Shown here: one piece after another, positions 1 to 64,000 of the stretch
Position numbering within the stretch: position 1 is the stretch's first letter
Layout of the letters: the number at the start of each line of letters is the position of its first letter
From: Nitrospirota bacterium
Lineage (GTDB): Bacteria; Nitrospirota; UBA9217
Direction of reading: 5' to 3'
DNA: 64,000 nt
Assembly: GCA_023229435.1 (NCBI GenBank)
Contig: JALNZF010000012.1
Coordinates: 30,086-94,085 of the forward strand
Made by a program: the position numbers and the translations under genes
Notes under the pieces: generated by a model
What the model was told of the DNA's origin: nothing
Databases searched by the model: none
The model's input: the letters and a program-made list of their open reading frames with translations, nothing else

Positions 1-760
1 ATACTATGTCATAACGCTCGTTCCTGTCCTGGGTCTTGTTCAGGTCGGAGAGCAATCCATGGCGGACCGTTATACCTATCTGCCCAGCCTGGGGCCATTT
101 CTTATTGCCGGGATGGGAGCAGCATATCTTGCGCAAAAATTTCGGCACTCCAAACGAGGAGATACTCTCTCCTCGTTTCTGACTTTGGTCTTGACGCTTT
201 CGATGGCGATTGTCCTCTCCTATGCAACTGTCCGTCAAGCGGGTCTCTGGAGGAATGGCATTACCCTCTGGAGTTCCGTCATTGAGCGGGAACCGACACA
301 GGTGCCCTTTGCCTATCGTCTCCGCGGCCAGGCTTTTGGAAAAGCAGGTCAGTTCGACAGGGCGGCTGCGGATTACAGCAAGGCAATTGCCTTGAACCCC
401 GGGTTCATTGAAACCTATAATGATCTGGGCATGCTCTATGGGAAGGCCGGTCTCTATGAGCAGGCGATAGCGGTCTTCAGCAGGTCGATCTCCCTTGGTC
501 CCGGTCATGCCAAATCGTACAATAATCGGGGTCGTACTTATTTTCACCTTGGTCAATATGGCGAGGCCCTGGATGATCTGAACAGGGCGATCGCGTTAGA
601 TGATACATTCGATGTCGCTTATATTAATCGTGGAGAACTGTATTATCGAACCGGTAAAACAGCACAGGCAGATGCGGATTTTCAGAAAGCATGCGATCTC
701 GGAAACGAAATCGGGTGCACGGCATTGCATCAACTCAGACAAGAATCAAATCCCGAATAG
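1..760 (+). CDS. TMTC-like TPR membrane protein, C-terminal fragment (5' end outside window)
   Basis: In the frame of ORF 59..760, codons 2..58 read YYVITLVPVLGLVQVGEQS, continuous with MADRYTYLPSLGPF. This matches the conserved G(Y)YVVTLIPVLGIVQVG.QSMADRY(T/A)YLPS block of the full-length paralogs at 11379, 13243, 20626 and others. Downstream TPR-like repeats (AYRLRGQAF..AIALNP, TYNDLGMLY, SYNNRGRTYF, AYINRGELYY) and a CDLGNE..C tail resemble the paralogs. Confidence 0.8.
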   Translation, partial: YYVITLVPVLGLVQVGEQSMADRYTYLPSLGPFLIAGMGAAYLAQKFRHSKRGDTLSSFLTLVLTLSMAIVLSYATVRQAGLWRNGITLWSSVIEREPTQVPFAYRLRGQAFGKAGQFDRAAADYSKAIALNPGFIETYNDLGMLYGKAGLYEQAIAVFSRSISLGPGHAKSYNNRGRTYFHLGQYGEALDDLNRAIALDDTFDVAYINRGELYYRTGKTAQADADFQKACDLGNEIGCTALHQLRQESNPE

Positions 761-936
761 CGTGACGCCCTCCGCATAAGATCCATGCGGAAGATCCCTG
801 CTCAGTTAAATCGGAACGTTGGCCGACTTGAGATGCGCTGGCTTGTGGGGGAAGTCCAAGCGAAGGACGTAAAAGAATACGGCTGCGTTCAGCATCTCGC
901 CGATCAGGATACTCCGCCGATCAAACAGACCCTTCC

Positions 937-2691
937 TCACCTGGGAAATTCTGCGAGCGCCTTCTCCAGACTGATCCTGATCTCCGGATCAGAGGGATTC
1001 AGCCGCAATGCCTCGGAATAGTATTTGATGGCTTCTTGTGTTTTCCCTGCCGTTGTTAAAGCGAGCCCCAGATTGTAATGGGCGTCCCCGAGACCAGGGT
1101 CGAGCTGCACGGCTTGTGAGAAATGCTGTATGGCTTCTCCGGCAGATCCCCGTCTGATCAGCGTAATTCCGAGATTATTGTGAACGCGTGCATTCCCCGG
1201 GTCAAGCTGCAGTGATTTCCCATAATATGCGACAGCATCATCCAGCCTTCCAACAATATCAAAATCCGTCGCCATTTTATCGTATACAAAGGCCTCATCA
1301 GGTTTGATCCGTAAGGCCTCGCCATATTGGCGCATTGCTTCACCGTACCTGCCTTGTTTATCAAACGCATCGCCCAGGTTCGTATGAGCAACATAGTTGT
1401 TCTCAGTCACCGCGACGGTATGGGTGAACAGGGCAATGCTGTTTTCCCAGTACTTCAGCTGAATTCGTGCTGAGATCGCGAGCAACAGGACAAGCACACA
1501 ACTGGCGGCCGTCATAAGCATGGTTCGATGGCGCACGCTCGAGGTCGTCTCCGCCGCGCCCCATACCAGCAGGATCGCGAGTCCGATCGATGGAATATAG
1601 GTATACCGGTCAGCCATTGCCTGCAGCCCGACCTGGATCAATCCGATCACCGGGACAAGAGATCCCACAAACCAAAACCAACCCGTCAGTAAAAATGGAT
1701 AACGGCGGGCGAACCATATACATGCCACTGATATGCCCGCCAGAAAAACAAAAGCAAGAATGGCGTGAGTTACGAGAATATGGCCTGGCAGCGGGTAGAG
1801 CACCGCAAGATCCAGAGGCCGGAAGGTCTTCCCCAGGTAGTTCATATAGGCCAGGAACGCGTTGGAGATCCGCTGCATCACCGGATACGCCGGCAGAGAC
1901 AGAAGCGCTTTTGCATCCTTCTGAGCATAGACCGCGATGCCGGAAAAGACTGCTGAAAGGAGAAGGAGCGGCACCTTTTCAGAAAAAAGCCTCACAATGG
2001 ATGCCCTGGTTGCAAGGGCATATGCCGGCTTGCCGGAACCGTGTGGCAATGGTTTGTGCTGCCCTGCATCAAATCGGCAAAAAGGCCAGTAGTCAAGCAG
2101 GAGCAGAAGAAACGGAAGGGTCACGAGCATGGGCTTTGCCATCAAGCCAAGCGCAAAGGATACCATGATCACAAGATATCGCATGATGCTTTGTCGTTCA
2201 ACATAGAATGCGTACGCGAGAAGTGTTGTCATGAAGAAAAAAGCGCTCAAAACATCCTTGCGTTCTGAAACCCAGGCGACCGATTCCACCCGAAGCGGAT
2301 GAAGAGAAAAGATGAGCGCAACCAGGACACTGCGCCAAACGGCGCCTGTTGTCCTGTTCAGGAAAATAAAGAGGAGAAGAGTGGTCAGACCGTGAAGAAT
2401 GACACTGGTGAGATGGTGCCCTCTCGGATTCAGTCCGTAGAGATGCATATCCGCCATGTGAGACAACCACGTCACCGGATTCCAGTTTCCCATGAGTGTT
2501 GTCGTGAAGGCCCATCGAAGGTTCTCGTATGTAAATCCGGTCCGGACGTGAGCATTGCCGGTGACATAGGCAGGATCGTCGTAGTTGATGAATTCATGAT
2601 TGACGGCAGGCCAATACACGGCAACCGTCGTGGCGAACAGAAGCAGTGCGATAATTATAAATTTTGTTTTATCAGTCCGCATAGCGTTCAT
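937..2691 (-). CDS. TMTC-like (DUF1736-type) polytopic membrane protein with C-terminal TPR repeats; putative GT-C protein O-glycosyltransferase
   Basis: 584-aa ORF. N-terminal membrane region carries the TMTC/DUF1736 motifs (YDD..YV.GN, W.P.TWLSH..D..LYGLNP.GHHLTSVILH, HP..VESVAW..ERKD). It has the ADRYTYIPSIG motif and then multiple TPR repeats (AHTNLGDAF, VYDKMATDF, VHNNLGITL, AHYNLGLAL). Confidence 0.8.
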   Translation of the reverse strand: MNAMRTDKTKFIIIALLLFATTVAVYWPAVNHEFINYDDPAYVTGNAHVRTGFTYENLRWAFTTTLMGNWNPVTWLSHMADMHLYGLNPRGHHLTSVILHGLTTLLLFIFLNRTTGAVWRSVLVALIFSLHPLRVESVAWVSERKDVLSAFFFMTTLLAYAFYVERQSIMRYLVIMVSFALGLMAKPMLVTLPFLLLLLDYWPFCRFDAGQHKPLPHGSGKPAYALATRASIVRLFSEKVPLLLLSAVFSGIAVYAQKDAKALLSLPAYPVMQRISNAFLAYMNYLGKTFRPLDLAVLYPLPGHILVTHAILAFVFLAGISVACIWFARRYPFLLTGWFWFVGSLVPVIGLIQVGLQAMADRYTYIPSIGLAILLVWGAAETTSSVRHRTMLMTAASCVLVLLLAISARIQLKYWENSIALFTHTVAVTENNYVAHTNLGDAFDKQGRYGEAMRQYGEALRIKPDEAFVYDKMATDFDIVGRLDDAVAYYGKSLQLDPGNARVHNNLGITLIRRGSAGEAIQHFSQAVQLDPGLGDAHYNLGLALTTAGKTQEAIKYYSEALRLNPSDPEIRISLEKALAEFPR

Positions 2692-2714
2692 GGCAAAGCA
2701 TGTCCAAAATAAGA

Positions 2715-2899
2715 GTAACTACTCAGGTTGGTTGCGGAGCGCAGTCGCAACAAGAGCGCGACTGCCCACCCTCTCGGTTACCCGATAAATCCCGGTGGCG
2801 CGTGCGAAGCGAAAGCGCCGGGAATGCCGTTAATGCCAGGGAAATCGACATCCCCTGCGCTCCTTGCGACGAAGCGAAGCAATCGACCTGAGTAGTTAC
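2715..2899. mobile_element. MITE-like non-autonomous element (185 bp) with 14-bp perfect TIRs and 8-bp target-site duplication
   Basis: GTAACTACTCAGGT at 2715-2728 and its exact reverse complement ACCTGAGTAGTTAC at 2886-2899. Both are directly abutted by the direct repeat AAATAAGA (2707-2714 and 2900-2907). An internal secondary inverted segment (GGAGCGCAG / CTGCGCTCC) is present. The element lies in a non-coding gap between two minus-strand genes. Confidence 0.5.
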
Positions 2900-2935
2900 A
2901 AATAAGAACTGAATCCCGGTTTGAGTTCGAAGTCT

Positions 2936-4912
2936 TCATAGAACAAAGTATGAACAATAGGCCGAAACAGCCCAGCACACGAGGCAGCCGTTGATTGCCG
3001 CCCGCAGCAGCTTGTTTCTTGAAAGAATCTCGAGGCCCGTTACGCATAATATCGCATAGCAAGGGATGAGACCGAGCGTGTACGTCGCTTTTGCGGTACT
3101 CCAAATCGGCACGGTAACGTACATATACAGCAGCGCGGCAACATAAATCCCCATGCACAATACTGAAAAAAGCTGCGCTCGATAAGCCCTGTCCGAAGGT
3201 TTGGCCAGGGTGGTCAGAATGCCTGCGAGTATACCCGCTGTCGGTACCAGAGAGATCAGAGACCCCGAGATCATAAAATTATAATTCCATGGGGGACGGT
3301 ATATATATACACCGATACCGCTCAGACCTCCATCCAGCCAGAGGGTGGAATACAATGAGTCCCAGAATCCATGCACTGCTGAATAAATCGGAGCGGATAG
3401 CGATCGCCCAAAGACGAAGAAATCACCAACTGTCCGATAACCCGGGTCCTGCCACCAGGCCGAAGACTCCCATCCCCCCACAAAAGGTCTGCCGAGCTCT
3501 ATCCAGTTCCGGATGTAATACCAGCCTGATAGAGCAAAAATAATTCCCGTGACCAGCAATACCCTCACTGTTATGTATCTTATGGACTGTTGTCTTTTGT
3601 GCAGTACGTAAATTACGAGCATGACGGCCGGAGGGACGAGCAGAACGGCGGTCACTTTCGTTAAGAGGGAGAGACCCAACGCCGTCCCCAGAAAGAGAAA
3701 GTACCTTTCAGGAATGATCTCCTGTTCGGAGGTAATCAGGAAAATTCCGACAACGACCGCGCATGCTGAAAGAAGCCCCGACAAGGGTTCATTTCCCACG
3801 ACCTGCGAAATATACAGATTCATCGGGAGAAGCCCCCCGACAATAGTCCCCCATATCTGAAGGTCCCGTCGGTTCGGGAATACGTACCGTGTTGCCCGAT
3901 AAGCCAGCTCGACCTGCAGTAAGCCGCAGAGCAAGGGAATGATCCTGAGCAACAGCATAGCGGTAGGGATTTCAAACCAATGTGATAGAGGGAACTGCCA
4001 GGCCAATGCCGAGAGAATGTAATAAAGAGGAGACTGAAACATTTGCCAGCCTTGCGTGGCAAGGGGAACCCTCCCGGTATTAGCGACGTATTCGATGTAT
4101 TCATAATGCTCTTGCACGTCCATTCCGGTTTCTATGGGAAGTTTGAGAATATTATTGACTGCAAGGATTGCCCAAAGTGCCAGAAGAAGCCAACGTATGT
4201 GGGAAGAGGTTGGGCTGAACTTTTCTATCGTTTTTCTCGCTTCCCTCGGCGAAGAGGCAATGAGGGTCAGGAAAAAGACCCCAAGAAAGATGGGTACGTA
4301 AAGTAGTAAGAGAGAAATAAAAGCCCTCCCGGAACCATGAAAATGTTCAGCCAGCTCCGGGTTCTTGTTCATGTCAGCGGGCACAGCCCCGGTCCACAAC
4401 AGCTCATCATAGCTTGCTTCCCACTCGGGCCCGGTAGCCAGCTTGAGCGTTGGGATGTACGCAAGCAAGACCGCCGGTCCGTTCTTGTTAAAAACTCTTA
4501 TGAAAATTTCATGCATCCCCGGACCGAGGATGCCGGTAAGATCGAATATCCGGGCATTCTTCCATCGGCCAAGGTCGGACTCCACCGGCTGGATACGTTT
4601 GCCGTCCAGATATGCTTCCGGATCCCCTAAAGCGCGGATGGTGAGCCTTGTTGCTGAAGGCGCTTGATCGACGCTAAAACGCTTCCGGTATGATACGTGT
4701 TCTCCCTCCCGCTGTGCCTCCATGGCGAACGGCCTGTCGATATATATCCAGGCCGCGCCTTGCTCCGAAAAAAGAAGCGGGGAATCGCCGCCTTTCGTCA
4801 TGAGAAAGAAACCCGCGATGATGACGAGGAGTGCCATAACCAGGCCGGGCAGCAGGATTTTTTTGTTCGGAAATTTCATGTTCGATTTCGTTTCAGGCAA
4901 AGGTACCATCAC
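2936..4912 (-). CDS. GT-C glycosyltransferase, GT39/GT83 (ArnT/PMT)-like, with an extra N-terminal periplasmic domain
   Basis: 658-aa ORF with N-terminal TM, a ~170-aa soluble segment, then ~11-12 TM helices. The first loop motif DVQEHYEYIEYVANTGRVPLATQGWQMFQSPLYYIL resembles the ArnT/PMT signature DE..Y...A..M...G.W..P...G..YFEKPPL.YW. Start uncertain: the tool start is GTG; an alternative ATG at 4879 gives MKFPNKKILLPGLVMALLVI. Confidence 0.6.
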   Translation of the reverse strand: MMVPLPETKSNMKFPNKKILLPGLVMALLVIIAGFFLMTKGGDSPLLFSEQGAAWIYIDRPFAMEAQREGEHVSYRKRFSVDQAPSATRLTIRALGDPEAYLDGKRIQPVESDLGRWKNARIFDLTGILGPGMHEIFIRVFNKNGPAVLLAYIPTLKLATGPEWEASYDELLWTGAVPADMNKNPELAEHFHGSGRAFISLLLLYVPIFLGVFFLTLIASSPREARKTIEKFSPTSSHIRWLLLALWAILAVNNILKLPIETGMDVQEHYEYIEYVANTGRVPLATQGWQMFQSPLYYILSALAWQFPLSHWFEIPTAMLLLRIIPLLCGLLQVELAYRATRYVFPNRRDLQIWGTIVGGLLPMNLYISQVVGNEPLSGLLSACAVVVGIFLITSEQEIIPERYFLFLGTALGLSLLTKVTAVLLVPPAVMLVIYVLHKRQQSIRYITVRVLLVTGIIFALSGWYYIRNWIELGRPFVGGWESSAWWQDPGYRTVGDFFVFGRSLSAPIYSAVHGFWDSLYSTLWLDGGLSGIGVYIYRPPWNYNFMISGSLISLVPTAGILAGILTTLAKPSDRAYRAQLFSVLCMGIYVAALLYMYVTVPIWSTAKATYTLGLIPCYAILCVTGLEILSRNKLLRAAINGCLVCWAVSAYCSYFVL

Positions 4913-4963
4913 TGTGTTAGAATTATCGTTCAGCGGTGTTGTTCACGAATGTTCAGACTGCCT

Positions 4964-7900
4964 TCACCTCGCCTCCTGGTCAACTTTCATCTCGACCAGT
5001 CCCTTTATTTTGGGCAGCAGCGAGGTTGTCGACGGGTATTTTTTCCCGGAGGCAACAGCCTTGTTCTGCTCTTCGTAATAGAGCGCCTGAACGCTTTTCA
5101 AAACATCGTCAACAAAGTCAGTAATATATGCTTCTTTATTCGCGCCATGGACTTTTAATTTCCCGAAAACAGTCCGGGTGTTCTGGTCGACGAAAAAGAC
5201 TCTCGCGCTTTCAGGACTGTTCTGTAATAAAACCGCTGAAAATCGTATTTTAACAATCTCCTTTTCATTGATAAGCGTCAATTCGATTTGTTTAAGGAGC
5301 TTCGGTGTTCCCCCGCTTTCTTCAGATGTTTCGTTTTTCAGGAACCGCCAGGGCGCATAAGCGGGGTATTGAGCATCCAGCTCGGCCGTCAGTTTTGCAT
5401 ACTCCGGAGCGTCAGTACGTCCGGCAAGCATCAGCACATGGGCACGATCATCCAGAATAGCGGCGCGTGAATTCTTTTCCCATCGTTCTATCTGCCTGGC
5501 CCGTCCAATCTCATCAACAGGGCTGAGCAGATAGGGGAGGATGCTTTCCCGGTATTTTATCAAGTCGTAGGTATTCGTCCACATAAGATAGCCCTTCCCG
5601 ATGCTCTGGGGAGCGGAAAATTCGAGGTATAAATTGTCGTCCGTATTGATTACTCCTCCGGAACTGTATGCCCTGGCGCCTTCGGTCCCCATCAGGAAAT
5701 AGCTCAGGAAAGCTTCGGCCGACCCCATCTTGACCCGTGCCAGATCCTGCAGGACCTGCGGTTCCCTGATCCGGCGCTCCAGATCCTTTTCGTCAATGAT
5801 GATGGGGGCGTTGCTGCCGATAAGCTCCACGTCATCATGGGTCAGCCATACCATGATGTATGGAAAATTTTGTCTCAGGGTTGCGACAATTGACTTGAGG
5901 TTTTCATCGGAAAGCTCATAGAGGGGGAGCCATTGGCAGACAATGCCGCCCGGATTGAGATGTTCCGCTGCAAGTTTGAAATACTCGGTCGAGTAGAGAT
6001 ACCCGGTCCCGCTGAACCAGGGATGGATCGGATCCGCGGTAATGACATCAAATTTCTCTTTCGTGGTCATCAGGAAATTCCGGCCATCGTTAAAGACGAT
6101 CCTCAGCTTGGGATTGTCCAGGACATAGTGGTTGTAAATACCGAACGTCCTTGCCACACCAAGCACCTTTGGTTCGATCTCGGCGAGCGTGATCTGTTCC
6201 ACGCTCGGGTGCACCGACGTGGCGCCCAGGGTCATGCCGCTGCCCGTGCCGAGCACGAAGACCTTCTTCGGGTTCTTATTGAGCAGCATCGGCAGATGCC
6301 CCAGCGTGTACTGGCATTGCATTCCTTCGTTGCTGTTTGATGCCTCCACCCTGCCGTTGGTGATGAAAGACAGGAACTCCCCCGATTGAATGGAACTTAC
6401 GATCGCCTGGGCGCCCTCACCATAGTAAATGATGTTGGCGGTGTTCATGATTTCCCGGGCCTTCTCCGGCGTGCTGTACATCTCGCGGTGGTTGGACTGA
6501 TAAAGGGCGTAATATTTGATATCCCAGAGCCGCCACATGCCGGGATTCAGAAGCAGGAAAAGAATGACGGCAGCCACAGCGCCGGCTGTCGCCCAATTCA
6601 AGGACTTTTTCCCCTTGATGCTCACCATCACGAGCAGGCCATACCCAATGTTGATCAGGATGATCAACTGCAGGGACAGTTGCAGCCCGAGCAGATAGAT
6701 GAGGACAAAACCGCTCACAGCAGACCCGAGAATGGCCCCGATCGTATTGTAGGACAGGATTTCGCCGACCACCGAACCGACCTGTTTTTTATGCCTGCTG
6801 TGGATGGCGCCGGCCAGCGGGAACGCGATACCCATGAAAAATGCAGGAACAAACAGGAAGGAAAACGCGAGGACAAAATTTACCAGCTGACTCGTTTTGA
6901 ACGGATCAAGATTGGATTTAAGGTTATGAACAGCATCGTAAAGAAACGCTGAATAAGTCGGCAGGTCCCTGATATGGAGCGTTACGAGCAGCGCCGCAAT
7001 GCCGATCATCACCTGGGTAAGTCCAAAACCGATGACCGAATTCAAGCCGTATCCCGTTGTTCCGTCCGGGCGCATTCCCGATCTTTTGATCATCAGACCG
7101 TAGGCCGCGCTCCCGAGACCGATTCCCGTAAGGAAGGCCATCAACAGAAGGGTAAAGCCATAGGTGCTTGCGCCGATTATGATGCTGAGGATCCTGGTCC
7201 ACAGGACCTCGTATCCCAGAGCGCAGAACCCGCTGACGCCAATACCCCAGAGCACCAGCTTGAGCGAGAAAGCGGACACACACGGTTCCTTCGTGTCCCC
7301 CGACAGTGCAGCATCAGTCAGATTCTCATCCCCCCTGTCAGCTTCATCCAGGACCACCTGGGCCTTATTCTGCAGCGCAATACTGAGTATGCCGATCAGC
7401 ACATTGAGCAGCAATGCTGCCGTGATGGTCGTGCTCACCGAATAATAGCGAAGCAGGAAAAAACCGGCTGACGCGGCGCCGACAACAGCTCCCAGCGTAT
7501 TGAATCCATACAGGAAGGAAAGCCGCCGGCCCGGTCCCTTCATGTGGCCGGTCGTGAAGCTCGACAGGACCGGAAGCGTGCCTCCCATGAGCGTGGTGGG
7601 CACGATCATGGCGATTGCAGCCAGTGTAAAACGTATGAACGAGAGGTAAACAGGGGACGTGTCCGCTATCCGGGCAAGAGGGACATACAGCGATGGATAA
7701 AAACGGATCAGGGCAAGAAACACCAGGGCAGATGCGGCAATGCCTAACTCAAGAAATCCGTACAGCCGCAACAATCGGGTGTACCTGCCGGCATACTTGC
7801 CGATCGTGTAGCTCCCGAAGGCGAGACCGCCCATGAAAACAGACAAAACCGTTGTTACCGCCAGGTGGGAGCCGCCAAAGATCAGGCTCAGGTAGCGGAC

Positions 7901-7981
7901 CCATACCACCTCGTACATGAGGGCGGCCGCGCCTGACAGGAAAAAAAGCAGGTAAATAAGACTTAAAATGATTATTTGCAT
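4964..7981 (-). CDS. fused MFS-transporter-like / spermidine-synthase-like (PABS) protein
   Basis: 1005 aa. The N-terminal ~500 aa has ~12 TM helices. The C-terminal half has a class-I MTase/spermidine synthase fold (VFVLGTGSGMTLGATSVHPSVEQITLAEIEPKV, IVFNDGRNFL, DVITADPIHPWFSGTGYLYSTEYF). This is the architecture annotated elsewhere as 'fused MFS/spermidine synthase'. Confidence 0.85.
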   Translation of the reverse strand: MQIIILSLIYLLFFLSGAAALMYEVVWVRYLSLIFGGSHLAVTTVLSVFMGGLAFGSYTIGKYAGRYTRLLRLYGFLELGIAASALVFLALIRFYPSLYVPLARIADTSPVYLSFIRFTLAAIAMIVPTTLMGGTLPVLSSFTTGHMKGPGRRLSFLYGFNTLGAVVGAASAGFFLLRYYSVSTTITAALLLNVLIGILSIALQNKAQVVLDEADRGDENLTDAALSGDTKEPCVSAFSLKLVLWGIGVSGFCALGYEVLWTRILSIIIGASTYGFTLLLMAFLTGIGLGSAAYGLMIKRSGMRPDGTTGYGLNSVIGFGLTQVMIGIAALLVTLHIRDLPTYSAFLYDAVHNLKSNLDPFKTSQLVNFVLAFSFLFVPAFFMGIAFPLAGAIHSRHKKQVGSVVGEILSYNTIGAILGSAVSGFVLIYLLGLQLSLQLIILINIGYGLLVMVSIKGKKSLNWATAGAVAAVILFLLLNPGMWRLWDIKYYALYQSNHREMYSTPEKAREIMNTANIIYYGEGAQAIVSSIQSGEFLSFITNGRVEASNSNEGMQCQYTLGHLPMLLNKNPKKVFVLGTGSGMTLGATSVHPSVEQITLAEIEPKVLGVARTFGIYNHYVLDNPKLRIVFNDGRNFLMTTKEKFDVITADPIHPWFSGTGYLYSTEYFKLAAEHLNPGGIVCQWLPLYELSDENLKSIVATLRQNFPYIMVWLTHDDVELIGSNAPIIIDEKDLERRIREPQVLQDLARVKMGSAEAFLSYFLMGTEGARAYSSGGVINTDDNLYLEFSAPQSIGKGYLMWTNTYDLIKYRESILPYLLSPVDEIGRARQIERWEKNSRAAILDDRAHVLMLAGRTDAPEYAKLTAELDAQYPAYAPWRFLKNETSEESGGTPKLLKQIELTLINEKEIVKIRFSAVLLQNSPESARVFFVDQNTRTVFGKLKVHGANKEAYITDFVDDVLKSVQALYYEEQNKAVASGKKYPSTTSLLPKIKGLVEMKVDQEAR

Positions 7982-8056
7982 AACATGCCTCTTCTCTCCG
8001 AGGAGCGATCAGTCAAACAGTCAAGGATATGCGATTGAGTGCTGTCCTGACTGCTG

Positions 8057-11000
8057 TTACTGGCCTGCATTCCGTTCGACAAGATTTCTAATTTTAGGAA
8101 AGAGAGCGGTTGCTGACGGTTTTGTCTTGCCGGAGGCGGCCGCGAACTTCAGCTCATCGTTATAGAGCGACTGAACACCGAGCACTATGCTGTCCACAAC
8201 CCCTGCAATATAACGTTCCCTATTCGCTCCCCTGACCCTCAGCTTCCCGAAAATAACTCGTGAGTTGCCGTCAACAAAGAGCACCCGCGCTGCTTCGTCG
8301 GTATTCCTCATTATGACTGCCGCAAATTTGAGAGTAACTGCTTCCCCCCTGTCGTTGATCATTGCCAGCTCGATTTGCTTGAGGAGTGTCGGTGTCCCGC
8401 CCGCTTCATCAGGCATCTCGGTTCTCAGGTAACGCCAGCGGGCGTAGGAGGGATAGCGTGCGTCAAGTTCAGCCGACAATTTCTTAAACTCAGGGTCCTC
8501 AAATCGTCCGGCAAGCGCCAGGACGTGTGCCTGATCATTCAGGAGCGCTGCTTTGAAATTTCGCTCCCACCTGCTTTTCTGCGCGGCCCTCCCGGCCTGA
8601 TCCTCGGGGCGGTGGAGATAGGGAAGAATGCTTTCCCGGTAGGTAAGCAGGGTGGATACATTCTCCTGCTGCAGCCGACTGATGCCGATGCTTTGGGGCG
8701 CTGAAAATTCAAGGTACAGGTTGTCGTCCGTATTGACTATTCCCCCGCTGCTGTACGTTCTGGCGCCCTCGGTCCCCATCAGGAAATAGCTCAGGAAATC
8801 CTCGGCCGACCCCATCTTGACCCGTGCCAGATCCTGCAGAATCTCCGGTTCCCTGATGCGCCGCTCCAGTTCCTTTTCGTCAATGACAATGGGGGAATTG
8901 CTGCCGATAAGCTCCGCGTCTGTTTGTGTCAGCCAAACCATCGTATAGGAAAAATTATTTCTCAAGGTTTGCACAATTGACTTGAGGTTTGCTTCAGAAA
9001 GCTCATAGAGGGGGAGCCACTGGCAGAGAATGCCGCCCGGGTTGAGATGTTCCGCCGCAAGTTTAAAATACTCGGTCGAATAGAGGTACCCGGCCCCGCT
9101 GAACCAGGGATGGATCGGATCAGCGGTAATGACATCAAATTTTTCTTTCGTGGTCATCAGGAAGTTCCGGCCATCGTTAAAGACGATCCTCAGTTTGGGA
9201 TTGTCCAGGACATAGTGGTTGTAAATACCGAACGTCCTTGCCACACCAAGCACCTTCGGCTCGATCTCGGCGAGCGTGATCTGCTCCACGCTCGGGTGCA
9301 CCGACGTGGCGCCCAGGGTCATGCCGCTGCCCGTGCCGAGCACGAAGACTTTCTTCGGGTTCTTATTGAGCAGCATCGGCAGGTGTCCCAGCGTGTACTG
9401 GCACTGCATATCATTGCCGGCATTCGATGCTTCAACCCTGCCGTTGGTTATGAACGTCTGGAACTCCCCCGACTGTATAGAGCTCACGATCGCCTGGGCG
9501 CCCTCTCCATAATACAGGATGTCCGCGTTCTCCATGGCGGTTCTGGCTTTTTCCGGCGTGCTGTACATCTCCGGGTGGTTGGATTGATAAATGGCGTAAT
9601 ATTTTATGTTCCAGAGCCGCCACATGCCGGGATTCAGAAGCAGGAAAAGAATGATGGCAGCCATGGAAGCGGCTGTCGCCCAATTCAAAAACTTTTTCTC
9701 TTTGACGCTCACCATGACAAGCAGGCCATACCCGATGTTGATCAGGATGATCAATTGCAGGGATTGCTGAATCCCGAGCAGATAGATGAGGACAAAACCG
9801 CTCACAGCCGACCCGAGAATGGCCCCGATCGTGTTGTAGGACAGGATCTCGCCCACCGCCGGGCCCACCAGCTTTTTGTAGTGGCCATGGATCGTGCCGG
9901 CAAGCGGGAATGCGATGCCCATGAAAAACGCCGGTGCGAACATGAAGGAAAATGCAAGGGCAAAATCGGCCATCTGCCGCGCTTTGAACGGATCAACATT
10001 GAACTTCAGATCATGAACAAAATCGTATACAAAAACCGTATACGTCGGCAAGTTCCTGATATGCAGCGTTACGAACAGCGCCGACAGGCCGATAATCACC
10101 TGTATGAGACCAAAACCGATGACCGCTTTCCCGGAATATTGCTCTGTTCCTCTACGCGGTTTTCCCAGTATCCTGAGAAACAGACCGTACGCGCCGCTCC
10201 CGAGGCCGATTCCCGCAAGGAAGGCCATCAACAGCAGGGTAAAGCCGTACGTACTCGCGCCGATGACGATGCTGAGGATCCTGGTCCAGAGCACCTCATA
10301 TCCCAAGGCGCAGAATCCGCTCACCCCCCCGCCCCAGAGCACCAGCTTGAGGGGAAAGAGTGTCCCCGGGGGGGGGGCCGCGACCGTTCGCGGGATATCG
10401 CCCTTCTCCACAGCGTTCTCTCCCGTGACCGCTTTGCCGAGGGCCGCCTGCGCCCTGCCCTGCAGCGCAATTGCCAGGACGCCGATCAGAACATTGATAA
10501 CCACTGCAATGGTCATCGCGGTACTAACGGAATAACGAGGCAGAAAAAAGAAACCGGTTGCGGCGACGCCGACCACAGCACCGATGGTATTAAATCCGTA
10601 AAGAAAAGAGAAACGACTGCCCGGTCCCTGCGCGCTTCTTGTGACGAGACTCGACAATACCGGGAGTGTTCCTCCCATCAGCGTGGTTGGTACGATCAGG
10701 GCGATTATTGAAAACAGAATACGGATGCTTGAGAGATAAACAGGCGAGGAGTCGGATATCCGGGCAAGCGGTACATAAATTGACGGGTAGAAGCGCATCA
10801 ATGCCAGAAATGCAAGGGCTGATGCGGCAATTCCCAACTCAAGCAACCCGTACAGCCGCAACAATTGTTTGTACTTGCCGACACGCTTGCCGATTGTATA
10901 GCTCCCGAGAGCAAGGCCACCCATAAAAACAGCCAGGACCGTGGTTACCGCGAGGTGAGAGCCTCCAAAGATCAGGCTCAGGTAGCGGACCCAAACCAAC

Positions 11001-11071
11001 TCGTAGATAAGCGCGGCCGCCCCGGAAAGGAAAAAGAGCAGGTAGACAAGGCTGAGAATGAGTATTTGCAT
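8057..11071 (-). CDS. fused MFS-transporter-like / spermidine-synthase-like (PABS) protein (tandem paralog)
   Basis: 1004 aa. The N-terminus MQILILSLVYLLFFLSGAAALIYELVWVRYLSLIFGGSHLAVTTVL is near-identical to the downstream paralog, and the PABS-like C-terminal motifs are the same. It contains C7-G-C4 and G10 homopolymer tracts (10324-10335, 10368-10377). Confidence 0.85.
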   Translation of the reverse strand: MQILILSLVYLLFFLSGAAALIYELVWVRYLSLIFGGSHLAVTTVLAVFMGGLALGSYTIGKRVGKYKQLLRLYGLLELGIAASALAFLALMRFYPSIYVPLARISDSSPVYLSSIRILFSIIALIVPTTLMGGTLPVLSSLVTRSAQGPGSRFSFLYGFNTIGAVVGVAATGFFFLPRYSVSTAMTIAVVINVLIGVLAIALQGRAQAALGKAVTGENAVEKGDIPRTVAAPPPGTLFPLKLVLWGGGVSGFCALGYEVLWTRILSIVIGASTYGFTLLLMAFLAGIGLGSGAYGLFLRILGKPRRGTEQYSGKAVIGFGLIQVIIGLSALFVTLHIRNLPTYTVFVYDFVHDLKFNVDPFKARQMADFALAFSFMFAPAFFMGIAFPLAGTIHGHYKKLVGPAVGEILSYNTIGAILGSAVSGFVLIYLLGIQQSLQLIILINIGYGLLVMVSVKEKKFLNWATAASMAAIILFLLLNPGMWRLWNIKYYAIYQSNHPEMYSTPEKARTAMENADILYYGEGAQAIVSSIQSGEFQTFITNGRVEASNAGNDMQCQYTLGHLPMLLNKNPKKVFVLGTGSGMTLGATSVHPSVEQITLAEIEPKVLGVARTFGIYNHYVLDNPKLRIVFNDGRNFLMTTKEKFDVITADPIHPWFSGAGYLYSTEYFKLAAEHLNPGGILCQWLPLYELSEANLKSIVQTLRNNFSYTMVWLTQTDAELIGSNSPIVIDEKELERRIREPEILQDLARVKMGSAEDFLSYFLMGTEGARTYSSGGIVNTDDNLYLEFSAPQSIGISRLQQENVSTLLTYRESILPYLHRPEDQAGRAAQKSRWERNFKAALLNDQAHVLALAGRFEDPEFKKLSAELDARYPSYARWRYLRTEMPDEAGGTPTLLKQIELAMINDRGEAVTLKFAAVIMRNTDEAARVLFVDGNSRVIFGKLRVRGANRERYIAGVVDSIVLGVQSLYNDELKFAAASGKTKPSATALFPKIRNLVERNAGQ

Positions 11072-11378
11072 AGAGAGAGCCGTATCGCACCGGACTTTCT
11101 TGAGATTATATGAACAGAGGACAGCAGCTTCCGGAGGAACTATGAACGGTGCAATAATTTAGTTTGCCGTCAGCCTTGCCATTCAGTTCATGCGAATGCC
11201 GGTTCATGGTGTCGGCATCATACACATATTGTTGAGAGAATTCAAGTCGGATTGCCAAACAAATTGCCTATTGCCATCACCGTGGCACATCTGATATCAT
11301 ACTTTACGCAGAGCGCAGAGAGTTGTTCGAAAAGGCAAACGAAAAAGGCTATCTGGTTTCTCGTGTCAGAGATGGATC

Positions 11379-13136
11379 GTGAATATAACCCAAAAAGGTA
11401 AATATATTATTGCAGTCACTATCGCCCTCGCGACAGTGCTGGTATATCTGCCTTCTCTGCGCAATGGTTTTGTTGGTGTGTGGGACGACAATATCAATAT
11501 CGTCGAGAATCTGCATATCCGATCGCTTGATGCAACTTTTTTTCGATGGGCATTCCTTGATTTTCATGGGAGCAACTGGCTCCCGCTCACCTGGATCTCG
11601 CTTGCCGTGGACTATGCGTTCTGGGGTCTGAATCCCCTGGGATACCACTTGACGAACATCATTCTTCATGTACTCAACACTCTGGTAGTGGTTTTCCTCG
11701 TCGTAAAACTGCTTCAGGCAGCACGAGAGCGAACGACGAAACCCGAGTTCTTAGCCTTCCTGAGCGATCGGGTGATCCTGTTTATCGGAGGAGTGACCGG
11801 ATTATTATTCGGGATCCATCCTGTTCACGTGGAGTCCGTGGCCTGGGCGGCCGAGCGGAAGGATGTTCTCTGCGCGCTGTTCTTCCTGCTGAGCATCATC
11901 TGGTATGCGAACTATGTGTCCTATAAGACGTATAAGACCTATATGCTCACTCTTGGACTGTTCGTCCTTGCGCTGATGAGCAAGCCCATGGCGGTGAGTC
12001 TTCCCGTGGTGCTTCTCATCCTGGACTGGTATCCCTTGAACAGGATACCGTCCTGGAAAACCATCTGGTCCCTGGTGGTTGAGAAACTACCCTTCTTCCT
12101 CATGAGCCTCGTTTCATCCATGATCACCATCCTGGCCCAGCGGTCGGGAGACTCCATTGCATCGCTGGATGTTGTGCCTGTATCGTCCCGCTTGCTGGTA
12201 GCGGCCCGGTCCCTCATCGCATATCTTGGGAAGATGCTGCTGCCGTTGAACCTGGTCCCTTTTTATCCCTATCCCAGGCAGGTGGTCTTGTTCTCATTCG
12301 AGTACCTGGCGGTTCTTGTCCTGATGCTCGGTATTACTGCATGCGCGCTCGTTGCTGCGAAAAGACATCCGGTGTTGCTTGCAGCCTGGGGATACTATGT
12401 GGTAACGCTCATACCTGTCCTTGGCATTGTCCAGGTTGGGAATCAATCCATGGCGGACCGGTACCTCTATTTGCCGAGCATCGGGCCTTTCCTTGTCGGA
12501 GGGATCGGCATAGCATGGATGGCGAAAAAGGTGACTACCGCGTACAGGAGAGAGACAATGCGACTGCTGGTGTACTCCCTCCTTGCCCTTTGTCTGTTTT
12601 TTCCGTTGTCACTTATTACCATCAAACAGATGGGCAAGTGGAAAAATAGTTTTGCGCTGTGGGATTATACAATCGCAACGGGCATCGAGAGTGCTGTGGC
12701 TTATAATAACCGGGGGCTCTCGTTAAAGGAAATGGATCAGCGGGGCAACGCAATCGCGGATTTCGAACGCGCAATCGCCTTGGATCCACAGAATTATTTT
12801 GCCTATAATAATCTGGGTGTGGTTTATGGCAAAGACGGGCAGTATCCGCGCTCGATCGAATATTTTCTGAAGGCAATTGCGATAAATCCACAACATGCTG
12901 ACTCATACTGCAATCTTGGATTATCTTATTTTAATATGAAGCAAGAGGACAAGGCGCTGGAAAATTATAACAAGGCAATTGAACTGAAGCAGGATTTTGA
13001 TGCGGCCATTCTGAATCGCGGCAATTTATATTTTATTATCGGCAATCGAGCACGTGCCCTGCAGGATTACCGGAAGGCCTGTATGCTCGGGAATAGCAGG
13101 GCATGCGAGGTATTGACTATTGCCAATGGGGAGTAA
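11379..13136 (+). CDS. TMTC-like TPR membrane protein (paralog)
   Basis: 585 aa. Motifs: LPSLRNGFVGVWDDN, W.PLTWISLAVDYAFWGLNPLGYHLTNIILH, HPVHVESVAWAAERKD, QVGNQSMADRYLYLPSIGPF, then TPRs (AYNNRGLSL, AYNNLGVVY, SYCNLGLSY, ILNRGNLYF) and the CMLGNSRAC tail. GTG start. Confidence 0.8.
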   Translation: MNITQKGKYIIAVTIALATVLVYLPSLRNGFVGVWDDNINIVENLHIRSLDATFFRWAFLDFHGSNWLPLTWISLAVDYAFWGLNPLGYHLTNIILHVLNTLVVVFLVVKLLQAARERTTKPEFLAFLSDRVILFIGGVTGLLFGIHPVHVESVAWAAERKDVLCALFFLLSIIWYANYVSYKTYKTYMLTLGLFVLALMSKPMAVSLPVVLLILDWYPLNRIPSWKTIWSLVVEKLPFFLMSLVSSMITILAQRSGDSIASLDVVPVSSRLLVAARSLIAYLGKMLLPLNLVPFYPYPRQVVLFSFEYLAVLVLMLGITACALVAAKRHPVLLAAWGYYVVTLIPVLGIVQVGNQSMADRYLYLPSIGPFLVGGIGIAWMAKKVTTAYRRETMRLLVYSLLALCLFFPLSLITIKQMGKWKNSFALWDYTIATGIESAVAYNNRGLSLKEMDQRGNAIADFERAIALDPQNYFAYNNLGVVYGKDGQYPRSIEYFLKAIAINPQHADSYCNLGLSYFNMKQEDKALENYNKAIELKQDFDAAILNRGNLYFIIGNRARALQDYRKACMLGNSRACEVLTIANGE

Positions 13137-13242
13137 CGTGTGGATACAACACTCAGAGGAGAGCCTCTCCGAAAGTGTGTCGGACTGAGCAAATGGGCAC
13201 GCAAAAGAAAAAAGAACAATCGGGCATTGAACGTATCTGGAG

Positions 13243-15288
13243 GTGCTGGTAGTGCGATCCAGGAAATCTAAATACTATCTTGCGCTATTCGTTGCCTTGG
13301 CAACATTCATTATCTACCTTCCTGCCCTTCGGAACGAGTTCGTGTACTGGGATGATAACCTCTATGTTTTTGAGAACGCAAATATCCGATCGCTTGATGC
13401 CGCTTTTTTCCGATGGGCATTCCTTGGTTTCCACATAAGCAACTGGCATCCTCTCACCTGGATATCCCATGCCGCGGACTACGCCATCTGGGGGCTGAAT
13501 CCCCTGGGGCATCATTTGACGAGCATCATCCTGCACACAATCAACACCGCGCTCGTTGTTTTGCTGGCCCTGAAACTGCTTGAGTTCGTGAGGAAGAGGC
13601 CTGCACACAATGGGTCTGCCTCGTTCTTGAATGACCGGACAATCCTGATCGCGGCGGGAACAACGGGTCTGCTGTTCGGCATCCATCCCGTGCATGTGGA
13701 ATCCGTGGCCTGGGTCGCGGAGCGGAAGGACCTGCTGTGCGCCCTGTTCTTTCTGCTGAGCGTCATCGGGTATGTGGAATATGCAGGAAGTCGGCAGTCG
13801 GTAGTCGGCAGTCAGCCGTCGGAAGGCGGGGCAAAAGATGAAACCGGCGGGAAGAATTTCTTGACCAACAGGCAGTATCTTCTGAGCCTCGGGTTTTTTA
13901 TCCTTGCGCTGATGAGCAAGCCCATGGCGGTCAGCCTTCCGCTGGTTCTGTTGATTTTTGATTGGTATCCGCTGGGCAGGATAGGCTCCGGGAAGACGTT
14001 CCGGGTCGCCTTTGTCGAGAAACTCCCCTTTATCGTCCTGAGTCTTGTTTCATCGCTTCTGACCATTCTGGCACAGAGGACAGGAGAAGCGATTATATCG
14101 GTAGTACAGATACCAATTTCAGTACGATCGGTTGTCGCGGCAAAGTCGCTTGTCGCGTATCTTGGGAAGATGCTGCTGCCGATAAATCTAATTCCCTACT
14201 ATCCCTATTCCTATACCAATGACGTATCGCTGTTCTTAGTCGAGAACCTGCTGGCGATTGGACTCGTGGCCGGGATCACGTTGGCCTGTGCGGTCCTGGC
14301 GAAAAAACAAAAGGTTTTGATGTCCGCCTGGGGATATTATATAGTAACGCTCATTCCCGTCCTGGGCATTGTCCAGGTCGGAGAACAGTCCATGGCCGAC
14401 CGGTATACCTATCTGCCCGGCTTGGGGCCTTTCCTTATCGCGGGACTCTGTGCCGCCTGGATCGCGGAACGATTTTTTGTGAAACGACAGAATGCGCGCT
14501 TTAAAATTGTCCTCGGCCTTGCGTCCTCGTTTGCCCTTGTTTTTCTATTGTATTCAACCTTCGCACAGATACATATATGGCAAGACAGCATTACTTTGTG
14601 GAGCTATGTGATTGAAAAAACGCCGGGCAAAGTTTCCCTGGCGTATTCACAACGAGGAAGTGTTTTTGGAAAAATAGGACTGACCGATAGGGCTATTGCG
14701 GACCTGGAAATGGCCATTGCCTTGAATCCGAATAATTATGACGCTTATATGAACCTGGGTGTTGCTTACGAAAAACGGGGTCAGTTCGACAAGGCAACTG
14801 AAAACGTTGAAAAGGCTATTACCGTGAAACCCTCTTCTCACGAAGCCTATCTTTATCGAGGCGTCCTGTATGAGGAAGCGGGTCAGCTTGAAAAGGCCAT
14901 GGAGGCCTATACGAAAGCTATCTCGTTGGATCCAACTGATTTCGAAACTTACAATAATCGCGGCGTGGTTTTTGGCAAGATGGGGCGATTTGAGAGGGCG
15001 ATCGCGGACTATGGTGAAGCGATCGGACTCAATCCCCTTCACATTAGCGCTCATTCGAACCGCGGCGTAGCTTATACCCTTACCGGCCAATATGACAGGG
15101 CGCTGGAAGATTTCAACAGGGCGGTCTTCCTAAGTCCGAGTGATCCCCTAATGTACTTTAACCGTGGAACGTTCTATCGAAAAACCGGCAAGAACGAGCT
15201 TGCTTCTGCGGATTTCCAGAATGCCTGTAATCTCGGGGATGAGAGAGCATGCGGCGCTCTGCATAAGTTGACGCAGGGATTGCATTAG
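13243..15288 (+). CDS. TMTC-like TPR membrane protein (paralog)
   Basis: 681 aa with the same motif set, a variable low-complexity loop (SRQSVVGSQPSEGG) and 8 TPRs. GGAGG abuts the tool's GTG at 13243, so the GTG at 13252 (9-nt spacing) is the more likely start. Confidence 0.8.
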   Translation: MLVVRSRKSKYYLALFVALATFIIYLPALRNEFVYWDDNLYVFENANIRSLDAAFFRWAFLGFHISNWHPLTWISHAADYAIWGLNPLGHHLTSIILHTINTALVVLLALKLLEFVRKRPAHNGSASFLNDRTILIAAGTTGLLFGIHPVHVESVAWVAERKDLLCALFFLLSVIGYVEYAGSRQSVVGSQPSEGGAKDETGGKNFLTNRQYLLSLGFFILALMSKPMAVSLPLVLLIFDWYPLGRIGSGKTFRVAFVEKLPFIVLSLVSSLLTILAQRTGEAIISVVQIPISVRSVVAAKSLVAYLGKMLLPINLIPYYPYSYTNDVSLFLVENLLAIGLVAGITLACAVLAKKQKVLMSAWGYYIVTLIPVLGIVQVGEQSMADRYTYLPGLGPFLIAGLCAAWIAERFFVKRQNARFKIVLGLASSFALVFLLYSTFAQIHIWQDSITLWSYVIEKTPGKVSLAYSQRGSVFGKIGLTDRAIADLEMAIALNPNNYDAYMNLGVAYEKRGQFDKATENVEKAITVKPSSHEAYLYRGVLYEEAGQLEKAMEAYTKAISLDPTDFETYNNRGVVFGKMGRFERAIADYGEAIGLNPLHISAHSNRGVAYTLTGQYDRALEDFNRAVFLSPSDPLMYFNRGTFYRKTGKNELASADFQNACNLGDERACGALHKLTQGLH

Positions 15289-15362
15289 GAGTGCCGCGGA
15301 ACCACCCGCGAGAACGCTATAAAACAACGTCTTATTGTTTTCTCGAATCGTGGAGGTTGAAG

Positions 15363-16982
15363 GTGCAAAAAACGAATAATGTTAAATACGCATGCTATCT
15401 CGCGGCTTCTGTCGCCTTTTTAACGTTTCTCGTCTATCTTCCGGCCCTTCGGAATGAGTTCGTTAACTGGGATGACGGACCTTATGTTTTTGCTAATCTT
15501 CAGATTCGTTCATTTGACGGAAATTTTTTCAAGTGGGCTTTTCTTGAATTCCATATAATGAACTGGCATCCCCTGACATGGATATCCCATGCCCTCGATT
15601 ACGCTCTCTGGGGCCTGAATCCGATGGGACACCACCTGACGAATATCATTCTGCACACAGTCAACACCGCCCTGGTTGTTGTGCTTGCCACTAAGTTAGT
15701 GGAAGCTCGCACAAACGGTTTGAACGGCTTAAACGGTTTAAACAAAGGAGCGTTGATTGCAGCGGGGGTCGCGGGCTTGTTGTTCGGTCTCCATCCCGTG
15801 CATGTGGAGTCGGTGGCCTGGGTCGCTGAACGGAAAGACCTTCTCTGCGCCCTGTTCTTTCTGTTGAGCGTCATCTGGTATGCGAACTATGTGTCCTATA
15901 AGACGTATAGGACCTATATGCTCACTCTCGGGTTTTTTGCCCTTGCTCTGATGAGCAAACCCATGGCAATCACCCTTCCCGCGGTCCTGCTCATCCTCGA
16001 CTGGTATCCCTATAACCGGATCCGATCTCTCAAGACCTTCCGGGCCGCGAGTGTCGAGAAACTCCCTTTTTTGGCATTGAGTCTGATTTCCTCGGTACTG
16101 ACGGTCTTTGCGCAGAGATCAGGAGGGGCGTTGGAGCTCATGGAGATAGTACCGCTCTCAACACGCCTGCTCGTGTCAATGCATTCGCTCATCGCGTATC
16201 TCGGAAAGATGCTGTGGCCTTTGGAATTAATACCTTTTTATCCCTATCCACGGACAGTCTCGTTTCTGTCGCCTGAGTACTTCGGGGTCGTTGCTCTCGT
16301 GATCGGCATAACGATAATCTGTGTGGTAAAAGCGAAAAAAAAGCAACACCTGTGGTTGTCTGTCTGGTCCTATTATTGCGTTACGCTGGCGCCTGTGCTC
16401 GGCATTATCCAGGTGGGAGGTCAGGCAATGGCGGACAGATACACCTATCTGCCCAGCGTGGGGCCATTCCTTCTCGTGGGTCTGGGTGCGGCATGGGTAT
16501 GGGAAAAGAGTGAGATATCGTGGAAGCGGGGACTGATCGCAACTACTGCTTTTATGGTGTTTCTGTCCCTGTCCTTTATGACGTTCCAGCAAATAGGCCG
16601 GTGGAAAAACGATGTTGATCTCTGGAACTATGTTATTGAACGGGAAGGCCACGACGTTCTTTTTGCTTATTTCAAGCGCGGCCAGGCGTTTGCACTGAGA
16701 GGGCAGTATGAAAAAGCGATCGAGGACTATAATACGGTGATAGCATTGAACGTTGAGGAATACAGCAAAGCGTACATCGAGCGCGGACTTACCTATCTTA
16801 AGGCGGGACAAGTAGACCTCGCCGTTGCTGACTTAAAGAAAGCGTGTTCATTGGGAGACAATTTCGGTTGTAAAGCATTGCGCTTTATCGGGAAGCAGGG
16901 GCGTAATTTGTCGTGTCGTGAGCATCTCCATGGTATTTTGAACAGGCAAATAGTGCGTGCAGTAAAATGGATGTCGACTTGA
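15363..16982 (+). CDS. TMTC-like TPR membrane protein (paralog)
   Basis: The ORF is open from 15291, but a conserved initiation context GGAGGTTGAAGGTG places a GTG start at 15363 (GGAGG 15352-15356). The resulting N-terminus VQKTNNVKYACYLAASVAFLTFLVYLPALRNEF aligns with the paralogs. It contains a GLNGLNGLN loop repeat. TPR tail. Confidence 0.75.
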   Translation: MQKTNNVKYACYLAASVAFLTFLVYLPALRNEFVNWDDGPYVFANLQIRSFDGNFFKWAFLEFHIMNWHPLTWISHALDYALWGLNPMGHHLTNIILHTVNTALVVVLATKLVEARTNGLNGLNGLNKGALIAAGVAGLLFGLHPVHVESVAWVAERKDLLCALFFLLSVIWYANYVSYKTYRTYMLTLGFFALALMSKPMAITLPAVLLILDWYPYNRIRSLKTFRAASVEKLPFLALSLISSVLTVFAQRSGGALELMEIVPLSTRLLVSMHSLIAYLGKMLWPLELIPFYPYPRTVSFLSPEYFGVVALVIGITIICVVKAKKKQHLWLSVWSYYCVTLAPVLGIIQVGGQAMADRYTYLPSVGPFLLVGLGAAWVWEKSEISWKRGLIATTAFMVFLSLSFMTFQQIGRWKNDVDLWNYVIEREGHDVLFAYFKRGQAFALRGQYEKAIEDYNTVIALNVEEYSKAYIERGLTYLKAGQVDLAVADLKKACSLGDNFGCKALRFIGKQGRNLSCREHLHGILNRQIVRAVKWMST

Positions 16983-17050
16983 ATAGAACCGAGAAAGCTA
17001 GTAAACTCATTCGCAAGTTACAATTTGCAAAAAACAGGAGCCCTTCAAAC

Positions 17051-18676
17051 ATGAAAAACTCCGTTCTTCGATCCGCACTACCCGCACTCCTCTTGTCAGC
17101 CCTTGTACTCATTCCGTTTTTCAACAAAGCCTTCACCATTGATGACCCGGTCTTTCTCTTTGAAGCACGCCACGCATTGGTGGACCCCCTTCATCCGACC
17201 GCCTTTGAAATGACTTGGGATGAGAAGCCGGAAAGAGTGTCACAACTTGTCCCAACAGGACCGGTCATGGCATGGCTGCTCATACCAACCGTTCTTGCAG
17301 ATGGCGCCGAGTGGCTCGCACACGCCACCCAGTTGGCAATGCTCTGGTTTGCAATTATTGCCACCGTGTCCCTTGCGCAGCGGTTCGGACTTCCAAAACC
17401 GTGGCCAACTGCGTCAGGCCTCATCTTGGTTGCCATGCCTGCCGTACTCGGTATGGCGGGAACAGCAATGCCAGACGTTCCTGCAATGGCTTTCGGTATT
17501 GCCGGGATAGAACGACTCATCGCATGGAGTCAGAATCGAAGATATTCACAAGCGTTGTTGACGGCGCTTTTTCTCGGAATAGCGCCTCTCACCCGGACCC
17601 ATCAGATCCTCCTGCTTGGGGTCGGCGGCATTCTTCTCCTCGGACCAACGTTCTCGCTTGCTGCACTGCGTAACCGATGGTCAGCATTTCTGCCCCTTGT
17701 TGCAGCACTGCTCATTACACTCGCTGTTAACTTCATAACAAGCGACCCTCATCCCGGTGCTGGAAATCTAGCCGGCGCGGCCATCCGCTACAGTTCCGTA
17801 TCAATATCACAGTTCGCCAGGAACGCCGTTGCATTGCCAATTCACTGGGTACTTGCTATGGCTTTTGCATTACCCTGGACGGCCTTGCGTTGGAGAACCA
17901 TGCTGCGAAATCGTTTGGTCCTCGGTGCAGCAGCGGCCGGTGTTCTTCTTTCAGCCATGGCTCTTGCGTATACAACCTATCTGTCGCTGCCCCTTTCGAT
18001 CATCGCCGGGCTCGGGATTGCCGTGTTATGGGATCTGTTTGCAGACGGATGGAGTAGGCGGGATTCAATACAGTTAGCACTTGGACTGTGGCTTTTGATT
18101 GCCCTGCCTGCCGTCTTTTATGCCAATTTACCGCCCAAATATATGGTTGTGTCGGCACCTGCTGCGGCCTTGCTCATTGCACGTGAGCTATCTTCACGCA
18201 AAGGCAAAGAATCTTGGCTCATCCTTGGAGTTACGGTCGTGCTGGGCATTTGTCTCGGCGTTGCAATCCTGCGTGCTGATGCAACATTTGCAAACCTGGG
18301 GCGTCAAGCCGCTGCAGAGCTTATCGCACCTAATGTTGCCGCAGGAAAGCGTGTGTGGTTTGTGGGTCACTGGGGATACCAATGGTATGCGGAGAATGCC
18401 GGCGCGCGTCCTGCAACATTGACCCCGCCATACCCGTCACCGGGCGACTTAATAGTCGTGAGTATCGCGAGCGCACTAAGCATCAGGGTGCTGGAAGAAA
18501 TAAATGATCAATTCCCGAATATGACCCAGATTGCCCGAATTGAAGATTCTCGTCTCGGAGGACGACTCATGAATAAGAGGATCGGGGCGGGTTTTTACTC
18601 AAACATTTCCGGATACTGGCCTTGGGTTTGGAGCGATTCTTTGGTTGACCAGTATACGGTATGGCGGATTGAGTAG
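17051..18676 (+). CDS. polytopic membrane protein, possible GT-C-type glycosyltransferase (weak ArnT-like loop)
   Basis: ORF open from 16967. ATG at 17051 is preceded by AGGAG at 17036-17040. About 12 predicted TM helices. The first loop IDDPVFLFEARHALVDPL loosely resembles the DE..Y..IAR.M loop of GT83. Low-confidence function. Confidence 0.5.
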   Translation: MKNSVLRSALPALLLSALVLIPFFNKAFTIDDPVFLFEARHALVDPLHPTAFEMTWDEKPERVSQLVPTGPVMAWLLIPTVLADGAEWLAHATQLAMLWFAIIATVSLAQRFGLPKPWPTASGLILVAMPAVLGMAGTAMPDVPAMAFGIAGIERLIAWSQNRRYSQALLTALFLGIAPLTRTHQILLLGVGGILLLGPTFSLAALRNRWSAFLPLVAALLITLAVNFITSDPHPGAGNLAGAAIRYSSVSISQFARNAVALPIHWVLAMAFALPWTALRWRTMLRNRLVLGAAAAGVLLSAMALAYTTYLSLPLSIIAGLGIAVLWDLFADGWSRRDSIQLALGLWLLIALPAVFYANLPPKYMVVSAPAAALLIARELSSRKGKESWLILGVTVVLGICLGVAILRADATFANLGRQAAAELIAPNVAAGKRVWFVGHWGYQWYAENAGARPATLTPPYPSPGDLIVVSIASALSIRVLEEINDQFPNMTQIARIEDSRLGGRLMNKRIGAGFYSNISGYWPWVWSDSLVDQYTVWRIE

Positions 18677-18736
18677 CAGTAGTGCTATTATATTTTACTT
18701 CATATACTCAGTACAGGGTTTATAAATGGAACTATA

Positions 18737-20398
18737 GTGTCCCTGAGAAAGGGCTTCACAATGGATAGCAAGGAGCGAGTACGGCTCGCAGTCGCTGGTA
18801 AAGGCAGACTGCAGTCCTGTTGGATTGCAGTTGGCTTGATAGCCTTAACAGTTGTGACCTATATACACGCGGGACGGCTGGATTTTGTCAATTTTGATGA
18901 CGGGCGATACGTCTACCTGAACGACCATGTAAAAGCCGGCCTTACCTGGAACAGTATCGTTTGGGCATTCAAGGCTTTCGTATTAGGGTTATGGCACCCT
19001 CTCACCTTGCTCTCCTACATGCTCGACGTACAACTCTTTGGTGTAAACCCGCATGCGCTTCACCTGGTAAACGTCGCCATCCATACCTTCAACACGTTAT
19101 TGCTTTTCCTGTTGCTGAAATCCGCAACAGGTCGACCGCTTCGCAGTGCAATGGTAGCCGCACTCTTCGCTGTGCATCCTCTCCATGTCGAGTCAGTGGC
19201 ATGGATTGCAGAGCGTAAAGATGTACTCAGTACGTTTTTTTGGCTTCTTGCTTTGAACGCCTGGGTGCGCTATGCGCGGTTTCCAAGCACAAGGCAATAT
19301 ATTGTTGTTGCCATGATCTTTGTTCTTGGACTGATGTCTAAGCCAATGGTTATGACACTGCCGGTGACCTTGCTCCTGATGGACTTCTGGCCGCTCTGTC
19401 GTGTTAATCCAGCAGGATTATCCATGACATCGCTTCGAACGATCTTATTGGAAAAAGTACCGTTGTTGTTTTTATCGATTGCATCGGTTTTGATCACGTT
19501 GTTGTCTCAGGACAGAAGCGGGGCTGTCGGAAATTTACAGGTTATATCCATAAGTGAGCGCATTGGCAACGCTGTGTTAGCCGCAGGGCTCTATTTAATG
19601 AAGATGATATGGCCCGTGGATCTCTCTGTACTGTATCCTCATCCTGCCCTAACGCCACAGGGAATGCCTTGGGCTGCCGTATCTGCATCCGCAATACTCC
19701 TCATGTTCATAACCGCTCTCGTTATATGGCAATGGCGGCCGCGGCCATACCTGGCAATTGGCTGGGCCTGGTATCTGGTAACGGTTTTGCCGGTTATAGG
19801 TTTGGTTCAGGTAGGGTTACAAGGAATGGCTGACCGGTACACGTATGTGCCCCTCATAGGTCCATTTTTCGCATTGGTCTGGTTGGTTGCTGACCTTCTA
19901 TCTCAACAAATCCCGAGAATCTGGATTGCAGGAGTATCAGTGATTCTGCTGTTGGGAATGTCGTTCGTCAGTTTCCGGCAGGTAGGCGTCTGGCAAAACA
20001 GCTTTACGCTCTTCGAGCATGCGCTTGCCATAACGCCTGACAATGCCCCCGCTTTACGCAACCTGGGTACGGCCTGGCAGGATGCACAACGACCTGACAA
20101 GGCCATACCCTTGCTGGAAGAGTCTGTTCGACTGCTCCCGTTAGAAGCACATACCTGGATGAATTTGGGCATCAGCTATATGACCGTCGGACGTGTGGAA
20201 GAAGCGCAGGCGTCTTTCGAAAAAGCCGCGCGTATGAGGCCTAATGACGGCTATATTTTGTATAATTTGGCACTAGCGTTCGCTATGCAGCAACGGTGGG
20301 AGGAAGCACAAAAGACTAAAGAACGACTTGCATCAGTCAGTCCCGAGCTCGCAATCAAGCTTGAGGCACTGCTTAACCGTGTTCAGAATGACAGGTGA
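18737..20398 (+). CDS. TMTC-like TPR membrane protein (divergent paralog)
   Basis: 553 aa. Motifs: FVNFDDGRYVYLNDHV, LWHPLTLLSYMLDVQLFGVNPHALHLVNVAIH, HPLHVESVAWIAERKD, QVGLQGMADRYTYVPLIGPF, then TPRs. Confidence 0.75.
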   Translation: MSLRKGFTMDSKERVRLAVAGKGRLQSCWIAVGLIALTVVTYIHAGRLDFVNFDDGRYVYLNDHVKAGLTWNSIVWAFKAFVLGLWHPLTLLSYMLDVQLFGVNPHALHLVNVAIHTFNTLLLFLLLKSATGRPLRSAMVAALFAVHPLHVESVAWIAERKDVLSTFFWLLALNAWVRYARFPSTRQYIVVAMIFVLGLMSKPMVMTLPVTLLLMDFWPLCRVNPAGLSMTSLRTILLEKVPLLFLSIASVLITLLSQDRSGAVGNLQVISISERIGNAVLAAGLYLMKMIWPVDLSVLYPHPALTPQGMPWAAVSASAILLMFITALVIWQWRPRPYLAIGWAWYLVTVLPVIGLVQVGLQGMADRYTYVPLIGPFFALVWLVADLLSQQIPRIWIAGVSVILLLGMSFVSFRQVGVWQNSFTLFEHALAITPDNAPALRNLGTAWQDAQRPDKAIPLLEESVRLLPLEAHTWMNLGISYMTVGRVEEAQASFEKAARMRPNDGYILYNLALAFAMQQRWEEAQKTKERLASVSPELAIKLEALLNRVQNDR

Positions 20399-20625
20399 CC
20401 CTTCTCGTTTTGACTTAAACAACTCACCTTCGAGAGGACGCAGGTGCAAGGGGCAGAAAAAAGTTTAACCAGTTGTACTCCAGGAAGCTCTCTGCGTCCT
20501 CCGCGTGATATCCTAAGTTGCCGCTGAATCATGTAGGCTGCCGCGGCGCAGGGTATTGACATCCCGCTCTCTTTGGGGGAGAGCGCGATGAATACAGTCT
20601 TGTGGTTTTTAAATCATCGAGGTTG

Positions 20626-22674
20626 AACGTGAAAAAATCGGTTACCGTTAAATACAAATACTTGCTATCGGTTTCTGTCGCCCTTTTAACATTCATTGTC
20701 TATCTCCCCGCCCTTAGCAATGAGTTCGTGTACTGGGACGACAACCGCTATATTTTCGAGAACCCGAATATCCGGTCACTTGATGCTGTGTTCTTTCGAT
20801 GGGCCTTCCTTGACTTCCACATAAGCAACTGGCATCCCCTCACCTGGATATCCCACGCCATTGACTACGCCCTCTGGGGGCTGAATCCCCTGGGGCATCA
20901 TTTGACGAATATCGTTCTTCACGCAATCAACACCGCCCTGGTTGTTGTGCTGGCTCTGAAGCTGCTCGATGTTATAAGAGAGCGATCAGCACAGAATGGT
21001 GCCGCCTCGTTCCTGAACGATTGGACGATCCTGATCGCCGCGGGAACAACGGGTCTGTTGTTCGGCATCCATCCCGTACATGTGGAGTCCGTGGCCTGGG
21101 TATCGGAGCGGAAAGACCTGCTATGCGCCCTGTTCTTTCTGCTGAGCGTCATAGCATATGTGAAATATGCCAGAGATCAGGGGTTAGGGGTCAGGGGTCA
21201 GGGGGCAGAAGGCGGAAACTCTAAGGCGAGTCTAAAGAAGGTATTCACCAACAGGCATTTTCTGCTTAGCCTTGGGTTTTTTATCCTTGCGCTTATGAGC
21301 AAGCCCATGGCGGTGACCCTTCCCGTGGTGCTGCTGATTCTGGACTGGCATCCTTTCGGCAGGATATGGTCCCTGAGAACAGCATGGCCATCGATTGTCG
21401 AGAAGCTCCCCTTTATCATCTTGAGTATTGTTTCATCGATAATCACCATTGCAGCGCAGAGCGCCGGCAAGGCTTTCCAAACGCTGGACTTTGTACCATT
21501 GTCCGAACGAGCGTTGGTCGCGGCAAAAGCACTTGTTGCGTACCTTGGGAAGATGCTGCTGCCGCTGAACCTGGTTCCCTTTTATCCCTATCCCCGGGAG
21601 GTGTCGCTGTTCTCCTTCGAATATCTTTCAGCGATCGGACTTGTGATCGGGGTGACTGCAGCATGCGTGGTCCTGGCGAGGAAACGGAAGTTGTGGCTCA
21701 CGGCCTGGGGATACTACGTTGTTACGCTCATTCCCGTGCTCGGCATTGTCCAGGTCGGGGGACAATCCATGGCTGACCGCTATGCCTATCTGCCCAGCCT
21801 GGGATTGTTCCTGATCGCGGGTCTCGGTGCGGGGTGGATTGCGGCAATAGTTTCCACAGGGGAAAAACAGAGATGGATCATCAAGGGATTGAGCGTCTCC
21901 GTTGCCCTGCTCCTCGCTGCTTCCCTGTCCTATCTGACCGTCAGGCAAATAATTGTATGGCGGGACAGTTCCAGCCTATGGACGTTCGTGATCGAGAAGG
22001 GAAGCGAAAAGATCCCCATGGCGTATGTGAATCGAGGCGCCGCTTTTCAAAAGTCAGGGCTGCTTGACAAAGCCGTTGCGGATTATGAAACAGCCATTGA
22101 CCTGGACCCAACGGACGATAAAGCGTACATTTCTCTTGGGGCGGTCTTTGAACAAATGGGCCGATTCGACAGGGCACAGGAGGCCGTTGAGAAAGCCATT
22201 GCCTTGAACCCGTCTTCTCACGAAGCGTTTCGAAATCGAGGCGTTCTCCTTGAGAAGATGGGCCGGCTCGATGAGGCCATTGCGGATTATACCAGGGCAA
22301 TCGCCTTGCAGCCGTCTTATTTTGAAGCGTATAATAATCGCGGATTGACCTACGCAAAGACAGGACGGCTTGAGGAGGCCATTGCGGATTACAGCGATTC
22401 GATCGCGATCAATCCGCGTCATTTTAACGCCTACCTGAACCGCGGCGTTGCCTTTACCCTTATTGGGCAGTATGACAGGGCATTGGAAGACTTTAACCGG
22501 GCGATTCTCCTGGGGCAGGACGATGCCGTCGCCTATTACAATCGCGGGATGCTCTATCGGAGAATCGGTAATAACGAACTTGCTTTATCGGACGTTCGGA
22601 AAGCATGCGATTTCGGGAACGAAAGAGCGTGCGGCGCACTGCATCAGTTGATGCAAGGCATGAATCCCCAATAG
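20626..22674 (+). CDS. TMTC-like TPR membrane protein (paralog)
   Basis: ORF open from 20602. A conserved GAGGTTGAACGTG context places a GTG start at 20626. It contains a GVRGQG low-complexity loop, 8 TPRs and the CDFGNERAC tail. Confidence 0.8.
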   Translation, partial: NVKKSVTVKYKYLLSVSVALLTFIVYLPALSNEFVYWDDNRYIFENPNIRSLDAVFFRWAFLDFHISNWHPLTWISHAIDYALWGLNPLGHHLTNIVLHAINTALVVVLALKLLDVIRERSAQNGAASFLNDWTILIAAGTTGLLFGIHPVHVESVAWVSERKDLLCALFFLLSVIAYVKYARDQGLGVRGQGAEGGNSKASLKKVFTNRHFLLSLGFFILALMSKPMAVTLPVVLLILDWHPFGRIWSLRTAWPSIVEKLPFIILSIVSSIITIAAQSAGKAFQTLDFVPLSERALVAAKALVAYLGKMLLPLNLVPFYPYPREVSLFSFEYLSAIGLVIGVTAACVVLARKRKLWLTAWGYYVVTLIPVLGIVQVGGQSMADRYAYLPSLGLFLIAGLGAGWIAAIVSTGEKQRWIIKGLSVSVALLLAASLSYLTVRQIIVWRDSSSLWTFVIEKGSEKIPMAYVNRGAAFQKSGLLDKAVADYETAIDLDPTDDKAYISLGAVFEQMGRFDRAQEAVEKAIALNPSSHEAFRNRGVLLEKMGRLDEAIADYTRAIALQPSYFEAYNNRGLTYAKTGRLEEAIADYSDSIAINPRHFNAYLNRGVAFTLIGQYDRALEDFNRAILLGQDDAVAYYNRGMLYRRIGNNELALSDVRKACDFGNERACGALHQLMQGMNPQ

Positions 22675-22870
22675 CGCATCATACCCCGGAAGGGGGCGAT
22701 GAAGAACGCTACCCAATGCTTTTTAGTAACCGAGGAATCAAATTCTTCTCAGGATGAAAAGAATATTTTGCCGTAAAAGGCACAGAGAACTAAAATAAAC
22801 TGGAGCTTTTTCTTACCGGTGAATCGGCTTCTCTTTGTGCTCCAGGTGAATTCTATGGCGGAGGTTGACG

Positions 22871-24457
22871 GTGCAAAGACCCCGGCTCGGTAAATACTAT
22901 CTTGCAGCATCGATAGCACTAATAACATTCATTGTCTATCTCCCGGCCCTTCACAATGAGTTCGTGTACTGGGACGACAACCTCTACATCTTCGAGAACC
23001 CGAATATCCGGTCGCTCGATGCGGGTTTCTTTCGATGGGCCTTCCTTGAGTTCCACGTAAGCAACTGGCACCCCCTCACCTGGATATCCCATGCCCTTGA
23101 CTACGCCCTCTGGGGGCTGAATCCCCTGGGGCATCATTTGACGAACATCATCCTTCATGCCGTCAACACCGCCCTTGTCGTACTCCTGGCCCTGAAGCTG
23201 CTTGAGTTCGTGAGGGAGCGGTCAGCACGGAATGGTGCCGCCTCGTTCCTGAACAACCGGACGATCCTGATCGCCGCGGGAGCGACGGGTCTGCTGTTCG
23301 GCATCCATCCCGTACATGTGGAATCCGTGGCCTGGGTGTCGGAGCGGAAGGACCTGTTGTGCGCCCTGTTCTTCCTGATGAGCGTCATCAGTTATGCGAA
23401 CTATGTGTCCTATAAGACGTATAAGACCTATATGCTCACTCTTGGGTTCTTTGTCCTTGCGCTGATGAGCAAGCCCATGGCGGTGAGCCTTCCCGTGGTG
23501 CTGCTGATCCTGGACTGGCATCCGTTCAGCAGGATCCGGTCTCTAAGAACGGCATGGGCATCCATTGTCGAGAAACTTCCCTTTATTTTTTTGAGTCTGC
23601 TTGCCTCCCTGCTCACGATTCTGGCGCAAAGAGAGGGAAATTCCATGGCATCCCTGGAATTTGTGCCATTATCAACCCGCCTGTTGGTAGCAGGCCAGTC
23701 CCTCGTTGTGTATATACAGAAGATGCTGCTGCCCCTGAATCTCATGCCTTTGTATATCTATCCAAAGGACGTGTCCCTGTTCTCGTTCAAGTATGTATCA
23801 ACGCTTCTTCTGGTGATGGGTACTACAGCGATCTGCGCGGTCCTTGCGCGGAAACGGAAAAGCTGGCTGTCCGTCTGGGGCTTCTATGTGATAACGCTCA
23901 TACCCGTCCTCGGCATCATCCAGGTAGGGAACCAGCCCATGGCGGACCGGTATGCGTATTTGCCCAGCCTTGGCCCCTTCCTGCTTGCGGGCGCAGGCGC
24001 GGCATGGATCTCTGAAAAGGCGCTCAGGGAAGAACGACGGGGACTGTTTATCAGGGGAGTCGGCATCATCATTGCCCTTCTTTTGGTTTTTTCCCTGTCC
24101 TATCTGACCGCCAGGCAAACTGCCGTATGGAAGGACAGTCTCAGCCTCTGGACATATGTCATCGAGAAGGAGCCCGGAAAGATCCCCCTGGCCTATAATA
24201 ATCGCGGTATGGTATTCTACAAAGCCGGTGTGTTTGACAAGGCGATTGCGGACTTCGATCGCGCCATTGGCATGGATCCGGAATATGCAAAGGCCTACTA
24301 TAACCGCGGATCAACGTATGATAAAATGGGCGAGCTTGACAAGGCGATCGCTGACTACAGAAAAACAATTTCACTGGACCCGTATTATTATGAAGCCCAT
24401 TATTTTCTCGATCAAGCCTTGGAAAAGACCGGTCAGGCTGACAAGCGAACGCGATGA
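22871..24457 (+). CDS. TMTC-like TPR membrane protein (paralog)
   Basis: A conserved GGAGGTTGACGGTG context places a GTG start at 22871 (the tool start is TTG at 22865). Motif set as in the paralogs. Shorter TPR tail. Confidence 0.8.
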   Translation: MQRPRLGKYYLAASIALITFIVYLPALHNEFVYWDDNLYIFENPNIRSLDAGFFRWAFLEFHVSNWHPLTWISHALDYALWGLNPLGHHLTNIILHAVNTALVVLLALKLLEFVRERSARNGAASFLNNRTILIAAGATGLLFGIHPVHVESVAWVSERKDLLCALFFLMSVISYANYVSYKTYKTYMLTLGFFVLALMSKPMAVSLPVVLLILDWHPFSRIRSLRTAWASIVEKLPFIFLSLLASLLTILAQREGNSMASLEFVPLSTRLLVAGQSLVVYIQKMLLPLNLMPLYIYPKDVSLFSFKYVSTLLLVMGTTAICAVLARKRKSWLSVWGFYVITLIPVLGIIQVGNQPMADRYAYLPSLGPFLLAGAGAAWISEKALREERRGLFIRGVGIIIALLLVFSLSYLTARQTAVWKDSLSLWTYVIEKEPGKIPLAYNNRGMVFYKAGVFDKAIADFDRAIGMDPEYAKAYYNRGSTYDKMGELDKAIADYRKTISLDPYYYEAHYFLDQALEKTGQADKRTR

Positions 24458-24559
24458 ACCCTTTCGCATGAACGTTGAGAGATCAAAGCATGACGCCTTG
24501 CAGTCCGGTTTATTCAGTTATACTGTCCCATCGTTTGCTCAAGATTCTGGAGGTTAAGG

Positions 24560-26479
24560 GTGCAACGAACCCGGCTCGTTAAATATTCTCTTGCTGCTGC
24601 GACAGCCCTGCTGACGTTTATCGTCTATCTTCCGGCCCTTCGCAATGAATTCGTGAACTGGGATGATATGCGGTATATTGTCGAAAACCCCGATATTCGT
24701 TCATTCGATGCGGCGTTTTTTCGATGGGCGTTCCTTGGTTTCCATATAGGCAACTGGCACCCTCTCACCTGGATATCCCATGCCCTTGACTACGCAATCT
24801 GGGGACTGAATCCCCTGGGGCATCACCTGACGAACATCATCCTGCATGCAGTCAACACCGCTTTCGTTGTTGTGCTGGCCCTGAAGCTGCTCGATTTTAT
24901 GAGGGAGCGGTCAGCACAGAATGGTGCCGCCTCATTCCTGAACAACCGGACGATCCTGATAGCGGCGGGAGCGACGGGACTGTTGTTCGGCATCCATCCC
25001 GTGCATGTGGAATCCGTGGCCTGGGTCGCGGAGCGGAAGGACCTGTTGTGCGCATTATTTTTTCTGCTGAGTATCATCTGGTATGCGCACTATGTGTCCT
25101 CTAAGACGTATAAGACCTATATGCTCACTCTCGGGTTTTTCGTCCTTGCACTGATGAGCAAGCCCATGGCGGTGAGCCTTCCCGTGGTGCTGCTGATCCT
25201 GGACTGGCATCCGTTCAGCAGGATCCGGTCTCTCAGAACAGCAGGGGTCTCTTTTGTCGAGAAACTTCCCTTTATCTTGCTCAGTATTGCGTCATCGGTC
25301 CTGACTATTCTTGCACAGAGGACGGAAGGGGCCATGGCATCAACTGAGGTCGTCCCCTTGTCCATCCGAATGCTCGTTGCGGCAAAATCCCTTATCCTGT
25401 ATTTGGGGAAGATGATCGTGCCAATGGATCTGATCCCCTTCTACCCCTATCCGAAGGATGTATCGCCCGCCTCGTTCGCGTATCTTTCAACGCTTGCCCT
25501 GATGATCGCGATCACGGCGGCCTGCGTGATCATTGCAAAAAGAAATCGCTCCTGGCTCTCGGCATGGGGATATTATGTCGTGACCCTGCTCCCCGCGCTC
25601 GGCATTGTCCAGGTGGGGGCGCAGGCCATGGCGGACCGGTATACGTATCTGCCCAGCCTCGGACCGTTCCTGATCATTGGTTCAATCGCGGCCTGGACCT
25701 CGGCCAAAATCCAGGAACGATGGGGAGTGAGCAGACAACGCTTGTTGAACGCCGGAGTCCTGCTTATATTCGGTCTTCTGTCTTATGCTACAATACAGCA
25801 GACCCGGATATGGCATGACAGCGTAACCTTCTGGAGCTATGAACTGGAAAAAGAGCCTGATGCGAATATCGCCTATGTGAACCGGGGGGAGGCCTTCGCG
25901 AAGCGTGGTCAGTTGGACAAGGCGATCAGGGATTTCACAGAGGCGATTTCCCGAAAACCGTCCGATTATAAGGCATTCTACAACCGGGGCATCCTGTTCT
26001 CGAAATTGAACCTCGTTTCTCAGGCGCTGGCCGACTACAGCGAGGCGATTGCGCTGAAACCGTCGTATTATGATGCCTATAATAGCCGGGGCGCGTTGTA
26101 TGCAAAACGGGAACAGTTTGACAAGGCACTTGCGGATTACACTGCGGCGATCTCGATCGATCCATCGCGCAGCCAGGCGTACATGAACAGAGGTCTGACG
26201 TATGACAGGGCGGGGCAGGTGGACAAAGCGCGTGCGGATTTCGATAAGGCGATAGCCCTCGATCCAAACAATGCCGATGCCTATTACAACCGGGGATTGT
26301 TCTTCAACAAGGCAGGAAGGCTCGATGCCGCGCTCGCGGACCTGGACCGGGCCATCACTCTGAATCCGGGAGATCCTGATGCCTATTACAATCGGGGGGT
26401 GGTGTTTCAGAAAACGGGACAGGTCGATAAGGCAGATCAAGACTTTCTGCTCTGGAAGGAACATTCTGCAAGTCAATAA
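24560..26479 (+). CDS. TMTC-like TPR membrane protein (paralog)
   Basis: GGAGGTTAAGGGTG context with GTG start at 24560. 639 aa. Nine TPRs in the tail. Shares near-identical ~85-nt tracts with 22871..24457. Confidence 0.8.
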   Translation: MQRTRLVKYSLAAATALLTFIVYLPALRNEFVNWDDMRYIVENPDIRSFDAAFFRWAFLGFHIGNWHPLTWISHALDYAIWGLNPLGHHLTNIILHAVNTAFVVVLALKLLDFMRERSAQNGAASFLNNRTILIAAGATGLLFGIHPVHVESVAWVAERKDLLCALFFLLSIIWYAHYVSSKTYKTYMLTLGFFVLALMSKPMAVSLPVVLLILDWHPFSRIRSLRTAGVSFVEKLPFILLSIASSVLTILAQRTEGAMASTEVVPLSIRMLVAAKSLILYLGKMIVPMDLIPFYPYPKDVSPASFAYLSTLALMIAITAACVIIAKRNRSWLSAWGYYVVTLLPALGIVQVGAQAMADRYTYLPSLGPFLIIGSIAAWTSAKIQERWGVSRQRLLNAGVLLIFGLLSYATIQQTRIWHDSVTFWSYELEKEPDANIAYVNRGEAFAKRGQLDKAIRDFTEAISRKPSDYKAFYNRGILFSKLNLVSQALADYSEAIALKPSYYDAYNSRGALYAKREQFDKALADYTAAISIDPSRSQAYMNRGLTYDRAGQVDKARADFDKAIALDPNNADAYYNRGLFFNKAGRLDAALADLDRAITLNPGDPDAYYNRGVVFQKTGQVDKADQDFLLWKEHSASQ

Positions 26480-26516
26480 CAGCAATTAATTCACCGGGGA
26501 ATACGAACAGTACAAA

Positions 26517-28895
26517 ATGGATAAATTATATAAACAGAAAAGTCTTCTCTTGTTTCACAAGTTGTTGCCGGCAATTCAGAAGCACAAGCTTTCCTTCATA
26601 TGGGTTTCAGCCATAGCTGTCGGGACACTCCTGCCCGCGGCACTGTCTCTCGCATCGGGCCACACGCTGGTTTGGCGTGATACTTCGAAACTGTTTCAGC
26701 CTATCCGGCCTCTCATTGTGGAAGCGTTGAGAAATTTTCAACTGCCGCTGTGGAACCCCCATGAAGCTCTCGGCATCCCGCTTTTCGCGCAAATGATGCA
26801 TGGCGTCCTTCATCCAATATCAGTGATGGGGGCCTTCCTGTTTCCTCAAGCCGGCATGGATGTTTTTATTCTTATCTACATCATGCTTGCTGCCCTGGGG
26901 AGCGCGCTGCTGGCACGCATTCTCGGCGCTTCATGGGGAGCGGCCGCCATTACAGGCTTCGGCTACGGACTCTCGGGATACGTGCTGGGCATGGGCTCGA
27001 TCATCCAGTATCTGTGCGCGGCCGCCAGCGCCCCGTGGGCTCTCATCGGATTGCGCATGGCAGGAGAAAATCGGCGCTTCGGGATTGTTGCTGCGGCGTC
27101 CGCCATTGCTGTCCTCCATTTTGCCGGAGACCCCGAGTGGTCGATTATAGCCATTATACTCGGCATTGCTTTGGCGATTGAGGCGGGCGGGCGGCGGGGT
27201 CTCATCTACGCATTACTCGGTATTGCGATCGGAACCGCGCTCGCCGGGATCCAGTTGATACCAACAATGGCATATTTCCGCGAAGCGTCTCGTGCCATTG
27301 AACTTGACCCCCTTGACCGCATGCAATGGGCGCTTGCGCCCTGGAGAATCGTCGAATTTATCGTTCCGGGTTTTTTTGGCAGTCCCGGTATAGGATTGGA
27401 AAAATGGTCTGTATTCATGTGGCTCGGCGGACTTGTCCGGTCCGGGTTCGAAATGCCCTTTGTTCCAAGTGTCTTTGTAGGGGCGGGCATTCTGGTATTG
27501 GCCGCAGCGGGCCTCTCACATTCACGCGTAACCCGAATATTCGGCATTGCCTCGCTCATACTTTTGTGGCTTGCGCTCGGGACCAATGCCGGGGCCGAAC
27601 AGCTTCTGCATTACATTCCGATCTGGGGTAAATTTCGTTACTCGGAAAAGTTGGTTGGGCCTCTGACGCTTTGTCTTTCGATCCTTGCCGCGTTCGGCGC
27701 AGATCGGTTATCAAACCAACCTTCGCGGTTTCGGGCAGTTCTTGCGGGCGCTGCAGGTATTGCGTGCCTGCTCTTATCCATATTCATAGCGAATTGGCAG
27801 GGCTTCGAGCTATTCTTCCTGGAGACCGCTGCGCGTGATGCGGCTCCCTCTCTTCGACATAATCTTGCAACCGGGCTTGTGCATGCCGCTCTGATGCTCC
27901 TCGCGATCACATGCCTTATTGCCGCCGCCCGTCGTTGGCATCACGTACGGGTTCACTTCCCTGCGGCAGCTGCCGGGCTGGTTTTTTTACAATTGTCGCT
28001 TGCCGCTCCGTTTGCGATGCACACCGGGGAGCGCGCTGTCCGTGATGATCATCCCTTGTCACAGATTGCAAATACCGGAGAACTCCCAAGAATAGCAACA
28101 CCGCTCGAAAGAAACTATCTTTACCCGGCAGAACTCAATCAATTCGATGCCCAGATCGGCGTTCAGTCGCACATGGGAGTGCCTTCCTATAATGTTCCGT
28201 CACACATTGATCAGCTGGACACCTATACCGGCTTACGACCCCGGCGTTTCGAATTGCTCCTCCGCACGTTATCTAAAGAGTTCGGGGTTCAGTCCGTTCT
28301 TGCCTTGCGGCGTTATGCAGTCACGCACATGATGATCAAGAATCCTTATTTTGAGGATGAAACCGCAGTTGCAAATGCAGCGAGCGCGGGAGGGGTGAAG
28401 GTATTAAACAACAATGAATGGGGTTTTTCGGGATGGAAGGTGCCTCATCGTCCCTGGACGTTTTTTGCGGAGCAGATGGTGATCGCCCGAGGTGAAAAGG
28501 AGGCACTCAATACCCTCGTTGAAACGCTGGAGCGCGGGGGATCAACAGTAGTTCTCGAAGATGCGCCGCAATCGAACGAGTTAGCCGCAGGACAGGTTCT
28601 TGATATTGTGCGAAGCAGCGACGCTTTAAGGATCGAGGCCACGTCCCGCGCCAACGGCATTCTTGTTGTCAACGACTCGTATTGGCCCGGCTGGAGGGCA
28701 ACCATCGACGGGAAAGACGTGCCGATATGGCGCGCTGATTTCATCGTTCGCGCCATGCCATGGCCTGCGGGCCATCATGTGCTCGAGATGAAGTATGATC
28801 CACCGGAGGTGCGGATAGGATGGCTCATCAGCTTGCTTGGCGCTATCGCGCTTATTGCAGCGTCGGTTTTTGAGTTGAGAAGAAAACGATCATAA
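26517..28895 (+). CDS. YfhO-family polytopic membrane protein (GT-C-like glycosyltransferase)
   Basis: 792 aa with many TM helices. N-terminal LPLWNPHEALGIPLFAQ matches the YfhO 'PLWNPY.FSG.P' signature. The C-terminal ILVVNDSYWPGWRATIDGKDVPIWRADFIVRAMPWPAGHHVLEMKYDPPE matches the YfhO C-terminal 'SY.PGWKA.VDGK...RAN..F..V.VP.G.H.VE..Y.P' block. Confidence 0.75.
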   Translation: MDKLYKQKSLLLFHKLLPAIQKHKLSFIWVSAIAVGTLLPAALSLASGHTLVWRDTSKLFQPIRPLIVEALRNFQLPLWNPHEALGIPLFAQMMHGVLHPISVMGAFLFPQAGMDVFILIYIMLAALGSALLARILGASWGAAAITGFGYGLSGYVLGMGSIIQYLCAAASAPWALIGLRMAGENRRFGIVAAASAIAVLHFAGDPEWSIIAIILGIALAIEAGGRRGLIYALLGIAIGTALAGIQLIPTMAYFREASRAIELDPLDRMQWALAPWRIVEFIVPGFFGSPGIGLEKWSVFMWLGGLVRSGFEMPFVPSVFVGAGILVLAAAGLSHSRVTRIFGIASLILLWLALGTNAGAEQLLHYIPIWGKFRYSEKLVGPLTLCLSILAAFGADRLSNQPSRFRAVLAGAAGIACLLLSIFIANWQGFELFFLETAARDAAPSLRHNLATGLVHAALMLLAITCLIAAARRWHHVRVHFPAAAAGLVFLQLSLAAPFAMHTGERAVRDDHPLSQIANTGELPRIATPLERNYLYPAELNQFDAQIGVQSHMGVPSYNVPSHIDQLDTYTGLRPRRFELLLRTLSKEFGVQSVLALRRYAVTHMMIKNPYFEDETAVANAASAGGVKVLNNNEWGFSGWKVPHRPWTFFAEQMVIARGEKEALNTLVETLERGGSTVVLEDAPQSNELAAGQVLDIVRSSDALRIEATSRANGILVVNDSYWPGWRATIDGKDVPIWRADFIVRAMPWPAGHHVLEMKYDPPEVRIGWLISLLGAIALIAASVFELRRKRS

Positions 28896-28928
28896 TAGAA
28901 ACATCGTGCGCAATTCATCAGGGGACAA

Positions 28929-30557
28929 ATGATAATGAATACCTCGGTTAATGTACGTATCTCACAGAAGCGTACGCTGTTATCTGTTCTGGTAATCCTA
29001 TTGGTCGCCGGTGGTATCTATGCCAACAGCCTTTCCAATGGCTTCGTCCTGGACGATGAACTAATTATCGCGGGTAATCCCGCAACCCGCCATTTGAGCG
29101 GCATCGGCGATGTGCTCTTTTCTCCCGATGTCATTAAACCCTATTACCGTCCCCTGAACCGCGCAAGCTACCTGATCGACTACCAGTTGTTCGGCCTCAA
29201 TCCCGCCTGGTTTCACGCAATCAACATCATCATCCACGCGCTGAGTGCGGTCCTGCTGTATCTGGTCGCCTCCCGTCTGCTGGCTGACAACTACGCCGCT
29301 CTGTTCGCGGCGCTGCTGTTCGCGGTGCATCCCGCCAACAGCGAAGCGATCAATTTCATTTCAGCACGGAACACGCTCCTGGCGGGATGCTTCAGCCTTG
29401 CGTCGCTGCTCGCCTTCATGAAGGCCCGCGAGAAGGGCGTACGCCTGCCTTTCCTTTCGGCGTTTCTGTTCTTTCTCGGACTTCTCAGCAAGGAGACCGC
29501 GTTCATGCTGCTTGTAGTAATCGCCGTTTACACGTTCTCCCCGTCTCCCTGGTTTGTCGGGAAAAAGCTGCGGGACCGGTTGATCTCTCTGGTCCCGTAT
29601 CTGGCCGCGGTGGTTGTTTATTTCGCGATGCGTTTCTATTCTCTGCAGGGCATGTTCGGGACCGACATCACCGGCGGAAATCTCTTCAGCCGTCTCGCGA
29701 TGAATTATCACATCATTCCCCAATATATCGGACTGCTGTTGTTCCCGATTGACCTGACAATTTTTCATACAGCGTTAAAGGGAGGTTTCGCGACGCATCT
29801 CGCAATATGGATAGCGCTTTTCATTGCGGTCTGGCTCTGGCTGGTGGCGCGCCGGCGCAATCAAGCAGCCCTGTTCGGCCTGGTTTGGTGCGTGGTCAAT
29901 TATGCGCCGATATCCAATATTGTTCCGATCCCGAGCGAGGCATTTACCGAGCGATTTCTGTACATGCCTGCGATCGGGTTCTTCATTATTGCGGGCGCGT
30001 GCTTTGAACGTCTTCAGGCTGAAGGCAGTCTTAAAAAGGCTGTAAAGCCCGTTGCGGTCCTTCTGTTGCTGCTGTGCGCCGCAATGGCCTTCCAGCGGAA
30101 CCGTGACTGGATGAATGATTACACCCTGTTTGCGAGCGGAGTAAAGAACGACCCCGCCTCAGCTGAGGCCCGCTTCAATCTCGGCACTGCCCTTTTGCAG
30201 GATAAAAACGATAGCGAGGCGGCACGCCGGGAATGGGAAGCAGCGCTGAGCCTGGACCCCCGCCACGCGGATGCGCTTATGCAGATGGGGACCTATGCGG
30301 CAATGACGGGTGACCTGCGGAAGGCCGAGCAGTTTTACCTGTCAGCATTAGCCGCGCCTCCCGGCAGGAGCGACCCGGACAAGTGCATGGCGCATTTCAA
30401 TCTGGGAAAAATTTATGAAAAGCAGCGGCGGCCCCAAGAGGCCCTGCAGCAATATGAATTGTTCCTCAACTATGTCAGCCTGCGCTATAATGAATATACG
30501 CCTGTTGCTGCACAAAGGGCGGCACATTTGCGTATTGGAGTTACTAAGAATAAGTAA
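28929..30557 (+). CDS. TMTC-like TPR membrane protein (most divergent paralog)
   Basis: 542 aa. Motifs: FVLDDELIIAGNP, YYRPLNRASYLIDYQLFGLNPAWFHAINIIIH, HPANSEAINF. The TPR-like C-terminus includes ARFNLGTAL and AHFNLGKIY. Confidence 0.7.
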   Translation: MIMNTSVNVRISQKRTLLSVLVILLVAGGIYANSLSNGFVLDDELIIAGNPATRHLSGIGDVLFSPDVIKPYYRPLNRASYLIDYQLFGLNPAWFHAINIIIHALSAVLLYLVASRLLADNYAALFAALLFAVHPANSEAINFISARNTLLAGCFSLASLLAFMKAREKGVRLPFLSAFLFFLGLLSKETAFMLLVVIAVYTFSPSPWFVGKKLRDRLISLVPYLAAVVVYFAMRFYSLQGMFGTDITGGNLFSRLAMNYHIIPQYIGLLLFPIDLTIFHTALKGGFATHLAIWIALFIAVWLWLVARRRNQAALFGLVWCVVNYAPISNIVPIPSEAFTERFLYMPAIGFFIIAGACFERLQAEGSLKKAVKPVAVLLLLLCAAMAFQRNRDWMNDYTLFASGVKNDPASAEARFNLGTALLQDKNDSEAARREWEAALSLDPRHADALMQMGTYAAMTGDLRKAEQFYLSALAAPPGRSDPDKCMAHFNLGKIYEKQRRPQEALQQYELFLNYVSLRYNEYTPVAAQRAAHLRIGVTKNK

Positions 30558-30847
30558 CCTAAGCAAATACCACGGAGAAGGCCACGGAATGTCACGGATG
30601 CGTTTTTGACTTTATTCAGAGGTTTGATGTGTCCGTGTCATTACTGCTTTCGGGTCTGCTTGAGTAACCGGATGTGGTGAAATCCCCAGACTGTTATGGC
30701 CTTATGACGAAATAATATTAAATGAGCAATGGCTTAAAGTAGCAATTTGTTGTTAAACAAGCCTTTTATTAAAATAATATTCGTAGCATGGCGGTTGCAG
30801 TAACATCAAACAAGAAACAAGCGCTTGTTCAAAAAAACAAATAGATT

Positions 30848-31837
30848 ATGATCATAAAAAAGAGAGCACTCAAAACCCTGATCCTGGCATTCATCGTACT
30901 CGCGGCGATGTCAGGTGGGACCAGTATCGCCGGGGAAACTCAGGTTTCGGCTACCTACCTCTATACCCTGTCGAACTCCATGGGCATCGTCCCCTTCTCC
31001 TGGGTAAAATTGAGTGTCGATACAGCGAACGATGAGGTCTATGTTGTTTCCTCGAAGAAAGTAAGTATCTTCAACGGGACCGGTATGGAGGTGTACGCCT
31101 TTAATGAATCGGGAGATCTCGGCCTGGTCAGCGATGTCGCCGTGCGAAGCAACGGGGATATCCTCGCTCTGAGTTCCCGGTCCGGTCGCGTGGAGCTCAT
31201 TCGATGCAACTTCCGCGGAGAACCGATAGCGACGATCGAACTGAAGAACCTTCCCGCTGAATATGCCGACTTCAGCGCCAACCGGATTGTGATCCATGGG
31301 ACATCCCTCTATCTCGCCAACACAAATAATATGAAGGTGATCGTGACGGACGATGCGGGCGTTTTCCAGAAGGGATATAATTTGGCCTGGATCATCGAGA
31401 AAGAGCTGAAGGAAGAGGGCGCAGATGAGAGGGAGCTGGAAAGAGAGAAGGAGGACAGCGGCATGACCGGTTTCAACGTGGACGCTGAAGGGAGCATGCT
31501 CTTCACCAGCTCCATCGTCGCCAGGGTCTACCGGGTATCCCTCGATGGAAAGATGCAGGCCTTCGGCAGGCGCGGGAGCTCGCCGGGGAAGTTCGGCGTA
31601 CCGGGCGACGTCGTTGTTGATGCAACGGGCAAATACCTGCTCGTATCCGACATCCTCAGGTGCACTATCCTCGTCTTTGACAAGGACTTCCGGTTCCTGA
31701 CGGAGTTCGGCATTCGCGGCTACCGGCCGCACAATATTGTCGGGCCCCTGTACATGGCTGTGGACGCCAAAAACAGGGTCCATGTGTCTCAACTCAGGAA
31801 CAGAGGCGTAAATGTGTATCAGTTCTCCGAGTTATGA
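30848..31837 (+). CDS. secreted NHL-repeat-like beta-propeller protein
   Basis: 329 aa. Signal peptide (MIIKKRALKTLILAFIVLAAMSGGTSIAG). Repeated ~40-aa blades with the G..G.F..P.GVAVD..G..YV.D pattern (GSSPGKFGVPGDVVVDATGKYLLVSD; ILVFD). The large antisense ORF 30911..31792 is judged a GC shadow. Confidence 0.6.
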   Translation: MIIKKRALKTLILAFIVLAAMSGGTSIAGETQVSATYLYTLSNSMGIVPFSWVKLSVDTANDEVYVVSSKKVSIFNGTGMEVYAFNESGDLGLVSDVAVRSNGDILALSSRSGRVELIRCNFRGEPIATIELKNLPAEYADFSANRIVIHGTSLYLANTNNMKVIVTDDAGVFQKGYNLAWIIEKELKEEGADERELEREKEDSGMTGFNVDAEGSMLFTSSIVARVYRVSLDGKMQAFGRRGSSPGKFGVPGDVVVDATGKYLLVSDILRCTILVFDKDFRFLTEFGIRGYRPHNIVGPLYMAVDAKNRVHVSQLRNRGVNVYQFSEL

Positions 31838-32457
31838 TGTGTCTCCGGAGGAGAACAAGCGAAAGGAAGCGCGAGAAAAGGTAAGAACGACAGCGGCAGT
31901 AAGTAATGCAGGTTGCCCCCATTTGTTCCTTCCAGAGAGAGAAGTTCATCCCCTCCGTCAACCTATAAAGAGCTTTTCACCGCGGCATGTTTTATCGCAA
32001 CTTCTTTAAAGTCCGATCCCAAGAAAAAGAGCAATTAAACCCCGGCTTGTTTTTCCTCCGTGATTTTTGCGCCTTCTGCAGCATGCTCCCGTTATTACTG
32101 ATTGCATAAACAGTTACATGGTGGAATCACCATGCTGAATCGGTCTTATCGCTAAGCATAGATTCTATAACTACGTTTTTAAGTGCCAACATATTGTTAA
32201 ATAATTGTTTTTTGAAAGCAATTAAGTGGCATGCCGGTTGCAATACATAAGAGCAAATACAGAAAAGTCACTTGTGCATCAAGAACCCGGTTATCAAAGA
32301 AAATAGGATTTAAATAAAAAGAAAAGGAGGTGTCGTAACAATCCAAGTAGTAGAAACAGCTGTAGCGAAGTCAGATGAGAACAAAATGCAACAAGAAGTG
32401 GAAAACAGGTTGTTTGGTACAGCTGATAAAGTAATCAGCACATGAAGTCCTCCGAAA

Positions 32458-32519
32458 AAGGTAAACCCATCGTAAGGTGGGGACACAAAGACACGGGTCC
32501 TGATAAGCAGGATGGCCGG
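32458..32519 (+). promoter_or_regulatory. GEMM-I-like (cyclic-dinucleotide) riboswitch candidate in the 5' leader of an OmcS-like gene
   Basis: AAGGUAAACCCAUCGUAAGGUGGGGACACAAAGACACGGG parallels the GEMM-I P1 core GGCAAACC-AUUC-GAAA-GAGUGGGACGCAAAGCC. CCCAUC/GGUGGG forms the stem around a GNRA (GUAA) tetraloop, followed by GGGAC.CAAAG. A second hairpin lies downstream (UCCUG-AUAAG-CAGGA; GGCCGG-UUUG-CCGG), 45-105 nt upstream of the ATG at 32564. Confidence 0.4.
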
Positions 32520-32563
32520 TTTGCCGGAAGAAAAAATTAAAAATTTTTTGGAGGAATACACTA

Positions 32564-33868
32564 ATGAAGATCAAATTTAGTATTATCATGGTCGCAGCAA
32601 TCGCGATCATATGCGGACTCAGCGGAACAAGCTTCGCGTTCCATAGCGGCGGCGTCGCAGAGTGCGAAGGCTGCCATTCGATGCACAACAGCTTCGAGGG
32701 TACGACCAACGTCACCGGCCGCACCTTTGCACAGGGCACGGGCCCCTATCTCTTGAAGGCCAATGACCAGGGCGGCACCTGCCTCAACTGCCACAACGCG
32801 GCTGATACAGTAGCCACCAGCTACCACATCTCCACGAACGGCATCACCGCCTATGACAGCACCGTACCGGTCGAAATGACCCCGGGCGGCGACTTCGCCT
32901 GGCTCAAGAAGACCATGAGCTTCATTGTTCGCGGCAACACCAATACCCAGGTCGGCGATCACAAGGGCCACAGCATCGTAGCCGCTGACTATGGCTATGC
33001 TGCAGACCCCGACCTTACCGTAGCGCCGGGCGGCACTTATCCGGCCGGCAACCTGGCCTGCTCCTCCTGCCATGATCCTCATGGCCGCTATCGCCGCGAC
33101 GCAACGGGCGCCTATGCCACCACGGGTCTCCCGATCTTCAACAGCGGCTCCTACACCAGCAGCAAAGACCCGATCGCGGGCGTTGCCGCAGTCGGCGCAT
33201 ACCGTATCCTCGGCGGCAATGGCTATCTGCCGAAGTCCCTTGCCCTCTCCGGGACACCGGCCTTCACGGTCGATCCGATGGATGTCGTTGTTGCCTCGAC
33301 CTACAACCGTTCAGAAGCAACCAGCCAGACCGGTATCGCCTATGGTAAGAACGTAGCTGAGTGGTGCGCAAACTGCCACACCGGCATGCTCCAGGGCACC
33401 TATACCTCCGGCATGGCAGGCCTTCGTCACCCGGCCGGCAACGGCGCCAAGCTGACCGCGGACATCGTGGCCAACTACAACGCCTATGTCTCCTCGGGCA
33501 TCATGACCAACACAGGGAATGCGTTCAGCACCCTGGCGCCGTTTGCAACAGACACCAATGATCGTACAGTCCTCAAGTCAGCGGCTACAAACACCACGAC
33601 CAGAGTTGCAACCACGGGCGACAACGTAACCTGCCTCTCCTGTCACCGCGCACATGCGACGGCCTTCGAGAGCATGCTCCGTTTCGCCTACAGCAACGAG
33701 TTCATGACCGCAGCAGACTCCACCAACGCCGCGATCTACGACTCAGTCAACGGCAAGGGCACTGGCTACAGCGTAGCGCAGCAGACAAATGCATACTATG
33801 GCCGTCCGGCCACAGCATTCGGGCCGAACGCCCGCGTGTTCTGCAACAAGTGCCACGCGAAAGACTAA
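32564..33868 (+). CDS. OmcS-like hexaheme c-type cytochrome (nanowire-type subunit family)
   Basis: 434 aa. GGAGGAA RBS. Signal peptide ending ...TSFA|FHSGGVAECEGCHSMHNS. Six CXXCH motifs (CEGCH, CLNCH, CSSCH, CANCH, CLSCH, CNKCH). Family blocks GGDFAWLKKT, GHSIVAADYGY, PGGTYPAGNLACSSCHDPHGRYRR, AYRILGG, WCANCH, CLSCHRAHATAFESM and C-terminal CNKCHAKD match my recollection of G. sulfurreducens OmcS. Confidence 0.8.
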   Translation: MKIKFSIIMVAAIAIICGLSGTSFAFHSGGVAECEGCHSMHNSFEGTTNVTGRTFAQGTGPYLLKANDQGGTCLNCHNAADTVATSYHISTNGITAYDSTVPVEMTPGGDFAWLKKTMSFIVRGNTNTQVGDHKGHSIVAADYGYAADPDLTVAPGGTYPAGNLACSSCHDPHGRYRRDATGAYATTGLPIFNSGSYTSSKDPIAGVAAVGAYRILGGNGYLPKSLALSGTPAFTVDPMDVVVASTYNRSEATSQTGIAYGKNVAEWCANCHTGMLQGTYTSGMAGLRHPAGNGAKLTADIVANYNAYVSSGIMTNTGNAFSTLAPFATDTNDRTVLKSAATNTTTRVATTGDNVTCLSCHRAHATAFESMLRFAYSNEFMTAADSTNAAIYDSVNGKGTGYSVAQQTNAYYGRPATAFGPNARVFCNKCHAKD

Positions 33869-33905
33869 TACGCAGTTAGTTTCAACATGATGGTGTGTTC
33901 TCAAA

Positions 33906-33940
33906 GAAGGGCTGGAGAAATCCAGCCCTTCTTCTTCTAA
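33906..33940 (+). terminator. rho-independent terminator
   Basis: Perfect 10-bp stem GAAGGGCTGG/CCAGCCCTTC with a 6-nt loop, followed by a TTCTTCT run, 38 nt after the stop of 32564..33868. Confidence 0.6.
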
Positions 33941-34388
33941 AAATTATCATATTCAGTACTGAGATGGTTGTCAGGAGGAGGGAAGAGTCGTAATTAACCT
34001 TTATTAGCTGTTCCGAGGCATAAGCAGGAGTCCAGACCCTCTCTTGTCTCTTGAGGCTTCCGGATTTTTAGCTGAAACCCACCCCGCACTGAGACAAACC
34101 GCATTGAGCGTTGAGAACGATAGGAGTGATCGATGGATAATGTCATGGAAGCTGTTCCCCGGATAAGTACCAAACCGATGAGGACACCTGCTGTTCGATC
34201 GATCACCACTATGGATATGGTTTTCACGTTATCAGCCCGATTGATCACGATCCCTGTTTAGCAGCGATAGAGTAAAATATTGTAATTTAGGGTATGTTTG
34301 TGATAATATATTCACCTATCGTTAAGTTATGAGAGATTGCTGACGGGATATCCAACCAGCTGCATATCAGTGTCTTTGAAATTATTAT

Positions 34389-35684
34389 ATGAAAATTCTC
34401 AAGATTATCTTGGCGAGTTTGCTGCCTATGGCCTTTGTTATCGCAATGGAAGGCGGCTCAGCCGCTTTTCACGCGGGAGGCGTCGGTCCGTGCGAAGGTT
34501 GTCACAGTATGCATAACTCCGTCGACGGCATGCAGATCAATCCGCTTGCGCCCGCCTATCTCCTGAGACAGCAGGACCCCAGCTCCACCTGCCTGTCCTG
34601 CCACGAGCACGCGGGAGATCCCGGCCCCACGACGTACCATGTCAGCACGCCGGTCAATGAACTCCTGCCGGGCATACCCCCGAAGCAGCTCACTCCGGCT
34701 GGAGATTTCGGATGGCTTAATAAGACATTCTCGTGGGTTTCAAACCCAACTTCAGCCACGGCCTATAGCTATGGAGAGCGGCACGGGCACAATATCGTGG
34801 CAGCTGATTATATGTACGATGCCGACAGCACAAATACCACTGCCCCGGGCGGCACCTATCCCGCGAATAGCCTTGGCTGCATCAGCTGCCATGATCCCCA
34901 TGGAAAATACCGGCGGAATCTGGACGGCTCAATAACGACGACAGGGCGTCCTATCGCCGATTCAGGCTCCTTCGCTTCCAGCCGCGATCCCGACAGCGGC
35001 ATGTCAGTCGGTGTTTACCGGATGCTGGGCGGACAGAACTATCGGCCCAAGTCACTGATCGGCGGTCTGGCCTTTGTGAACGACCCGCCCGCCGCCGTGG
35101 CGCCGGACCAGCCCAACCGGTCGGAGGCAGCAACGCAGACCCGCGTTGCTTATGGGGCCGGGATGTCGGAGTGGTGCATAAACTGCCACCCCAACATGCA
35201 AGGCGGAGGAATGACGGGCCACCACATCGCGGGCTCCACGGCAAAGCTCGGCGCCGTGAAGGCGGACAACTACGCCAAATATGTCAAGACCGGCGATCTC
35301 TCGGGATCGTGGGCAACTTCCTATCTTTCGCTCGTTCCCTTCGAAGAGGGAACAACGGACTATTCAACCCTCAAGGCCCATGCAAAGACCGATGATTCGG
35401 TGCTCGTCGGTCCCAACGGAACGACCTCCCAGGTGATGTGTCTTACCTGCCACCGGGCGCACGCATCAGGGTGGGACCACATGACGAAGTGGAACACCGG
35501 GACCGACTACATCGTTTATAACGGATATTATTCTCAGGAGGGACAAGCGTATCAGCCCTACGGGCAGGGACGAACGGAAGCCGAAGCAACGCGGCCGTAT
35601 TATGACAAACCCGCGGGAAAATTCGCCCTGAACCAGGACGCCCTCTGCAATAAATGCCATAACGGAAACTACAGGGGCATGTGA
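34389..35684 (+). CDS. OmcS-like hexaheme c-type cytochrome (tandem paralog)
   Basis: 431 aa. Signal peptide ...GSAA|FHAGGVGPCEGCHSMHNS. Six CXXCH (CEGCH, CLSCH, CISCH, CINCH, CLTCH, CNKCH). Same family blocks: AGDFGWLNKT, GHNIVAADYMY, CISCHDPHGKYRR, VYRMLGG, WCINCH, CLTCHRAHASGWDHM, CNKCHNG. Confidence 0.8.
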   Translation: MKILKIILASLLPMAFVIAMEGGSAAFHAGGVGPCEGCHSMHNSVDGMQINPLAPAYLLRQQDPSSTCLSCHEHAGDPGPTTYHVSTPVNELLPGIPPKQLTPAGDFGWLNKTFSWVSNPTSATAYSYGERHGHNIVAADYMYDADSTNTTAPGGTYPANSLGCISCHDPHGKYRRNLDGSITTTGRPIADSGSFASSRDPDSGMSVGVYRMLGGQNYRPKSLIGGLAFVNDPPAAVAPDQPNRSEAATQTRVAYGAGMSEWCINCHPNMQGGGMTGHHIAGSTAKLGAVKADNYAKYVKTGDLSGSWATSYLSLVPFEEGTTDYSTLKAHAKTDDSVLVGPNGTTSQVMCLTCHRAHASGWDHMTKWNTGTDYIVYNGYYSQEGQAYQPYGQGRTEAEATRPYYDKPAGKFALNQDALCNKCHNGNYRGM

Positions 35685-36026
35685 TCATGGTTTATTGTTT
35701 TTTCGATGTGCTCTTTAAACATGTTTCCGCGAAGACGCGGGCCAGGACGCAAGGAAAATCTTTATAGTTAGCGCCTCTTGCACAAGTCCCCTTTCGTGTC
35801 ACTCCGAACAAAGTGAGGAATCTTTAACTGTAATAGAAACAAAGATTTCTCCCGTTGGTCGAAATGACAGATTGATGTTGTTTAGACTTTTGCAAGATCC
35901 TCGTTATTCCTAAGTTTTTTTTTAAAACCTTTGCGACCTGAGCCTGTCCTCGAATGATTCCATCGGGGACGCCTTGGCCGTTCAACGAATTTTGTTCCGG
36001 CACATTCAGATTAGGGGAAAGCAATA

Positions 36027-37427
36027 GTGAAAGCGCTCATAATCATCGTGTTTGCTTCTCTGCTGACATCAGGCTGCGCTGCGCTTCCGTCAACGGTAAA
36101 GCCATTGCTCGAGGATGAGGGCGAAGTTTCCGTATACCTTGAGCCTCTTCCCCAGGCGGCGGCGAATTTGAAGTTCACGATCGACCGTCTCTCCCTCGTG
36201 GCCGGCGACGGCACGGAATTTCCCCTCCTCCTTGCCATGTCCGATATCCAGGGCAACGACGTGCGAAGACAACGGTTTCTTGCCGCGGGCCGCGTGCCTC
36301 CGGGGCAGTATAGCGGACTATCGTACGGGGTCGTAAAAGCCGCGCTCCGGGGTGAGGAAGGAGAGGCGGCCCTTCTCGTACCCGAAGCGCCGGTGAGGAT
36401 CCCCCTCTCCTTTGAAATCGGCCGCAAGAAGGTTGTTGTCCTGTCTCTGTCGTTCCGGTACGAGGGGTCCGTCCAAAAGGGATTCAGCTTCACTCCGCAG
36501 TTCTCCCTCTTCATCCCCGGCATGCCGGTGAGCGGCCTGGCGGGGTTCACTGTTAACGGGGGCGACAACACCGTCACCGTCTTCGACAAAAAGGCAGGAC
36601 AGGTCGCGGCGATCATCGCCACGGGCAGGGTGCCCGAGGCCATTGCCCTGGACCAGAAGGGCCGGCTGGCATATCTCTCCCTCGGGGAGGATGACGCCAT
36701 CGAGGTGATCGATATCACGGATGGAACGTTCATCAACAGAGTGAACCTGAGGACCGGCGACGGGCCCCGCGAGCTGGCGCTGACTCCCGACGGAAAGCGC
36801 CTGCTGAGCCTGAACGCCCGCTCCCGCACTGTCAGCATCATCGATCCTGCCTCGGCGATCGAACTCAACAGGGTCCCGGTGGGAGAGGGGCCCCGCCGGC
36901 TCCTGGTCAGCCGGACCGGGGAGCGGTGCTACGTGTTCAACAGCCGTTCAGATACCATTTCGGTCATCGACATCGCCAACAGCGCCATCGTCGCGACGAT
37001 CTCCACGGAGCCCGGCCCCTTGATGGGCCAGTTCAACCGCAAAGGCGACCGGCTCTACGTGGTCTATGAGGGGAGCCCCTATCTCTCGGTCATCGATCCC
37101 TCCTCTCTTTCTGTTGTCAAAAGGGTGTTTGTCGGCCATGGGATCAGCGTTATCAAGACCGATACCCTTACCGATCTTCTGTACGTCTACCGGGGCGGGG
37201 ACTCGCGGATTGAGGTGTATGAGCCCTTCTCCCTCATCCCGATCGATTACATCCCGGCCGTGAGCGACATCGCGGACATGACCATCGACAGCGAAACGAA
37301 CAATCTCTTCGTTGTCAGCGTTGAAAAGAACACACTTCTGTCCATCAGCCTGATGAGTAAAAAGATCGTTGCGGAAATCGATACCGGCGGGCGCCCGGCG
37401 TGGGTGGCGGTCATGGGGCAGCGATAG
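36027..37427 (+). CDS. lipoprotein with YVTN-family beta-propeller repeats
   Basis: GTG start. Signal + lipobox-like LLTSGC. The C-terminal ~300 aa carries repeated 40-residue YVTN-type blades (TGRVPEAIALDQKGRLAYLS; TGDGPRELALTPDGKRLLSLNARSRTVSIIDPAS; VGEGPRRLLVSRTGERCYVFNSRSDTISVIDIANS; LYVVYEGSPYLSVIDPSS). Confidence 0.65.
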   Translation: MKALIIIVFASLLTSGCAALPSTVKPLLEDEGEVSVYLEPLPQAAANLKFTIDRLSLVAGDGTEFPLLLAMSDIQGNDVRRQRFLAAGRVPPGQYSGLSYGVVKAALRGEEGEAALLVPEAPVRIPLSFEIGRKKVVVLSLSFRYEGSVQKGFSFTPQFSLFIPGMPVSGLAGFTVNGGDNTVTVFDKKAGQVAAIIATGRVPEAIALDQKGRLAYLSLGEDDAIEVIDITDGTFINRVNLRTGDGPRELALTPDGKRLLSLNARSRTVSIIDPASAIELNRVPVGEGPRRLLVSRTGERCYVFNSRSDTISVIDIANSAIVATISTEPGPLMGQFNRKGDRLYVVYEGSPYLSVIDPSSLSVVKRVFVGHGISVIKTDTLTDLLYVYRGGDSRIEVYEPFSLIPIDYIPAVSDIADMTIDSETNNLFVVSVEKNTLLSISLMSKKIVAEIDTGGRPAWVAVMGQR

Positions 37428-37430
37428 ACC

Positions 37431-39683
37431 ATGGGCCGGAACAATGAACATTATTTTATTGTATTCATGCTGTTCAACCTGCTTCTCCTGCAGGGGACGG
37501 CATATGCGGACGTCTTCACGGGGTCCGCGGAATTGTTCGAACAGATCGGCAGGACAAACAATGTTACGTCCGAGGGGCTGACGTCGGTCACCAAATCGAC
37601 CTATTTTTTACAGCGGTATAAACTTGACTACCATAATTCGATCTATCCGCAGGTCTTTCTGCGGGCTGGAGTGCGTCTGGAAAAGCAGGCCGTAAACAGT
37701 GACCTGGACGGCTTCACGAGCAGGCAGCATTCCACTGTCTTGATGCCCTCGGCCGGCATCACGCTCGCAAATCCCTTTGTCGTTTTCGGGGCCGGCTACG
37801 ACGAGCGGGATGAAAAGGTGGAGTCAGGGGGAAGTTCATTCAGGACCTTCCGTGAGACGAACAGCGCCTTCCTGGGGCTCAGGCCTGAGGGACTTCCCAC
37901 GGTGGACCTCATCTACAGCGGACAGAAGCGGTATGACGCGGACCGCGCATCGATCGACCAGGAGAATCGGCTGTTTTCCCTGAATACGATGTACCGGCCG
38001 GTCAGAAGTGTACAGCTCTCTTACAATACCTCCTACGAGGACAACGAACAACATATAGCGCGGATCGAAACGCGCGTGCTGAGCCAAAGCGCGCGAGCAG
38101 GTTATGCAGACCGGTTTTTCAAGGATAGAATGTCTTTCGCAACCAATTACAATCTTACCCGTCAGGATGTGCAGTATACCAGGGCCGGCACGGGGGCGGT
38201 GGTCCAGACGCAGATCTTCCCCCTGGCCGGGCTCTCAGCCATTAATGACCAGCCGAACATCGGCGTCCTGAACTCAACTCCTGCGCTGATCGACGGCAAT
38301 TTCACCGCAAGCAGCGGTATGAACATAGGACAGACCCCCTCCCTGGGGGGCGATATCAAAAAAAGGAACGCGGGACTGGACTTCGGGCTCCCTCTCGCAG
38401 TCAGCACCCTGTTCGTCTGGGTTGACCGGCAGGTTCCGGCCGATGCGGCCAATTCCTTTGTCTGGGAAATCTATGTCAGCCAGGACAACCAGACTTGGAG
38501 CCTCCATCAGACGGTCTTTCCCGCGGATTTCGGCGCGTTCGACAACCGGTTCGAGCTCTCCTTCGCCGGCGTAAGCACCCGGTACATCATGGCAGTGACG
38601 AGGCCGCTGTCCGTGGCAGTCGTCCCGCCGCCGGGCGTGGATGTAAGCAATATTTTCATCACCGAGCTCCAGGCCTTCAATGACCAGGCCGTCTCGCTGA
38701 CCGCCGGGACCGCGAACAAAACAGCGCTGAACTCAGCGTCCCTGGACGTGAACACGAAAGTGAATATCATCAGGAGCGACCGGTATGCGCTCTTGTACGA
38801 CCTCTATTATGTGGAGAGGACTGCTGATCAGACAGGACAGCCTTTGCGCCGCGCGAGCACGCTCACCAATGCCCTTATTGCGAACGAGAAGTTCAACAGG
38901 GTGCTTACCGGCAACGCCAGGATCATGCGCCAGGACGATAATGCTGTGGGCGAGGGTTCGTCGACCACCTATGATTACGCAGCCTCCCTTACAGCCTCGT
39001 GGGCGTCCCTCCCGAAGCTGAGCCACATTGCCGTGCTGTCCGGAAAACGGGAGGATTTTGTTGACAAACATATTGTGAAGGACTCGGGAAGCCTGTCGCT
39101 GACCAACACCGCCGAGGTCTATCCGGGAATCAACGCCTATCTGGGCGGCATAGAGACCCTTGTTTCATCGAAGTCGGATGAGGCGATCGTACACACTGAG
39201 AGCTCCCTGGTTTCATTCGGCACCAACATGGTTCCCCACAGGACAATGACCGTAAATTTAAATTATGACTGGTCGGAAGCGGTACAGTGGGGAAGCGACG
39301 CAAGCCTTGTGCCTGCCGGCGTCGCGGTATCGAGAAGACAGAGCATGCTCGCAAGCCTCGCCTATAACCCGCTCGGCAGCCTCTATCTTTTCAGTTCGAT
39401 CCAGAGAATTGAGGAGAAGGGCAAGGAAGGAATCACCTCCACCGTCTTCAGCGGATCGTGGTCGGCCCAGCGCACCGGAGGCGCTCTCGAACTGCGGTTC
39501 AATTACGCCGATTATGTCGAGTCCGAGGCGAGGACGAGGACGCGCAATTACGGTCCGTCGGCACGATGGAAGATAAACGCGAGTGCCTTTCTCGAAGTCG
39601 CATACACAATCGCGACCATTGATTCTCCGCTGAATACTCAGGAATCGACTGCCCTGAACGCCAATTTTAAAATGACCTTTTGA
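37431..39683 (+). CDS. large outer-membrane beta-barrel protein (750 aa)
   Basis: Signal peptide (..LLLLQGTAYA|DV). Alternating amphipathic strand pattern throughout. Abundant Y/N/S/T/G. C-terminal ...ALNANFKMTF ends with a terminal Phe, the OMP beta-barrel signature. Size is compatible with a 26-28-strand barrel. Confidence 0.65.
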   Translation: MGRNNEHYFIVFMLFNLLLLQGTAYADVFTGSAELFEQIGRTNNVTSEGLTSVTKSTYFLQRYKLDYHNSIYPQVFLRAGVRLEKQAVNSDLDGFTSRQHSTVLMPSAGITLANPFVVFGAGYDERDEKVESGGSSFRTFRETNSAFLGLRPEGLPTVDLIYSGQKRYDADRASIDQENRLFSLNTMYRPVRSVQLSYNTSYEDNEQHIARIETRVLSQSARAGYADRFFKDRMSFATNYNLTRQDVQYTRAGTGAVVQTQIFPLAGLSAINDQPNIGVLNSTPALIDGNFTASSGMNIGQTPSLGGDIKKRNAGLDFGLPLAVSTLFVWVDRQVPADAANSFVWEIYVSQDNQTWSLHQTVFPADFGAFDNRFELSFAGVSTRYIMAVTRPLSVAVVPPPGVDVSNIFITELQAFNDQAVSLTAGTANKTALNSASLDVNTKVNIIRSDRYALLYDLYYVERTADQTGQPLRRASTLTNALIANEKFNRVLTGNARIMRQDDNAVGEGSSTTYDYAASLTASWASLPKLSHIAVLSGKREDFVDKHIVKDSGSLSLTNTAEVYPGINAYLGGIETLVSSKSDEAIVHTESSLVSFGTNMVPHRTMTVNLNYDWSEAVQWGSDASLVPAGVAVSRRQSMLASLAYNPLGSLYLFSSIQRIEEKGKEGITSTVFSGSWSAQRTGGALELRFNYADYVESEARTRTRNYGPSARWKINASAFLEVAYTIATIDSPLNTQESTALNANFKMTF

Positions 39684-39733
39684 GGATGCCTGCGCGAAAA
39701 AACGGATCTCATAGGCGAACATTGGAGAAAAAA

Positions 39734-40324
39734 ATGAAGAACTACAAAAATGGCGGGAACCTTCTTTGCGTGACCGTACTGCTGGCTGTTATCATCACCG
39801 CGGCCGGCTGCAAATCCCAGTCTCTGGAGGTGTATCGGGACCAGAAAATGGACATAGGATCGATCTATACCGTTGCCGTCATGCCTTTGGTGAACCTGTC
39901 GAGGGACCAGATGGCGGCGGAACGGGTGCGGGATGTGTTAATAACCATGCTCCTTGCCGACGGTCGCGTGTACGTGATCCCGACCGGAGAGGTCGCCCGG
40001 CAGGTCTCCATGGTCGGGATCTTGAATCCCTCCCTGCCCACGAACGAAGAGGTCATAAAGCTCGGAAAGGCGCTGAAGGTCCAGGGGATTCTAACCGGAA
40101 TGATTAAGGAATATGGTGACGTGAGAGCGGGCTCAGCTACCGCGAATGTCATATCGATAAGCATGCTGCTGACGGAAGTCGATACCGGGAAGGTCGTCAG
40201 CTCCGTGTCATCCACGAAAGGCGGCATCGGTTTTTTTGAACGCCTTTTCGGCGGAGGCGGCGAACCGATGAACGTTGTTACGACAAAGGCAATTAAGGAT
40301 GTCATCAATAAACTTCTTCAATAA
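39734..40324 (+). CDS. small lipoprotein with CsgG/LpoB/TolB-N-like alpha/beta domain
   Basis: ORF open from 39680. ATG at 39734 preceded by GGAGA. Lipobox ITAAGC. Mature domain IYTVAVMPLVNLSRDQMAAERVRDVLITMLLADGRVYVIP..GILTGMI follows the 'kiAV.PF.N.s......g..la..l...L...g.f.V' pattern of the CsgG/LpoB/DUF799 superfamily. Confidence 0.55.
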   Translation: MKNYKNGGNLLCVTVLLAVIITAAGCKSQSLEVYRDQKMDIGSIYTVAVMPLVNLSRDQMAAERVRDVLITMLLADGRVYVIPTGEVARQVSMVGILNPSLPTNEEVIKLGKALKVQGILTGMIKEYGDVRAGSATANVISISMLLTEVDTGKVVSSVSSTKGGIGFFERLFGGGGEPMNVVTTKAIKDVINKLLQ

Positions 40325-43300
40325 AGAGCGGTTGCTCGTCGTTGCCTGCGCCCTCTGCCTCGTCGGGCATGCGGCCTCCCTGCAACCCGCTTACGCGGTC
40401 GAGACCCTGCGCAAGGCCCCGGCGAAAGTCACCCTGAGTCCTCTCGCTAAGATCCACGAGGGAAGCGCCAGGGCAGGCATGACCATTGCCAGGGCCCCTC
40501 AGGCGATAACGTTTGACCCGCTTGAGACACGGCCCTACAGCAAGACGCCGTTCTTTCTTGCCGCCACGGTTTCCAGCGGCCTCCGCGTCACCTACACAAG
40601 CTCCAATGCCGCTGTCGCAACCGTCAGAGGCAACAAGGTGACGATCACGGGCGTCGGAACGACAGAGATCACTGCCTATCAGCGCGGAAACAGGAACTAC
40701 CATGCGGCGGAGCCGGTAACGCGGGCTCTGACGGTGAACAAGGCCAAAGCCAAAGTCACCCTGAGCCGTCTCGCTCGAACCTACGACGGCGCGCCGAAAT
40801 CCGTCAAGGCCTCGACGAACCCGAAAGGCCTGGTCGTGGGCATCGCCTACGACGGGAATGCCTCGGCGCCCGTCAATGCCGGACGATACACGGTGACAGC
40901 CACGGTCCGGGACGCCAACTACGAGGGAAGCGCCGAGGCCGGCATGATCATAGCGAAGGCGCCTCAGAAGATCGCCTTCAATGCCCCGACCGCGCGGACA
41001 TACGGCGATGCGCCGTTCGATCTGGTTTCCACCTCGTCCAGCGGCCTCACGACAACCTACGCAAGCTCCAATCCCGCTGTCTCGGTCATCAGCGGCAATA
41101 AGGTGACGATCACGGGCGCGGGATCGACCGTGATCACCGCTTTTCAGGGGGGGGACGGCAACTACCTTCCTGCGAAACCAATGCAGCGGATACTGACCAT
41201 TGCGAAGGCGGAACAGACAATTGCGTTCGATGCCCCAACCACCGTGACCTACGGCGTCCTTGATTTTTCTCCCAAGGCATTGGCGAGTTCGGGCCTTCCC
41301 GTGGTCTACGAAAGCTCGGACCCCTCGGTGGCCGTTGTCGTCGGAAACCAGGTCCATATCATCCGCGCCGGCGCATCGACGCTCATTGCGTCGCAGCCGG
41401 GAGACGACAACTATCTCGCGGCAAAGCCGGTAACGCAGGCGCTGACGGTGAACAAGGCCAAAGCCGAAGTCTCCCTCATCGGTCTCGATCAGACCTATGA
41501 CGGCGCACAGAAGCAGGCCGGGGCCAGGACCGAGCCTGAAGGCCTGAGCGTCACCCTGACCTACGACAAGAAGGCAACGGCGCCCGCGAAGGCGGGCAGC
41601 TACGCGGTCATCGGCACGGTTCGGGACACCAACTACGAGGGAAGCGCCACGGCAACGCTGAACATTGCGAAGGCTCCCCAGACGATAGCGTTCGATGCCC
41701 CGGTCACCGTGACCTACGGTGTCGTTGATTTTTCTCCCAAGGCATTGGCGAGTTCGGGCCTTCCCGTGTTCTACGAAAGCTCGGACCCCTCGGTTGCCGT
41801 TGTCATCGGAAACCAGGTCCATATCGTCGGCGCAGGCGCATCGACGCTCACTACATCGCAGCCGGGAGACGACAACTATCTCGCGGCAAAACCGGTAACG
41901 CAGGCGCTGACGGTGAACAAGGCCAAAGCCGAAGTCTCCCTCATCGGTCTCGATCAGACCTATGACGGCGCTCAGAAGCAGGCCGGGGCCAGGACCAAGC
42001 CTGAAGGTCTGAGCGTTACCCTGACCTACGACAACAAGGCAACGGCGCCCGCGAAGGCGGGCAGCTACACGGTCATCGGCACGGTACAAGACGCCAACTA
42101 CGAGGGTAGCGCCACGGCAACGCTGAACATTGCGAAGGCGGGTCAGACGATAGCGTTCGATGCTCTCACAACACGCACCTACGGCGACGGGACGTTCGTC
42201 CTTGCCTCCACGGTGTCGAGCGGCCTTACCGCGAGCTACGGGAGCTCCAATCCGTCTGTCGCGATTATCAGCGGCAACCAGGTGAGAATTGCGGGGGCTG
42301 GAACTGCCGAGATCACTGCCTATCAGGATGGAGATGGCAACTACCTTGCCGCAAAACCGGTGATGCAGGCGCTGACGGTGCATAAGGCCAAAGCCGAAGT
42401 CTCCCTCATTGGTCTCGATCAGACCTATGACGCCACACAGAAGCAAGTCGGGGCCAGGACGGACCCAAAAAACCTGAACGTTGTGTTCCTCTACGACAAT
42501 AATGCAACGGCGCCCGCGAAGGCGGGCAGCTACGCGGTCGTCGGCACGGTACAAGACGCCAACTACGAGGGCAGCGCCTTCGCAACGCTGACCATTGCGA
42601 AGGCCGGCCAGAAGATCGCCTTCGATGCCCCGCTCACCGTTACCTACGGCGACGCCGACTTTTCTCCCGGGGCAAGGGCGAGTTCGGGACTTCCCGTGTT
42701 CTACGAAAGTTCGGACCCGTCAGTGGCCATTGTCGTCGAAAACCATGTCCATATCATCAGCGCGGGCTCATCGGAACTCATTGCGTCGCAGCCGGGAGAC
42801 GACAACCACCTTGCGGCGGCGCCGAAAAAGCGGAAGCTGGCGGTGAAGCGGGCCGCTCAAACGATAACGTTTCCCGCCCTTGAGGCAAGGCCTTACAATA
42901 AGGTCCCGTTCTCTCTTGAAGCCGCGGCGTCCAGCGGCCTGACCGTTGCTTGTGAAAGTTCGAATGACGATGTCGCAACGGTGAACGGCAACCAGGTGAC
43001 GATCAGGGGTGTTGGTACAACGACGATAACGGTGTTTCAGTCAGGGGACGGCAATTATCTGGCAGCAGCCCCGGTGAAGCAGGTCTTGACGGTGCGGAAG
43101 GCCCCCGCAAACGTAACGCTGGGCGCTCTGAAGCACATCTATGACGGGAAGCCGAAATCAGCGGCGAGCGAGACCAGACCGGCCAGACTTTCCGTGACGT
43201 TCACCTACGATGGAAGTGATAAACCGCCGGTCAATGCCGGAAGCTACTCGGTCGCAGCCACTGTCCGGGAAGACAACTACGAGGGGACCGCCACCGGGAC

Positions 43301-45026
43301 GATGACCATCGCGAAGGCCGCCCAGAGGATCACGTTCGATCCCCTGATCACGATGACCTACGGCGACAGGCCGTTCTATCTTTTTTCCGAGGTGTCCAGC
43401 GGTCTCATCCCCGCTTATGAAAGCTCGGGTCCCGCTGTTGCGATCGTGACCGGCTCACGCGTGACGATCGTGGGAGCCGGGACCGCGACCATCACGGCTT
43501 CCCAGGCCGGGGACAACAACCACCTTGAAGCGGAACCGGTGGGGCGGACATTCATCGTGAAAAAGGCCCCTCCGCTGATCACGCTGAACGGTCTGGAGCA
43601 CAGGTATGATGGAACGCCAAAACCGGCTGCAAGCATGACCTCACCCGCCGGCCTCAGCGTGCACATCACCTACGATGGAAATCCGGTTGCCCCCGTCAAG
43701 GCGGGACAATACGAAGTGATTGCCGCGGTCCAGAACCCCAACTATGAGGGAAGTGCGTCAGGCACAATGTCCATAGCCAAGGCGTCCCAAAAGATAAAAT
43801 TACCTGTCCTTGGGGTCAAAACCCTGGGGACCGGACCCTTCGAGCTCCCCGCCGTGCTGCCCAGCGGCCTTGCTGTTGACTACGAAAGCTCCGATCCGAC
43901 CATTGCGACCGTCAGCGGCAACCAGTTGACGGTCAGGGCCGTCGGGACCGCGACGATCACCGCATTTCAGGAGGGGGACGGCAACCACCTGCCGGTAGAG
44001 CCGGTGATGCGGCCGCTGATCGTGCTCGCTCAAAAGCTCCGTATCGTCGTATTTCCCGTGAAAAATCTGAGCGGGAGACCTGCGCCCCTGAAGGAGATCC
44101 GTCAATCGCTCATTGAGGCGCTGGCCCGCCGGGGAGACGTCGTACTCGACGACGAAGCGATGCTGCAGTTCATGACGCGTCACCGCATACGGTATACCGG
44201 CGGCGTCGATATCCTCACGGCCAGGGCGTGGAGGGAAGAGACGGGAACGGAGGCAGTACTCATCGCCTCGGTGGACCAGTATAAAGATTCCGAGGTGCCG
44301 AAGATCTCGCTTACCTGCCGTCTCGTTTCTACCGGGGAGATGCCGCGCATCCTGTGGATGGAGAGCATCGGATTGTCCGGCGACGATTCACCCGGTCTGT
44401 TCGGAAGCGGGTTGATAGGGCAAATCGGGCCCCTCCAGAACAAGGCCATCAAGCAACTCATGGACTCCCTGTCCGCATTCTACGCGGATAGAATATCCCC
44501 CCCGGCGGAAAAGGGCTGGGTCATGGAGGTATTCAAACCAAAGAAGTCCTCTGAAACGCCGTTTATCGATCCCGACCGGACCTACAAGGTCGCTATCATG
44601 CCGTTCTACAACAGTACCAAGAACTCGAATGCCGGCGAGATCCTTGCGCTGCGGTTCATGAGCCAGCTGGTCAAGAACGGGGCCTTTGATGTCCTTGAAC
44701 CCGGCGTGGTCCGGCAGAAGTTCCTGGACTACAGAATCATCATGAATGACGGCATTGCCAGGGCCGATGCGGAAAGTTTTTTTATCAACCAGAAAATGGA
44801 CCTGATTCTTATGGGCAAGATCATCGACTACCAGGAAGGCAATCCAGATATGGAGTTCGAAGTGCAGGTCTATAACAGAAAAAGCAAGTCAATGGCCTGG
44901 TCGTCGTGGAGCTACAATCGCGGCAACGATGCCATGCTCGTGTTCGACTGGAACCGGGTGAGCAACGTCGCAGAACTGGCATCGCAGATGGTAAAGACCA
45001 TTATCCGGGACATGATGACGGAATGA
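40299..45026 (+). CDS. giant (1,575 aa) secreted repeat protein: alternating Ig-like and MBG domains with two C-terminal CsgG/LpoB-like domains
   Basis: ORF open from 40275. The ATG at 40299 gives signal peptide MSSINFFNKERLLVVACALCLVGHAASLQPAYA and overlaps the upstream lipoprotein gene by 26 nt. About 7 units of [Ig-like: TYGD.PF.L.A..SSGL.V.YESSNP.VA.V.GN.V.I.GAG...ITA.Q.GDGNY..A.PV] + [MBG: KA.V.L..L..TYDG..K.........L.V...YDG....P..AG.Y.V.ATV.D.NYEGSA...L.IAKA]. The C-terminal ~330 aa has two CsgG/LpoB-like blocks (LRIVVFPVKNLSGRP..; YKVAIMPFYNSTKNSNAGEILALRFMSQLVKNGAFDVLEP). Confidence 0.75.
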   Translation: MSSINFFNKERLLVVACALCLVGHAASLQPAYAVETLRKAPAKVTLSPLAKIHEGSARAGMTIARAPQAITFDPLETRPYSKTPFFLAATVSSGLRVTYTSSNAAVATVRGNKVTITGVGTTEITAYQRGNRNYHAAEPVTRALTVNKAKAKVTLSRLARTYDGAPKSVKASTNPKGLVVGIAYDGNASAPVNAGRYTVTATVRDANYEGSAEAGMIIAKAPQKIAFNAPTARTYGDAPFDLVSTSSSGLTTTYASSNPAVSVISGNKVTITGAGSTVITAFQGGDGNYLPAKPMQRILTIAKAEQTIAFDAPTTVTYGVLDFSPKALASSGLPVVYESSDPSVAVVVGNQVHIIRAGASTLIASQPGDDNYLAAKPVTQALTVNKAKAEVSLIGLDQTYDGAQKQAGARTEPEGLSVTLTYDKKATAPAKAGSYAVIGTVRDTNYEGSATATLNIAKAPQTIAFDAPVTVTYGVVDFSPKALASSGLPVFYESSDPSVAVVIGNQVHIVGAGASTLTTSQPGDDNYLAAKPVTQALTVNKAKAEVSLIGLDQTYDGAQKQAGARTKPEGLSVTLTYDNKATAPAKAGSYTVIGTVQDANYEGSATATLNIAKAGQTIAFDALTTRTYGDGTFVLASTVSSGLTASYGSSNPSVAIISGNQVRIAGAGTAEITAYQDGDGNYLAAKPVMQALTVHKAKAEVSLIGLDQTYDATQKQVGARTDPKNLNVVFLYDNNATAPAKAGSYAVVGTVQDANYEGSAFATLTIAKAGQKIAFDAPLTVTYGDADFSPGARASSGLPVFYESSDPSVAIVVENHVHIISAGSSELIASQPGDDNHLAAAPKKRKLAVKRAAQTITFPALEARPYNKVPFSLEAAASSGLTVACESSNDDVATVNGNQVTIRGVGTTTITVFQSGDGNYLAAAPVKQVLTVRKAPANVTLGALKHIYDGKPKSAASETRPARLSVTFTYDGSDKPPVNAGSYSVAATVREDNYEGTATGTMTIAKAAQRITFDPLITMTYGDRPFYLFSEVSSGLIPAYESSGPAVAIVTGSRVTIVGAGTATITASQAGDNNHLEAEPVGRTFIVKKAPPLITLNGLEHRYDGTPKPAASMTSPAGLSVHITYDGNPVAPVKAGQYEVIAAVQNPNYEGSASGTMSIAKASQKIKLPVLGVKTLGTGPFELPAVLPSGLAVDYESSDPTIATVSGNQLTVRAVGTATITAFQEGDGNHLPVEPVMRPLIVLAQKLRIVVFPVKNLSGRPAPLKEIRQSLIEALARRGDVVLDDEAMLQFMTRHRIRYTGGVDILTARAWREETGTEAVLIASVDQYKDSEVPKISLTCRLVSTGEMPRILWMESIGLSGDDSPGLFGSGLIGQIGPLQNKAIKQLMDSLSAFYADRISPPAEKGWVMEVFKPKKSSETPFIDPDRTYKVAIMPFYNSTKNSNAGEILALRFMSQLVKNGAFDVLEPGVVRQKFLDYRIIMNDGIARADAESFFINQKMDLILMGKIIDYQEGNPDMEFEVQVYNRKSKSMAWSSWSYNRGNDAMLVFDWNRVSNVAELASQMVKTIIRDMMTE
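41221..42180 (+). repeat. two near-identical 480-bp tandem repeat units inside the giant gene
   Basis: 41221-41700 and 41701-42180 are almost identical at nucleotide level (each encodes one Ig-like + one MBG unit, e.g. KAKAEVSLIGLDQTYDGAQKQAGART.PEGLSVTLTYD). A third, more diverged unit follows (42330-42600). Confidence 0.7.
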
Positions 45027-45203
45027 CGCATGGATCGATACCCCTGAACGATGAGGGGCACGTGCAAGGTGTGGTGTTTTTGAGCAGAGTGTGGTAATAT
45101 TCTCCCTTCCCATGAGGCGAAGGCAGGCATCGCTGAGGGCAAAGGCATTGTCCGGAACATAATGAATGACGGAATGACGCATTAATCAGGAGGTAAGGAA
45201 TAC

Positions 45204-46961
45204 ATGAAAGCAAGGTACGGAGTACTGGGTTTATTCTTATTGTTGGGTATGGTTGCGGGGAGCACGGCATCGGCCCTTGAGGGATCGAAGCCGGCGGTTG
45301 CCAGTCTCGGCACCGGCACGACCGCACCGGAGGGGCCCCAGGTCTTGGTGAGGGCGCCGCTTTTCTCGCCCCTCTTCGAACGGATACCCCTCGCCGCGGT
45401 CAACGGCGATCAGATCACCATGGGTGACGTCGCGAATGCGCTGGTCGCCTCCCATGAAGAACAGGACCCTGCGAAGAAGCAGGGCGGAGGAAAGCTAGAT
45501 TATGGGAAGGTCCTGGACCGGCTCATCAACGTGAGGCTCATCGTACAGGAATCGACCGCGATCGGATTTGACGAGCTGCCCGAATTCAAAGCCTCCGTGG
45601 AGGACTATTCGACGCAGGCCCTCGCAAGGCTCCTGATGCAGGATGCCACGAAGGACGTGAAAGCGGACCCTGCCGAGGTGGAGAAGCGCTATAAAGCCGC
45701 CATGGTAGAATGGAAGATAAAATCGATTTTTTTTGAGAACGAGGACGACGCCAAGAGCATGGCAGATGGGCTGAAGGCGGGAAAGAGCTACGAGGAAATG
45801 GCGGAAAAGGCCATTGCCGATGGAAAAACGAAAGGGGTCCAGGAGGGAAGTTTCGTGAAACCCAAGGATCTGGCCCCTCACATCATGGCGGCGGTTGCCG
45901 CGATGGAGACCGGATCTGTCAGTCCCATCATCAAAGCGCAGGGCGATAAAACCAGCGGATTCACGGTCCTCAAGCTCGTGGAGAAGCGATATCCCGAGAA
46001 CGCCGAGACAAGAGATCAGGTGGAGTGGTCGGTTCTGGCCGAGCAAAGGACCCGGGCGTGGGAGGAGTTCAAGACATCACTCGTAACGAAATACGTGAAG
46101 ATCAATAAAAGGACCCTCGACAAGCTGGACTACGACGGGTCCATCGATAAGTTCCCGCGGCTGCTGGAGGACGAGAGGGTGGTCGCCGAGTTCAAGGGGG
46201 GAAAGCCGATCACCGTCGGCGAGCTTACGCAGGCGCTTCAACAGAAATTCTGGCACGGAGTGGAGGAGGCCGCCAAGTCAAAAAAAATCAACAAGATGAA
46301 ACAGTACACCCTGTCCGAGCTCATCGGGCTGCGCGTAATAGCAAAAGAAACGTCGGAGCGGGACCTCGCTAGGAGAGAGGAATACCTGAAGGAGTTCAAG
46401 CAGTATAAGGACTCAACCCTCTTCGGGCTGTTCGTCGAACGGGTGGTCCTCCCCGACATTAAGGTGACGGAGCCTGACCTGCAGGCGTATTATGAGAAAC
46501 ATAGGCTGGAATTTCAGTACCCGGAGATGGTGAAGATGTCCAGCATCGCCTTCGGGAGCAAGCGCGCTGCCGAGGCCGTCCGCGCGAAGCTGGCAAAGGG
46601 CACGGACCTCGCCTGGGCGAGGAGCAACGCGGAGGGAGTCGCGGGCAAGAGCGAGGACGACCCCCTCTCCTCCCTGAACGGAAGCATCCTGTCCGTGAGA
46701 AGCCTGCCCCCCGGCATGGCCAAGGCCGTCTCAGGGAGCCACGCGGGAGAGTACCTGCTCTATGAAGGGTCCGAGGACCGGTTCTACGTTCTGTCCATCG
46801 AGGCGATCATACCCGCGAGGCAGCAGCCTTATGATGAGGTCAAGGAGGAGTTTCGGGAGAAGGTCTTTCAGGAAAAGTTCATCCAGGCGATGGATGACTG
46901 GTTTTCCAAGCTTAGATCGGCCAGCAAGGTAACGGTCTATCTTTCGGAAACAGGGAAATAA
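45204..46961 (+). CDS. periplasmic SurA/PpiD-like chaperone (parvulin-type PPIase-like)
   Basis: 585 aa. AGGAGG RBS. Signal peptide. N-terminal SurA-N-like segment (AAVNGDQITMGDVANALV). The C-terminal region has a degenerate PpiC/parvulin-like block (MVKMSSIAF..KRAAEAVRAKLAKGTDLAWARSNA). Sits immediately upstream of the two large multiheme cytochromes. Confidence 0.5.
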   Translation: MKARYGVLGLFLLLGMVAGSTASALEGSKPAVASLGTGTTAPEGPQVLVRAPLFSPLFERIPLAAVNGDQITMGDVANALVASHEEQDPAKKQGGGKLDYGKVLDRLINVRLIVQESTAIGFDELPEFKASVEDYSTQALARLLMQDATKDVKADPAEVEKRYKAAMVEWKIKSIFFENEDDAKSMADGLKAGKSYEEMAEKAIADGKTKGVQEGSFVKPKDLAPHIMAAVAAMETGSVSPIIKAQGDKTSGFTVLKLVEKRYPENAETRDQVEWSVLAEQRTRAWEEFKTSLVTKYVKINKRTLDKLDYDGSIDKFPRLLEDERVVAEFKGGKPITVGELTQALQQKFWHGVEEAAKSKKINKMKQYTLSELIGLRVIAKETSERDLARREEYLKEFKQYKDSTLFGLFVERVVLPDIKVTEPDLQAYYEKHRLEFQYPEMVKMSSIAFGSKRAAEAVRAKLAKGTDLAWARSNAEGVAGKSEDDPLSSLNGSILSVRSLPPGMAKAVSGSHAGEYLLYEGSEDRFYVLSIEAIIPARQQPYDEVKEEFREKVFQEKFIQAMDDWFSKLRSASKVTVYLSETGK

Positions 46962-46991
46962 CATCTTGAACACTATGATCAGGAGATAACG

Positions 46992-48956
46992 ATGCAAAAC
47001 GTTTCGATAAAACAGCGCGTCTTTGCCCTTGGAGCGGTCTTTTTTCTGTGCGTTTTCCTGCATGCCGCGATCGGGACGGCGGCGCAGCAATCCGCCCGCA
47101 AGGATTGTCTGGACTGCCACACCAAGTTCTCGGAAAAGTATCTCGGGATGAAAAATGTTCATGCTGTCGTGAAGGAGAAACATTGCGAGGGCTGCCATCT
47201 CCGCCACGGCCTCGTGGCCAGACTGATCCTCAAGCAGGTCGGGAACGAGCTCTGCCAGTCCTGTCACACGAAGGACAAGATGGGCATGAAGCCGATCGTG
47301 CATACGGCCCTGAAGGGGGGGAAATGCACGGACTGCCACAACCCGCACGCCTCCCCGATGGACCATCTGTTGAAGGTGGAGGGAAAGGATCTGTGCTATC
47401 AATGTCACAAAAAAGAGGACTATGAAAAGAAAACAGTGCACGCGGTCCTGAATACAAAGGGCTGCGCCGCCTGTCACTCTTCCCACAGCGCTGACGAGAA
47501 GAACCTCCTCGTCAAGCCGGAGACGCCCCTCTGCCTGTCCTGCCACGACAGCGGCAATTCCGCGTTCAGGAAGGCCCATGGTACGTATCCCGTGCAGACG
47601 AAAACCTGCACAACCTGCCATAATCCCCACTCCTCGGACCAGCCGAAGCTCCTGAAGACGAGCGCGCACAACCCCGTCGTCACCGCGAGCTGCGACATGT
47701 GCCATAACGCGCCGAATACCGACAAGGCCTTCGGCGTGAAGGAAGGCGCCATCGGCGCTCTCTGCGGCCAGTGTCATATGTCCGACGACCTGAAGGCAGG
47801 CGGCACGGTGGAGCACATGCCCTTTAAGGACGGGATGTGCGACCAATGTCATAATCCCCACGCCTCGGAGAACCCCAAGCTTCTGAATAAAAGCGTCAAC
47901 AAGCTCTGTTTCGACTGTCATGCGGACAAAGGGGCACGGGTTGCCTTCCCCCATGCGGCTGTCGAACAAGGGTGCCTGTCCTGTCATCTGCCCCATGCCG
48001 CAAAGAACGAGCGGTTGCTGAGGGCAAAGACGAGCGACATCTGCTTCACCTGTCACGAGAAAGTGAAGGAGGCGCAGAAAGCCAAGCACGTCCATTCGCC
48101 CTTCGCCGAGGCCATGTGCACCACATGCCATAATCCGCACGGTTCGAACTTCCCGCTCATGTCCAGCAACGGCATGGACAAGACCTGCTACTCGTGCCAC
48201 AACGACGCGGAGACGGGATTTGCGAAAAAAACCGTCCATGCGCCTGTGCGGGAAGGACGGTGCCAGTCGTGCCATGACGGCCACGGCTCATCAGAGGGGA
48301 AGATGCTCATAGCCCCTGCGGGGCCGAAACTCTGCGGACAGTGCCACGGCGACCTTATGAAAGAGTCAAAGGACAATATCGTCCATCAACCCTTCGGGAA
48401 AGGCCTTTGCCTGGATTGCCACTCCCCCCATGCCAGCGACAACGCGGGTATGATCGTCAAGGACCAGGGGTCCCTCTGTCTTACCTGCCACGCGGCAATG
48501 GGGAAGCAGATCAAGTCGTCCGCGGATGTGCATAAACCCATTGAGACCGGCATGTGTACGAAGTGTCACAGCCCCCACCAGGCGAAGCTTGCCAAACTGT
48601 TGTTGGCGCAGTCGCCTGATATCTGCCTCGCCTGCCACAAGGACCTGAAGGAGCGGATAGAGAAGGAGAACAAGCACCAGCCCGCAGCGGGCGACTGCCT
48701 GACCTGCCACCTGCCGCACCTGTCGTCGCAGCGGAGGCTGCTCTCCGACGCGGTGCCGTCGCTCTGCCTCCAATGCCACGAAGCAACGGCAGCTTCATTC
48801 AGGAAGGCCCACATCAATATTGACGCCGCCGTTATGGAGTGCACAAGCTGCCATGACCCCCATGCGTCAAAGGACCCGAAGTTATTCAAGAAACATGTGC
48901 ATGCCCCCTTTGCGGGCAGATCATGCGATGAATGTCACATCGTAAAAACACAATAG
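46992..48956 (+). CDS. multiheme c-type cytochrome, ~26 CXXCH motifs (doubled-CXXCH type)
   Basis: 654 aa. GGAGA RBS. Signal peptide. I count 26 CXXCH motifs, mostly in the periodic C..CH.PH(A/S)S pattern (CTDCHNPHAS, CTTCHNPHSS, CDQCHNPHAS, CLDCHSPHAS, CTSCHDPHAS). Confidence 0.85.
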   Translation: MQNVSIKQRVFALGAVFFLCVFLHAAIGTAAQQSARKDCLDCHTKFSEKYLGMKNVHAVVKEKHCEGCHLRHGLVARLILKQVGNELCQSCHTKDKMGMKPIVHTALKGGKCTDCHNPHASPMDHLLKVEGKDLCYQCHKKEDYEKKTVHAVLNTKGCAACHSSHSADEKNLLVKPETPLCLSCHDSGNSAFRKAHGTYPVQTKTCTTCHNPHSSDQPKLLKTSAHNPVVTASCDMCHNAPNTDKAFGVKEGAIGALCGQCHMSDDLKAGGTVEHMPFKDGMCDQCHNPHASENPKLLNKSVNKLCFDCHADKGARVAFPHAAVEQGCLSCHLPHAAKNERLLRAKTSDICFTCHEKVKEAQKAKHVHSPFAEAMCTTCHNPHGSNFPLMSSNGMDKTCYSCHNDAETGFAKKTVHAPVREGRCQSCHDGHGSSEGKMLIAPAGPKLCGQCHGDLMKESKDNIVHQPFGKGLCLDCHSPHASDNAGMIVKDQGSLCLTCHAAMGKQIKSSADVHKPIETGMCTKCHSPHQAKLAKLLLAQSPDICLACHKDLKERIEKENKHQPAAGDCLTCHLPHLSSQRRLLSDAVPSLCLQCHEATAASFRKAHINIDAAVMECTSCHDPHASKDPKLFKKHVHAPFAGRSCDECHIVKTQ

Positions 48957-48966
48957 AGGAGCACGT

Positions 48967-50298
48967 ATGAAACTTCGAACCAGTATCGTCATAGTGGCCC
49001 TGTCGGTAATATGCGCCGGTCCCGCGCCCCAGGCTTATGCGGCGAAGACGGCAAAACCGGTGAAGGCCGCGGAGGCAAAGAAAGCAGGCACTGAAACCAT
49101 CGAGAGCAAATTCAACCTGAAGCCGGGCGCCGCTCAAAAGGTCTGCCTGACGTGCCACCCCCAATTCGAGGACCTGCTGAAAAAGCCCTCGGTCCATACC
49201 CCCCTGAAGAGCCCGGGCTGTATCGCCTGTCACAGCCCCCACGCGTCAAATTTTCCGAAGCAGCTTTCGGCGGAAGTGGGCACGATCTGCCTGACGTGCC
49301 ATGCCGGCATCATGCCGAAGGGCGCGCGCAGCACCCACAAGGTCGCTCTTGAAGGCAAGTGCGTTTCGTGCCACGATCCGCACGCTTCGGACAACAAGAA
49401 CAACCTGCGCAAGGCGGGAAACGAACTGTGTTTCGATTGCCACAAGGACAAGGGCGAAGAGATCAAGCAGCTGAAGTTCAAACACTCTCCGGTGGAGAAA
49501 GGGTGCATAAACTGCCATAATCCGCACGCTGCAACGAAGGCGGCTTCCCTCCTGAAAAGCGAGGTCCCGGAACTGTGCAAAGAGTGCCATGATACAAAGA
49601 AGCCCCTCTTCGTCAAGCAGCACATGAATTATCCCGTGGCGAACACACGGTGCACCATATGCCACAGCGCGCACGGCTCGAACCGTGCCGGGCTCATCTA
49701 TGACACGGCCCACAAGCCCTTCGCGAGCAAGAGCTGCAACCTGTGCCATGAAGGCCCGACAGCTCCGAACCCGATCGCGTTGAAGAAAACGGGTTTTGAA
49801 TTATGCAGGGGGTGCCACAACAATTCGATCAACGACATGTTATCCAAGAACCGCCTCCATTGGCCGGTGCTGGGAAAGGACGGCTGTCTTAATTGTCATA
49901 ATCCGCACGCGTCGCCGCAGGCGGGCCTCCTGAGAAAGGCGCCGGTCCAGCTGTGCGGCGGCTGCCATGCGGACACGATCCGACGCCAGGAGCTGTCGGT
50001 GACGAAGCATAAGCCGATAAAGGACGGGCAGTGCATGTCGTGCCATGTCCCCCATGCCTCCGACAACACCTATTTGTTCATCCAGGCATCGCCGGTGGAT
50101 TTGTGCGGGACCTGCCACGACTATATGAAACATTCGACCCATCCGGTCGGTGAAAAGGTGATCGACAAGAGAAACAAGAACCTGACCGTGCAATGCCTGA
50201 GCTGTCATCGGGCGCACGGCACGGAATTCAAAAAAATGCTGCCCTTCGGGACCGTAGCTGAACTTTGCACGCAATGCCATACTGAATATAAGAGGTGA
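48967..50298 (+). CDS. multiheme c-type cytochrome, ~16 CXXCH motifs
   Basis: 443 aa. AGAGGAG RBS. Signal peptide (..AGPAPQAYA). 16 CXXCH motifs with the same C..CH.PHAS periodicity (CIACHSPHAS, CVSCHDPHAS, CINCHNPHAA, CLNCHNPHAS, CMSCHVPHAS). Confidence 0.85.
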   Translation: MKLRTSIVIVALSVICAGPAPQAYAAKTAKPVKAAEAKKAGTETIESKFNLKPGAAQKVCLTCHPQFEDLLKKPSVHTPLKSPGCIACHSPHASNFPKQLSAEVGTICLTCHAGIMPKGARSTHKVALEGKCVSCHDPHASDNKNNLRKAGNELCFDCHKDKGEEIKQLKFKHSPVEKGCINCHNPHAATKAASLLKSEVPELCKECHDTKKPLFVKQHMNYPVANTRCTICHSAHGSNRAGLIYDTAHKPFASKSCNLCHEGPTAPNPIALKKTGFELCRGCHNNSINDMLSKNRLHWPVLGKDGCLNCHNPHASPQAGLLRKAPVQLCGGCHADTIRRQELSVTKHKPIKDGQCMSCHVPHASDNTYLFIQASPVDLCGTCHDYMKHSTHPVGEKVIDKRNKNLTVQCLSCHRAHGTEFKKMLPFGTVAELCTQCHTEYKR

Positions 50299-50302
50299 AA
50301 CC

Positions 50303-51211
50303 ATGCGAGGAAACCCTGTGATGCGATACGCTGCATTGATGATTCTGCTCCTGCTGCCCATGCACGCCTTCGGGGAGGAACAGCAGATACGATTTAAACA
50401 TGACCGTTCACTCTATGCCGACGACAAGGGAGGCGGTTTGAACCAGCCGGAGGGCGTCGCCTGCAGCAAAAATCGACTGGTGGTCGCGGATAGCGGAAAC
50501 GGCAGGCTCGTCCTCTACTCGATCGTCGACGGCGAACCCCGGGGAGGAACGGAGATCCGTCTTCCCCAGGTGGTCTATCCCGCGCGCGTTGCGATGAACA
50601 CGAAAGGAGACCTGTATGTGCTCGACGCGCGGCAGCGAAAGATCGCGCGTCTCACCGCGGAAGGGGTCTTTCAGCACTACGTTGACCTGGCGAGCGGACC
50701 GACCGTGGCCATGGTTGTTCCCGCCGGCTTAAGCCTTGACGGCAATGACAATCTCTATGTGCTCGACATCGGCGGTGGAAGGATCATGGTCTTCGGGGAC
50801 GATGGAAAGTTTCAGCGGCAGATCTCCCTTCCGAAGGAGTATGGTTTCATCACCGACCTCGCCGTGGACGCGAAGGGGACGATTTTCCTGATCGACAGCG
50901 TCAGCGCCATTGTATATTCAAATGCCAAAGCCCCGGCGGTTTTCGCGCCGATCACCGCAACATTGAAAGACGACTTGAAATTCGCCTCGAACATTGTAGT
51001 AGATAACAAGGGACTCCTGTTCATCAGCGATCAAAACGGCGGCGGCGTCCTCGCGGTGAACCAGGACGGAACAAGCCGGAGGCTTTTCAGTTTGGGATGG
51101 AAGGAAGGAATGCTCCGGTATCCCTCGCAGCTCTGCATCAATCCGGACGGCGATCTGTATGTCGCGGACAGGGCAAACAGCCGGATCCAGCAGTTTACAC
51201 CGCTAAAATAG
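50303..51211 (+). CDS. NHL-repeat beta-propeller protein
   Basis: 302 aa. Signal peptide. Repeated NHL-type blades (P.GVA......VVADSGN.R.V.Y; DLYVLDARQRKIARL; NLYVLDIGGGRIMVF; LFISDQNGGGVLAVN; DLYVADRANSRIQQF). Confidence 0.65.
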   Translation: MRGNPVMRYAALMILLLLPMHAFGEEQQIRFKHDRSLYADDKGGGLNQPEGVACSKNRLVVADSGNGRLVLYSIVDGEPRGGTEIRLPQVVYPARVAMNTKGDLYVLDARQRKIARLTAEGVFQHYVDLASGPTVAMVVPAGLSLDGNDNLYVLDIGGGRIMVFGDDGKFQRQISLPKEYGFITDLAVDAKGTIFLIDSVSAIVYSNAKAPAVFAPITATLKDDLKFASNIVVDNKGLLFISDQNGGGVLAVNQDGTSRRLFSLGWKEGMLRYPSQLCINPDGDLYVADRANSRIQQFTPLK

Positions 51212-51271
51212 ATCGCTGTTGTTCCGGCAGAAACTTAGTTTCGCAGTATCTAGATCACGCCCATGCCATGC

Positions 51272-51310
51272 AGGCCTCACTGAAACCACGGTCAGTGAGG
51301 CCTTTACTAT
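51272..51310 (+). terminator. rho-independent terminator candidate
   Basis: Perfect 12-bp stem AGGCCTCACTGA/TCAGTGAGGCCT with an 8-nt loop, 60 nt after the NHL gene stop. The downstream T-run is weak (TTACTAT). Confidence 0.5.
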
Positions 51311-51444
51311 GCAGGGACATCGTTCACGAATGCCATGCGGGATTGTTCCTCCTGTGAAAATAATTATACATTATCAATGTCCGGCGACAGCAAGCCGGAG
51401 TTGTATTTCAACGTTGACCGTTCAGCTCATAAAGGTGCGAATCC

Positions 51445-53268
51445 ATGATACGTCTGTTTCGCAAAACCCACATTATACCTGCGCTGATCTTCCTCGTCGG
51501 GTTCCTGGCGTACGCGAACACGTTCACGGTCCCCTTTCAGTTCGATGACGACGCCTATATCGTCAACAACCCGATCATCAGGACATTCCACTATTTTTTT
51601 GCCCCATCGGAAGTAACCGGCCTTACGGAGCGCACCCCGACGGCCGTCCCCCCCGCATTACGCTATGCCTTCATGACCCGCATGCTGGGGTATTTCACGT
51701 TTGCCGTCAACTATCACCTGCACGGCCTGGACGTGATCGGCTATCACGCGGTGAATCTGGCGATCCACCTTCTGAACGGTATGTTCGTCTTCCTGATTCT
51801 CAGGACCACCCTGAAAAGAGTCCGCTTCACGGATGCAGCCGCCGAGAGGATTAAGCACGAAGATTTCTTCGCGGGCAGCATCGCGCTGCTCTTCGTGAGC
51901 CACCCGATCCAGACCCAGGCCGTAACCTATATTTCACAGCGCTTTGCGTCGCTGGCGGCCTTCTTCTACCTTCTGTCGTTCCTTCTGTACCTCCGCTCCT
52001 GCCTGTCTTCGGCCGGACGATGGCGAACGGCGGCCTATGGCGGCGCCCTCGTTTCCGCCGTCGCCGCAATGCTGACCAAGGAGTTCACTATTACCCTGCC
52101 GCTCATGCTGGCGCTGTACGATATAACCTTCCTTCCGGGAAGCATGCGAGACCGGATCAGGAGACTTGCGCCCTTTGCAGCCACCCTCGCGATCATCCCG
52201 GCGCTGGTGTTCATCCAGCAGGGCACGCTGCATGACCTGGACAGTACCATGCGGACCATTACCGCGGCTGATTCGAGCAACATCCCCCGGGGGCACTATC
52301 TCCTGACCCAGTTCCGCGTCGTGGCGCTCTACCTCAGGCTGCTCTTCATTCCTCTGGGGCAGAACATCGACCACGACGTCCCGGTTTATACCTCGCTCTT
52401 TGCACCCGCAGTTCTATTTTCGTTCCTGCTGCTGCTTCTCCTCATTGCCGCCGCGCTGTGGCTCTACGTTGTCTCGAAAAGGAAGCCCGGGCATCCGGAG
52501 CTCATGCTGGCGGCCTTCGGGATACTCTGGTTCTTCATCACCCTGTCGGTTGAATCAAGCATCATCCCCCTGGGCGAGCTGGCGGCCGAATACCGGCTTT
52601 ATCTTCCATCGATCGGCATCAGCATGGCTGTTGTCTCGCTCGGTCATTACGCAGCAAAAATGTTTTCGCTGCGACCTTCCTTCCTGTACGGCGCGTGCGC
52701 GCTGGTCGTCATTGCGTTGTCAACTGCATCCTCGCTGAGAAACACGGTTTGGGCCAGCGAAACCGCGCTCTGGGAAGACGCGGCCCGAAAAAGTCCCGCG
52801 AGGGTGCGGCCTCATCAGAACCTCGGAACGTATTACGGAACGCAGGGACGCCTGGAGGATGCAAAACGAGAGCTGCTGGCCGCCCTGGCGCTGGCGCCGG
52901 CGGATTTTGAACTGCACAACAACCTTGGAGTGATATATAAGCGAATGGGATTATTCGACGAAGCCGAGAGAGAATACACGATTGTGCTCAAGCTTTCTCC
53001 CGGCGACGTCATGGCCCGCTACAACCTGGGGAATGTTTACCTGGCTCAAGGGAAAGTACCGGAGGCCATCCGGGAATACGAGTTGACGGTGAAACTCATT
53101 CCAGACTACGACGAGGCCCATAACAACCTCGGCATTGCCTATCAGAAGAGCGGGCAGTTCGACGCGGCGATCCGCGAATTCAACCGGGCGCTGCAGCTCA
53201 ACCCTCAAAATGAACATGTCCGCAGGAACCTCGAAGCTGCCGTCAGAAAATTGTCCCTGCCGCACTGA
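51445..53268 (+). CDS. TMTC-like TPR membrane protein (paralog); in-frame TGA followed by further TPR-coding sequence
   Basis: 607 aa. Motifs: FQFDDDAYIVNNP, HGLDVIGYHAVNLAIH, HPIQTQAVTYISQR, AAEYRLYLPSIG, then TPRs. After the TGA at 53266-53268 the same frame stays open for 65 codons encoding a clean TPR (HYNLGVVLAAQEKLHDAEKYFQEALRINPNYSDALSALE) up to a TGA at 53462. Confidence 0.75.
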   Translation: MIRLFRKTHIIPALIFLVGFLAYANTFTVPFQFDDDAYIVNNPIIRTFHYFFAPSEVTGLTERTPTAVPPALRYAFMTRMLGYFTFAVNYHLHGLDVIGYHAVNLAIHLLNGMFVFLILRTTLKRVRFTDAAAERIKHEDFFAGSIALLFVSHPIQTQAVTYISQRFASLAAFFYLLSFLLYLRSCLSSAGRWRTAAYGGALVSAVAAMLTKEFTITLPLMLALYDITFLPGSMRDRIRRLAPFAATLAIIPALVFIQQGTLHDLDSTMRTITAADSSNIPRGHYLLTQFRVVALYLRLLFIPLGQNIDHDVPVYTSLFAPAVLFSFLLLLLLIAAALWLYVVSKRKPGHPELMLAAFGILWFFITLSVESSIIPLGELAAEYRLYLPSIGISMAVVSLGHYAAKMFSLRPSFLYGACALVVIALSTASSLRNTVWASETALWEDAARKSPARVRPHQNLGTYYGTQGRLEDAKRELLAALALAPADFELHNNLGVIYKRMGLFDEAEREYTIVLKLSPGDVMARYNLGNVYLAQGKVPEAIREYELTVKLIPDYDEAHNNLGIAYQKSGQFDAAIREFNRALQLNPQNEHVRRNLEAAVRKLSLPH

Positions 53269-53612
53269 CACCAGGAGGCCTTACGTACGAACCCGTTTTC
53301 ATCGCAAATACATTATAATCTCGGAGTAGTGCTGGCGGCTCAAGAAAAACTCCACGATGCGGAAAAATATTTTCAGGAGGCATTGCGGATTAATCCGAAT
53401 TATAGCGATGCCCTGAGCGCTTTGGAGGCCAACAGGCGCCGCCTTATGGAGCGATACATGTGACGATATCGGCAGCGCTGCCATCTTTGTTGTCGGGAGT
53501 TTCCGGGTTGAAGCGCTCCCTGTGGGGGCGGAACAGGAGCTACGGTCGTGTCTGTTGAATCTATGGTCCCTGTATCGAATACGGCAACGGCTGCTCGTCA
53601 CGGGAAAGGAAA

Positions 53613-53633
53613 GGCCCGGCATTATGCCGGGCC
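53613..53633. terminator. bidirectional hairpin terminator candidate between convergent genes
   Basis: GGCCCGGCA-tta-TGCCGGGCC perfect 9-bp stem. Lies between the convergent TMTC gene (+) and the cytochrome gene (-). Confidence 0.5.
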
Positions 53634-53680
53634 GTCTTGAGACAAACCATATTACACTGTGTGTAACAGTGTTGCATTGT

Positions 53681-54631
53681 TTAATGACAGGCAAAACATA
53701 GAGTCTTGAACTTTGCATATACGGTGGCGGTTCCGTTAGCATGCTGTGCTGCTGCGGCTGAATTAATCTGGTAACCATGGCCACCCGAACTGAGAGCGAT
53801 CGGCACATAATTAGGATACGGTTTTGTCGGGTCGTTATGGCAAAGCTCGCAATCATTGGGACCAGGACCAGCTCCGAGATTCTGACTGTTGGCGTGGTTG
53901 CCACTATGCCAGGGGTAGTAATTATTATTATAGGAAGATGGATTACCGTGGCAAGCCGTGCAGCCCACACCTGTTGCATACCAAGATGGCGTATTCCCAA
54001 CGATATTTCCACCATAAGGCGCCGTCTTCAGTTCAGGTATCGGATATCCATCCGCGTCCATTTCATTGCCGGGCATGTAATAGCTGAACGTGCCGGCCTT
54101 AACACCATGGCAAGCAATGTTCGAGCAAGTCTTGGATGCCGCATCAAAGGACGGTGGTGTGCCGGTGCCGGTGGCCGGTCCGGCCGGATTGAAGCATAAG
54201 ATGCCGCCGACCATGTGACAAATCGAGCAAGCGAAACCGGCATGTTTGGGATGCGCGCCTGTTCCGTCGCTTGTCACGCAAGGCGCGCTCCTGACTTCGT
54301 CCTGGGTCATTGACCTGTTGTTGACGTTAGGCAGAGACGATGTTGTGTTCGCGCTCTGACTCGCATAATAATCGTCGACGGTATTGTCGTGAGGTACCCA
54401 TTGATTGCCATCATAGATGTATGTCCGGTTATCGGCCTTGCTGAAAAAACGCTGGCCAAATACGGCGTTGAGCGGGGTCCCTTCTATTTGCGGAGCTGTT
54501 GTATTATTCCCCGGCTGCCAATGCCCTTTGTCAGAGCTGGAACCACATCCCGGACCGAGCAGAATTGCCGCTGCAATCAATGACACAAGAGCAGCAACAA
54601 CTACAAAAATACTTACATTTAATTTTTTCAT
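53681..54631 (-). CDS. multiheme c-type cytochrome (4 CXXCH + 1 CX4CH motif)
   Basis: ORF open to 54664. ATG at 54631 has a perfect AAGGAG RBS at 6-nt spacing (minus strand). Signal peptide MKKLNVSIFVVVAALVSLIAAAILLG. Motifs CSICH, CTACH, CELCH, CFACH plus CSNIACH (CX4CH, as in some cytochromes c3). Confidence 0.7.
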   Translation of the reverse strand: MKKLNVSIFVVVAALVSLIAAAILLGPGCGSSSDKGHWQPGNNTTAPQIEGTPLNAVFGQRFFSKADNRTYIYDGNQWVPHDNTVDDYYASQSANTTSSLPNVNNRSMTQDEVRSAPCVTSDGTGAHPKHAGFACSICHMVGGILCFNPAGPATGTGTPPSFDAASKTCSNIACHGVKAGTFSYYMPGNEMDADGYPIPELKTAPYGGNIVGNTPSWYATGVGCTACHGNPSSYNNNYYPWHSGNHANSQNLGAGPGPNDCELCHNDPTKPYPNYVPIALSSGGHGYQINSAAAAQHANGTATVYAKFKTLCFACH

Positions 54632-55110
54632 GAGCTTCTCCTTAATTATGAAGATAGAATCCAACTGCTCCTACCTTATGGTTATCGTGAGATCGCCTTC
54701 GCGCTGTCCCTGGAGCCACGCGTGTAACTCCAGAAACGATATCCCTCTTTAAGCCTGCTCTGCGGTCAGCAGAGCGAATGATCACCGACGGTTTTATTGG
54801 GGATCGAAAACGAACTGCAGAGCGGACAAGCGCATCTTTGTCCAGACGCCCGATGAAAGTGACTTTGTCTGCTATCGCGAAAAGAGGAGGCCATACAAGC
54901 CATCCAGACAATCGCGAGCTGATCAGGCATGAGGACGCACGACGCCTACCCGATTGCGGCATGAGAATCAGATACAAAACATCATGGTTTTATAATGAAT
55001 GAACCGGCGTAAAAACATTAGCAATTTATTTATATCAGCAATTGGCCATTTTGTAAAGATAAAAAACGGTTATATTTGAACAGCTCAAAGCACATAAAAC
55101 GATGAACACA

Positions 55111-56253
55111 TCAGTCTCTGATATGACACTTATTGCAGAGACCTCTCTGGGAACCGGCAAACCGGGTGACCGGCCTGTCATAGTATGCCTTCTGTGTCTC
55201 AGCCTCGGTGCGCCCCTGTGCATTCCTTGCAGGCGAACCATTATTGTTCCCGGGGTAAACACTATTTTGCACGATAAACTCCGATGCCATATTCCATCGT
55301 GCCAGATGGTCCCAGGCGGAAGCGTGCGCCCGGTGACAGGTGAGACACATCACATTGGAACCAAAACCAGGCCCCATGGTGTAAGTGCCGTTGTTTTTTG
55401 CATGCTGCTCGAGGACCATCCGGTCGTCAGTCCCTTCCTCAAACGGAACCAGCGCGGTATAGGAAGCATCGCCCTTCCCATTGATGTCACCTGATTTCAC
55501 ATAGGCGTTGTAATTGGAAATGATCTCGTTCGTACACTGGGCGCCATTGCAGACAGGGTGTCCGTAAGCTCCGGTACAACCGTTCATGTGGCAATTTGAA
55601 CACCATTCAGACATCCCCCTGCCATAGGCGACCCTTGTGTCTGTTACCGCCTCAGACCTGTTGTAGTCACGTGGTGCAACAGCAACCGGCGCAGCAACAG
55701 TGAAAGGCATCCCCGGCGCTGACCTCGTTGTATAGCCGATCCCGCCCAGAAGACGATAGGCGCTGGTGGCAATGTTGCCGTGCGGATCATGGCAGCTGAT
55801 ACAGGAAAGCGCGCTGCTGGGATATGTTCCGCCCGGTGTTGTGCTATGCCTGCTGTCCGCTTGATACCCATAGTCTAGCGCAACAATATTATGGCCATGC
55901 CGTTCGCCCGGGCTGTCCTGTGTGGACCCCGATTCTTTCCAGGAATAGCTCTTTTTTAAATAGCCGAAGTCTCCGCCGGGAGTCATCTGTGAGGGCGGCA
56001 TACCCGCTCCTAAATCGTGCCCATTGGACGCACTGTAATGGCCAATGGGTCTCCGGGTGCCCATCGGCGCTTGATGGCATCGAAGACAGACGGAACCTGC
56101 ATCGGACCCGCGCAACGCGCCCTTCTCGTCCTCATGACATTCCCTGCACTCTCCGGCGCCTCCTGCATGAAAGGCTTCTCCTGTGCGGGGGATACAAAGT
56201 GCAAGGAAGAATGCCATGAGAAAAACAACATATGACCTGAAACCAGGCTCCAT
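55111..56253 (-). CDS. OmcS-like hexaheme c-type cytochrome, divergent subtype
   Basis: ORF open to 56295. The ATG at 56253 (MEPGFRSYVVFLMAFFLALCIPRTGEA|FHAGGAGECRECHEDEKG) has an AAGGAG RBS. Six CXXCH (CRECH, CLRCH, CISCH, CSNCH, CLTCH, CNKCH). Family blocks GGDFGYLKKSYSWK, GHNIVALDYGY, CISCHDPHGN, AYRLLGG, WCSNCH, CLTCHRAHASAWDHL, CNKCHIRD. Confidence 0.75.
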   Translation of the reverse strand: MEPGFRSYVVFLMAFFLALCIPRTGEAFHAGGAGECRECHEDEKGALRGSDAGSVCLRCHQAPMGTRRPIGHYSASNGHDLGAGMPPSQMTPGGDFGYLKKSYSWKESGSTQDSPGERHGHNIVALDYGYQADSRHSTTPGGTYPSSALSCISCHDPHGNIATSAYRLLGGIGYTTRSAPGMPFTVAAPVAVAPRDYNRSEAVTDTRVAYGRGMSEWCSNCHMNGCTGAYGHPVCNGAQCTNEIISNYNAYVKSGDINGKGDASYTALVPFEEGTDDRMVLEQHAKNNGTYTMGPGFGSNVMCLTCHRAHASAWDHLARWNMASEFIVQNSVYPGNNNGSPARNAQGRTEAETQKAYYDRPVTRFAGSQRGLCNKCHIRD

Positions 56254-56370
56254 GCTGCTCCTTAAAAAACCGCGACAGAACAATGTGATACACATTCACT
56301 GTTCAATCGTTCTTGTCCTGTTGACCCTGTTGCACCCAGGTAAGTATGGTAAAGCATCATCATTCGTCCA

Positions 56371-56452
56371 ATGATATCAAGTTACCCGATCCAAAGCAAG
56401 CCGCATTTTTTATTAATGATCCTTGCACTATTGGAAGACTTTTGTTAAAGTA
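56371..56452. promoter_or_regulatory. conserved divergent promoter block (copy 1), duplicated at 60216..60305
   Basis: Plus-strand sigma70-like promoter: -35 TTGCAC (56423-56428), exact 17-nt spacer, -10 TAAAGT (56446-56451). Minus-strand promoter: -35 TTGCTT (complement of 56394-56399), 17-nt spacer, -10 TATCAT (complement of 56371-56376). The whole block is conserved in the second copy. Confidence 0.35.
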
Positions 56453-56720
56453 TTTGTAACTACACAGGTTGTCAGGTTCAAGATTCAGTATTCAGGATGA
56501 ACAAGCAACACAGGAACGGCTCGACCATTCAACATGCTCATGGTGGCGAGCAACGTCGAACCACTGAACTCGGCGAAGTCTTTGTCTTTGAACCTATTAT
56601 CCATCACGTTGAGATGCGTTCAGCAAGGTCAATTATTCAAATCGTTTGATATTTGCGGCTTTCCAACCTTAGAACTGTTACCCTGGAACTTTGAACCTGA
56701 TCTGAACAAGGAGGAGCGCT

Positions 56721-57860
56721 ATGGGACTTACCACCCGGAGAAAGTACCGTTTATTTCTCTTTGTTAACTCGTTGGTGCTCGTATTGCCTGGCGCCGCGAT
56801 CAACGGAAGGGACGCGTTCCGGTCGTTTCCCGCGCACCTCGGCAAAGGCTATCACAACGTACGGGCCCTCGTGCAGGACGTCGGGATAGCGCTGTTCAGG
56901 AGGATTACGATGCTCGATGTCGTTTTTCCGCTCTTTATCGTTCTGGCAATCCTCTTCTCTGCCGACGCGGCGGATGCCTGGAACAGGGCTACAGGAGCAC
57001 AGTACGGCAGGGTCGTCATCAGGAACTACTCCAGGAATGCCGGACTTGCCCCTGTGGTATTCGACCACTGGTTCCACCGGTCCAGATTCACCTGCAGGCT
57101 TTGTCATGTCGATATCGGTTTTGCCATGGAGGCGGGTGGTACGGAAATTACAGCAGCAATGAACAAGCAGGGGCTCTACTGCGGCGCCTGCCATGACGGC
57201 AAAAGGACCTTTGACGGTAAAAAGATCTTCGCGGCGTGTTCTGAGGGCGTTTCAAAGGAAGAGTCTTTGCGATGCGACCGGTGTCATTCGCGAGGCAAGA
57301 AAGTTGCGAGGGAATATGATTTTACCGCCTTTAGAGAAAAAATGCCGAAGACCGTCCTTGGAAACGGGATCAACTGGGAGGAGGCCGAAGCAAAAGGACT
57401 CATTAAGCCCGTTGATTTCCTCGAAGGAGTGTCGGTGCAGCGACCATCCTTGAAGACGCAAAAGGACTTTTCGATAGAAGTGAAATCCTCATGGATGGAC
57501 AAGGTGCTCTTTTCGCATAAGAAGCACGCTGTCTGGAACGGATGCGAGGTCTGCCACCCGGAGATCTTTCCCAGCGTGAAGAAGGGCGCAACGAAGTATT
57601 CCATGTTTGAGATAGTCAGCGGTCAATACTGCGGCGTATGTCATGACAAGGTCGCATTTCCCTTACAGGATTGTCAACGCTGCCACACACAACAGGTCGA
57701 GATGGGGGGCGGCGCTCCCCGATTGAGAAGGGATGAACGGAAAACCACCGCTTCCCCCGGGACTTTTTTTAAGATGGTATCTGAAAGAGAGATGGATTGT
57801 GACAGCGCGTATAAACAGTTTGTTTTTTTGGTAACCCTTCCTGATGTTCCAACTCGCTAG
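56721..57860 (+). CDS. membrane-anchored hexaheme c-type cytochrome (c3/c7-like heme-binding motifs)
   Basis: AAGGAGG RBS. N-terminal ~85 aa has two hydrophobic helices (RLFLFVNSLVLVLPGAAI; MLDVVFPLFIVLAILFSA). Then VVFDHWFHRSRFTCRLCH, a c3/c7-type F.H..H......C..CH motif, and five more CXXCH (CGACH, CDRCH, CEVCH, CGVCH, CQRCH). Confidence 0.75.
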   Translation: MGLTTRRKYRLFLFVNSLVLVLPGAAINGRDAFRSFPAHLGKGYHNVRALVQDVGIALFRRITMLDVVFPLFIVLAILFSADAADAWNRATGAQYGRVVIRNYSRNAGLAPVVFDHWFHRSRFTCRLCHVDIGFAMEAGGTEITAAMNKQGLYCGACHDGKRTFDGKKIFAACSEGVSKEESLRCDRCHSRGKKVAREYDFTAFREKMPKTVLGNGINWEEAEAKGLIKPVDFLEGVSVQRPSLKTQKDFSIEVKSSWMDKVLFSHKKHAVWNGCEVCHPEIFPSVKKGATKYSMFEIVSGQYCGVCHDKVAFPLQDCQRCHTQQVEMGGGAPRLRRDERKTTASPGTFFKMVSEREMDCDSAYKQFVFLVTLPDVPTR

Positions 57861-57929
57861 GTCCAGACGATAATCCCCGCGGCAAAGCGATGGGGCCATC
57901 GGTCACGATTTTGTTACCGGAGATATCCG

Positions 57930-58718
57930 ATGCATAAAACAATAATATCGACAATTTTGTACGTAACGCTCGTCGTCGCAGTTGTTGCGGCTGACGACAA
58001 GCAATGCAAGTCTTCGGGTGATGTTGAACAGTACTGGAAGTCTCATCAGCAGGATAAGGCATTCGAGTGCCTTAATAACCTGATACTGGCGGACCCGGCG
58101 GACCCTAAGCTGCATTTGCTTAAGGGCAGCTATTGCCTGAGTCAGGGCAACCTGTCCTGCGCAAAAGAACAATTCAATATCAAGTCAGTAAGGAGCAAAT
58201 TTGCTGTTGAAATAGCTGATCTGTACAAAAAGGAGGCCGACTATTTATACCACGAAGCCGCTTCCCTTAATCCGGCCATTCGCGTCGAGATCGTCAAAAG
58301 AGCATTCCAGGACAATAAACAGGCCCTTGGCCTGTTCCACCTGGATGAGGCCAGGAAATGGGCAAAAAGGCCGGGTTTTGAAGTAGCGGCCGATGAACAT
58401 AAGCAATTCGCCCGGAAATATCTCGGTGACGACGAGGTGGAAAGGGAATTGCCGGAAGTTATCATCCTGGCACCTCGGAAAAGGGCTTATGAGTTTAAGT
58501 TGGCAAAAGGCGAACAGACGAGCTCGTGGATAGCATGGGATGATAAGATAACCAGCCATATCCATTTTTACGAAGTCGATAATGATAAATTCGAAATACA
58601 CTATAAAAACGGAGATTTAGTAAGAGTATGGGCGGGAGAGAAGGTCCCCAAAAAACCGTACGATCAGTTCAAGATAGTTGCTATTGACGATACGATGGTA
58701 TTGATCGTGGTTGATTAA
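57930..58718 (+). CDS. hypothetical secreted protein
   Basis: 262 aa. GGAGA RBS. N-terminal hydrophobic signal (ISTILYVTLVVAVVAA). No recognisable catalytic motifs. Possible helical-repeat N-terminus. Confidence 0.5.
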   Translation: MHKTIISTILYVTLVVAVVAADDKQCKSSGDVEQYWKSHQQDKAFECLNNLILADPADPKLHLLKGSYCLSQGNLSCAKEQFNIKSVRSKFAVEIADLYKKEADYLYHEAASLNPAIRVEIVKRAFQDNKQALGLFHLDEARKWAKRPGFEVAADEHKQFARKYLGDDEVERELPEVIILAPRKRAYEFKLAKGEQTSSWIAWDDKITSHIHFYEVDNDKFEIHYKNGDLVRVWAGEKVPKKPYDQFKIVAIDDTMVLIVVD

Positions 58719-58954
58719 AGACCGTAAATGACAGAGGAAGCTGATGCTGTTCCCCTCGTCAACAGCACCGTTCACCGTTCCCGGAAAGATAACGTCGAAA
58801 ATCCATGATGAAAAACAGCAGGTGGACACGTTGAAGGAACGGCTAGATGAGAGATCTGGTTCTCGGGGGATTCGGCGCGTGAGAAGTTGCAGAAGTAGGG
58901 GTTGAAGCAGGCAGGCCCGTCAACAATATCCGCTCATGGTTCCGGGAGGGCACC

Positions 58955-60097
58955 TCAGTCTCGCAGGTGACACTTGTTGCAAAGACCCCGCTGGAAGCCG
59001 GAAAACAGGCTGGCCGGTCTGTCATAGTAGGCCTGCCGTGTCTCGGCCTCGGTGCGCCCCTGAGCATTTCTCTGAGGCGAATCATTATTGATTCCGGGGT
59101 AAACACCCTTAAAGACAATGAACTCCGATGCCATATTCCAGCGTGCCATATGGTCCCAGGCAGAGGCATGCGCTCTATGACAGGTGAGACACATCACATT
59201 GGACCCATGAACGGGACCCATGATAGAAGTGCCGTCGTTTTTTGCATGCTGTTCGAGGATCGATATGTCGTCTGTCCCTTCTTCGAAGGGAACGAGCGAA
59301 GTATAGGAAGCATCTCTTTTCCCGTTGATGTCGCCTGACTTCACATAGGCGTTGTAATTGGAAATGATCTCATTCGAGCACCGCGCACCACTGCAAACAG
59401 GATGTCCATACGCTCCTGTACAACCCTTCGTGTGGCAGTTCGAGCACCATTCAGACATCCCCCTGCCATATGCCACTCTCGTGTCTGAAACGGACTCGGA
59501 CCGGTTGTAGTCGTGGGGTGCAACAACAACTGGCGCATCAATAGTGAAGACCACCTCGGGCACCGAACGTGTTTTATAACCGGCCCCGCCCAGCATGCGA
59601 TATACGTTGTTCGCAATTTTACCGTGCGGATCATGACAGCTGATACAGGAAAGTTTGCTGTTGGGATACACTTCACCCGGCGTGCTCAACGATCTGCTGT
59701 CTGCGACATACCCATAGTCGTCCGCGGTAATGTTATGGCCGTGCCGTTCGCCAGGGCTGCTCTCTGTCGCTCCTAACGCTTTCCAGGAGTAGGCCTTCTT
59801 TAAATAGGCGAAATCTCCACCGGGAGTCAGTTGTGAGGGCGGAAAACCCGCCATCAGATCAGTTTCATCGGTCGCGATATAATGGCCACTGGGTCCCCGG
59901 GTGCCCCGCGGCGCTTGATGACAACGAAGGCAGGTGGAGCTTGCGTCGGACCCTCGTAACGCGCCCTTATTATCTTCATGACATTCCCTGCACTCCGCAG
60001 CGCCTCCGGAATGAAAGGCTTCCGCCGCGCGGCCCTGACAAAGAGCAAGGAAGAATACCATGAGGAAAGCACCATATGGCCTGAAGCCATGCTCCAT
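58955..60097 (-). CDS. OmcS-like hexaheme c-type cytochrome, divergent subtype (duplicate)
   Basis: ORF open to 60217. The ATG at 60097 (MEHGFRPYGAFLMVFFLALCQGRAAEA|FHSGGAAECRECHEDNKG) is preceded by TAAGGAGCAGT, the same RBS context as 55111..56253. Six CXXCH. Blocks GGDFAYLKKAYSWK, GHNITADDYGY, CISCHDPHGK, VYRMLGG, WCSNCH, CLTCHRAHASAWDHM, CNKCHLRD. Confidence 0.75.
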   Translation of the reverse strand: MEHGFRPYGAFLMVFFLALCQGRAAEAFHSGGAAECRECHEDNKGALRGSDASSTCLRCHQAPRGTRGPSGHYIATDETDLMAGFPPSQLTPGGDFAYLKKAYSWKALGATESSPGERHGHNITADDYGYVADSRSLSTPGEVYPNSKLSCISCHDPHGKIANNVYRMLGGAGYKTRSVPEVVFTIDAPVVVAPHDYNRSESVSDTRVAYGRGMSEWCSNCHTKGCTGAYGHPVCSGARCSNEIISNYNAYVKSGDINGKRDASYTSLVPFEEGTDDISILEQHAKNDGTSIMGPVHGSNVMCLTCHRAHASAWDHMARWNMASEFIVFKGVYPGINNDSPQRNAQGRTEAETRQAYYDRPASLFSGFQRGLCNKCHLRD

Positions 60098-60215
60098 ACT
60101 GCTCCTTAACCGTTGCAAGAGAACGATGTCATGCTCATTCTCCGTTCGTTCATCCTGGTTCCATTGACCATGATGAACACAGGTGAGTGCCGTAATCATC
60201 ATGATCAGTACTCTC

Positions 60216-60305
60216 ATGATAACAAGTTACCCGATCCAAAGCAAGCCGCATTTTTTTCTTTTCTCTTGAATGACTCTTGCACAATTGGAAGACTTTTGTT
60301 AAAGT
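60216..60305. promoter_or_regulatory. conserved divergent promoter block (copy 2)
   Basis: Same elements as copy 1: plus-strand -35 TTGCAC (60277-60282), 17-nt spacer, -10 TAAAGT (60300-60305). Minus-strand -35 TTGCTT (complement of 60239-60244) and -10 TATCAT (complement of 60216-60221). Confidence 0.35.
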
Positions 60306-60350
60306 ACTCCTTGATAAGAACCGGAGCGATTCTAAAAAAGGAGGAGTGCC

Positions 60351-60923
60351 ATGGGACTTACCACCCGGAGAAATTATCGCTTGTTTCTGTATGTCAACTC
60401 GTTGGCGATCATTCTGCTCGGCGCTGTGATCACCGGATGGGGCGTGTTCTTGTCGTTCCCTGCGGATCTCGGTCAAGGCTATCACAACGTACAGGCCCTG
60501 GTGCGGGAGATCGGGAACGTACTGTTCTGGAGGGTCACGATACTCTATGCCGTCACCTCTTTCCTCATCGTTCTGGCGATGGTGGCGCTTCATCTGGTAT
60601 ACTCCCACCGCATTGCAGGTCCGGCTTACCGTATCAGTCTGGAAGCAGCCCGGATCTCCCAGGGCGATCTGACCGGCAATATCAAGTTTCGCCGGAAGGA
60701 CAACCTTACGGACATGGCGGACCTGCTGAATGATCTGGCGTCGCAATACCGGGGCCGCATCAATGCTGTCAGGGACTCCCTTGCGATTCTTGACGAACAG
60801 TCAAAAAAAGTTTCCGATCTCATCCAACAGGGCAAGGACGGGCTTGCGCTCAAACAAATTGCAGGCGACCTTTCAAAGAGCGTAAAAAAGATCGAGAGCA
60901 GCCTCGCGGAGATGAGAATATAA
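60351..60923 (+). CDS. small membrane protein: 2-TM module + HAMP domain + coiled coil (no output domain)
   Basis: AAGGAGGAG RBS. The N-terminal 85 aa (MGLTTRRNYRLFLYVNSLAIILLGAVI...GQGYHNVQALVREIG...) is paralogous to the N-terminus of cytochrome 56721..57860. Then a HAMP-like block (IAGPAYRISLEAARISQGDLTGNIKFRRKDNLTDMADLLNDLASQY) and ~60 aa of coiled coil. Confidence 0.65.
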   Translation: MGLTTRRNYRLFLYVNSLAIILLGAVITGWGVFLSFPADLGQGYHNVQALVREIGNVLFWRVTILYAVTSFLIVLAMVALHLVYSHRIAGPAYRISLEAARISQGDLTGNIKFRRKDNLTDMADLLNDLASQYRGRINAVRDSLAILDEQSKKVSDLIQQGKDGLALKQIAGDLSKSVKKIESSLAEMRI

Positions 60924-60933
60924 GGAGCCAGTC

Positions 60934-61515
60934 ATGCTGTTTGATAACAGAAGAATATACTTTATTAATAAAGATTTTCAGTCGCGTTTCATTCTGAGGT
61001 TTGTTGCCGTTGCAACCATATGGGCCGCGGCCACGATCATGCTGTTTGCCTACCTGGCGGGGAAAAGGCTGGAGGCAATACGCTATTCATCGCACATCGA
61101 CATTAAAACGATGAGCGAACTGCTGCTGCCGGTTACCATCGGCGTTCACGCAATCTCGTTTCTGGTGTTCGCCGGCATCCTGGCCTTTACCATCAATTTG
61201 CTCTGGAAAAGGCTTTCCCCGCCGCTGTATTCCATAAAAAAAGACATCGTGAGGATTGCCGGCGGTGATCTTGCGAGCGAGGTCAGTCTCAGCAAGGACG
61301 AAGAGTTTCAACGCCTGGCCACGGACCTGGATAATATGCGGAGAGGAATGCGGGAAAAGATCGTCCGGCTCAAGGAACAGCAGGCAATGCTGTCTTCCGC
61401 GGCCGACGAGCTCGTCAGATCAACCCTTGGCGGGAATCCGTCCTTGTCTTCCGCGGCGACGCTCCAGGCCGCCGTTGAACGCATGAAGCGGGATGTCCAG
61501 ATTTTCCACTATTGA
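60934..61515 (+). CDS. small membrane protein: 2-TM + HAMP + coiled coil
   Basis: AAGGAG RBS. Two TM helices. HAMP-like block (PPLYSIKKDIVRIAGGDLASEVSLSKDEEFQRLATDLDNMRRGM). Then a helical tail. Confidence 0.65.
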   Translation: MLFDNRRIYFINKDFQSRFILRFVAVATIWAAATIMLFAYLAGKRLEAIRYSSHIDIKTMSELLLPVTIGVHAISFLVFAGILAFTINLLWKRLSPPLYSIKKDIVRIAGGDLASEVSLSKDEEFQRLATDLDNMRRGMREKIVRLKEQQAMLSSAADELVRSTLGGNPSLSSAATLQAAVERMKRDVQIFHY

Positions 61516-61572
61516 TCCTGTGTCGCTGCCATTCCTGCGGCAGTGCTCTGAAGGTGAGGGTAAAATTCTTTT

Positions 61573-62499
61573 ATGAGAAGAGTCGGGTTCGCCACCGATG
61601 AAGTCTTCCTGCGCCACGAGCCGCCGGTCTGGCATCCCGACTCGAAAGACCGGCTCATGTCCATTAACACCATTCTCAAAAACTCCAGCCTCTGGCCGGA
61701 CCTGGTGCCCCTGAAGCCGCGCAGGGCAGGATATGATGACATTGCCCGCGTGCATACGCGCGAGTATATCGAGAAGATCAAAAACTTCGGAGCAGGAGAG
61801 CTGGACCCGGACACGTATCTGTCAGCGGGAAGTCTCGAGGCGGCGCTCCACGCGGCGGGCGCGGTCATGGAGGCGGTGGACCAGTGTCTGAAGGGAACCA
61901 TCGAGCGCGCGTTCTGCGCGGTACGGCCTCCCGGACACCACGCCGAGGCGGACCAGGGCATGGGGTTCTGCATCTTCAACAACATCGCGGTCGGCGCCCG
62001 GTACGCCCTGACCCAGGGGTATGAGCGCGTGTTCATCATCGATTTCGACGCGCACCACGGCAATGGAACGCAGCACATCTTCGAAGAAGATGATGCGGTC
62101 TTCTACTTCAGCACGCACCAGCACCCGTACTATCCCGATACGGGCAAGGACATGGAGCGGGGCAGGGGCAGGGGCGAGGGCTTCACGTACAACATGCCGA
62201 TCGCGGCGGGTTCGGGCAATAAAGATTATATCTACGTATATCAAAATATTCTTCCCAGCCTTATCCACCGGTTCAATCCTGACATGATCCTCGTGTCCGC
62301 CGGCTACGACATCCATGTGAACGACCCCCACGCCAACATCCGCGTCACGCACGAAGGCATCCGGGCGATCGTCCGCAGCATCCTGCATTCCTATTCCTGC
62401 GCGTCCTGTCCGGTGGTGTTCGTGCTCGAAGGCGGATATGATCTTCCCTCGCTCTGCGATTCGGTGCAGATCACGATCGAGGAAATGCTGAAGGATTAG
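61573..62499 (+). CDS. histone-deacetylase-family amidohydrolase (AcuC/acetylpolyamine-deacetylase-like)
   Basis: 308 aa. Classical HDAC-class motifs: RPPGHHAE, GFCIFNN, DFDAHHGNGTQ, HPYYPDTG, GGYD. Confidence 0.8.
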   Translation: MRRVGFATDEVFLRHEPPVWHPDSKDRLMSINTILKNSSLWPDLVPLKPRRAGYDDIARVHTREYIEKIKNFGAGELDPDTYLSAGSLEAALHAAGAVMEAVDQCLKGTIERAFCAVRPPGHHAEADQGMGFCIFNNIAVGARYALTQGYERVFIIDFDAHHGNGTQHIFEEDDAVFYFSTHQHPYYPDTGKDMERGRGRGEGFTYNMPIAAGSGNKDYIYVYQNILPSLIHRFNPDMILVSAGYDIHVNDPHANIRVTHEGIRAIVRSILHSYSCASCPVVFVLEGGYDLPSLCDSVQITIEEMLKD

Positions 62500-62940
62500 G
62501 AATGAAGAACAGCCAATTGTAAATGCTTTCACATCGTGATAGCATATCTATCACATTATGAATCAAAGTTATAAACCAAGTTGTGTATTCCGGAGCGGAA
62601 GTGAAACAACTCGGGCAAAATATCTATGCCGTGCCTTCGTATCATATGTGAGTTTGGTTGAGAGGTGTATAGTGTCCTTCCTGAAATGTGATATTTGAGG
62701 AAGATATTAAGAGCTACAGATTTCATCTTGTAATTAATGACGACAAGCTAATAGATATAATAAAACACTGGGGGGTAGAGTAAGCAGGTAAGTGGCGCAC
62801 TAAAAATATCAACGTCTCCTGCGCTCTTGATGTCATGACCCTACGATCACCCGTCCCCATCTCTTTTCTGGACATTTTCATTTACTTGTAGTAAAGTCTT
62901 CAAGAAAATTCGATAGTTGTCGATCGTAGATTTATTTTTA

Positions 62941-63576
62941 ATGCAGAATGCAATATGGTTTCGAAGTCTGGCAATAAGGCGGCTCATGAGCGCAGGTCAT
63001 TTCCCAAAAGAGATATACAACAAGTTTGAAGTCCATGAATGGAAACATGCCTCGGCGATATTGAAGCATGACTTTCCGAACGAGTGGGAAGATATTCTCG
63101 CCATGCTGCGAGCCTTCAAACTCAAGAAGTCTTGGATTACGGAGGGCGGCGGCAATAAGACCGAACTAGCAAAATGGATTGATGATTTTCTGGGGGCAAG
63201 AGGATGGAAGGAAAAGCAGTTTTCTACAGCAGTCATTGTAGATGAAGCAAAGCTTGAGTCACCGACACATAAGGTTGATTGCTACAAGAACCGGGTCGCT
63301 CTTGAGCTAGAGTGGAACAATAAGGACCCCTTCTACGACCGGGATTTAAACAATTTTCGATTACTCTTCGATCTTCGAGCGATTAGCGTTGGTTTGATCA
63401 TGACACGCTGTGATGAGTTACAGGAAATTTTTAATAAACTCGGACGGGGCAAGTCATACGGAAATTCGACGACACATATGTCGAAGTTGCTGCCACGCAT
63501 TGAGGGCGGCAGTGGGGCAGGCTGTCCAGTTATTGTTATTGGTATAACAAAGAAGCTTTACGCGGAGGAAGAATAA
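62941..63576 (+). CDS. type II restriction endonuclease, BamHI-like fold/catalytic motif
   Basis: ORF open from 62917; start uncertain (ATG at 62941 or 62989). PTHKVDCYKNRVALELEWNNKDPFYDRDLNNFRLLFDL resembles the BamHI active-site region (..IDVYKE..RVGMEFETGN......KLLLGL; D..E.E catalytic triad). ISVGLIMTR / VIVIGI blocks follow as in BamHI. AT-rich codon usage unlike the rest of the window. Confidence 0.5.
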   Translation: MQNAIWFRSLAIRRLMSAGHFPKEIYNKFEVHEWKHASAILKHDFPNEWEDILAMLRAFKLKKSWITEGGGNKTELAKWIDDFLGARGWKEKQFSTAVIVDEAKLESPTHKVDCYKNRVALELEWNNKDPFYDRDLNNFRLLFDLRAISVGLIMTRCDELQEIFNKLGRGKSYGNSTTHMSKLLPRIEGGSGAGCPVIVIGITKKLYAEEE

Positions 63577-64000
63577 GTGGATATTATCCAGGATTTTATT
63601 CGATGCACCGGAAATAAGAAGTTTCGGACAATCCTCGCCGATCCGCCTTGGCAGTTTAATAATCGTACGGGCAAGATGGCCCCCGAGCATAAACGGCTCA
63701 GTCGTTATAAAACCCTCTCCCTTCGCGAGATTTGTGAAATCCCCGTCCAGGTCGCCGCAGATCAGCCAGCACATCTGTATCTTTGGGTGCCCAATGCTCT
63801 GTTAAACGAAGGCTTGGAGGTAATGAAAGCGTGGGGGTTTACTTACAAGACGAACATTATCTGGCATAAAGTAAGAAAGGATGGGGGGCCTGATGGTCGT
63901 GGTGTAGGTTTTTATTTTAGAAACACCACTGAGATAGTTCTCTTTGGTATTCGCGGTCCCCTTCGGACACTCAAGCCGGGCCGGACGCAGGTGAATATCA
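63577..64000 (+). CDS. DNA methyltransferase, DPPW-motif (MT-A70-like N6-adenine/N4-cytosine class), 3' end outside window
   Basis: Not in the ORF track because it runs off the window. GTG at 63577, 1 nt after the REase stop, preceded by GGAGGAAG. Translation VDIIQDFIRCTGNKKFRTILADPPWQFNNRTGKMAPEHKRLSRYKTLSLREI..HLYLWVPNALL..AWGFTYKTNIIWHK shows the DPPW catalytic motif and an MT-A70-like fold. Confidence 0.65.
   Translation, partial: MDIIQDFIRCTGNKKFRTILADPPWQFNNRTGKMAPEHKRLSRYKTLSLREICEIPVQVAADQPAHLYLWVPNALLNEGLEVMKAWGFTYKTNIIWHKVRKDGGPDGRGVGFYFRNTTEIVLFGIRGPLRTLKPGRTQVNI

Follow-up and report, generated by a model that had tools for sequence, protein, structure and literature searches.

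Eukaryotic TMTC1-4 (CAZy family GT105) are protein O-mannosyltransferases of the ER that act on cadherins. In Gtr systems, as known from GtrA/GtrB/GtrC of Shigella and Salmonella phages and from CsbB/YfhO, a small GT2 enzyme makes a polyprenyl-phosphate monosaccharide and a polytopic GT-C enzyme transfers the sugar outside the cytoplasm. Several GT-C enzymes can share one donor. A polyprenyl-phosphate-sugar synthase is likewise combined with GT-C enzymes in actinobacterial Ppm1/Pmt (GT39) and in Pgf of Streptococcus mutans (PgfS, PgfM1 and PgfM2), which O-glycosylate exported proteins. Glycosylation has also been described for cytochrome nanowires: the OmcS and OmcE filaments of G. sulfurreducens are glycosylated at the surface (PMC9473688). 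In Geobacter and Geomonas, glycosylation clusters with genes for GT2, GT4 and GT39 enzymes, methyltransferases and TPR proteins lie behind the OmcE nanowire cluster and were tied by the authors to the glycan densities of the filaments (bioRxiv 10.1101/2025.10.22.684050).

The locus described here belongs to a Nitrospirota genome from groundwater or sediment and was analyzed as a window of 64 kb, the whole stretch of DNA under study. It holds a sugar-transferase gene block of ~34 kb with 13 membrane transferase genes, of which 10 are TMTC-type, two PMT_2/ArnT-like and one YfhO-like (Table 1). Cytochrome and cytochrome-maturation genes lie upstream of the island and an OmcS cluster lies downstream. 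The TMTC-type paralogs consist of an N-terminal polytopic core followed by a C-terminal TPR array. A first-pass annotation had placed the island at 1-30557, with 12 paralogs, one truncated by the window edge, and arrays of 3 to ~9 TPRs. The dense block and the truncated member stand; nevertheless, the block runs ~3.5 kb further upstream, to take in a methyltransferase gene and two GT2 genes, the interval holds 10 paralogs (nine complete and one cut by the edge), and the repeats number 2-6 per paralog. An 11th paralog, K, lies outside this interval. To arrive at 12, the genes at 4964-7981(-) and 8057-11071(-) have to be included, and both encode fused spermidine-synthase-like proteins. They were ruled out as TMTC-type paralogs, having no TPR and negative core-profile scores. 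The protein encoded at 4964-7981 scores 137.1 bits with NCBIfam NF037959 (fused MFS/spermidine synthase; cut-off 40) and E 3e-25 with Pfam Spermine_synth, and its spermidine-synthase domain matches PDB 1uir at E 1e-20.

Table 1. Genes of the transferase block and its surroundings. Positions are those of the window, except for the two GT2 genes, which are numbered in locus L002.
Feature	Position	Strand	Remarks
GT2	L002:13756-14505, upstream of window		249 aa; PpgS E 8e-20; PDB 5mlz E 7e-9
GT2	L002:14555-15262, upstream of window		235 aa; 5mlz E 2e-19; ArnC E 8e-15; AglJ E 2e-36
Paralog A	2..760	+	C-terminal 252 codons, cut by window edge; full protein 597 aa (P0118); 4 TPRs
Paralog B	937..2691	-	584 aa; divergent subfamily, 37-43% identity to core clade; 4 TPRs
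PMT_2/GT39-83-like GT-C	2936..4912	-	658 aa (annotated 647 aa); N-terminal extracytoplasmic domain of ~200 aa
Fused polytopic membrane/spermidine-synthase-like protein	4964..7981	-	1005 aa; NF037959, Spermine_synth
Second fused membrane/spermidine-synthase-like copy	8057..11071	-	1004 aa; 74.7% identical to 4964..7981 protein
Paralog C	11379..13136	+	585 aa; core clade; 4 TPRs; the modelled protein
Paralog D	13243..15288	+	681 aa; core clade; 6 TPRs
Paralog E	15291..16982	+	core clade; 2 TPRs; likely start 15363, giving 539 aa (P0060)
ArnT/PMT-like GT-C	16967..18676	+	569 aa; annotated start 17051 gives 541 aa; small C-terminal alpha/beta domain
Paralog F	18737..20398	+	553 aa; divergent subfamily; 2-3 TPRs
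Paralog G	20602..22674	+	690 aa (annotated 681 aa); core clade; 6 TPRs
Paralog H	22865..24457	+	530 aa; core clade; 2-3 TPRs
Paralog I	24560..26479	+	639 aa; core clade; 6 TPRs
YfhO-like polytopic protein	26517..28895	+	792 aa; probable GT-C
Paralog J	28929..30557	+	542 aa; most divergent paralog of the island; 2-3 TPRs
Secreted NHL propeller	30848-31837	+	signal peptide; no PEP-CTERM tail; candidate acceptor context
OmcS homologs	32564-33868 and 34389-35684	+	candidate acceptor context
Paralog K	51445..53268	+	607 aa; 4 TPRs; follows multiheme and NHL genes of the OmcS cluster

Paralogy within the set is far above chance, with membrane-core HMM E values of ~1e-70 to 1e-189 and DNA identities of 61-83% over 300-nt registers. 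Paralog A, which reads QVGEQSMADRYTYLPS before its four TPRs, is present whole in locus L002, and the full-length protein has LDD in loop 1. The membrane domains of the in-window paralogs are 26-73% identical, while their TPR domains share 21-55%. Each paralog has its own ortholog in other metagenomes at 69-90% identity (77-90% for six of eight; 83-87% for H). Compared with the 26-73% between paralog membrane domains, these values fit specificities that have been retained and have diverged.

Homology to the eukaryotic enzymes was assessed with TMTC sequences from the supplement of PMC7801869. The bacterial core profile scored 110-146 bits against seven TMTCs (human, fly and fish TMTC1-4), and the eukaryotic TMTC profile scored 76-117 bits against all 11 paralogs, with 80.8 bits for B and 116.9 bits for J, the top scorer. 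Paralog J also retains the eukaryote-like motifs YYRPL, SKET and TERFLY. As aligned by hhalign, the bacterial and TMTC membrane domains match with a probability of 99.94% (E 3.2e-37, 374 columns, 26% identity), and the controls, other GT-C proteins of the same island, gave at most 3.3 bits. Judged by sequence, the paralogs are thus genuine GT-C relatives of the TMTC family, in agreement with the first-pass assignment. The accompanying DUF1736 label was withdrawn, since Pfam PF08409 matched no paralog at E<=10, even on isolated membrane domains. PMT_2 (PF13231; cut-off 26.1 bits) is passed by paralog F at 31.9-33.7 bits; B stays below at 22.8-24.9 bits (E 2.6e-5 for its membrane domain), and the other nine gave no match. 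An AlphaFold2 model of paralog C (pLDDT 87) has 11 long hydrophobic TM helices followed by 10 TPR helices, and the modelled protein is structurally similar to solved GT-C enzymes. A Lys-rich N-terminus and an odd count of TM helices predict a periplasmic position for the TPRs.

Conservation of the predicted active site is high. All 10 complete paralogs share D36, D37, H90, H97, H147, P148, R160, K202, Y364 and P366, and nine of them have R361; across 158 relatives, drawn from 80 genomes, the same catalytic residues are conserved at or close to 100%. The acidic residues of loop 1 had been named beforehand as those whose absence across the paralogs would count against the proposal, and the DD is kept in 11/11. 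Of the 154 relatives that align here, all have the first Asp and 149 have the second. K202 (motif M4) is invariant, also in the relatives (155/155). The motif (D/E)RxxY (M7) is found in 10 of 11 paralogs and RKD (RxD, M3) in nine, with J and K retaining the Arg alone. The motifs quoted in the first pass, W.PLTW.SH..DY..WGLNP.G.H..N, HPV.VESVAW..ERKD and QVG.Q.MADRY.YLPS, were recovered, together with (W/Y/F/L)DD. The two metal ligands proposed for human TMTCs follow a different pattern. At the Glu position of KE(T/Q)xxT, nine of 11 paralogs and 121 of 155 relatives have Pro, while paralogs J and K retain Glu. Opposite the Asp of DW, the core clade has Tyr/Pro (Y-P), and Asp is apparently retained in K only. 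As these ligands are not conserved and DUF1736 is not matched, the chemistry of the bacterial proteins may differ from that of TMTCs.

The remaining polytopic proteins of the block are related to other GT-C families. The 658-aa protein had been called GT39/83-like. Its homologs (43-79% identity) carry PF13231, in many cases, or PF09913 and the names GT family 39 or ArnT-like, and some bear C-terminal TPRs; its own PMT_2 score, at 20.6 bits, is under the cut-off. The 569-aa protein does not match PMT_2 itself, and 38 of its 55 homologs do. For the 792-aa protein, the resemblance to the YfhO family is confined to the C-terminal 72 residues, which score 28.0 bits against Pfam YfhO (PF09586), just under the cut-off of 28.5. 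Weak matches to PgfM1 and PgfM2 were also found. Its counterparts in loci L005 and L085 score similarly (24.9 and 26.9 bits), while that in L167, at the same position, has a recorded YfhO match (E<=1e-5) and is followed by a GtrB-like GT2 gene with a TM tail.

A linked polyprenol-phosphate sugar synthase, which the first pass had proposed as a search target, was looked for, and two candidates were found directly upstream of the first paralog. The two GT2 genes lie 31 nt and ~0.8 kb upstream of A, with no overlap with the window. Both products resemble polyprenyl-phosphate-sugar synthases of the DPMS/ArnC/AglJ/PpgS type, and both also match PgfS; PDB 5mlz in Table 1 is a dolichol-P-mannose synthase. 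The trio of a methyltransferase and two GT2 genes was seen again in other genomes, as were GT2 plus TMTC-type pairs. Locus L005 has the order MT-GT2-GT2-YfhO-TMTCx3. A GT2 gene of 227-245 aa adjoins a K-type gene in three genomes, one of which (L086) has an isolated two-gene cassette, and DPMS-like GT2 genes are present in ~16 of 80 TMTC-type loci. No GtrA-type flippase gene (PF04138) was found among the called genes of loci L001 and L002, whose intergenic gaps leave no room for such a gene. A 91-kb JGI contig with a syntenic island has a GtrA-like PF04138 fragment of 62 aa between its two GT2 genes.

Taken together, the locus probably encodes a periplasmic, lipid-carrier-dependent glycosylation system like Gtr, Ppm1-Pmt and Pgf, with a greatly expanded TPR-bearing GT-C arm that O-glycosylates exported proteins. 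By homology, the two small cytoplasmic GT2 enzymes would use nucleotide sugars to charge polyprenyl (undecaprenyl) phosphate with single sugars, and the conserved neighboring SAM methyltransferase may modify the sugar. The lipid-linked sugar would then be flipped to the periplasmic face, the locus having no GtrA-type gene for this step. There, the 13 GT-C or GT-C-like enzymes of the block and the 11th TMTC-type protein at 51.4 kb are predicted to use the donor. The Asp-Asp pair after TM1 of the TMTC-type enzymes would act on the acceptor. Binding of the donor phosphate would fall to the invariant Lys (SKP/SKE) and the Arg of (D/E)RxxY, as has been suggested for the human TMTCs. If TMTC and OGT are a guide, choice of the acceptor may rest with the periplasmic TPR domain, which is far more divergent than the core. 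Each paralog would for this reason O-glycosylate a different set of exported proteins on Ser/Thr, with OmcS-type subunits and their companions as candidates. Counting against this reading are, among other features, the absence of a flippase gene from the locus and the ~12 kb that separate the donor GT2 genes from the main + strand series of transferases further downstream.

The acceptors are most likely secreted proteins, O-glycosylated, as suggested by analogy; the assignment has this character because TPR domains also occur in polysaccharide-export proteins. With the same enzymology, the acceptors could instead be glycans or lipids (O-antigen, exopolysaccharide, LPS core or peptidoglycan), with each paralog adding a side-branch sugar at its own position in the manner of the serotype-converting GtrC enzymes and the TPRs scaffolding toward export machinery. 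The pairing of GT2 and GT-C enzymes fits Gtr-type systems, which are best known for modifying O-antigens and teichoic acids, and the YfhO-type and ArnT-type enzymes of the block come from families that modify teichoic acids and lipid A. Moreover, Planctomycetota, Verrucomicrobiota and Acidobacteriota often have such arrays, and there they show no link to cytochromes. Nevertheless, Wzx/Wzy, ABC-exporter and polysaccharide-synthase genes are absent from the 64-kb window and the 9 kb upstream of it, and divergence is faster in the TPR domains than in the core, in keeping with a role as protein-recognition modules. TMTC1-4, the only characterized relatives with such an architecture, act on proteins (PMC7801869). 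Glycan or lipid acceptors are accordingly considered fairly unlikely.

In a second alternative, the array would serve specifically to mature the adjacent OmcS-type nanowires and their companions, supplying surface glycans like those of Geobacter OmcS and OmcE. The product of 32564-33868 matches OmcS (6ef8) along the entire mature sequence (residues 26-434 to 1-407; E 2e-128). The island sits between the cytochrome/cytochrome-maturation genes and the OmcS cluster; paralog K lies inside that cluster, as does its counterpart in locus L026, where the gene order is repeated. In L008 and L167, a TMTC-type gene again adjoins NHL and OmcS genes; these two are close relatives of the source organism and so do not count as independent evidence. 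Published filament glycosylation and the OmcE-linked glycosylation clusters point the same way. Among 37 OmcS-homolog loci of at least 6 kb, a TMTC-type gene is present in eight, a count that, with no background rate to set it against, does not establish an enrichment, and some component of the glycosylation set in 12. The remaining 29 loci have no TMTC-type gene in the stretch of sequence covered, whereas the NHL protein is found in 27 of the 37. Conversely, an OmcS homolog was found in only two of 80 TMTC-type loci and an ORF with at least four heme motifs in only four of 80. K-type orthologs also occur as GT2 plus GT-C cassettes far from any cytochrome; those in Citrifermentans and Geomonas (52-55% identity) lie beside a small GT2 gene. 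A system dedicated to nanowires thus appears rather doubtful, while OmcS remains a plausible target of the array.

It is very unlikely that the TMTC-type proteins are oligosaccharyltransferases with PglB-like en bloc transfer from undecaprenyl-pyrophosphate carriers. Their sequence homology is specific to TMTCs, their recurrent partner is a monophosphate-sugar synthase of the DPMS/GtrB type, and the locus has no glycan-assembly GT-A/GT-B set, initiating phosphoglycosyltransferase or Wzx flippase. A last alternative, that the majority of the paralogs lack catalysis and act as TPR scaffolds or chaperones when envelope proteins are assembled, would agree with the annotation of many as simple TPR proteins and with the absence of the TMTC metal-binding Glu and Asp in the core clade. 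It is extremely improbable, given that every paralog, like the relatives in other phyla, keeps the loop-1 DD, the His residues, Arg160, Lys202, Arg361 and Tyr364 with few or no exceptions, a pattern not expected of pseudo-enzymes.

TMTC-type arrays are common in bacteria: of 48 sampled loci that exceed 15 kb, 25 have tandem arrays of 2-8 copies, in Nitrospirota, Desulfobacterota, Planctomycetota, Verrucomicrobiota and Acidobacteriota. In JGI annotation, many members are already named 'protein O-mannosyl-transferase'. Many are annotated just as 'tetratricopeptide repeat protein', PilF or TadD. With arrays in many phyla, the JGI names and a 2025 preprint on glycosylation clusters, the uniqueness conveyed by the earlier view that such an array is not a described system was overstated. 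A literature search found no experimental study of any bacterial TMTC-type member. A more far-reaching proposal joins combinatorial bacterial O-glycosylation, in which every TMTC-type paralog would pick its own exported protein through its TPRs, here including OmcS-type nanowire subunits and further extracellular electron-transfer components, to a prokaryotic source of the eukaryotic TMTC pathway with its DPMS-like partner. This combined proposal is unlikely to hold in full. If it did, an ancient prokaryotic family and its DPMS-like partner would have given rise to eukaryotic TMTC O-mannosylation.

Among known systems, the OmcE-linked clusters resemble this locus in that genes for GT2 and GT39 enzymes, methyltransferases and TPR proteins lie next to a cytochrome-nanowire cluster. 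They concern OmcE in Desulfuromonadia, whereas the cytochromes here are OmcS-type and from Nitrospirota, and the preprint's one-paragraph synteny note does not include TMTC homology, a paralog array or donor-synthase pairing. As in Gtr-type systems, GT2/GT-C adjacency recurs around TMTC-type genes; in contrast to them, the locus has no GtrA gene, the GT-C arm comprises at least 13 genes and includes TPR domains, and the acceptors are probably proteins instead of O-antigen or teichoic acid. Ppm1/Pmt and Pgf are approached through the PgfS-like GT2 enzymes, the weakly PgfM1/M2-like YfhO-type protein and the two PMT_2/ArnT-like proteins, but have one or two GT-C enzymes without TPRs, whereas the main transferases here are of the TMTC family. 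Compared with TMTC1-4, the TPRs of the bacterial proteins would face the periplasm and the carrier would be undecaprenyl instead of dolichyl phosphate. The TM7-TM8 loop has diverged beyond the reach of Pfam DUF1736, the TPRs number 2-6, and the 11 paralogs are clustered, as opposed to four dispersed ones in vertebrates. Shared with TMTC1-4 are an 11-TM core that leads into non-cytoplasmic TPRs, the loop-1 DD, (S/N)x(Y/W)(R/H)PL, HP(V/I)H(T/V)E(A/S)V, RxD, the loop-3 K and the loop-5 (D/E)RxxY(L/M)PS.

A dense block of polytopic TPR proteins occupies the window up to position 30557. The first-pass annotation had counted 12 TMTC-like paralogs within 1-30557; ten (A–J) were found, and a total of 12 is reached only by including two ~1005-aa proteins of another family. 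An eleventh paralog, K, lies 21 kb downstream of the block and is surrounded by cytochrome genes. Alignment of the TPR proteins showed a polytopic core common to all, in which the core motifs described earlier are present. An iterated consensus-TPR profile gave two to six repeats per protein (A4, B4, C4, D6, E2, F2-3, G6, H2-3, I6, J2-3, K4) rather than three to ~9. The dense block and its motifs were thus confirmed, while the paralog count, the TPR range and the DUF1736 label were not. Only the end of paralog A, a 597-aa protein when complete (P0118), falls within the window, with QVGEQSMADRYTYLPS preceding 4 TPRs.

Features of the window and of related loci (L002, same contig including the flank upstream of the window; L086, a 544-kb contig)
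Feature	Position	Strand	Basis or match
Paralog A, 3' fragment	2-760	+	ORF listing, Pfam/NCBIfam scans
Paralog B	937-2691	-	ORF listing, Pfam/NCBIfam scans
658-aa polytopic protein	2936-4912	-	ORF listing, Pfam/NCBIfam scans
Two ~1005-aa proteins	4964-7981, 8057-11071	-	ORF listing, Pfam/NCBIfam scans
554-aa ORF, rejected	9047-10711	+	
Promoter-like site	11271-11300		10/12 match
Co-directional run C, D, E, 569-aa polytopic, F, G, H, I, 792-aa polytopic, J	11379-30557	+	
NHL beta-propeller, 329 aa, secreted	30848-31837	+	
OmcS homolog, full-length	32564-33868		6ef8, E 2e-128
Three further OmcS homologs	34389, 55111(-), 58955(-)		
Beta-propeller to NHL gene series	36027-51211	+	
Paralog K	51445-53268		
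238-aa ORF, rejected	53299-54015	-	
Histone-deacetylase-family protein	61573-62499	+	E 4e-91
BglII-type restriction endonuclease	62917-63576	+	E 2e-48
SAM-dependent methyltransferase, 235 aa	L002:15491-16198	-	
Thioredoxin-fold and CcmH-like TPR proteins	L002:17692-19355		
Isolated GT2 and K-type gene	L086:9103-11848		

Within the co-directional run, intergenic spacing ranges from a 16-nt overlap to ~200 nt. Promoter-like sites over 11000-30900 (24, compared with 17.5±4.2 in shuffled sequence) and terminator-like sites (22, compared with 21.5±5.4) were not above expectation; the sole promoter-like site of note is in the divergent intergenic region. Direct DNA repeats link the core-clade genes (61-83% identity) and the two 1005-aa genes (80-84% identity); the block has therefore expanded by tandem duplication. 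The window belongs to a 93.6-kb contig of a Nitrospirota MAG. Read toward paralog A in window orientation, the upstream part of this contig encodes a multiheme cytochrome, a CcmH-like TPR protein, a thioredoxin-TPR protein, a second cytochrome, a SAM methyltransferase (235 aa) and two GT2 enzymes (235 aa, then 249 aa). The functional block therefore has a length of ~34 kb; it comprises 13 GT-C or GT-C-like proteins plus two spermidine-synthase fusions. Two ORFs were rejected as genes: that of 554 aa is antisense inside a spermidine-synthase-like gene, uncalled in the contig annotation and probably a shadow ORF, and that of 238 aa has an implausible translation without family match and is probably no gene. 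The histone-deacetylase-family and endonuclease genes at the far window end are apparently unrelated to the block.

The DUF1736 assignment was dropped because the Pfam model matched none of the paralogs, even with isolated membrane domains at E<=10. PMT_2 was passed by paralog F alone (31.9 bits; cut-off 26.1), with B under the cut-off. Searches of PDB sequences gave no match with the paralog core profile and only noise with the 658-, 569- and 792-aa proteins as single sequences, so fold comparison was used instead; no TMTC entry was found in the PDB by sequence and fold searches. The AlphaFold2 model of paralog C, from 36 sequences (pLDDT 87, pTM 0.85), has 11 long hydrophobic helices, with ten TPR helices after them. 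For comparison with TMTCs, the human, fly and zebrafish TMTC1-4 cores were taken from the alignment supplied with PMC7801869. These cores scored 110-146 bits with the bacterial core profile, and all eleven paralogs scored 76-117 bits with a profile of seven TMTCs, J being top. Alignment of the bacterial core and TMTC profiles with hhalign gave a probability of 99.94% (E 3.2e-37, 374 aligned columns, 26% identity). Controls from the same island, three other GT-C-like proteins and the two spermidine-synthase fusions, reached at most 3.3 bits in the TMTC test. Together, these scores show at the sequence level that the eleven paralogs belong to the TMTC family, which is more than a resemblance.

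Human TMTCs are O-mannosyltransferases linked to disease. Since TMTCs are the only characterised relatives, the most economical inference is that the acceptor of the bacterial enzymes would be a protein picked by the TPR domain; glycan acceptors instead of proteins were also considered.

A role dedicated to nanowire maturation was considered in view of the neighboring genes. Downstream of the block lie OmcS homologs and a gene series that starts with a beta-propeller and a 750-aa protein without family match, continues with an LpoB-like protein, a 1583-aa protein bearing six MBG_3 domains, a PPIase and two large multiheme cytochromes, and ends in an NHL protein. Taken together, this series and the two OmcS homologs preceding it look like the Nitrospirota counterpart of the osc (OmcS companion) operon of Geobacter; the gene content at 36-51 kb resembles that of the operon as summarised in PMC13194489. 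PMC10954620 makes no mention of TPRs or glycosylation. The OmcS and OmcE filaments of G. sulfurreducens are reported from cryo-EM to be glycosylated (PMC9473688), and for Geobacter and Geomonas a 2025 preprint notes genes for GT2/4/39, methyltransferases and TPR proteins after the OmcE clusters (bioRxiv 10.1101/2025.10.22.684050). No enzymes glycosylating these Geobacter filaments are identified in the literature consulted; K-type orthologs (Citrifermentans, Geomonas) and the array of Geobacter sp. OR-1 are now named candidates.

Eighty OmcS-homolog loci from metagenomes were collected, and the 37 of at least 6 kb were scored. A TMTC-type gene was present in 8/37, a count without background rate from which no enrichment is claimed, and some component of the set in 12/37. 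Conversely, only 2/80 TMTC-type loci held an OmcS homolog, and 4/80 an ORF with at least four heme motifs. The association is facultative, though recurrent. A homolog of the secreted NHL beta-propeller lies beside the OmcS homolog in 27/37 loci, so this protein accompanies OmcS far more constantly than any glycosyltransferase does. A PEP-CTERM/exosortase link, raised by weak ScyF and PrsT matches, was discarded: this propeller has no PEP-CTERM tail and the PrsT matches reflect generic TPR similarity. On its other side, the glycosylation block is bordered by cytochrome-maturation-type genes, the thioredoxin-fold and CcmH-like TPR genes located between two multiheme cytochrome genes.

A linked polyprenol-phosphate sugar synthase, which the first-pass annotation had proposed to seek elsewhere in the genome, is represented by the two GT2 genes directly upstream of paralog A. 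The 235-aa GT2 matched Pyrococcus dolichol-P-mannose synthase 5mlz (E 2e-19), ArnC (E 8e-15 to 3e-14) and AglJ (E 2e-36), and the 249-aa GT2 matched PpgS (E 8e-20) and 5mlz (E 7e-9). Oligosaccharyl transfer en bloc was considered; the enzyme kinds matched here load polyprenyl phosphate with one sugar.

Such linkage is also seen elsewhere. Another Nitrospirota MAG (L005) has the order MT-GT2-GT2-YfhO-x-TMTCx3, where MT is a methyltransferase, and a 91-kb JGI contig shows synteny over its whole length, with a GtrA-like fragment separating the two GT2 genes. A 310-kb contig (L167) carries in sequence a YfhO gene, a 386-aa GT2 with a GT2_TM_C tail, a J-like gene and an NHL gene. K-type orthologs adjoin a GT2 of 227-245 aa in C. 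bemidjiense, a Geobacteraceae MAG and the 544-kb contig. In the last, the GT2 (229 aa) and K-type gene (615 aa) stand isolated amid thiamine/cobalamin genes; this two-gene cassette is the system's minimal form and a good candidate for heterologous work. The 235-aa methyltransferase, ~3.5 kb upstream of window position 1, accompanies two DPMS-like GT2 genes in L005, three further loci (L018, L059, L084) and the JGI contig. Its travelling with the GT2 pair hints at a methylated sugar or methylated donor.

Catalytic residues were compared using the motif numbering M1-M7 defined for human TMTCs (PMC7801869). M1 (human DD) occurs as (W/Y/F/L)DD in all 11 paralogs, M3 (RxD) as ERKD in 9/11 and M7 (ERxxY) as ADRYxY, or TERFLY in J, in 10/11. 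M2 (SHKSYRP) is partially conserved as NWHPL (YYRPL in J). In M4 (KE(T/Q)xxT), here SKPMAVT, the Lys is invariant and the Glu is replaced by Pro in nine paralogs; J (SKET) and K (TKEF) retain the eukaryote-like KE in this loop 3 motif. M5 (DW) aligns with Y-P and is not conserved in the core clade, the Asp apparently being present in K only. Metal binding as proposed for TMTCs may be absent in the paralogs, and J and K may be nearest to the lineage ancestral to eukaryotic TMTCs.

Conservation was then scored in 158 family ORFs drawn from 80 genomes that span many phyla. Among aligned relatives, the loop-1 acids were D36 in 154/154 and D37 in 149/154, and the other positions were similarly constant: H97 155/155, H147 154/155, R160 152/155, K202 155/155, R361 149/151 and Y364 151/151. 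Loss of the acidic loop residues, named beforehand as evidence against a transferase array, is therefore not what is found. That the TMTC-type paralogs are dead scaffolds was considered; judged from their residues, they look like active enzymes.

The remaining proteins of the block were assigned less uniformly. The 658-aa protein has a PMT_2 score under the cut-off, and its homologs (43-79% identity), some of them TPR-tailed, match PF13231 or PF09913 and bear the names GT family 39 or ArnT-like. The 569-aa protein has no family match of its own; it has 2,678 relatives among cluster representatives, an invariant DD after TM1 and a PMT_2 match in 38/55 homologs. For the 792-aa protein, the YfhO match (28.0 bits; cut-off 28.5) is confined to the last ~75 model positions, as in its counterparts in two other genomes, and the protein is classed as YfhO-like, an unproven assignment. 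The ~1005-aa tandem proteins (74.7% identical) combine a 12-14-TM domain, a spermidine-synthase-like Rossmann domain and an unassigned ~290-aa tail. They match the fused MFS/spermidine synthase family NF037959 (137 bits; cut-off 40), have no TPR and score negatively with the paralog core profile. Thermus polyamine aminopropyltransferase 1uir aligns with the Rossmann domain at E 1e-20; in motif I it has GGGEG and the tandem proteins have LGTGSG, so SAM instead of decarboxylated SAM may be their cofactor. Their homologs adjoin OmcS homologs in three loci (L107, L110, L152) and TMTC-type genes in L015 and the 91-kb JGI contig.

The first-pass interpretation is partly supported: it stood as to TMTC homology and acidic residues, and was overstated in holding that such an array is not a described system. 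The paralog C core retrieved >5,428 proteins at E < 1e-3, many bearing the JGI name "protein O-mannosyl-transferase", and a one-genome-per-species scan gave at least 591 relatives in Nitrospirota, Desulfobacterota (including Geobacter sp. OR-1), Planctomycetota, Verrucomicrobiota, Acidobacteriota, Hydrogenedentota and Ca. Magnetobacterium. Among 48 loci longer than 15 kb, 23 had one copy, 10 two, 6 three, 3 four, 4 five, one six and one eight; the highest density was in L010 (8 copies within 18 kb). The present array is large, yet unexceptional. No experimental study of bacterial TMTC-type arrays was found in the literature. Orthologs elsewhere share 82% (A), 86% (C), 77% (E), 84% (G), 87% (H), 90% (K), 70% (D) and 69% (I) identity, whereas identities within the window are 26-73% for membrane domains and 21-55% for TPR domains. 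The paralogs are therefore old and each has been kept on its own, an argument for distinct roles.

This enzyme set is large and little explored, with >5,400 matches and tandem arrays across phyla mostly annotated just as "TPR repeat protein". Its compact bacterial homologs, some in two-gene GT2+GT-C cassettes, would be tractable for structure, donor and acceptor-selection work on the TMTC mechanism. The best-supported reading is a pathway like Gtr, Ppm1-Pmt and Pgf. Undecaprenyl phosphate would be charged by the GT2 enzymes, the sugar would be exposed to the periplasm by a flippase (no gene for one was seen in this locus), and it would then be transferred by the large set of GT-C enzymes. As such, the case is a widespread, multi-paralog bacterial form of a known enzyme family with pathway logic already known.

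Follow-up and report, generated by a model that had tools for sequence, protein, structure and literature searches.

The 64,000-nucleotide stretch of DNA analyzed here (the window) contains an apparently complete omcS-companion (osc)-type cluster, of a kind already described, in a Nitrospirota MAG. Our results make it probable that this is an omcS/osc-type cytochrome-filament locus in which the first of two tandem hexaheme cytochromes (ORF A) is a polymerizing OmcS-like subunit gated by a riboswitch, and the second (ORF B) is an OscC ortholog tied to the assembly machinery. Homology, conserved ligands, predicted fold, synteny, orthology, and the presence of the riboswitch are results of the analysis; polymerization, conduction, the role of ORF B, and the mechanism of the switch we infer.

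Results

ORFs A and B belong to the OmcS family

ORF A (32564..33868, + strand; 434 aa; NCBI MCK9419654.1) encodes an OmcS-type hexaheme cytochrome and candidate major filament subunit. ORF B (34389..35684, + strand; 431 aa; NCBI MCK9419655.1) encodes an OmcS-like hexaheme protein; gene callers place its start at 34428, which gives 418 aa. CXXCH occurs six times in each protein, and heme motifs of any other kind are absent. The motifs start at residues 34, 73, 166, 268, 357, and 427 in A and at residues 35, 68, 164, 263, 351, and 420 in B, and they align with OmcS mature positions 9, 47, 140, 239, 328, and 400. If the signal peptides are cut before F-H, as that of OmcS is, mature A comprises ~409 aa and mature B ~405 aa. 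These coordinates and motif counts agree with an earlier note on this DNA, which had described two ORFs with six CXXCH motifs and mature chains of ~410 aa. The sequence blocks that it listed as shared were also recovered (FHSGGVAECEGCHSMHNS / FHAGGVGPCEGCHSMHNS, CxSCHDPHG(R/K)YRR, (A/V)YR(I/M)LGG, WC(A/I)NCH, CL(S/T)CHRAHA, and CNKCH), except that B has PAGDF in place of GGDF.

The same note had proposed that both proteins are OmcS-like, and the similarity proved to be far beyond chance. Searches of PDB sequences with phmmer returned full-length OmcS matches, covering OmcS residues 1–407 for A (E 2e-128) and 1–405 for B (E 8e-133), and no match besides OmcS (6EF8/6NEF). AF2 models of A (pTM 0.77) and B (pTM 0.79), which are heme-free and for which 6EF8 was possibly in the training data, matched 6EF8_A in Foldseek with TM 0.83/0.88 (E 1e-40) and TM 0.80/0.85 (E 7e-44), respectively; no other significant match was found with either model. 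In the alignment, His-2, -16, -63, -110, -147, -257, and -335 (OmcS numbering) are kept in both proteins. The histidine that had been noticed at mature position 16 is thus present in A (His-41 of the precursor) and in B (His-42), on an N-terminal arm with pLDDT <50 in both monomer models. By sequence and predicted fold, A and B are true OmcS-family hexahemes in an omcS-type locus.

ORF A and its expression signals

In a comparison with the Geobacter locus L001, the best match of ORF A was OmcS (54.8% identity). Overall, A is 55–57% identical to OmcS, and 17 of its first 18 mature residues are the same. Among species-representative genomes, its closest relatives are found in Anaeromyxobacteraceae (66–70%) and not in Nitrospirota, and a bootstrapped NJ tree joined A to Anaeromyxobacteraceae with a bootstrap of 98. 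The clade also takes in first-slot genes of the Geobacterales/Geomonas type, and the placement of A relative to G. sulfurreducens OmcS proper received a bootstrap of 36–43. ORF A takes the omcS slot and is likely the wire subunit.

A GEMM-I-type cyclic-dinucleotide riboswitch aptamer (32451..32529, + strand) ends 34 nt before the ORF A start. Its best Rfam family is RF03167, c-di-GMP-I-GGC (covariance-model score of 69.2 bits, above the Rfam gathering score of 59; E 2.7e-14); one or more further families of this clan also matched, but scored lower. The omcS leader of the Geobacter locus L001 carries the same riboswitch type with the same best family, and the Geobacter omcST genes lie behind a riboswitch responding to cGAMP and c-di-GMP (PMC6456294). 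Nearly all riboswitch hits (30 of 32) are located directly before the start of an OmcS-family ORF, with a gap of 0–35 nt (81 nt in one case). The ORF A element resembles the short-P3 type of Nitrospirota and Desulfobulbales. The sister contig L085 carries it unchanged (79 of 79 positions identical); where the flanking DNA aligns, this contig is ~89% identical to the window, and its ORF A protein is 87% identical.

Between the aptamer and the start codon, a putative expression platform (32544..32555, + strand) combines a U-run with a Shine-Dalgarno sequence (GGAGG, 32550–32554) and is predicted to pair with 32448–32459 on the aptamer 5' side. In the MFE fold of 32445–32575, a 12-bp helix sequesters the Shine-Dalgarno (−37.9 kcal/mol, z −3.3). 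Because the 34-nt gap to the start is too short for a terminator, we infer translational control, and this one MFE fold suggests a translational ON switch for A: in the ligand-free state, the aptamer 5' strand would pair with the Shine-Dalgarno, which ligand binding would release. Both the riboswitch and a strong Shine-Dalgarno were found at A only, not at B.

A 13-bp, GC-rich, terminator-like hairpin (33904..33933, + strand) is located 36 nt past the ORF A stop codon (−29.8 kcal/mol, z −6.5; 0 of 200 shuffles as stable); it is absent from the output of a scan for consensus terminators. The stability of this hairpin, so soon after the coding region, suggests that ORF A is for the most part transcribed by itself.

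ORF B and the downstream osc block

The reciprocal best match of ORF B in the Geobacter locus L001 is GSU2501/OscC (56.6% identity, 488 bits), ahead of OmcS (427 bits) and OmcT (376 bits). In the NJ tree, B groups with Nitrospirota B-type genes and the Geobacterales OscC clade with a bootstrap of 100. Its sequence therefore identifies ORF B as a GSU2501/OscC ortholog rather than just another isoform. The OscC lineage is conserved in its own right. Upstream of B, at 34280–34307, a site with an extended −10 element resembles a promoter.

ORF B ends at 35684 and an OscD-like gene begins at 36027, an adjacency that recurs in loci L001, L018, L029, L063, and L074. This gene (36027..37427, + strand) encodes a YVTN/YncE β-propeller lipoprotein (Pfam YNCE, NCBIfam beta_rpt_yvtn) with 45.7% identity to a Geobacter GSU2500-like protein; it has no CXXCH, as is the case for 63 of 64 homologs. 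Next on the + strand is an OscE-like secreted protein (37431..39683; 750 aa), a putative outer-membrane channel component for which no Pfam family was found; it is 32.8% identical over its full length to a Geobacter GSU2499-like protein, and its gene position is conserved in 64 loci. The OscF-like protein (39680..40324, +) is an LpoB/GNA1162-type lipoprotein (Pfam LpoB) with 52% identity to a Geobacter GSU2498-like protein.

The remaining five genes, all on the + strand, were assigned by position. The OscG-position protein (40275..45026; 1583 aa) has at least six MBG_3 domains (Pfam MBG_3, E 7e-147), and its position is shared in 51 loci. At the conserved OscH position is a PPIC-type peptidyl-prolyl isomerase (45204..46961; 585 aa; Pfam Rotamase_2, E 1e-25); OscH is described as a folding factor in PMC13194489, after Shen et al. 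2025. The OscI-position cytochrome (46992..48956; 654 aa) has 26 CXXCH motifs and 48–65% identity in 36 loci, and it fits the "~70 kDa/26 heme" given for GSU2495 (PMC12977616). It is followed by the OscJ-position 16-heme cytochrome (48967..50298; 443 aa; 16 CXXCH; Pfam Paired_CXXCH_1 x8) and the OscK-position NHL-repeat β-propeller (50303..51211; 302 aa; Pfam NHL, E 5e-25). The domain content and order of these OscG–OscK equivalents agree with published descriptions (PMC12977616, PMC13194489), GSU2497–2493 being compared by description only, and their homologs come after OscF in Geomonas and Geobacter loci.

The same gene order is found in Nitrospirota, Geobacterales, Myxococcota, Desulfobulbales, Rokubacteria, and Bacteroidota (at least six phyla). 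B-type genes adjoin the machinery in every genome, whereas the first-slot gene varies and gets exchanged. ORF B and the machinery genes of the window are closest to Nitrospirota homologs.

Upstream and flanking genes

The conserved unit begins with a GSU2505-like secreted β-propeller protein (30848..31837, + strand; 329 aa) that is 39.7% identical to the protein encoded just ahead of omcS in Geobacter L001; its homologs precede OmcS-family genes in 60 loci. An NHL-repeat gene had previously been proposed immediately upstream of the cytochromes. The omcS-locus counterpart is indeed present, but no Pfam NHL match appeared even at E ≤5, and a partial NCBIfam ScyF/NHL match (E 1.3e-9) fell far below the cutoff. 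The product is better named a GSU2505-like β-propeller than an NHL-repeat protein.

A membrane GT-C/PMT_2-like protein with C-terminal TPR repeats (28929..30557, +) is the ortholog of the TPR gene beside the Geobacter omcS locus, with 48% identity over 521 aa to the PMT_2+TPR protein in L001. On the − strand, two tandem genes (4964..11071; 4964–7981 and 8057–11071) encode GSU2502-like membrane proteins of ~1005 aa with a spermine-synthase domain. Both are 49–50% identical over the full length to the Geobacter GSU2502-like protein encoded between omcT and GSU2501.

His-16 and two further paralogs

The earlier note had treated two family members; the window holds four. ORF C (55111..56295, − strand; six CXXCH; N terminus FHAGGAGECRECHEDEKG) is a third OmcS-family hexaheme cytochrome with 43.6% identity to B and 44.3% to OmcS, and ORF D (58955..60217, − strand; six CXXCH; N terminus FHSGGAAECRECHEDNKG) is a fourth, with 45.1% identity to B. 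Both lack His-16, as do 77 of the 86 hits from the large, related C-type branch in which the N-terminal motif could be read, and in the alignment of C and D no substitute ligand particular to them stands out. Because the paralogs C and D and most C-type hits lack it, His-16 is an informative sequence criterion. It cannot separate proven wire-formers from other paralogs, since OmcT and OscC also retain it.

Discussion

ORF A is predicted to encode a hexaheme c-type cytochrome that is exported by Sec and has bis-His-ligated hemes. In the OmcS filament, heme 5 receives one axial His from the neighboring subunit (PMC6584659, PMC9473688), and A most likely polymerizes head to tail in the same way, with His-16 reaching heme 5 of the next subunit. 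Hemes 1 and 6' would then stack between A subunits, and the resulting insulated wire of hemes would serve extracellular electron transfer. The OscD–K equivalents would fold, export, and shape this filament, which would receive its electrons from the 26- and 16-heme cytochromes. ORF B probably partners the eight-gene machinery and is less likely a second bulk isoform; it could be a minor, base, or adaptor subunit or a module through which electrons enter.

OmcS is the only G. sulfurreducens member of the family known to form a filament, OmcT and OscC not being so known, and homology is no sound basis for assigning nanowires from one genus to another (PMC12977616). OmcS alone makes filaments when expressed in Shewanella (10.1101/2023.10.26.564108), and the physiological need for OmcS filaments is disputed (PMC13194489). 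As of October 2025, the sole bacterial cytochrome-nanowire structure beyond G. sulfurreducens was that of an OmcE homolog (10.1101/2025.10.22.684050), with none for OmcS.

It is conceivable, albeit unlikely, that neither A nor B polymerizes and that each works as a separate hexaheme cytochrome of the periplasm or outer surface, either carrying electrons or serving as a terminal metal reductase, as OmcT and OmcJ may do. OmcS is the sole proven wire among same-motif paralogs with unassigned roles, multiheme cytochromes evolve fast enough to make annotation transfer unreliable (PMC12977616), and the interface region of our models is poorly modeled. However, the conserved distal histidines are one too few for same-chain ligation of heme 5 unless His-16 acts in trans, as the conserved His pattern together with the solved structure (PMC6584659) indicates; the full assembly cluster is co-conserved, and the close identity of A to OmcS, above all in the first mature residues, argues in the same direction. 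We give somewhat less credence still to A and B as interchangeable isoforms, each building its own homopolymeric nanowire; the earlier note had spoken, for the case that they polymerize, of at least two nanowire subunit isoforms. That note was right that both belong to the OmcS family; both also keep all 12 predicted axial histidines, including His-16, both have the OmcS fold in the models, B has a promoter-like site of its own, and GSU2501 might form an uncharacterized nanowire and could be ancestral to OmcS (PMC12977616). Nevertheless, with B an OscC ortholog and A alone in the omcS slot, two isoforms are not the preferred account: identity between A and B is only 43–45%, the two fall in different strongly supported clades, only the B-type genes are bound to the machinery everywhere, the riboswitch and strong Shine-Dalgarno serve A only, and an OscC filament is absent from published reports.

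The affinity of A to Anaeromyxobacteraceae, set against the Nitrospirota affinity of B and the machinery, could also arise if A were foreign Myxococcota- or Geobacter-like DNA brought onto a Nitrospirota contig by misassembly or misbinning. We regard this as very improbable, as the NHL-A-B-OscD junction recurs in an ENA 93.6-kb contig and in a 16-kb Logan contig (run SRR8449812), a sister 310-kb contig has the same junction with A at 87% identity, GC content is continuous over the junction, and the riboswitch is of the Nitrospirota/Desulfobulbales short-P3 type. The data on A are better accounted for by horizontal replacement of the gene in the first slot than by such an artifact. More speculatively, and with little probability in our estimate, the four OmcS-family paralogs may divide labor in one filament system, with A as the bulk subunit, B as an initiator or anchor joining the wire to the OscE–G channel and the 26-/16-heme donors, and C and D as polarity-defining caps or terminators; separately, the riboswitch-OmcS unit with its Shine-Dalgarno sequestration, on this reading conserved in at least six phyla, would be a second-messenger switch of ancient origin that controls wire production. 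The capping role is suggested because C and D could take the His-16 of a neighbor on heme 5 but have none to donate, which would make them analogous to the terminator pilins of chaperone-usher pili.

The locus can be compared with several known systems. In OmcE-type filaments of G. sulfurreducens and Desulfuromonas soudanensis, a histidine of the neighboring subunit ligates a heme, as in the OmcS model (PMC9473688), and the OmcE-type clusters encode a large β-barrel and β-propeller lipoproteins and are frequently flanked by genes for glycosylation and TPR proteins (PMC9473688; 10.1101/2025.10.22.684050). OmcE differs in having four hemes instead of six, and it reportedly has no sequence or fold similarity to OmcS (PMC9473688). 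The Geobacter GEMM-I/GEMM-Ib riboswitches share Rfam clan, fold, and position relative to the gene with the ORF A element; the GEMM-Ib elements are described as terminator-based, whereas the ORF A element is predicted to pair the Shine-Dalgarno with the aptamer 5' strand.

With OmcS (GSU2504; PDB entries 6EF8 and 6NEF), A and B share the order of the six CXXCH motifs, all conserved distal histidines including His-16, signal-peptide cleavage before F-H, and 55–57% identity across the whole mature chain. ORF A likewise shares the C-terminal CNKCHAKD, follows a GSU2505-like gene, and has a GEMM-I-type riboswitch directly upstream. It differs in that its host belongs to another phylum, Nitrospirota, in that no omcT follows it in the window, and in that filaments are proven for OmcS and predicted for A. 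ORF B has the same indels as GSU2501/OscC (the Y-----YSQEG gap and RAHASGW), although ~43% of residues differ; both extend at the C terminus past the last heme motif, where OmcS, OmcT, and ORF A end in ...CHAKD instead, and both genes sit before an OscD gene.

The G. sulfurreducens osc cluster differs from the window in its surroundings. There, GSU2502 lies between the cytochromes, whereas the window copies are duplicated, 21 kb upstream, and on the other strand; the GSU2506/2507 two-component system has no equivalents between the TPR and NHL-like genes of the window; and ~11 TPR/GT-C-like paralogs flank the locus only in the window. GSU2505-like, PMT_2/TPR, and GSU2502-like genes are nevertheless found nearby in the window, too. 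The eight-gene order GSU2500–2493, as relayed from Shen et al. 2025 (Cell Chem Biol) by PMC13194489 and PMC12977616, agrees with that in the window: β-propeller, large secreted protein, LpoB-like lipoprotein, giant MBG protein, PPIase, 26-heme cytochrome, second multiheme cytochrome, and NHL protein.

Results

Kinship of the tandem cytochromes A and B to OmcS

As the earlier note had proposed, two tandem hexaheme ORFs are present on the plus strand: A (32564..33868, 434 aa) and B (34389..35684, 431 aa; 418 aa from a start at 34428 according to the gene callers of public assemblies). Each contains exactly six CXXCH motifs, and the two proteins share 43% identity. The sequence blocks listed in that note were found in both, except that its GGDF block reads PAGDF in B. 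The kinship to OmcS, the nanowire subunit of Geobacter sulfurreducens, was borne out by end-to-end matches (E = 2e-128 for A and 8e-133 for B), and in a search of all PDB sequences G. sulfurreducens OmcS (6EF8/6NEF) was the sole match for either protein. Pfam and NCBIfam returned only generic multiheme families (Paired_CXXCH_1, c7, and c3); because neither database holds an OmcS-specific model, the missing OmcS family match there is uninformative.

AlphaFold2 models built from family alignments gave a pLDDT of 75.5 and a pTM of 0.77 for A and 74.7 and 0.79, respectively, for B. The only structural match of each model was 6EF8_A, with TM scores of 0.83/0.88 (E = 1e-40) for A and 0.80/0.85 (E = 7e-44) for B. 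The N-terminal arm carrying His16 had a pLDDT of <50 in both models, a value that would be unsurprising for a heme-free monomer.

Axial histidines and the paralogs C and D

In an alignment of A and B with mature OmcS and 119 homologs from databases, both proteins keep all six heme motifs and further histidines at OmcS mature positions 2, 16, 63, 110, 147, 257, and 335. His63 varies in approximately one-fifth of the wider family set, leaving six invariant non-motif histidines, the number of distal ligands needed by six bis-His hemes. The claim that both proteins keep His16 held in this alignment, and the residue is invariant among close homologs. In work by Wang et al. from 2019, the trans ligand of heme 5 in OmcS is said to be His16. 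Each of the 12 axial ligands of OmcS is a histidine; 11 belong to the subunit's own chain, and the neighboring subunit supplies the remaining one, on heme 5 (Filman et al., PMC6584659); a second source also has the neighboring subunit supply an axial His of heme 5 (PMC9473688). The single trans His on heme 5 reported in PMC6584659, together with the conservation pattern, supports His16 as that ligand. His16 is present in Geobacter OmcT and GSU2501/OscC too, and so cannot tell the proven wire former from its paralogs.

Across the wider family, His16 is not universal. Two further OmcS-family hexaheme proteins encoded on the minus strand of the window, C (55111..56295) and D (58955..60217), are without it. 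They share 43–45% identity with B and OmcS, lack two loops, have gained three cysteines, and carry the N-terminal motif CRECH-ED-E/N, compared with CEGCH-TM-H in OmcS; no replacement heme 5 ligand was evident in the alignment. Among database matches to C with a readable N-terminal motif, 9 of 86 have a His at position 16. C and D fall within a large His16-less branch that includes 7-heme Geobacteraceae paralogs (loci L011 and L034 of our comparison set). The absence of His16 from C, D, and most of the C-type branch places A and B with OmcS among the family members that bear this residue. His16 is an informative test within the family.

An osc-type cluster and flanking genes

The window was compared protein by protein with the Geobacter omcS locus (L001). 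The 329-aa upstream protein shares 39.7% identity with the product of the gene before omcS (GSU2505 position). The best match of A was OmcS (54.8%, 410 bits), followed by OmcT (48.6%) and GSU2501 (44%), and that of B was GSU2501/OscC (56.6%, 488 bits), with OmcS and OmcT below. Counterparts were also found for an OscD-like β-propeller lipoprotein (36027-37427; 45.7% identity to a GSU2500-like protein), a 750-aa protein (32.8% to a GSU2499-like protein), and an LpoB-like lipoprotein (52% to a GSU2498-like protein). Further downstream follow, in order, a 1583-aa MBG-domain protein, a PPIC-type PPIase, a 26-heme cytochrome, a 16-heme cytochrome, and an NHL-repeat protein. In domain content and order, the stretch from the OscD-like to the NHL-repeat gene fits the eight-gene block GSU2500-2493 of PMC12977616, which was found downstream of every GSU2501-like gene and includes a "~70 kDa/26 heme GSU2495." In PMC13194489, where it cites Shen et al. 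2025, the block is named the osc (omcS-companion) operon, with roles in folding for OscH, secretion for OscE/F/G, and morphology for OscD. The OscD-like protein has no CXXCH, a difference that we set aside as not meaningful, since the motif occurs in 1 of 64 homologs. The exception is a protein of the G. sulfurreducens clade, where the motif lies beside the lipobox; the remaining 63 homologs examined, the window's included, showed none (L001–L084).

In Geobacter, a GSU2502-like gene lies inside the omcS-omcT-GSU2501 operon. The window copies (49–50% identical) are instead situated ~21 kb farther upstream, on the minus strand, as tandem duplicates (4964-7981 and 8057-11071) encoding membrane proteins of ~1005 aa with a spermine/spermidine-synthase domain.

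Approximately 11 paralogous proteins of 530–690 aa flank the locus (59-760, 937-2691 on the minus strand, 11379-26479, 28929-30557, and 51445-53268). Each combines a multi-pass N-terminal domain with C-terminal TPR repeats; an F-x-x-DD-type motif was seen near the N terminus in several of those inspected, and one matches Pfam PMT_2. The PMT_2/TPR membrane protein at 28929-30557 shares 48% identity with the corresponding neighbor of the Geobacter locus, and a 792-aa YfhO-like membrane protein is encoded at 26517-28895. The flanking TPR/membrane proteins resemble GT-C/TMTC-like protein glycosyltransferases, and similar glycosylation and TPR gene sets adjoin OmcE clusters (10.1101/2025.10.22.684050).

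Two more heme proteins are encoded nearby: one of 379 aa, a hexaheme with two domains of the cytochrome c7 type, between C and D (56721-57860, plus strand), and one of 327 aa with four to five heme motifs and a possible lipoprotein signal (53681-54664, minus strand). OmcS is charged by Ppc proteins, and by analogy these two are possible candidates for periplasmic electron carriers.

A riboswitch abutting the start of A

A GEMM-I-clan riboswitch aptamer (RF03167), missed by the earlier note, lies on the plus strand at 32451-32529, scoring 69.2 bits against the Rfam gathering score of 59 and ending 34 nt before the A start codon. The best Rfam family for the Geobacter omcS leader is likewise RF03167, and the omcST operon lies behind a riboswitch responsive to both cGAMP and c-di-GMP (PMC6456294). 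Searching 82 sources at E ≤ 0.01 with a covariance model of the window's aptamer gave 31 matches, the window's own included, all on the gene strand. With a sister contig (L085) added, the aptamer ended 0–35 nt (81 nt in one case) before an OmcS-family ORF start in 30 of 32 matches. Riboswitches abutting OmcS-family genes span at least six phyla, at loci including L001, L035, L050, L073–L076, and L085; none of the covariance-model matches lies in the loci of Anaeromyxobacter, A's closest relatives. On the sister contig, the aptamer is identical at 79 of 79 positions, and the DNA aligned around it is ~89% identical.

The aptamer lies too close to the start codon to leave room for a terminator. 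The MFE fold pairs the aptamer 5′ strand (32448-32459) in a 12-bp helix with 32544-32555, which holds the GGAGG Shine-Dalgarno sequence; if this one fold, with the Shine-Dalgarno sequestered by the aptamer 5′ strand, is representative, the element would act as a translational ON switch. A 13-bp hairpin after the A stop codon (33904-33933, plus strand; −29.8 kcal/mol, z −6.5) was seen by direct folding and was not listed by a consensus terminator scan. Upstream of B and of the OscD-like gene, a search relaxed to E ≤ 0.1 revealed no further riboswitch. No Shine-Dalgarno sequence of B was evident, and a promoter-like site of B lies at 34280-34307.

Distribution and the different histories of A and B

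A scan of species-representative genomes, to which the source genome does not belong, yielded 199 related loci. The order NHL-like gene, one to five OmcS-family genes, and OscD-E-F-G-H-I recurred in Nitrospirota, Thermodesulfovibrionia, Geobacterales, Anaeromyxobacter, Desulfobulbaceae, Rokubacteria, Bacteroidota, and others, making tandem OmcS-family genes the rule. HMM surveys had already found OmcS genes in Thermodesulfovibrionia MAGs (PMC8478452). Some Nitrospirota loci carry three to five such genes in tandem (L079 (MFD00008), L073, L068, and L042), with an identical duplicate pair in L079. The tandem arrays in Nitrospirota loci indicate rapid local amplification of the wire-slot gene, the gene at the omcS position.

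In a neighbor-joining tree of 60 sequences (100 bootstrap replicates, rooted on C and D), B grouped with the OscC-position genes of four Nitrospirota MAGs (bootstrap 100), and the Geobacterales GSU2501 clade was sister to this group (bootstrap 100). A grouped with Anaeromyxobacteraceae genes (bootstrap 98), nested in a clade of Myxococcota and Geobacterales first-slot genes (bootstrap 100). The first-slot genes of sister Nitrospirota formed a separate clade (bootstrap 100; L074 ~7976, L063 ~3512, and L068 ~6806). The placement of G. sulfurreducens OmcS relative to the A clade had a bootstrap of only 36–43; given this weak deep-node support, we name A "OmcS-type" and make no claim of strict GSU2504 orthology. 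Among the species-representative genomes, A is closest to Anaeromyxobacteraceae (66–70% identity), whereas B and all machinery proteins are closest to Nitrospirota loci. The latter similarity and the NCBI label "Nitrospirota bacterium" are the basis of the Nitrospirota assignment.

Because the nearest relatives of A differ from those of B and the machinery, horizontal replacement of the wire-slot gene is the simplest reading: the gene appears, from these sequence relationships, to have come from a Myxococcota- or Geobacter-like donor, with the machinery remaining native. A chimeric assembly is very unlikely, as the same junction is found in two other assemblies (one ENA, one Logan); a sister 310-kb contig with the same gene order, on which A is 87–94% and B 71–75% identical to the window's proteins, also speaks against it.

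Discussion

A is likely the major subunit of an OmcS-type filament. We lean toward the view that it polymerizes: the N-terminal arm and the ligands are almost completely conserved, the assembly cluster appears complete, and OmcS by itself is reported to make filaments in Shewanella (10.1101/2023.10.26.564108). Against this, solved OmcS filaments come only from G. sulfurreducens (10.1101/2025.10.22.684050), and PMC12977616 explicitly warns that nanowires are not identifiable by homology across genera. The earlier note had counted A and B, should they polymerize, as at least two nanowire isoforms; we read B, the ortholog of OscC, as a probable partner of the assembly or electron-entry machinery and consider it unlikely to be a bulk wire subunit.

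If A polymerizes, this Nitrospirota lineage would join those predicted to form conductive filaments of the OmcS type, and extracellular electron transfer by nanowires would extend beyond Desulfuromonadia in groundwater or sediment communities. With an apparently foreign wire-slot gene beside native assembly machinery, the locus is a compact natural experiment. The swap pattern suggests that the machinery tolerates foreign subunits, which would be useful for nanowire engineering. The paralogs with and without His16 and the start-abutting riboswitch offer concrete, testable handles on how the length, polarity, and expression of the filaments are controlled.

Published work already covers the family, the cluster and its broad distribution, and the control of omcS by a riboswitch. 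The new points are modest: the apparent subunit swap, the presence of four paralogs in one window, two bearing His16 and two lacking it, and a phylum-spanning riboswitch abutting the start codon. The current picture is unchanged; the osc cluster was already reported to be widespread. In its first-slot gene, OscC-type gene, and machinery, the window has the layout of Geomonas and Citrifermentans.

Follow-up and report, generated by a model that had tools for sequence, protein, structure and literature searches.

The four genes at 36027-45026 of the window (the whole 64,000-nt stretch of Nitrospirota DNA that was analysed) are, with a probability of roughly 0.8, orthologues of oscD, oscE, oscF and oscG of the omcS-companion (osc) cluster. 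This cluster is very probably a conserved machinery that lies next to OmcS-type hexahaem cytochromes, which polymerise into extracellular conductive filaments. The system is already published; the novelty is a variant of OscG that carries a long repeat stalk. The first-pass annotation had taken the genes for a combination that matches no secretion or anchoring system described so far. This view gives way to the correspondence with oscD-oscG, as OscE/F/G are proposed to function in OmcS secretion and OscD in morphology by Shen et al. 2025 (Cell Chem Biol 32:239), as relayed in PMC13194489 and bioRxiv 10.1101/2025.11.06.686851. The alternative suggestion of the annotation, that cytochrome filaments come to the surface by this route, agrees with the published hypothesis.

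Identity of the locus

Gene by gene, the region 30848-51211 follows the order of the osc block of the Geobacteraceae, as compared with Geotalea uraniireducens Rf4 (locus L038), in which the gene order is the same (Table 1). The order of NHL protein, OmcS-like cytochrome, propeller lipoprotein, barrel, small lipoprotein, two-domain lipoprotein, peptidyl-prolyl isomerase (PPIase), 26-haem cytochrome, 16-haem cytochrome and NHL protein is shared with the osc cluster of G. sulfurreducens (OscD/E/F/G, GSU2500-GSU2497). The link to G. sulfurreducens runs through homology to Geotalea and through statements in the literature: all of the window genes are homologous to the Geotalea block, and G. uraniireducens is reported to have the eight-gene block GSU2500-GSU2493, which is tied to OmcS nanowire maturation and secretion in bioRxiv 10.1101/2025.11.06.686851. 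The same preprint describes GSU2495 as a ~70 kDa, 26-haem protein, with which the OscI of the window (26 CXXCH, 71 kDa) agrees. PMC13194489 equates oscC with GSU2501, oscI with GSU2495 and oscJ with GSU2494, and cites Shen et al. 2025 for a proposed role of OscH in folding in G. sulfurreducens. Large barrels and propeller lipoproteins are noted to adjoin both OmcS and OmcE genes, and a porin-like mounting of the filaments is hypothesised (bioRxiv 10.1101/2025.10.22.684050); one review terms the secretion/anchoring mechanism 'still speculative' (PMC12307469).

Table 1. Features of the osc block and their positions in the window. Percentages are amino acid identities to G. uraniireducens proteins.
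Feature	Position	Strand	Properties and evidence
NHL-like secreted protein	30848..31837	+	329 aa; 42% to 322-aa NHL protein, same position
Cyclic-dinucleotide riboswitch aptamer, GEMM-I clan (c-di-GMP-I-GGC)	32451..32529	+	Rfam RF03167, 69.2 bits (gathering score 59), full length
OmcS-like hexahaem cytochrome 1	32564..33868	+	434 aa, 6 CXXCH; PDB 6ef8 OmcS, E 2e-128
OmcS-like hexahaem cytochrome 2	34389..35684	+	431 aa, 6 CXXCH; PDB 6ef8 OmcS, E 8e-133
OscD, lipoprotein	36027..37427	+	466 aa; N-terminal domain and YVTN/YncE beta-propeller (Pfam YNCE, NCBIfam beta_rpt_yvtn); lipobox LTSGC; 49% over full length to 474-aa propeller, same position
OscE, outer-membrane beta-barrel	37431..39683	+	750 aa, ~28 strands (structure model); 33%
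CBM32 / F5-8 type C-like jelly-roll insert in OscE	38199..38690	+	aa 257-420, after barrel strand 11
OscF, lipoprotein	39734..40324	+	196 aa; one PelC/LpoB/GNA1162-like domain; Pfam LpoB PF13036, 24.7 bits (cut-off 22.3); 51% to 196-aa GNA1162-like lipoprotein
OscG, giant variant	40299..45026	+	1,575 aa; signal peptide without lipobox Cys, stalk, two PelC-like domains; C-terminal 330 aa 45% to 374-aa lipoprotein
OscG stalk	40398..44024	+	9 Ig-like (Big_2-like) and 6 MBG_3 domains; Pfam MBG_3 E 7e-147 (6 stretches), Big_2; motif counts
Tandem array within stalk	41193..42817	+	465-nt unit (one Ig, one MBG) x3.5, 80% identity (Tandem Repeats Finder)
OscG PelC-like domain 1 (d1)	44040..44486	+	Structure model pTM 0.84; Foldseek to PelC and GNA1162; hhalign
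OscG PelC-like domain 2 (d2)	44541..45020	+	Structure model; Foldseek; hhalign
OscH, periplasmic PPIase (Rotamase_2)	45204..46961	+	Pfam E 1e-25; 42% to 585-aa PPIase
OscI, 26-haem 71-kDa cytochrome	46992..48956	+	26 CXXCH; 59% to 658-aa protein
OscJ, 16-haem cytochrome	48967..50298	+	Haem-motif count; 58%
OscK, NHL-repeat beta-propeller	50303..51211	+	Pfam NHL; 44% to 303-aa protein

Both cytochromes directly 5' of oscD are full-length OmcS homologues. The alignment of the first to OmcS covers the mature chain in full (407 residues), and its N-terminus, FHSGGVAECEGCHSMHNS, differs very little from that of OmcS. The riboswitch aptamer sits 35 nt 5' of the first omcS-like gene. The window departs from the known cluster in (i) its two omcS-like genes, compared to omcS, omcT and oscC, (ii) its OscG, which is far longer than the usual ~375 aa, carries Ig-like and MBG domains and is missing the lipobox cysteine, and (iii) its host, which is uncultured and for which the nearest species-representative genome is a Nitrospirota MAG with an OscE identity of only 38%.

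Gene order across genomes

Among 37 genome loci from several phyla, the D-E-F-G order is kept in 34, which makes the genes syntenic in related genomes, and an omcS-like gene immediately precedes oscD in 33. The upstream NHL-like gene, found in most of the 37, holds a conserved position in osc loci shortly before the omcS-like gene(s). Linkage to omcS-like genes, to the PPIase and to multihaem cytochromes holds without exception across the phyla sampled. In four loci the H-I-J genes are detached and inverted, and D-E-F-G remains beside omcS. The osc block of the window is also flanked by eleven TPR-bearing membrane proteins, a few of which match PMT_2/YfhO-like glycosyltransferases; one of the eleven has homologues beside osc blocks in other genomes.

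The four ORFs are all present on the forward strand with the anatomy described for them at first pass. The gap between oscD and oscE is 3 nt, and oscF and oscG overlap by 26 nt. The listed ORF of oscF opens at a TTG (39680), but translation probably begins at the ATG at 39734; this start yields the 196-aa protein with a lipobox (AAGC) and leaves 50 nt between oscE and oscF. Public gene calls agree with this start and with the likely start and end of oscG.

The OscE barrel

OscE has a signal peptide that ends AYA|D, a C-terminal Phe and no match in Pfam or NCBIfam. The structure model is an all-beta barrel, and OscE is a very large barrel of the outer membrane into which a CBM32-like domain is inserted; this insert is highly conserved, more so than any other portion of the protein. 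A TonB-dependent receptor is ruled out: plug and Pfam match are absent, and TM-scores reach only ~0.2. OscE likewise differs from the ushers of chaperone-usher pili (PapC/FimD): it lacks their plug and both of their terminal domains and has no Pfam usher match, and the helper encoded in the osc block is a PPIase, compared to the Ig-fold chaperone of usher systems.

The closest structural match of OscE is MtrB of the MtrCAB porin-cytochrome system (PDB 6r2q), which similarly places a very large barrel among multihaem cytochromes of extracellular electron transfer. OscE could be the sheath of an MtrAB-type electron conduit and not an export pore, with OscI and/or OscJ entering the barrel from the periplasm to pass electrons to the OmcS filament and OscF/OscG steadying the periplasmic rim. 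This arrangement, which would be compatible with the barrel also being the mounting point of the filament, is rather unlikely. The TM-scores to MtrB (0.33-0.37, at 7-9% identity) barely exceed those of generic barrels, OscE matches no MtrB-family Pfam model, and no MtrA-like decahaem gene adjoins it. By contrast to MtrCAB, osc includes the CBM32-like insert and PelC-like partners. The four loci in which H-I-J has moved and D-E-F-G has stayed with omcS also argue against a conduit, as do the genetics cited in PMC13194489, which place OscE/F/G in secretion. A point that counts against the export reading is that MtrB houses a cytochrome and does not export one.

PelC-like domains of OscF and OscG

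OscF and OscG are composed of a PelC-like lipoprotein domain, in one copy and two copies, respectively. As first noted from the letters alone, the giant protein ends in two copies of the domain of the small lipoprotein: profile-profile comparison (hhalign) relates OscF to d2 with a probability of 98.8% (E 8e-17), d1 to d2 at 97.1% (E 5e-11) and OscF to d1 at 90.5% (E 1e-6), and the model of the OscG C-terminus has two alpha/beta domains of one topology. Pairwise BLAST is weak for OscF and d2 (1.7e-4) and finds no match of d1 to d2. Membership in the LpoB/GNA1162/CsgG/PelC fold group is borne out by Pfam and Foldseek; the OscG C-terminus matches GNA1162 as well as PelC, the latter at target-normalised TM-scores of 0.66-0.80, including PelC of the PelBC exopolysaccharide exporter (PDB 9h80), with a weak match at the sequence level (E 0.017).

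In PelBC, the PelB barrel bears a ring of twelve PelC lipoproteins (PMC12141448). The PelC fold is shared by OscF and both domains of OscG (target TM 0.66-0.80), and these are encoded beside an outer-membrane barrel; PelC rings the periplasmic rim of its own. By this analogy, which is one of fold alone, OscF and OscG may form a PelC-like ring at the periplasmic rim of OscE. The OmcS-like subunits would leave the cytoplasm through Sec and, in the periplasm, acquire their haem and be handled by OscH, and the subunit or growing filament would then traverse, or be mounted on, a wide OscE pore.

The PelC-like fold, the carbohydrate-binding fold of the most conserved portion of OscE, and the flanking TPR-bearing proteins, with their few glycosyltransferase matches and the recurrence of one at other osc blocks, would also be consistent with OscE/F/G exporting or binding a Pel-like polysaccharide that holds the filaments, rather than the cytochrome itself. 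Such a function is highly improbable: the conserved block holds no polysaccharide synthase or polymerase, and its linkage to omcS-like, PPIase and multihaem cytochrome genes does not vary across phyla. Effects on OmcS secretion are reported in the cited work, and OscG reportedly interacts with OmcS; both count against a polysaccharide.

The OscG stalk

The giant protein is orthologous to OscG; it gained a repeat array and lost the lipobox cysteine. Its N-terminal signal is homologous to the lipoprotein signals of OscG, with a His in place of the Cys, and most OscG proteins are ~375-aa lipoproteins that consist solely of the two C-terminal domains. The view of a giant adhesin and a novel dedicated anchor, as first envisaged, is not supported. 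The Ig-like and MBG repeats are present as described, while the estimate of ~7 pairs is revised to the counts in Table 1.

The module may alternatively display the giant protein, with the PelC-like domains as a periplasmic plug under the barrel and the stalk threaded outward through OscE. The MBG_3 and Big_2 domains are typical of surface adhesins, fifteen beta-sandwich domains would exceed the width of the periplasm, and the lipid anchor is gone while the signal peptide is retained. Among the best 150 OscG representatives, 115 are plain, and the others are either extended N-terminally (21) or carry an array between the two domains (14). None is extended at the C-terminus, which fits a fixed anchor at that end. 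Display is nonetheless unlikely to be the function. Beta-sandwich arrays occur in only ~23% of OscG representatives and the stalkless 77% keep the same E-F-G genes; thus, the system did not evolve to display a stalk. Two relatives (L041 and P0334) retain the lipobox ahead of the stalk, and in other lineages the two PelC-like domains are separated by Calx-beta arrays; in either case, both ends of the array are anchored to a single side of the membrane.

The array instead probably serves as an accessory stalk or spacer, attached to an OscEFG complex through the C-terminal domains, and not as an independent adhesin. The array of ~1,200 residues, inserted between the signal peptide and the first PelC-like domain, would reside in the periplasm or at the surface. 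Loss of the lipobox and arrays that far exceed the width of the periplasm are not accounted for by a simple PelC-like ring. The long beta-sandwich array joined to a small domain, possibly under an outer-membrane channel, resembles retained adhesins of the LapA/LapE type; however, neither a T1SS signal nor RTX repeats nor a TolC-like channel is present, the OscG anchor is C-terminal and PelC-like, and most members of its family are free of repeats. MBG-extended OscG proteins are also encoded by near relatives, with one of 1,087 aa and another of at least 519 aa at a contig end.

Assignment of the four genes to the osc cluster

The four co-oriented reading frames D, E, F and G described in the first-pass annotation are confirmed in nearly every detail by ORF calls, Pfam/NCBIfam searches, profile-profile comparison and an AF2 model. 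D and E are separated by 3 nt and E and F by 50 nt, while F and G overlap by 26 nt. TTG start codons at 39680 (F) and 40275 (G) are rejected, as the ATG starts yield proper signal peptides and agree with the public gene calls for the contig (ENA ERZ27247322, k141_498184), in which F and G have the same lengths.

Features of the window in and around the osc cluster
Feature	Position	Strand	Description
MFS/spermidine-synthase paralogue	4964-7981	-	~1,005 aa
MFS/spermidine-synthase paralogue	8057-11071	-	~1,005 aa
Ten-gene series	11379-30557	+	successive co-oriented genes, products of 530-790 aa
Riboswitch aptamer	32451-32529	+	full length; GEMM-I clan, Rfam c-di-GMP-I-GGC, 69.2 bits
Two omcS-like genes	32564-35684		6 CXXCH each
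D	36027-37427	+	lipobox LTSGC, YVTN/YncE propeller repeats
E	37431-39683	+	signal peptide, C-terminal Phe
Insert of E	38199-38690		CBM32 / F5-8 type C-like jelly roll
F	start 39734 (ATG, most likely)	+	196 aa, lipobox AAGC
G	start 40299 (ATG, most likely)	+	1,575 aa; signal peptide, stalk, 330-aa C-terminal region
Antisense ORF	40305-42554	-	749 aa, wholly inside G
Eleventh TPR gene	51445-53268	+	after the osc block, size similar to the ten-gene series
Cytochrome	55111-56295	-	weak doubled-CXXCH match only
Cytochrome	56721-57860	+	c7-type 'nanowire_3heme' domains (TIGR04257, E 8e-32)

The identity of D-G is decided by their surroundings, with OmcS homologues upstream and a PPIase, cytochromes and an NHL protein downstream. 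Directly upstream of D are two homologues of OmcS, the hexahaem cytochrome of nanowire filaments; both align end to end with PDB 6ef8 (E 2e-128 and 8e-133), and the N-terminal stretch FHSGGVAECEGCH(S/T)MHNS is nearly identical between the window cytochromes and OmcS. Downstream of G are the genes for the PPIase (OscH; Rotamase_2, E 1e-25), two cytochromes with 26 (OscI) and 16 haems (OscJ), and an NHL propeller (OscK). Used as a query, the C-terminal region of G matches hundreds of proteins of ~375 aa, many of which are named "TolB-like protein" by JGI and one of which, from Geotalea uraniireducens, is a "Lipoprotein" in UniRef. The locus of G. uraniireducens Rf4 encodes, in order, an NHL protein, a hexahaem cytochrome, a propeller (474 aa), a 726-aa protein, a 196-aa lipoprotein and a 374-aa lipoprotein whose gene overlaps the preceding one by 29 nt, followed by a PPIase (585 aa), a 26-haem (658 aa) and a 16-haem (427 aa) cytochrome and an NHL protein (303 aa). 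By BLASTP, the window genes D-K and the upstream NHL gene are 33-59% identical to their positional counterparts in this locus, with order kept.

PMC13194489 describes osc as the omcS companion operon, with proposed roles in folding (OscH), secretion (OscE, OscF and OscG) and morphology (OscD), and gives oscC as GSU2501, oscI as GSU2495 and oscJ as GSU2494. By this numbering oscD-oscH are GSU2500-GSU2496, and D, E, F and G are therefore OscD, OscE, OscF and OscG. According to 10.1101/2025.11.06.686851, G. uraniireducens (Geobacteraceae) carries the eight-gene block GSU2500-GSU2493, tied to the maturation and secretion of OmcS nanowires, and GSU2495 is a ~70 kDa, 26-haem protein; the OscI orthologue of the window has 26 CXXCH motifs and a mass of 71.2 kDa. 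The assignment of D-G to OscD-OscG is thus made by sequence and gene order, the last link to G. sulfurreducens passing through Geotalea and these two papers, which cite Shen et al. 2025. G. uraniireducens and G. daltonii are the only named genomes among the best 120 matches listed for the Geotalea OscG.

The system itself was already published in 2025, and the window adds nothing to its existence. The first-pass interpretation is partly supported: the anatomy stands, as does the alternative that the genes form a route for cytochrome filaments; the claim of an undescribed secretion or anchoring system is wrong. The locus is instead an osc member in an uncultured bacterium, with a distinctive variant of OscG. 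Among species-representative genomes, the nearest is a MAG from Nitrospirota rather than a Geobacter. The osc block of the window is complete, and its two OmcS-like genes lie under a cyclic-dinucleotide riboswitch.

Conservation of the osc block

At least 165 OscE homologues are found, all of them unannotated. A scan of species-representative genomes with the motif I[FY][IV]TE[LVI]Q[AS]F yields 37 loci, no Geobacter among them, which by record titles belong to Nitrospirota, Thermodesulfobacteriota, other "delta proteobacteria", Acidobacteriota, Deferrimicrobiaceae, Rokuibacteriota, Schekmanbacteria and others. Synteny of the four genes in related genomes, on which the first-pass reading depended, is widespread: the order D-E-F-G is kept in 34 of the 37 loci. 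Of the other three, two run into a contig end, and in the third a TPR protein and an omcS-like gene separate E from F. In 33/37 loci an omcS-like gene lies immediately 5' of D, and the complete D-K block is present in 19/37. In four loci (L007, L009, L023 and L026), oscH-I-J is detached and lies upstream in inverse orientation, but the NHL gene, the omcS-like gene and D-E-F-G still form an intact unit, which suggests that oscH-I-J and the NHL/omcS/D-E-F-G genes are two separable sub-modules.

The OscE barrel

OscE has no match in Pfam or NCBIfam, and a profile search against PDB sequences is likewise without a match. The OscE model (pLDDT 83, pTM 0.55) includes 11 strands, a beta-rich insert (residues 257-420) and 17 further strands, which predicts a barrel of about 28 strands; by geometric estimate, the backbone diameter would be ~5 nm. 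A TonB-dependent receptor is rejected, as no Plug or TonB_dep_Rec match is detected in Pfam or NCBIfam, the TM-score is ~0.2 and the barrel strands begin at residue 29, directly after the signal peptide. With neither a plug nor a family assignment, the barrel does not go against the first-pass reading, which placement in a well-known unrelated family would have refuted.

The top match of OscE in the structural search is MtrB, at a TM-score of 0.33-0.37 and 7-9% identity, a weak similarity that is generic to large barrels. An MtrAB-like electron conduit, with the cytochromes OscI and OscJ housed within OscE, is possible and would be compatible with a role of OscE in filament export. The MtrB likeness, however, is unaccompanied by a Pfam match, and the genes for I and J are linked to E more loosely than E-F-G are to omcS. 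The block does encode multihaem cytochromes, OscI and OscJ, but these are not MtrA-like neighbours.

No other region of OscE is as conserved as the insert, which carries the motifs ALIDGN and IFITELQAF and has no match when searched alone against Pfam. It follows an odd-numbered strand and is, therefore, probably extracellular. Its carbohydrate-binding fold is unexpected for a proposed cytochrome exporter.

PelC-like domains of OscF and OscG

Pairwise BLAST barely links OscF to the C-terminal region of OscG. By profile-profile comparison, the probability is 98.8% for OscF against the second OscG domain (d2), 97.1% for the first domain (d1) against d2 and 90.5% for OscF against d1. The AF2 model of the OscG C-terminus (pLDDT 80, pTM 0.84) has two alpha/beta domains that share one topology; thus, the earlier claim that the giant protein ends in two copies of the domain of the small lipoprotein is borne out by both approaches. 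The closest Foldseek matches of this region are PelC structures 5t0z, 5t10, 5t11 and 9h80 (the PelBC complex), with E 4e-8 to 1e-6 and target TM-scores of 0.66-0.80, followed by GNA1162 (4hrv, TM 0.71) and then by CsgG, LpoB and the TolB N-terminal domain. OscF scores 24.7 bits on Pfam LpoB (cut-off 22.3). The OscG C-terminus alone has no match in Pfam and reaches PelC only weakly by profile (E 0.017), but is tied to OscF by hhalign. The CsgG curli channel is rejected, as neither OscF nor OscG matches CsgG in Pfam and the structural similarity (E 1e-4, TM 0.36-0.47) is weaker than that to PelC. No OscE or OscG structure is found in the PDB.

According to PMC12141448, twelve PelC lipoproteins assemble into a ring that sits on the periplasmic rim of PelB, the barrel. 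OscF has one domain of the PelC-like fold and OscG has two; by analogy to PelBC, OscF and OscG may form a PelC-like ring beneath OscE, and the wide OscE barrel would either release OmcS subunits or bear the filament base. This arrangement agrees with a "porin-like pathway" hypothesis as summarised in 10.1101/2025.10.22.684050. Export or binding of a polysaccharide by OscEFG is hinted at by the PelC-like fold, by the CBM32 insert of OscE and by the TPR-bearing membrane proteins that border the block, of which a few have glycosyltransferase-like matches; the conserved block, however, is always linked to cytochromes and is without a polysaccharide synthase.

The stalk of OscG

The usual OscG (~375 aa) consists of a lipoprotein signal and two domains. 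The window OscG, at 1,575 aa, retains both domains and is a variant OscG rather than a non-member, with a stalk of 1,200 residues, built of Ig-like and MBG repeats, lying between the signal peptide and d1. This stalk comprises nine Ig-like and six MBG_3 domains and contains a 465-nt tandem unit that is recently expanded. The antisense ORF opposite the stalk repeats is taken as non-coding from its position. The signal peptide has recognisable homology to the lipoprotein signal of OscG (...FFN+...); where the lipobox cysteine is expected, the sequence reads LAGC in Geotalea, TSGC in L041, LVGH (His) in the window and VGY in L040. Thus, the window OscG is without the lipobox that most OscG homologues have, while OscF keeps its own. 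MBG-extended OscG proteins of other lengths (1,087 aa and at least 519 aa) occur in close relatives; therefore, the array is a lineage trait with variable copy number.

Among the best 150 representatives (50% identity) of the OscG module, with a threshold of >150 aa for added parts, 115 are plain, 21 are extended at the N-terminus and 14 carry an insertion between d1 and d2; C-terminal extensions are absent (0/150). All added parts in the 35 extended proteins are beta-sandwich arrays, with domain counts of Calx-beta 14, PKD 11, Y_Y_Y 10, Big_13 10, BiPBP_C 9, He_PIG 6 and MBG_3 5. The OscG of L022 (947 aa), for example, has a lipobox, d1, five Calx-beta domains and d2, and further extended examples are present in the genome loci L011, L031 and L037. 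The lipobox is kept in many extended variants and lost in several. OscG is a hot spot for the gain of such arrays across loci (L011, L012, L022, L031 and L037; L009 and L019) and proteins (P0333-P0468), the largest representative found being 1,936 aa. The giant oscG genes of L011, L031 and L037 are broken into several frames; frameshifts introduced by assembly of the repeats are the probable cause.

An adhesin of the autotransporter, inverse autotransporter, T1SS or T9SS type is rejected: no barrel of its own, RTX/T1SS signal, T9SS C-terminal domain, LPXTG or PEP-CTERM is found in OscG, its Pfam matches are limited to MBG_3 and Big_2, NCBIfam gives none of relevance, and the C-terminus is made up of the two PelC-like domains. 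Dedicated adhesin display as the purpose of the system is unlikely, with 77% of OscG representatives lacking a stalk. Where arrays are held at both ends (by lipid and d1, or by d1 and d2), this tethering argues that they lie on one side of the membrane together with the PelC-like domains and counts against a simple surface adhesin with a new anchor. A plain periplasmic ring, by contrast, does not explain the length of the array and the loss of the lipid anchor.

The repeatedly gained arrays (MBG/Ig here; Calx-beta, PKD, Y_Y_Y and Big_13 elsewhere), which enter at two permissive sites but always spare the C-terminus, might be functional stalks of the nanowire machine. Such stalks would be held by the PelC-like ring beneath the barrel, reach through or around OscE, and either serve as a tether for the OmcS-type filament or attach the cell to minerals or partner cells, a proposal given a probability of about 15%. 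If true, OscEFG would be one platform for both export and anchoring, for which no filament system has a described counterpart. How nanowires cross the outer membrane and stay attached to it is called speculative in PMC12307469 and unanswered in 10.1101/2025.10.22.684050. The PelC-like fold, the conserved CBM32-like insert and the arrays in about a quarter of OscG representatives offer testable handles on assembly and anchoring.

Flanking genes

The riboswitch precedes the first omcS-like gene by 35 nt, and a second copy is not found ahead of the second omcS-like gene or of oscD. The two MFS/spermidine-synthase paralogues are adjacent and match fused models of this type (NCBIfam NF037959, E 1e-35 to 1e-40). 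Two further cytochromes lie outside the osc block. Of the ten genes in the upstream series, eight encode proteins with TPR repeats at the C-terminus; weak matches to PMT_2 or YfhO are found for two. The eleventh TPR gene has homologues beside the osc blocks of at least eight other loci (L001, L002, L011, L021, L022, L031, L036 and L037).
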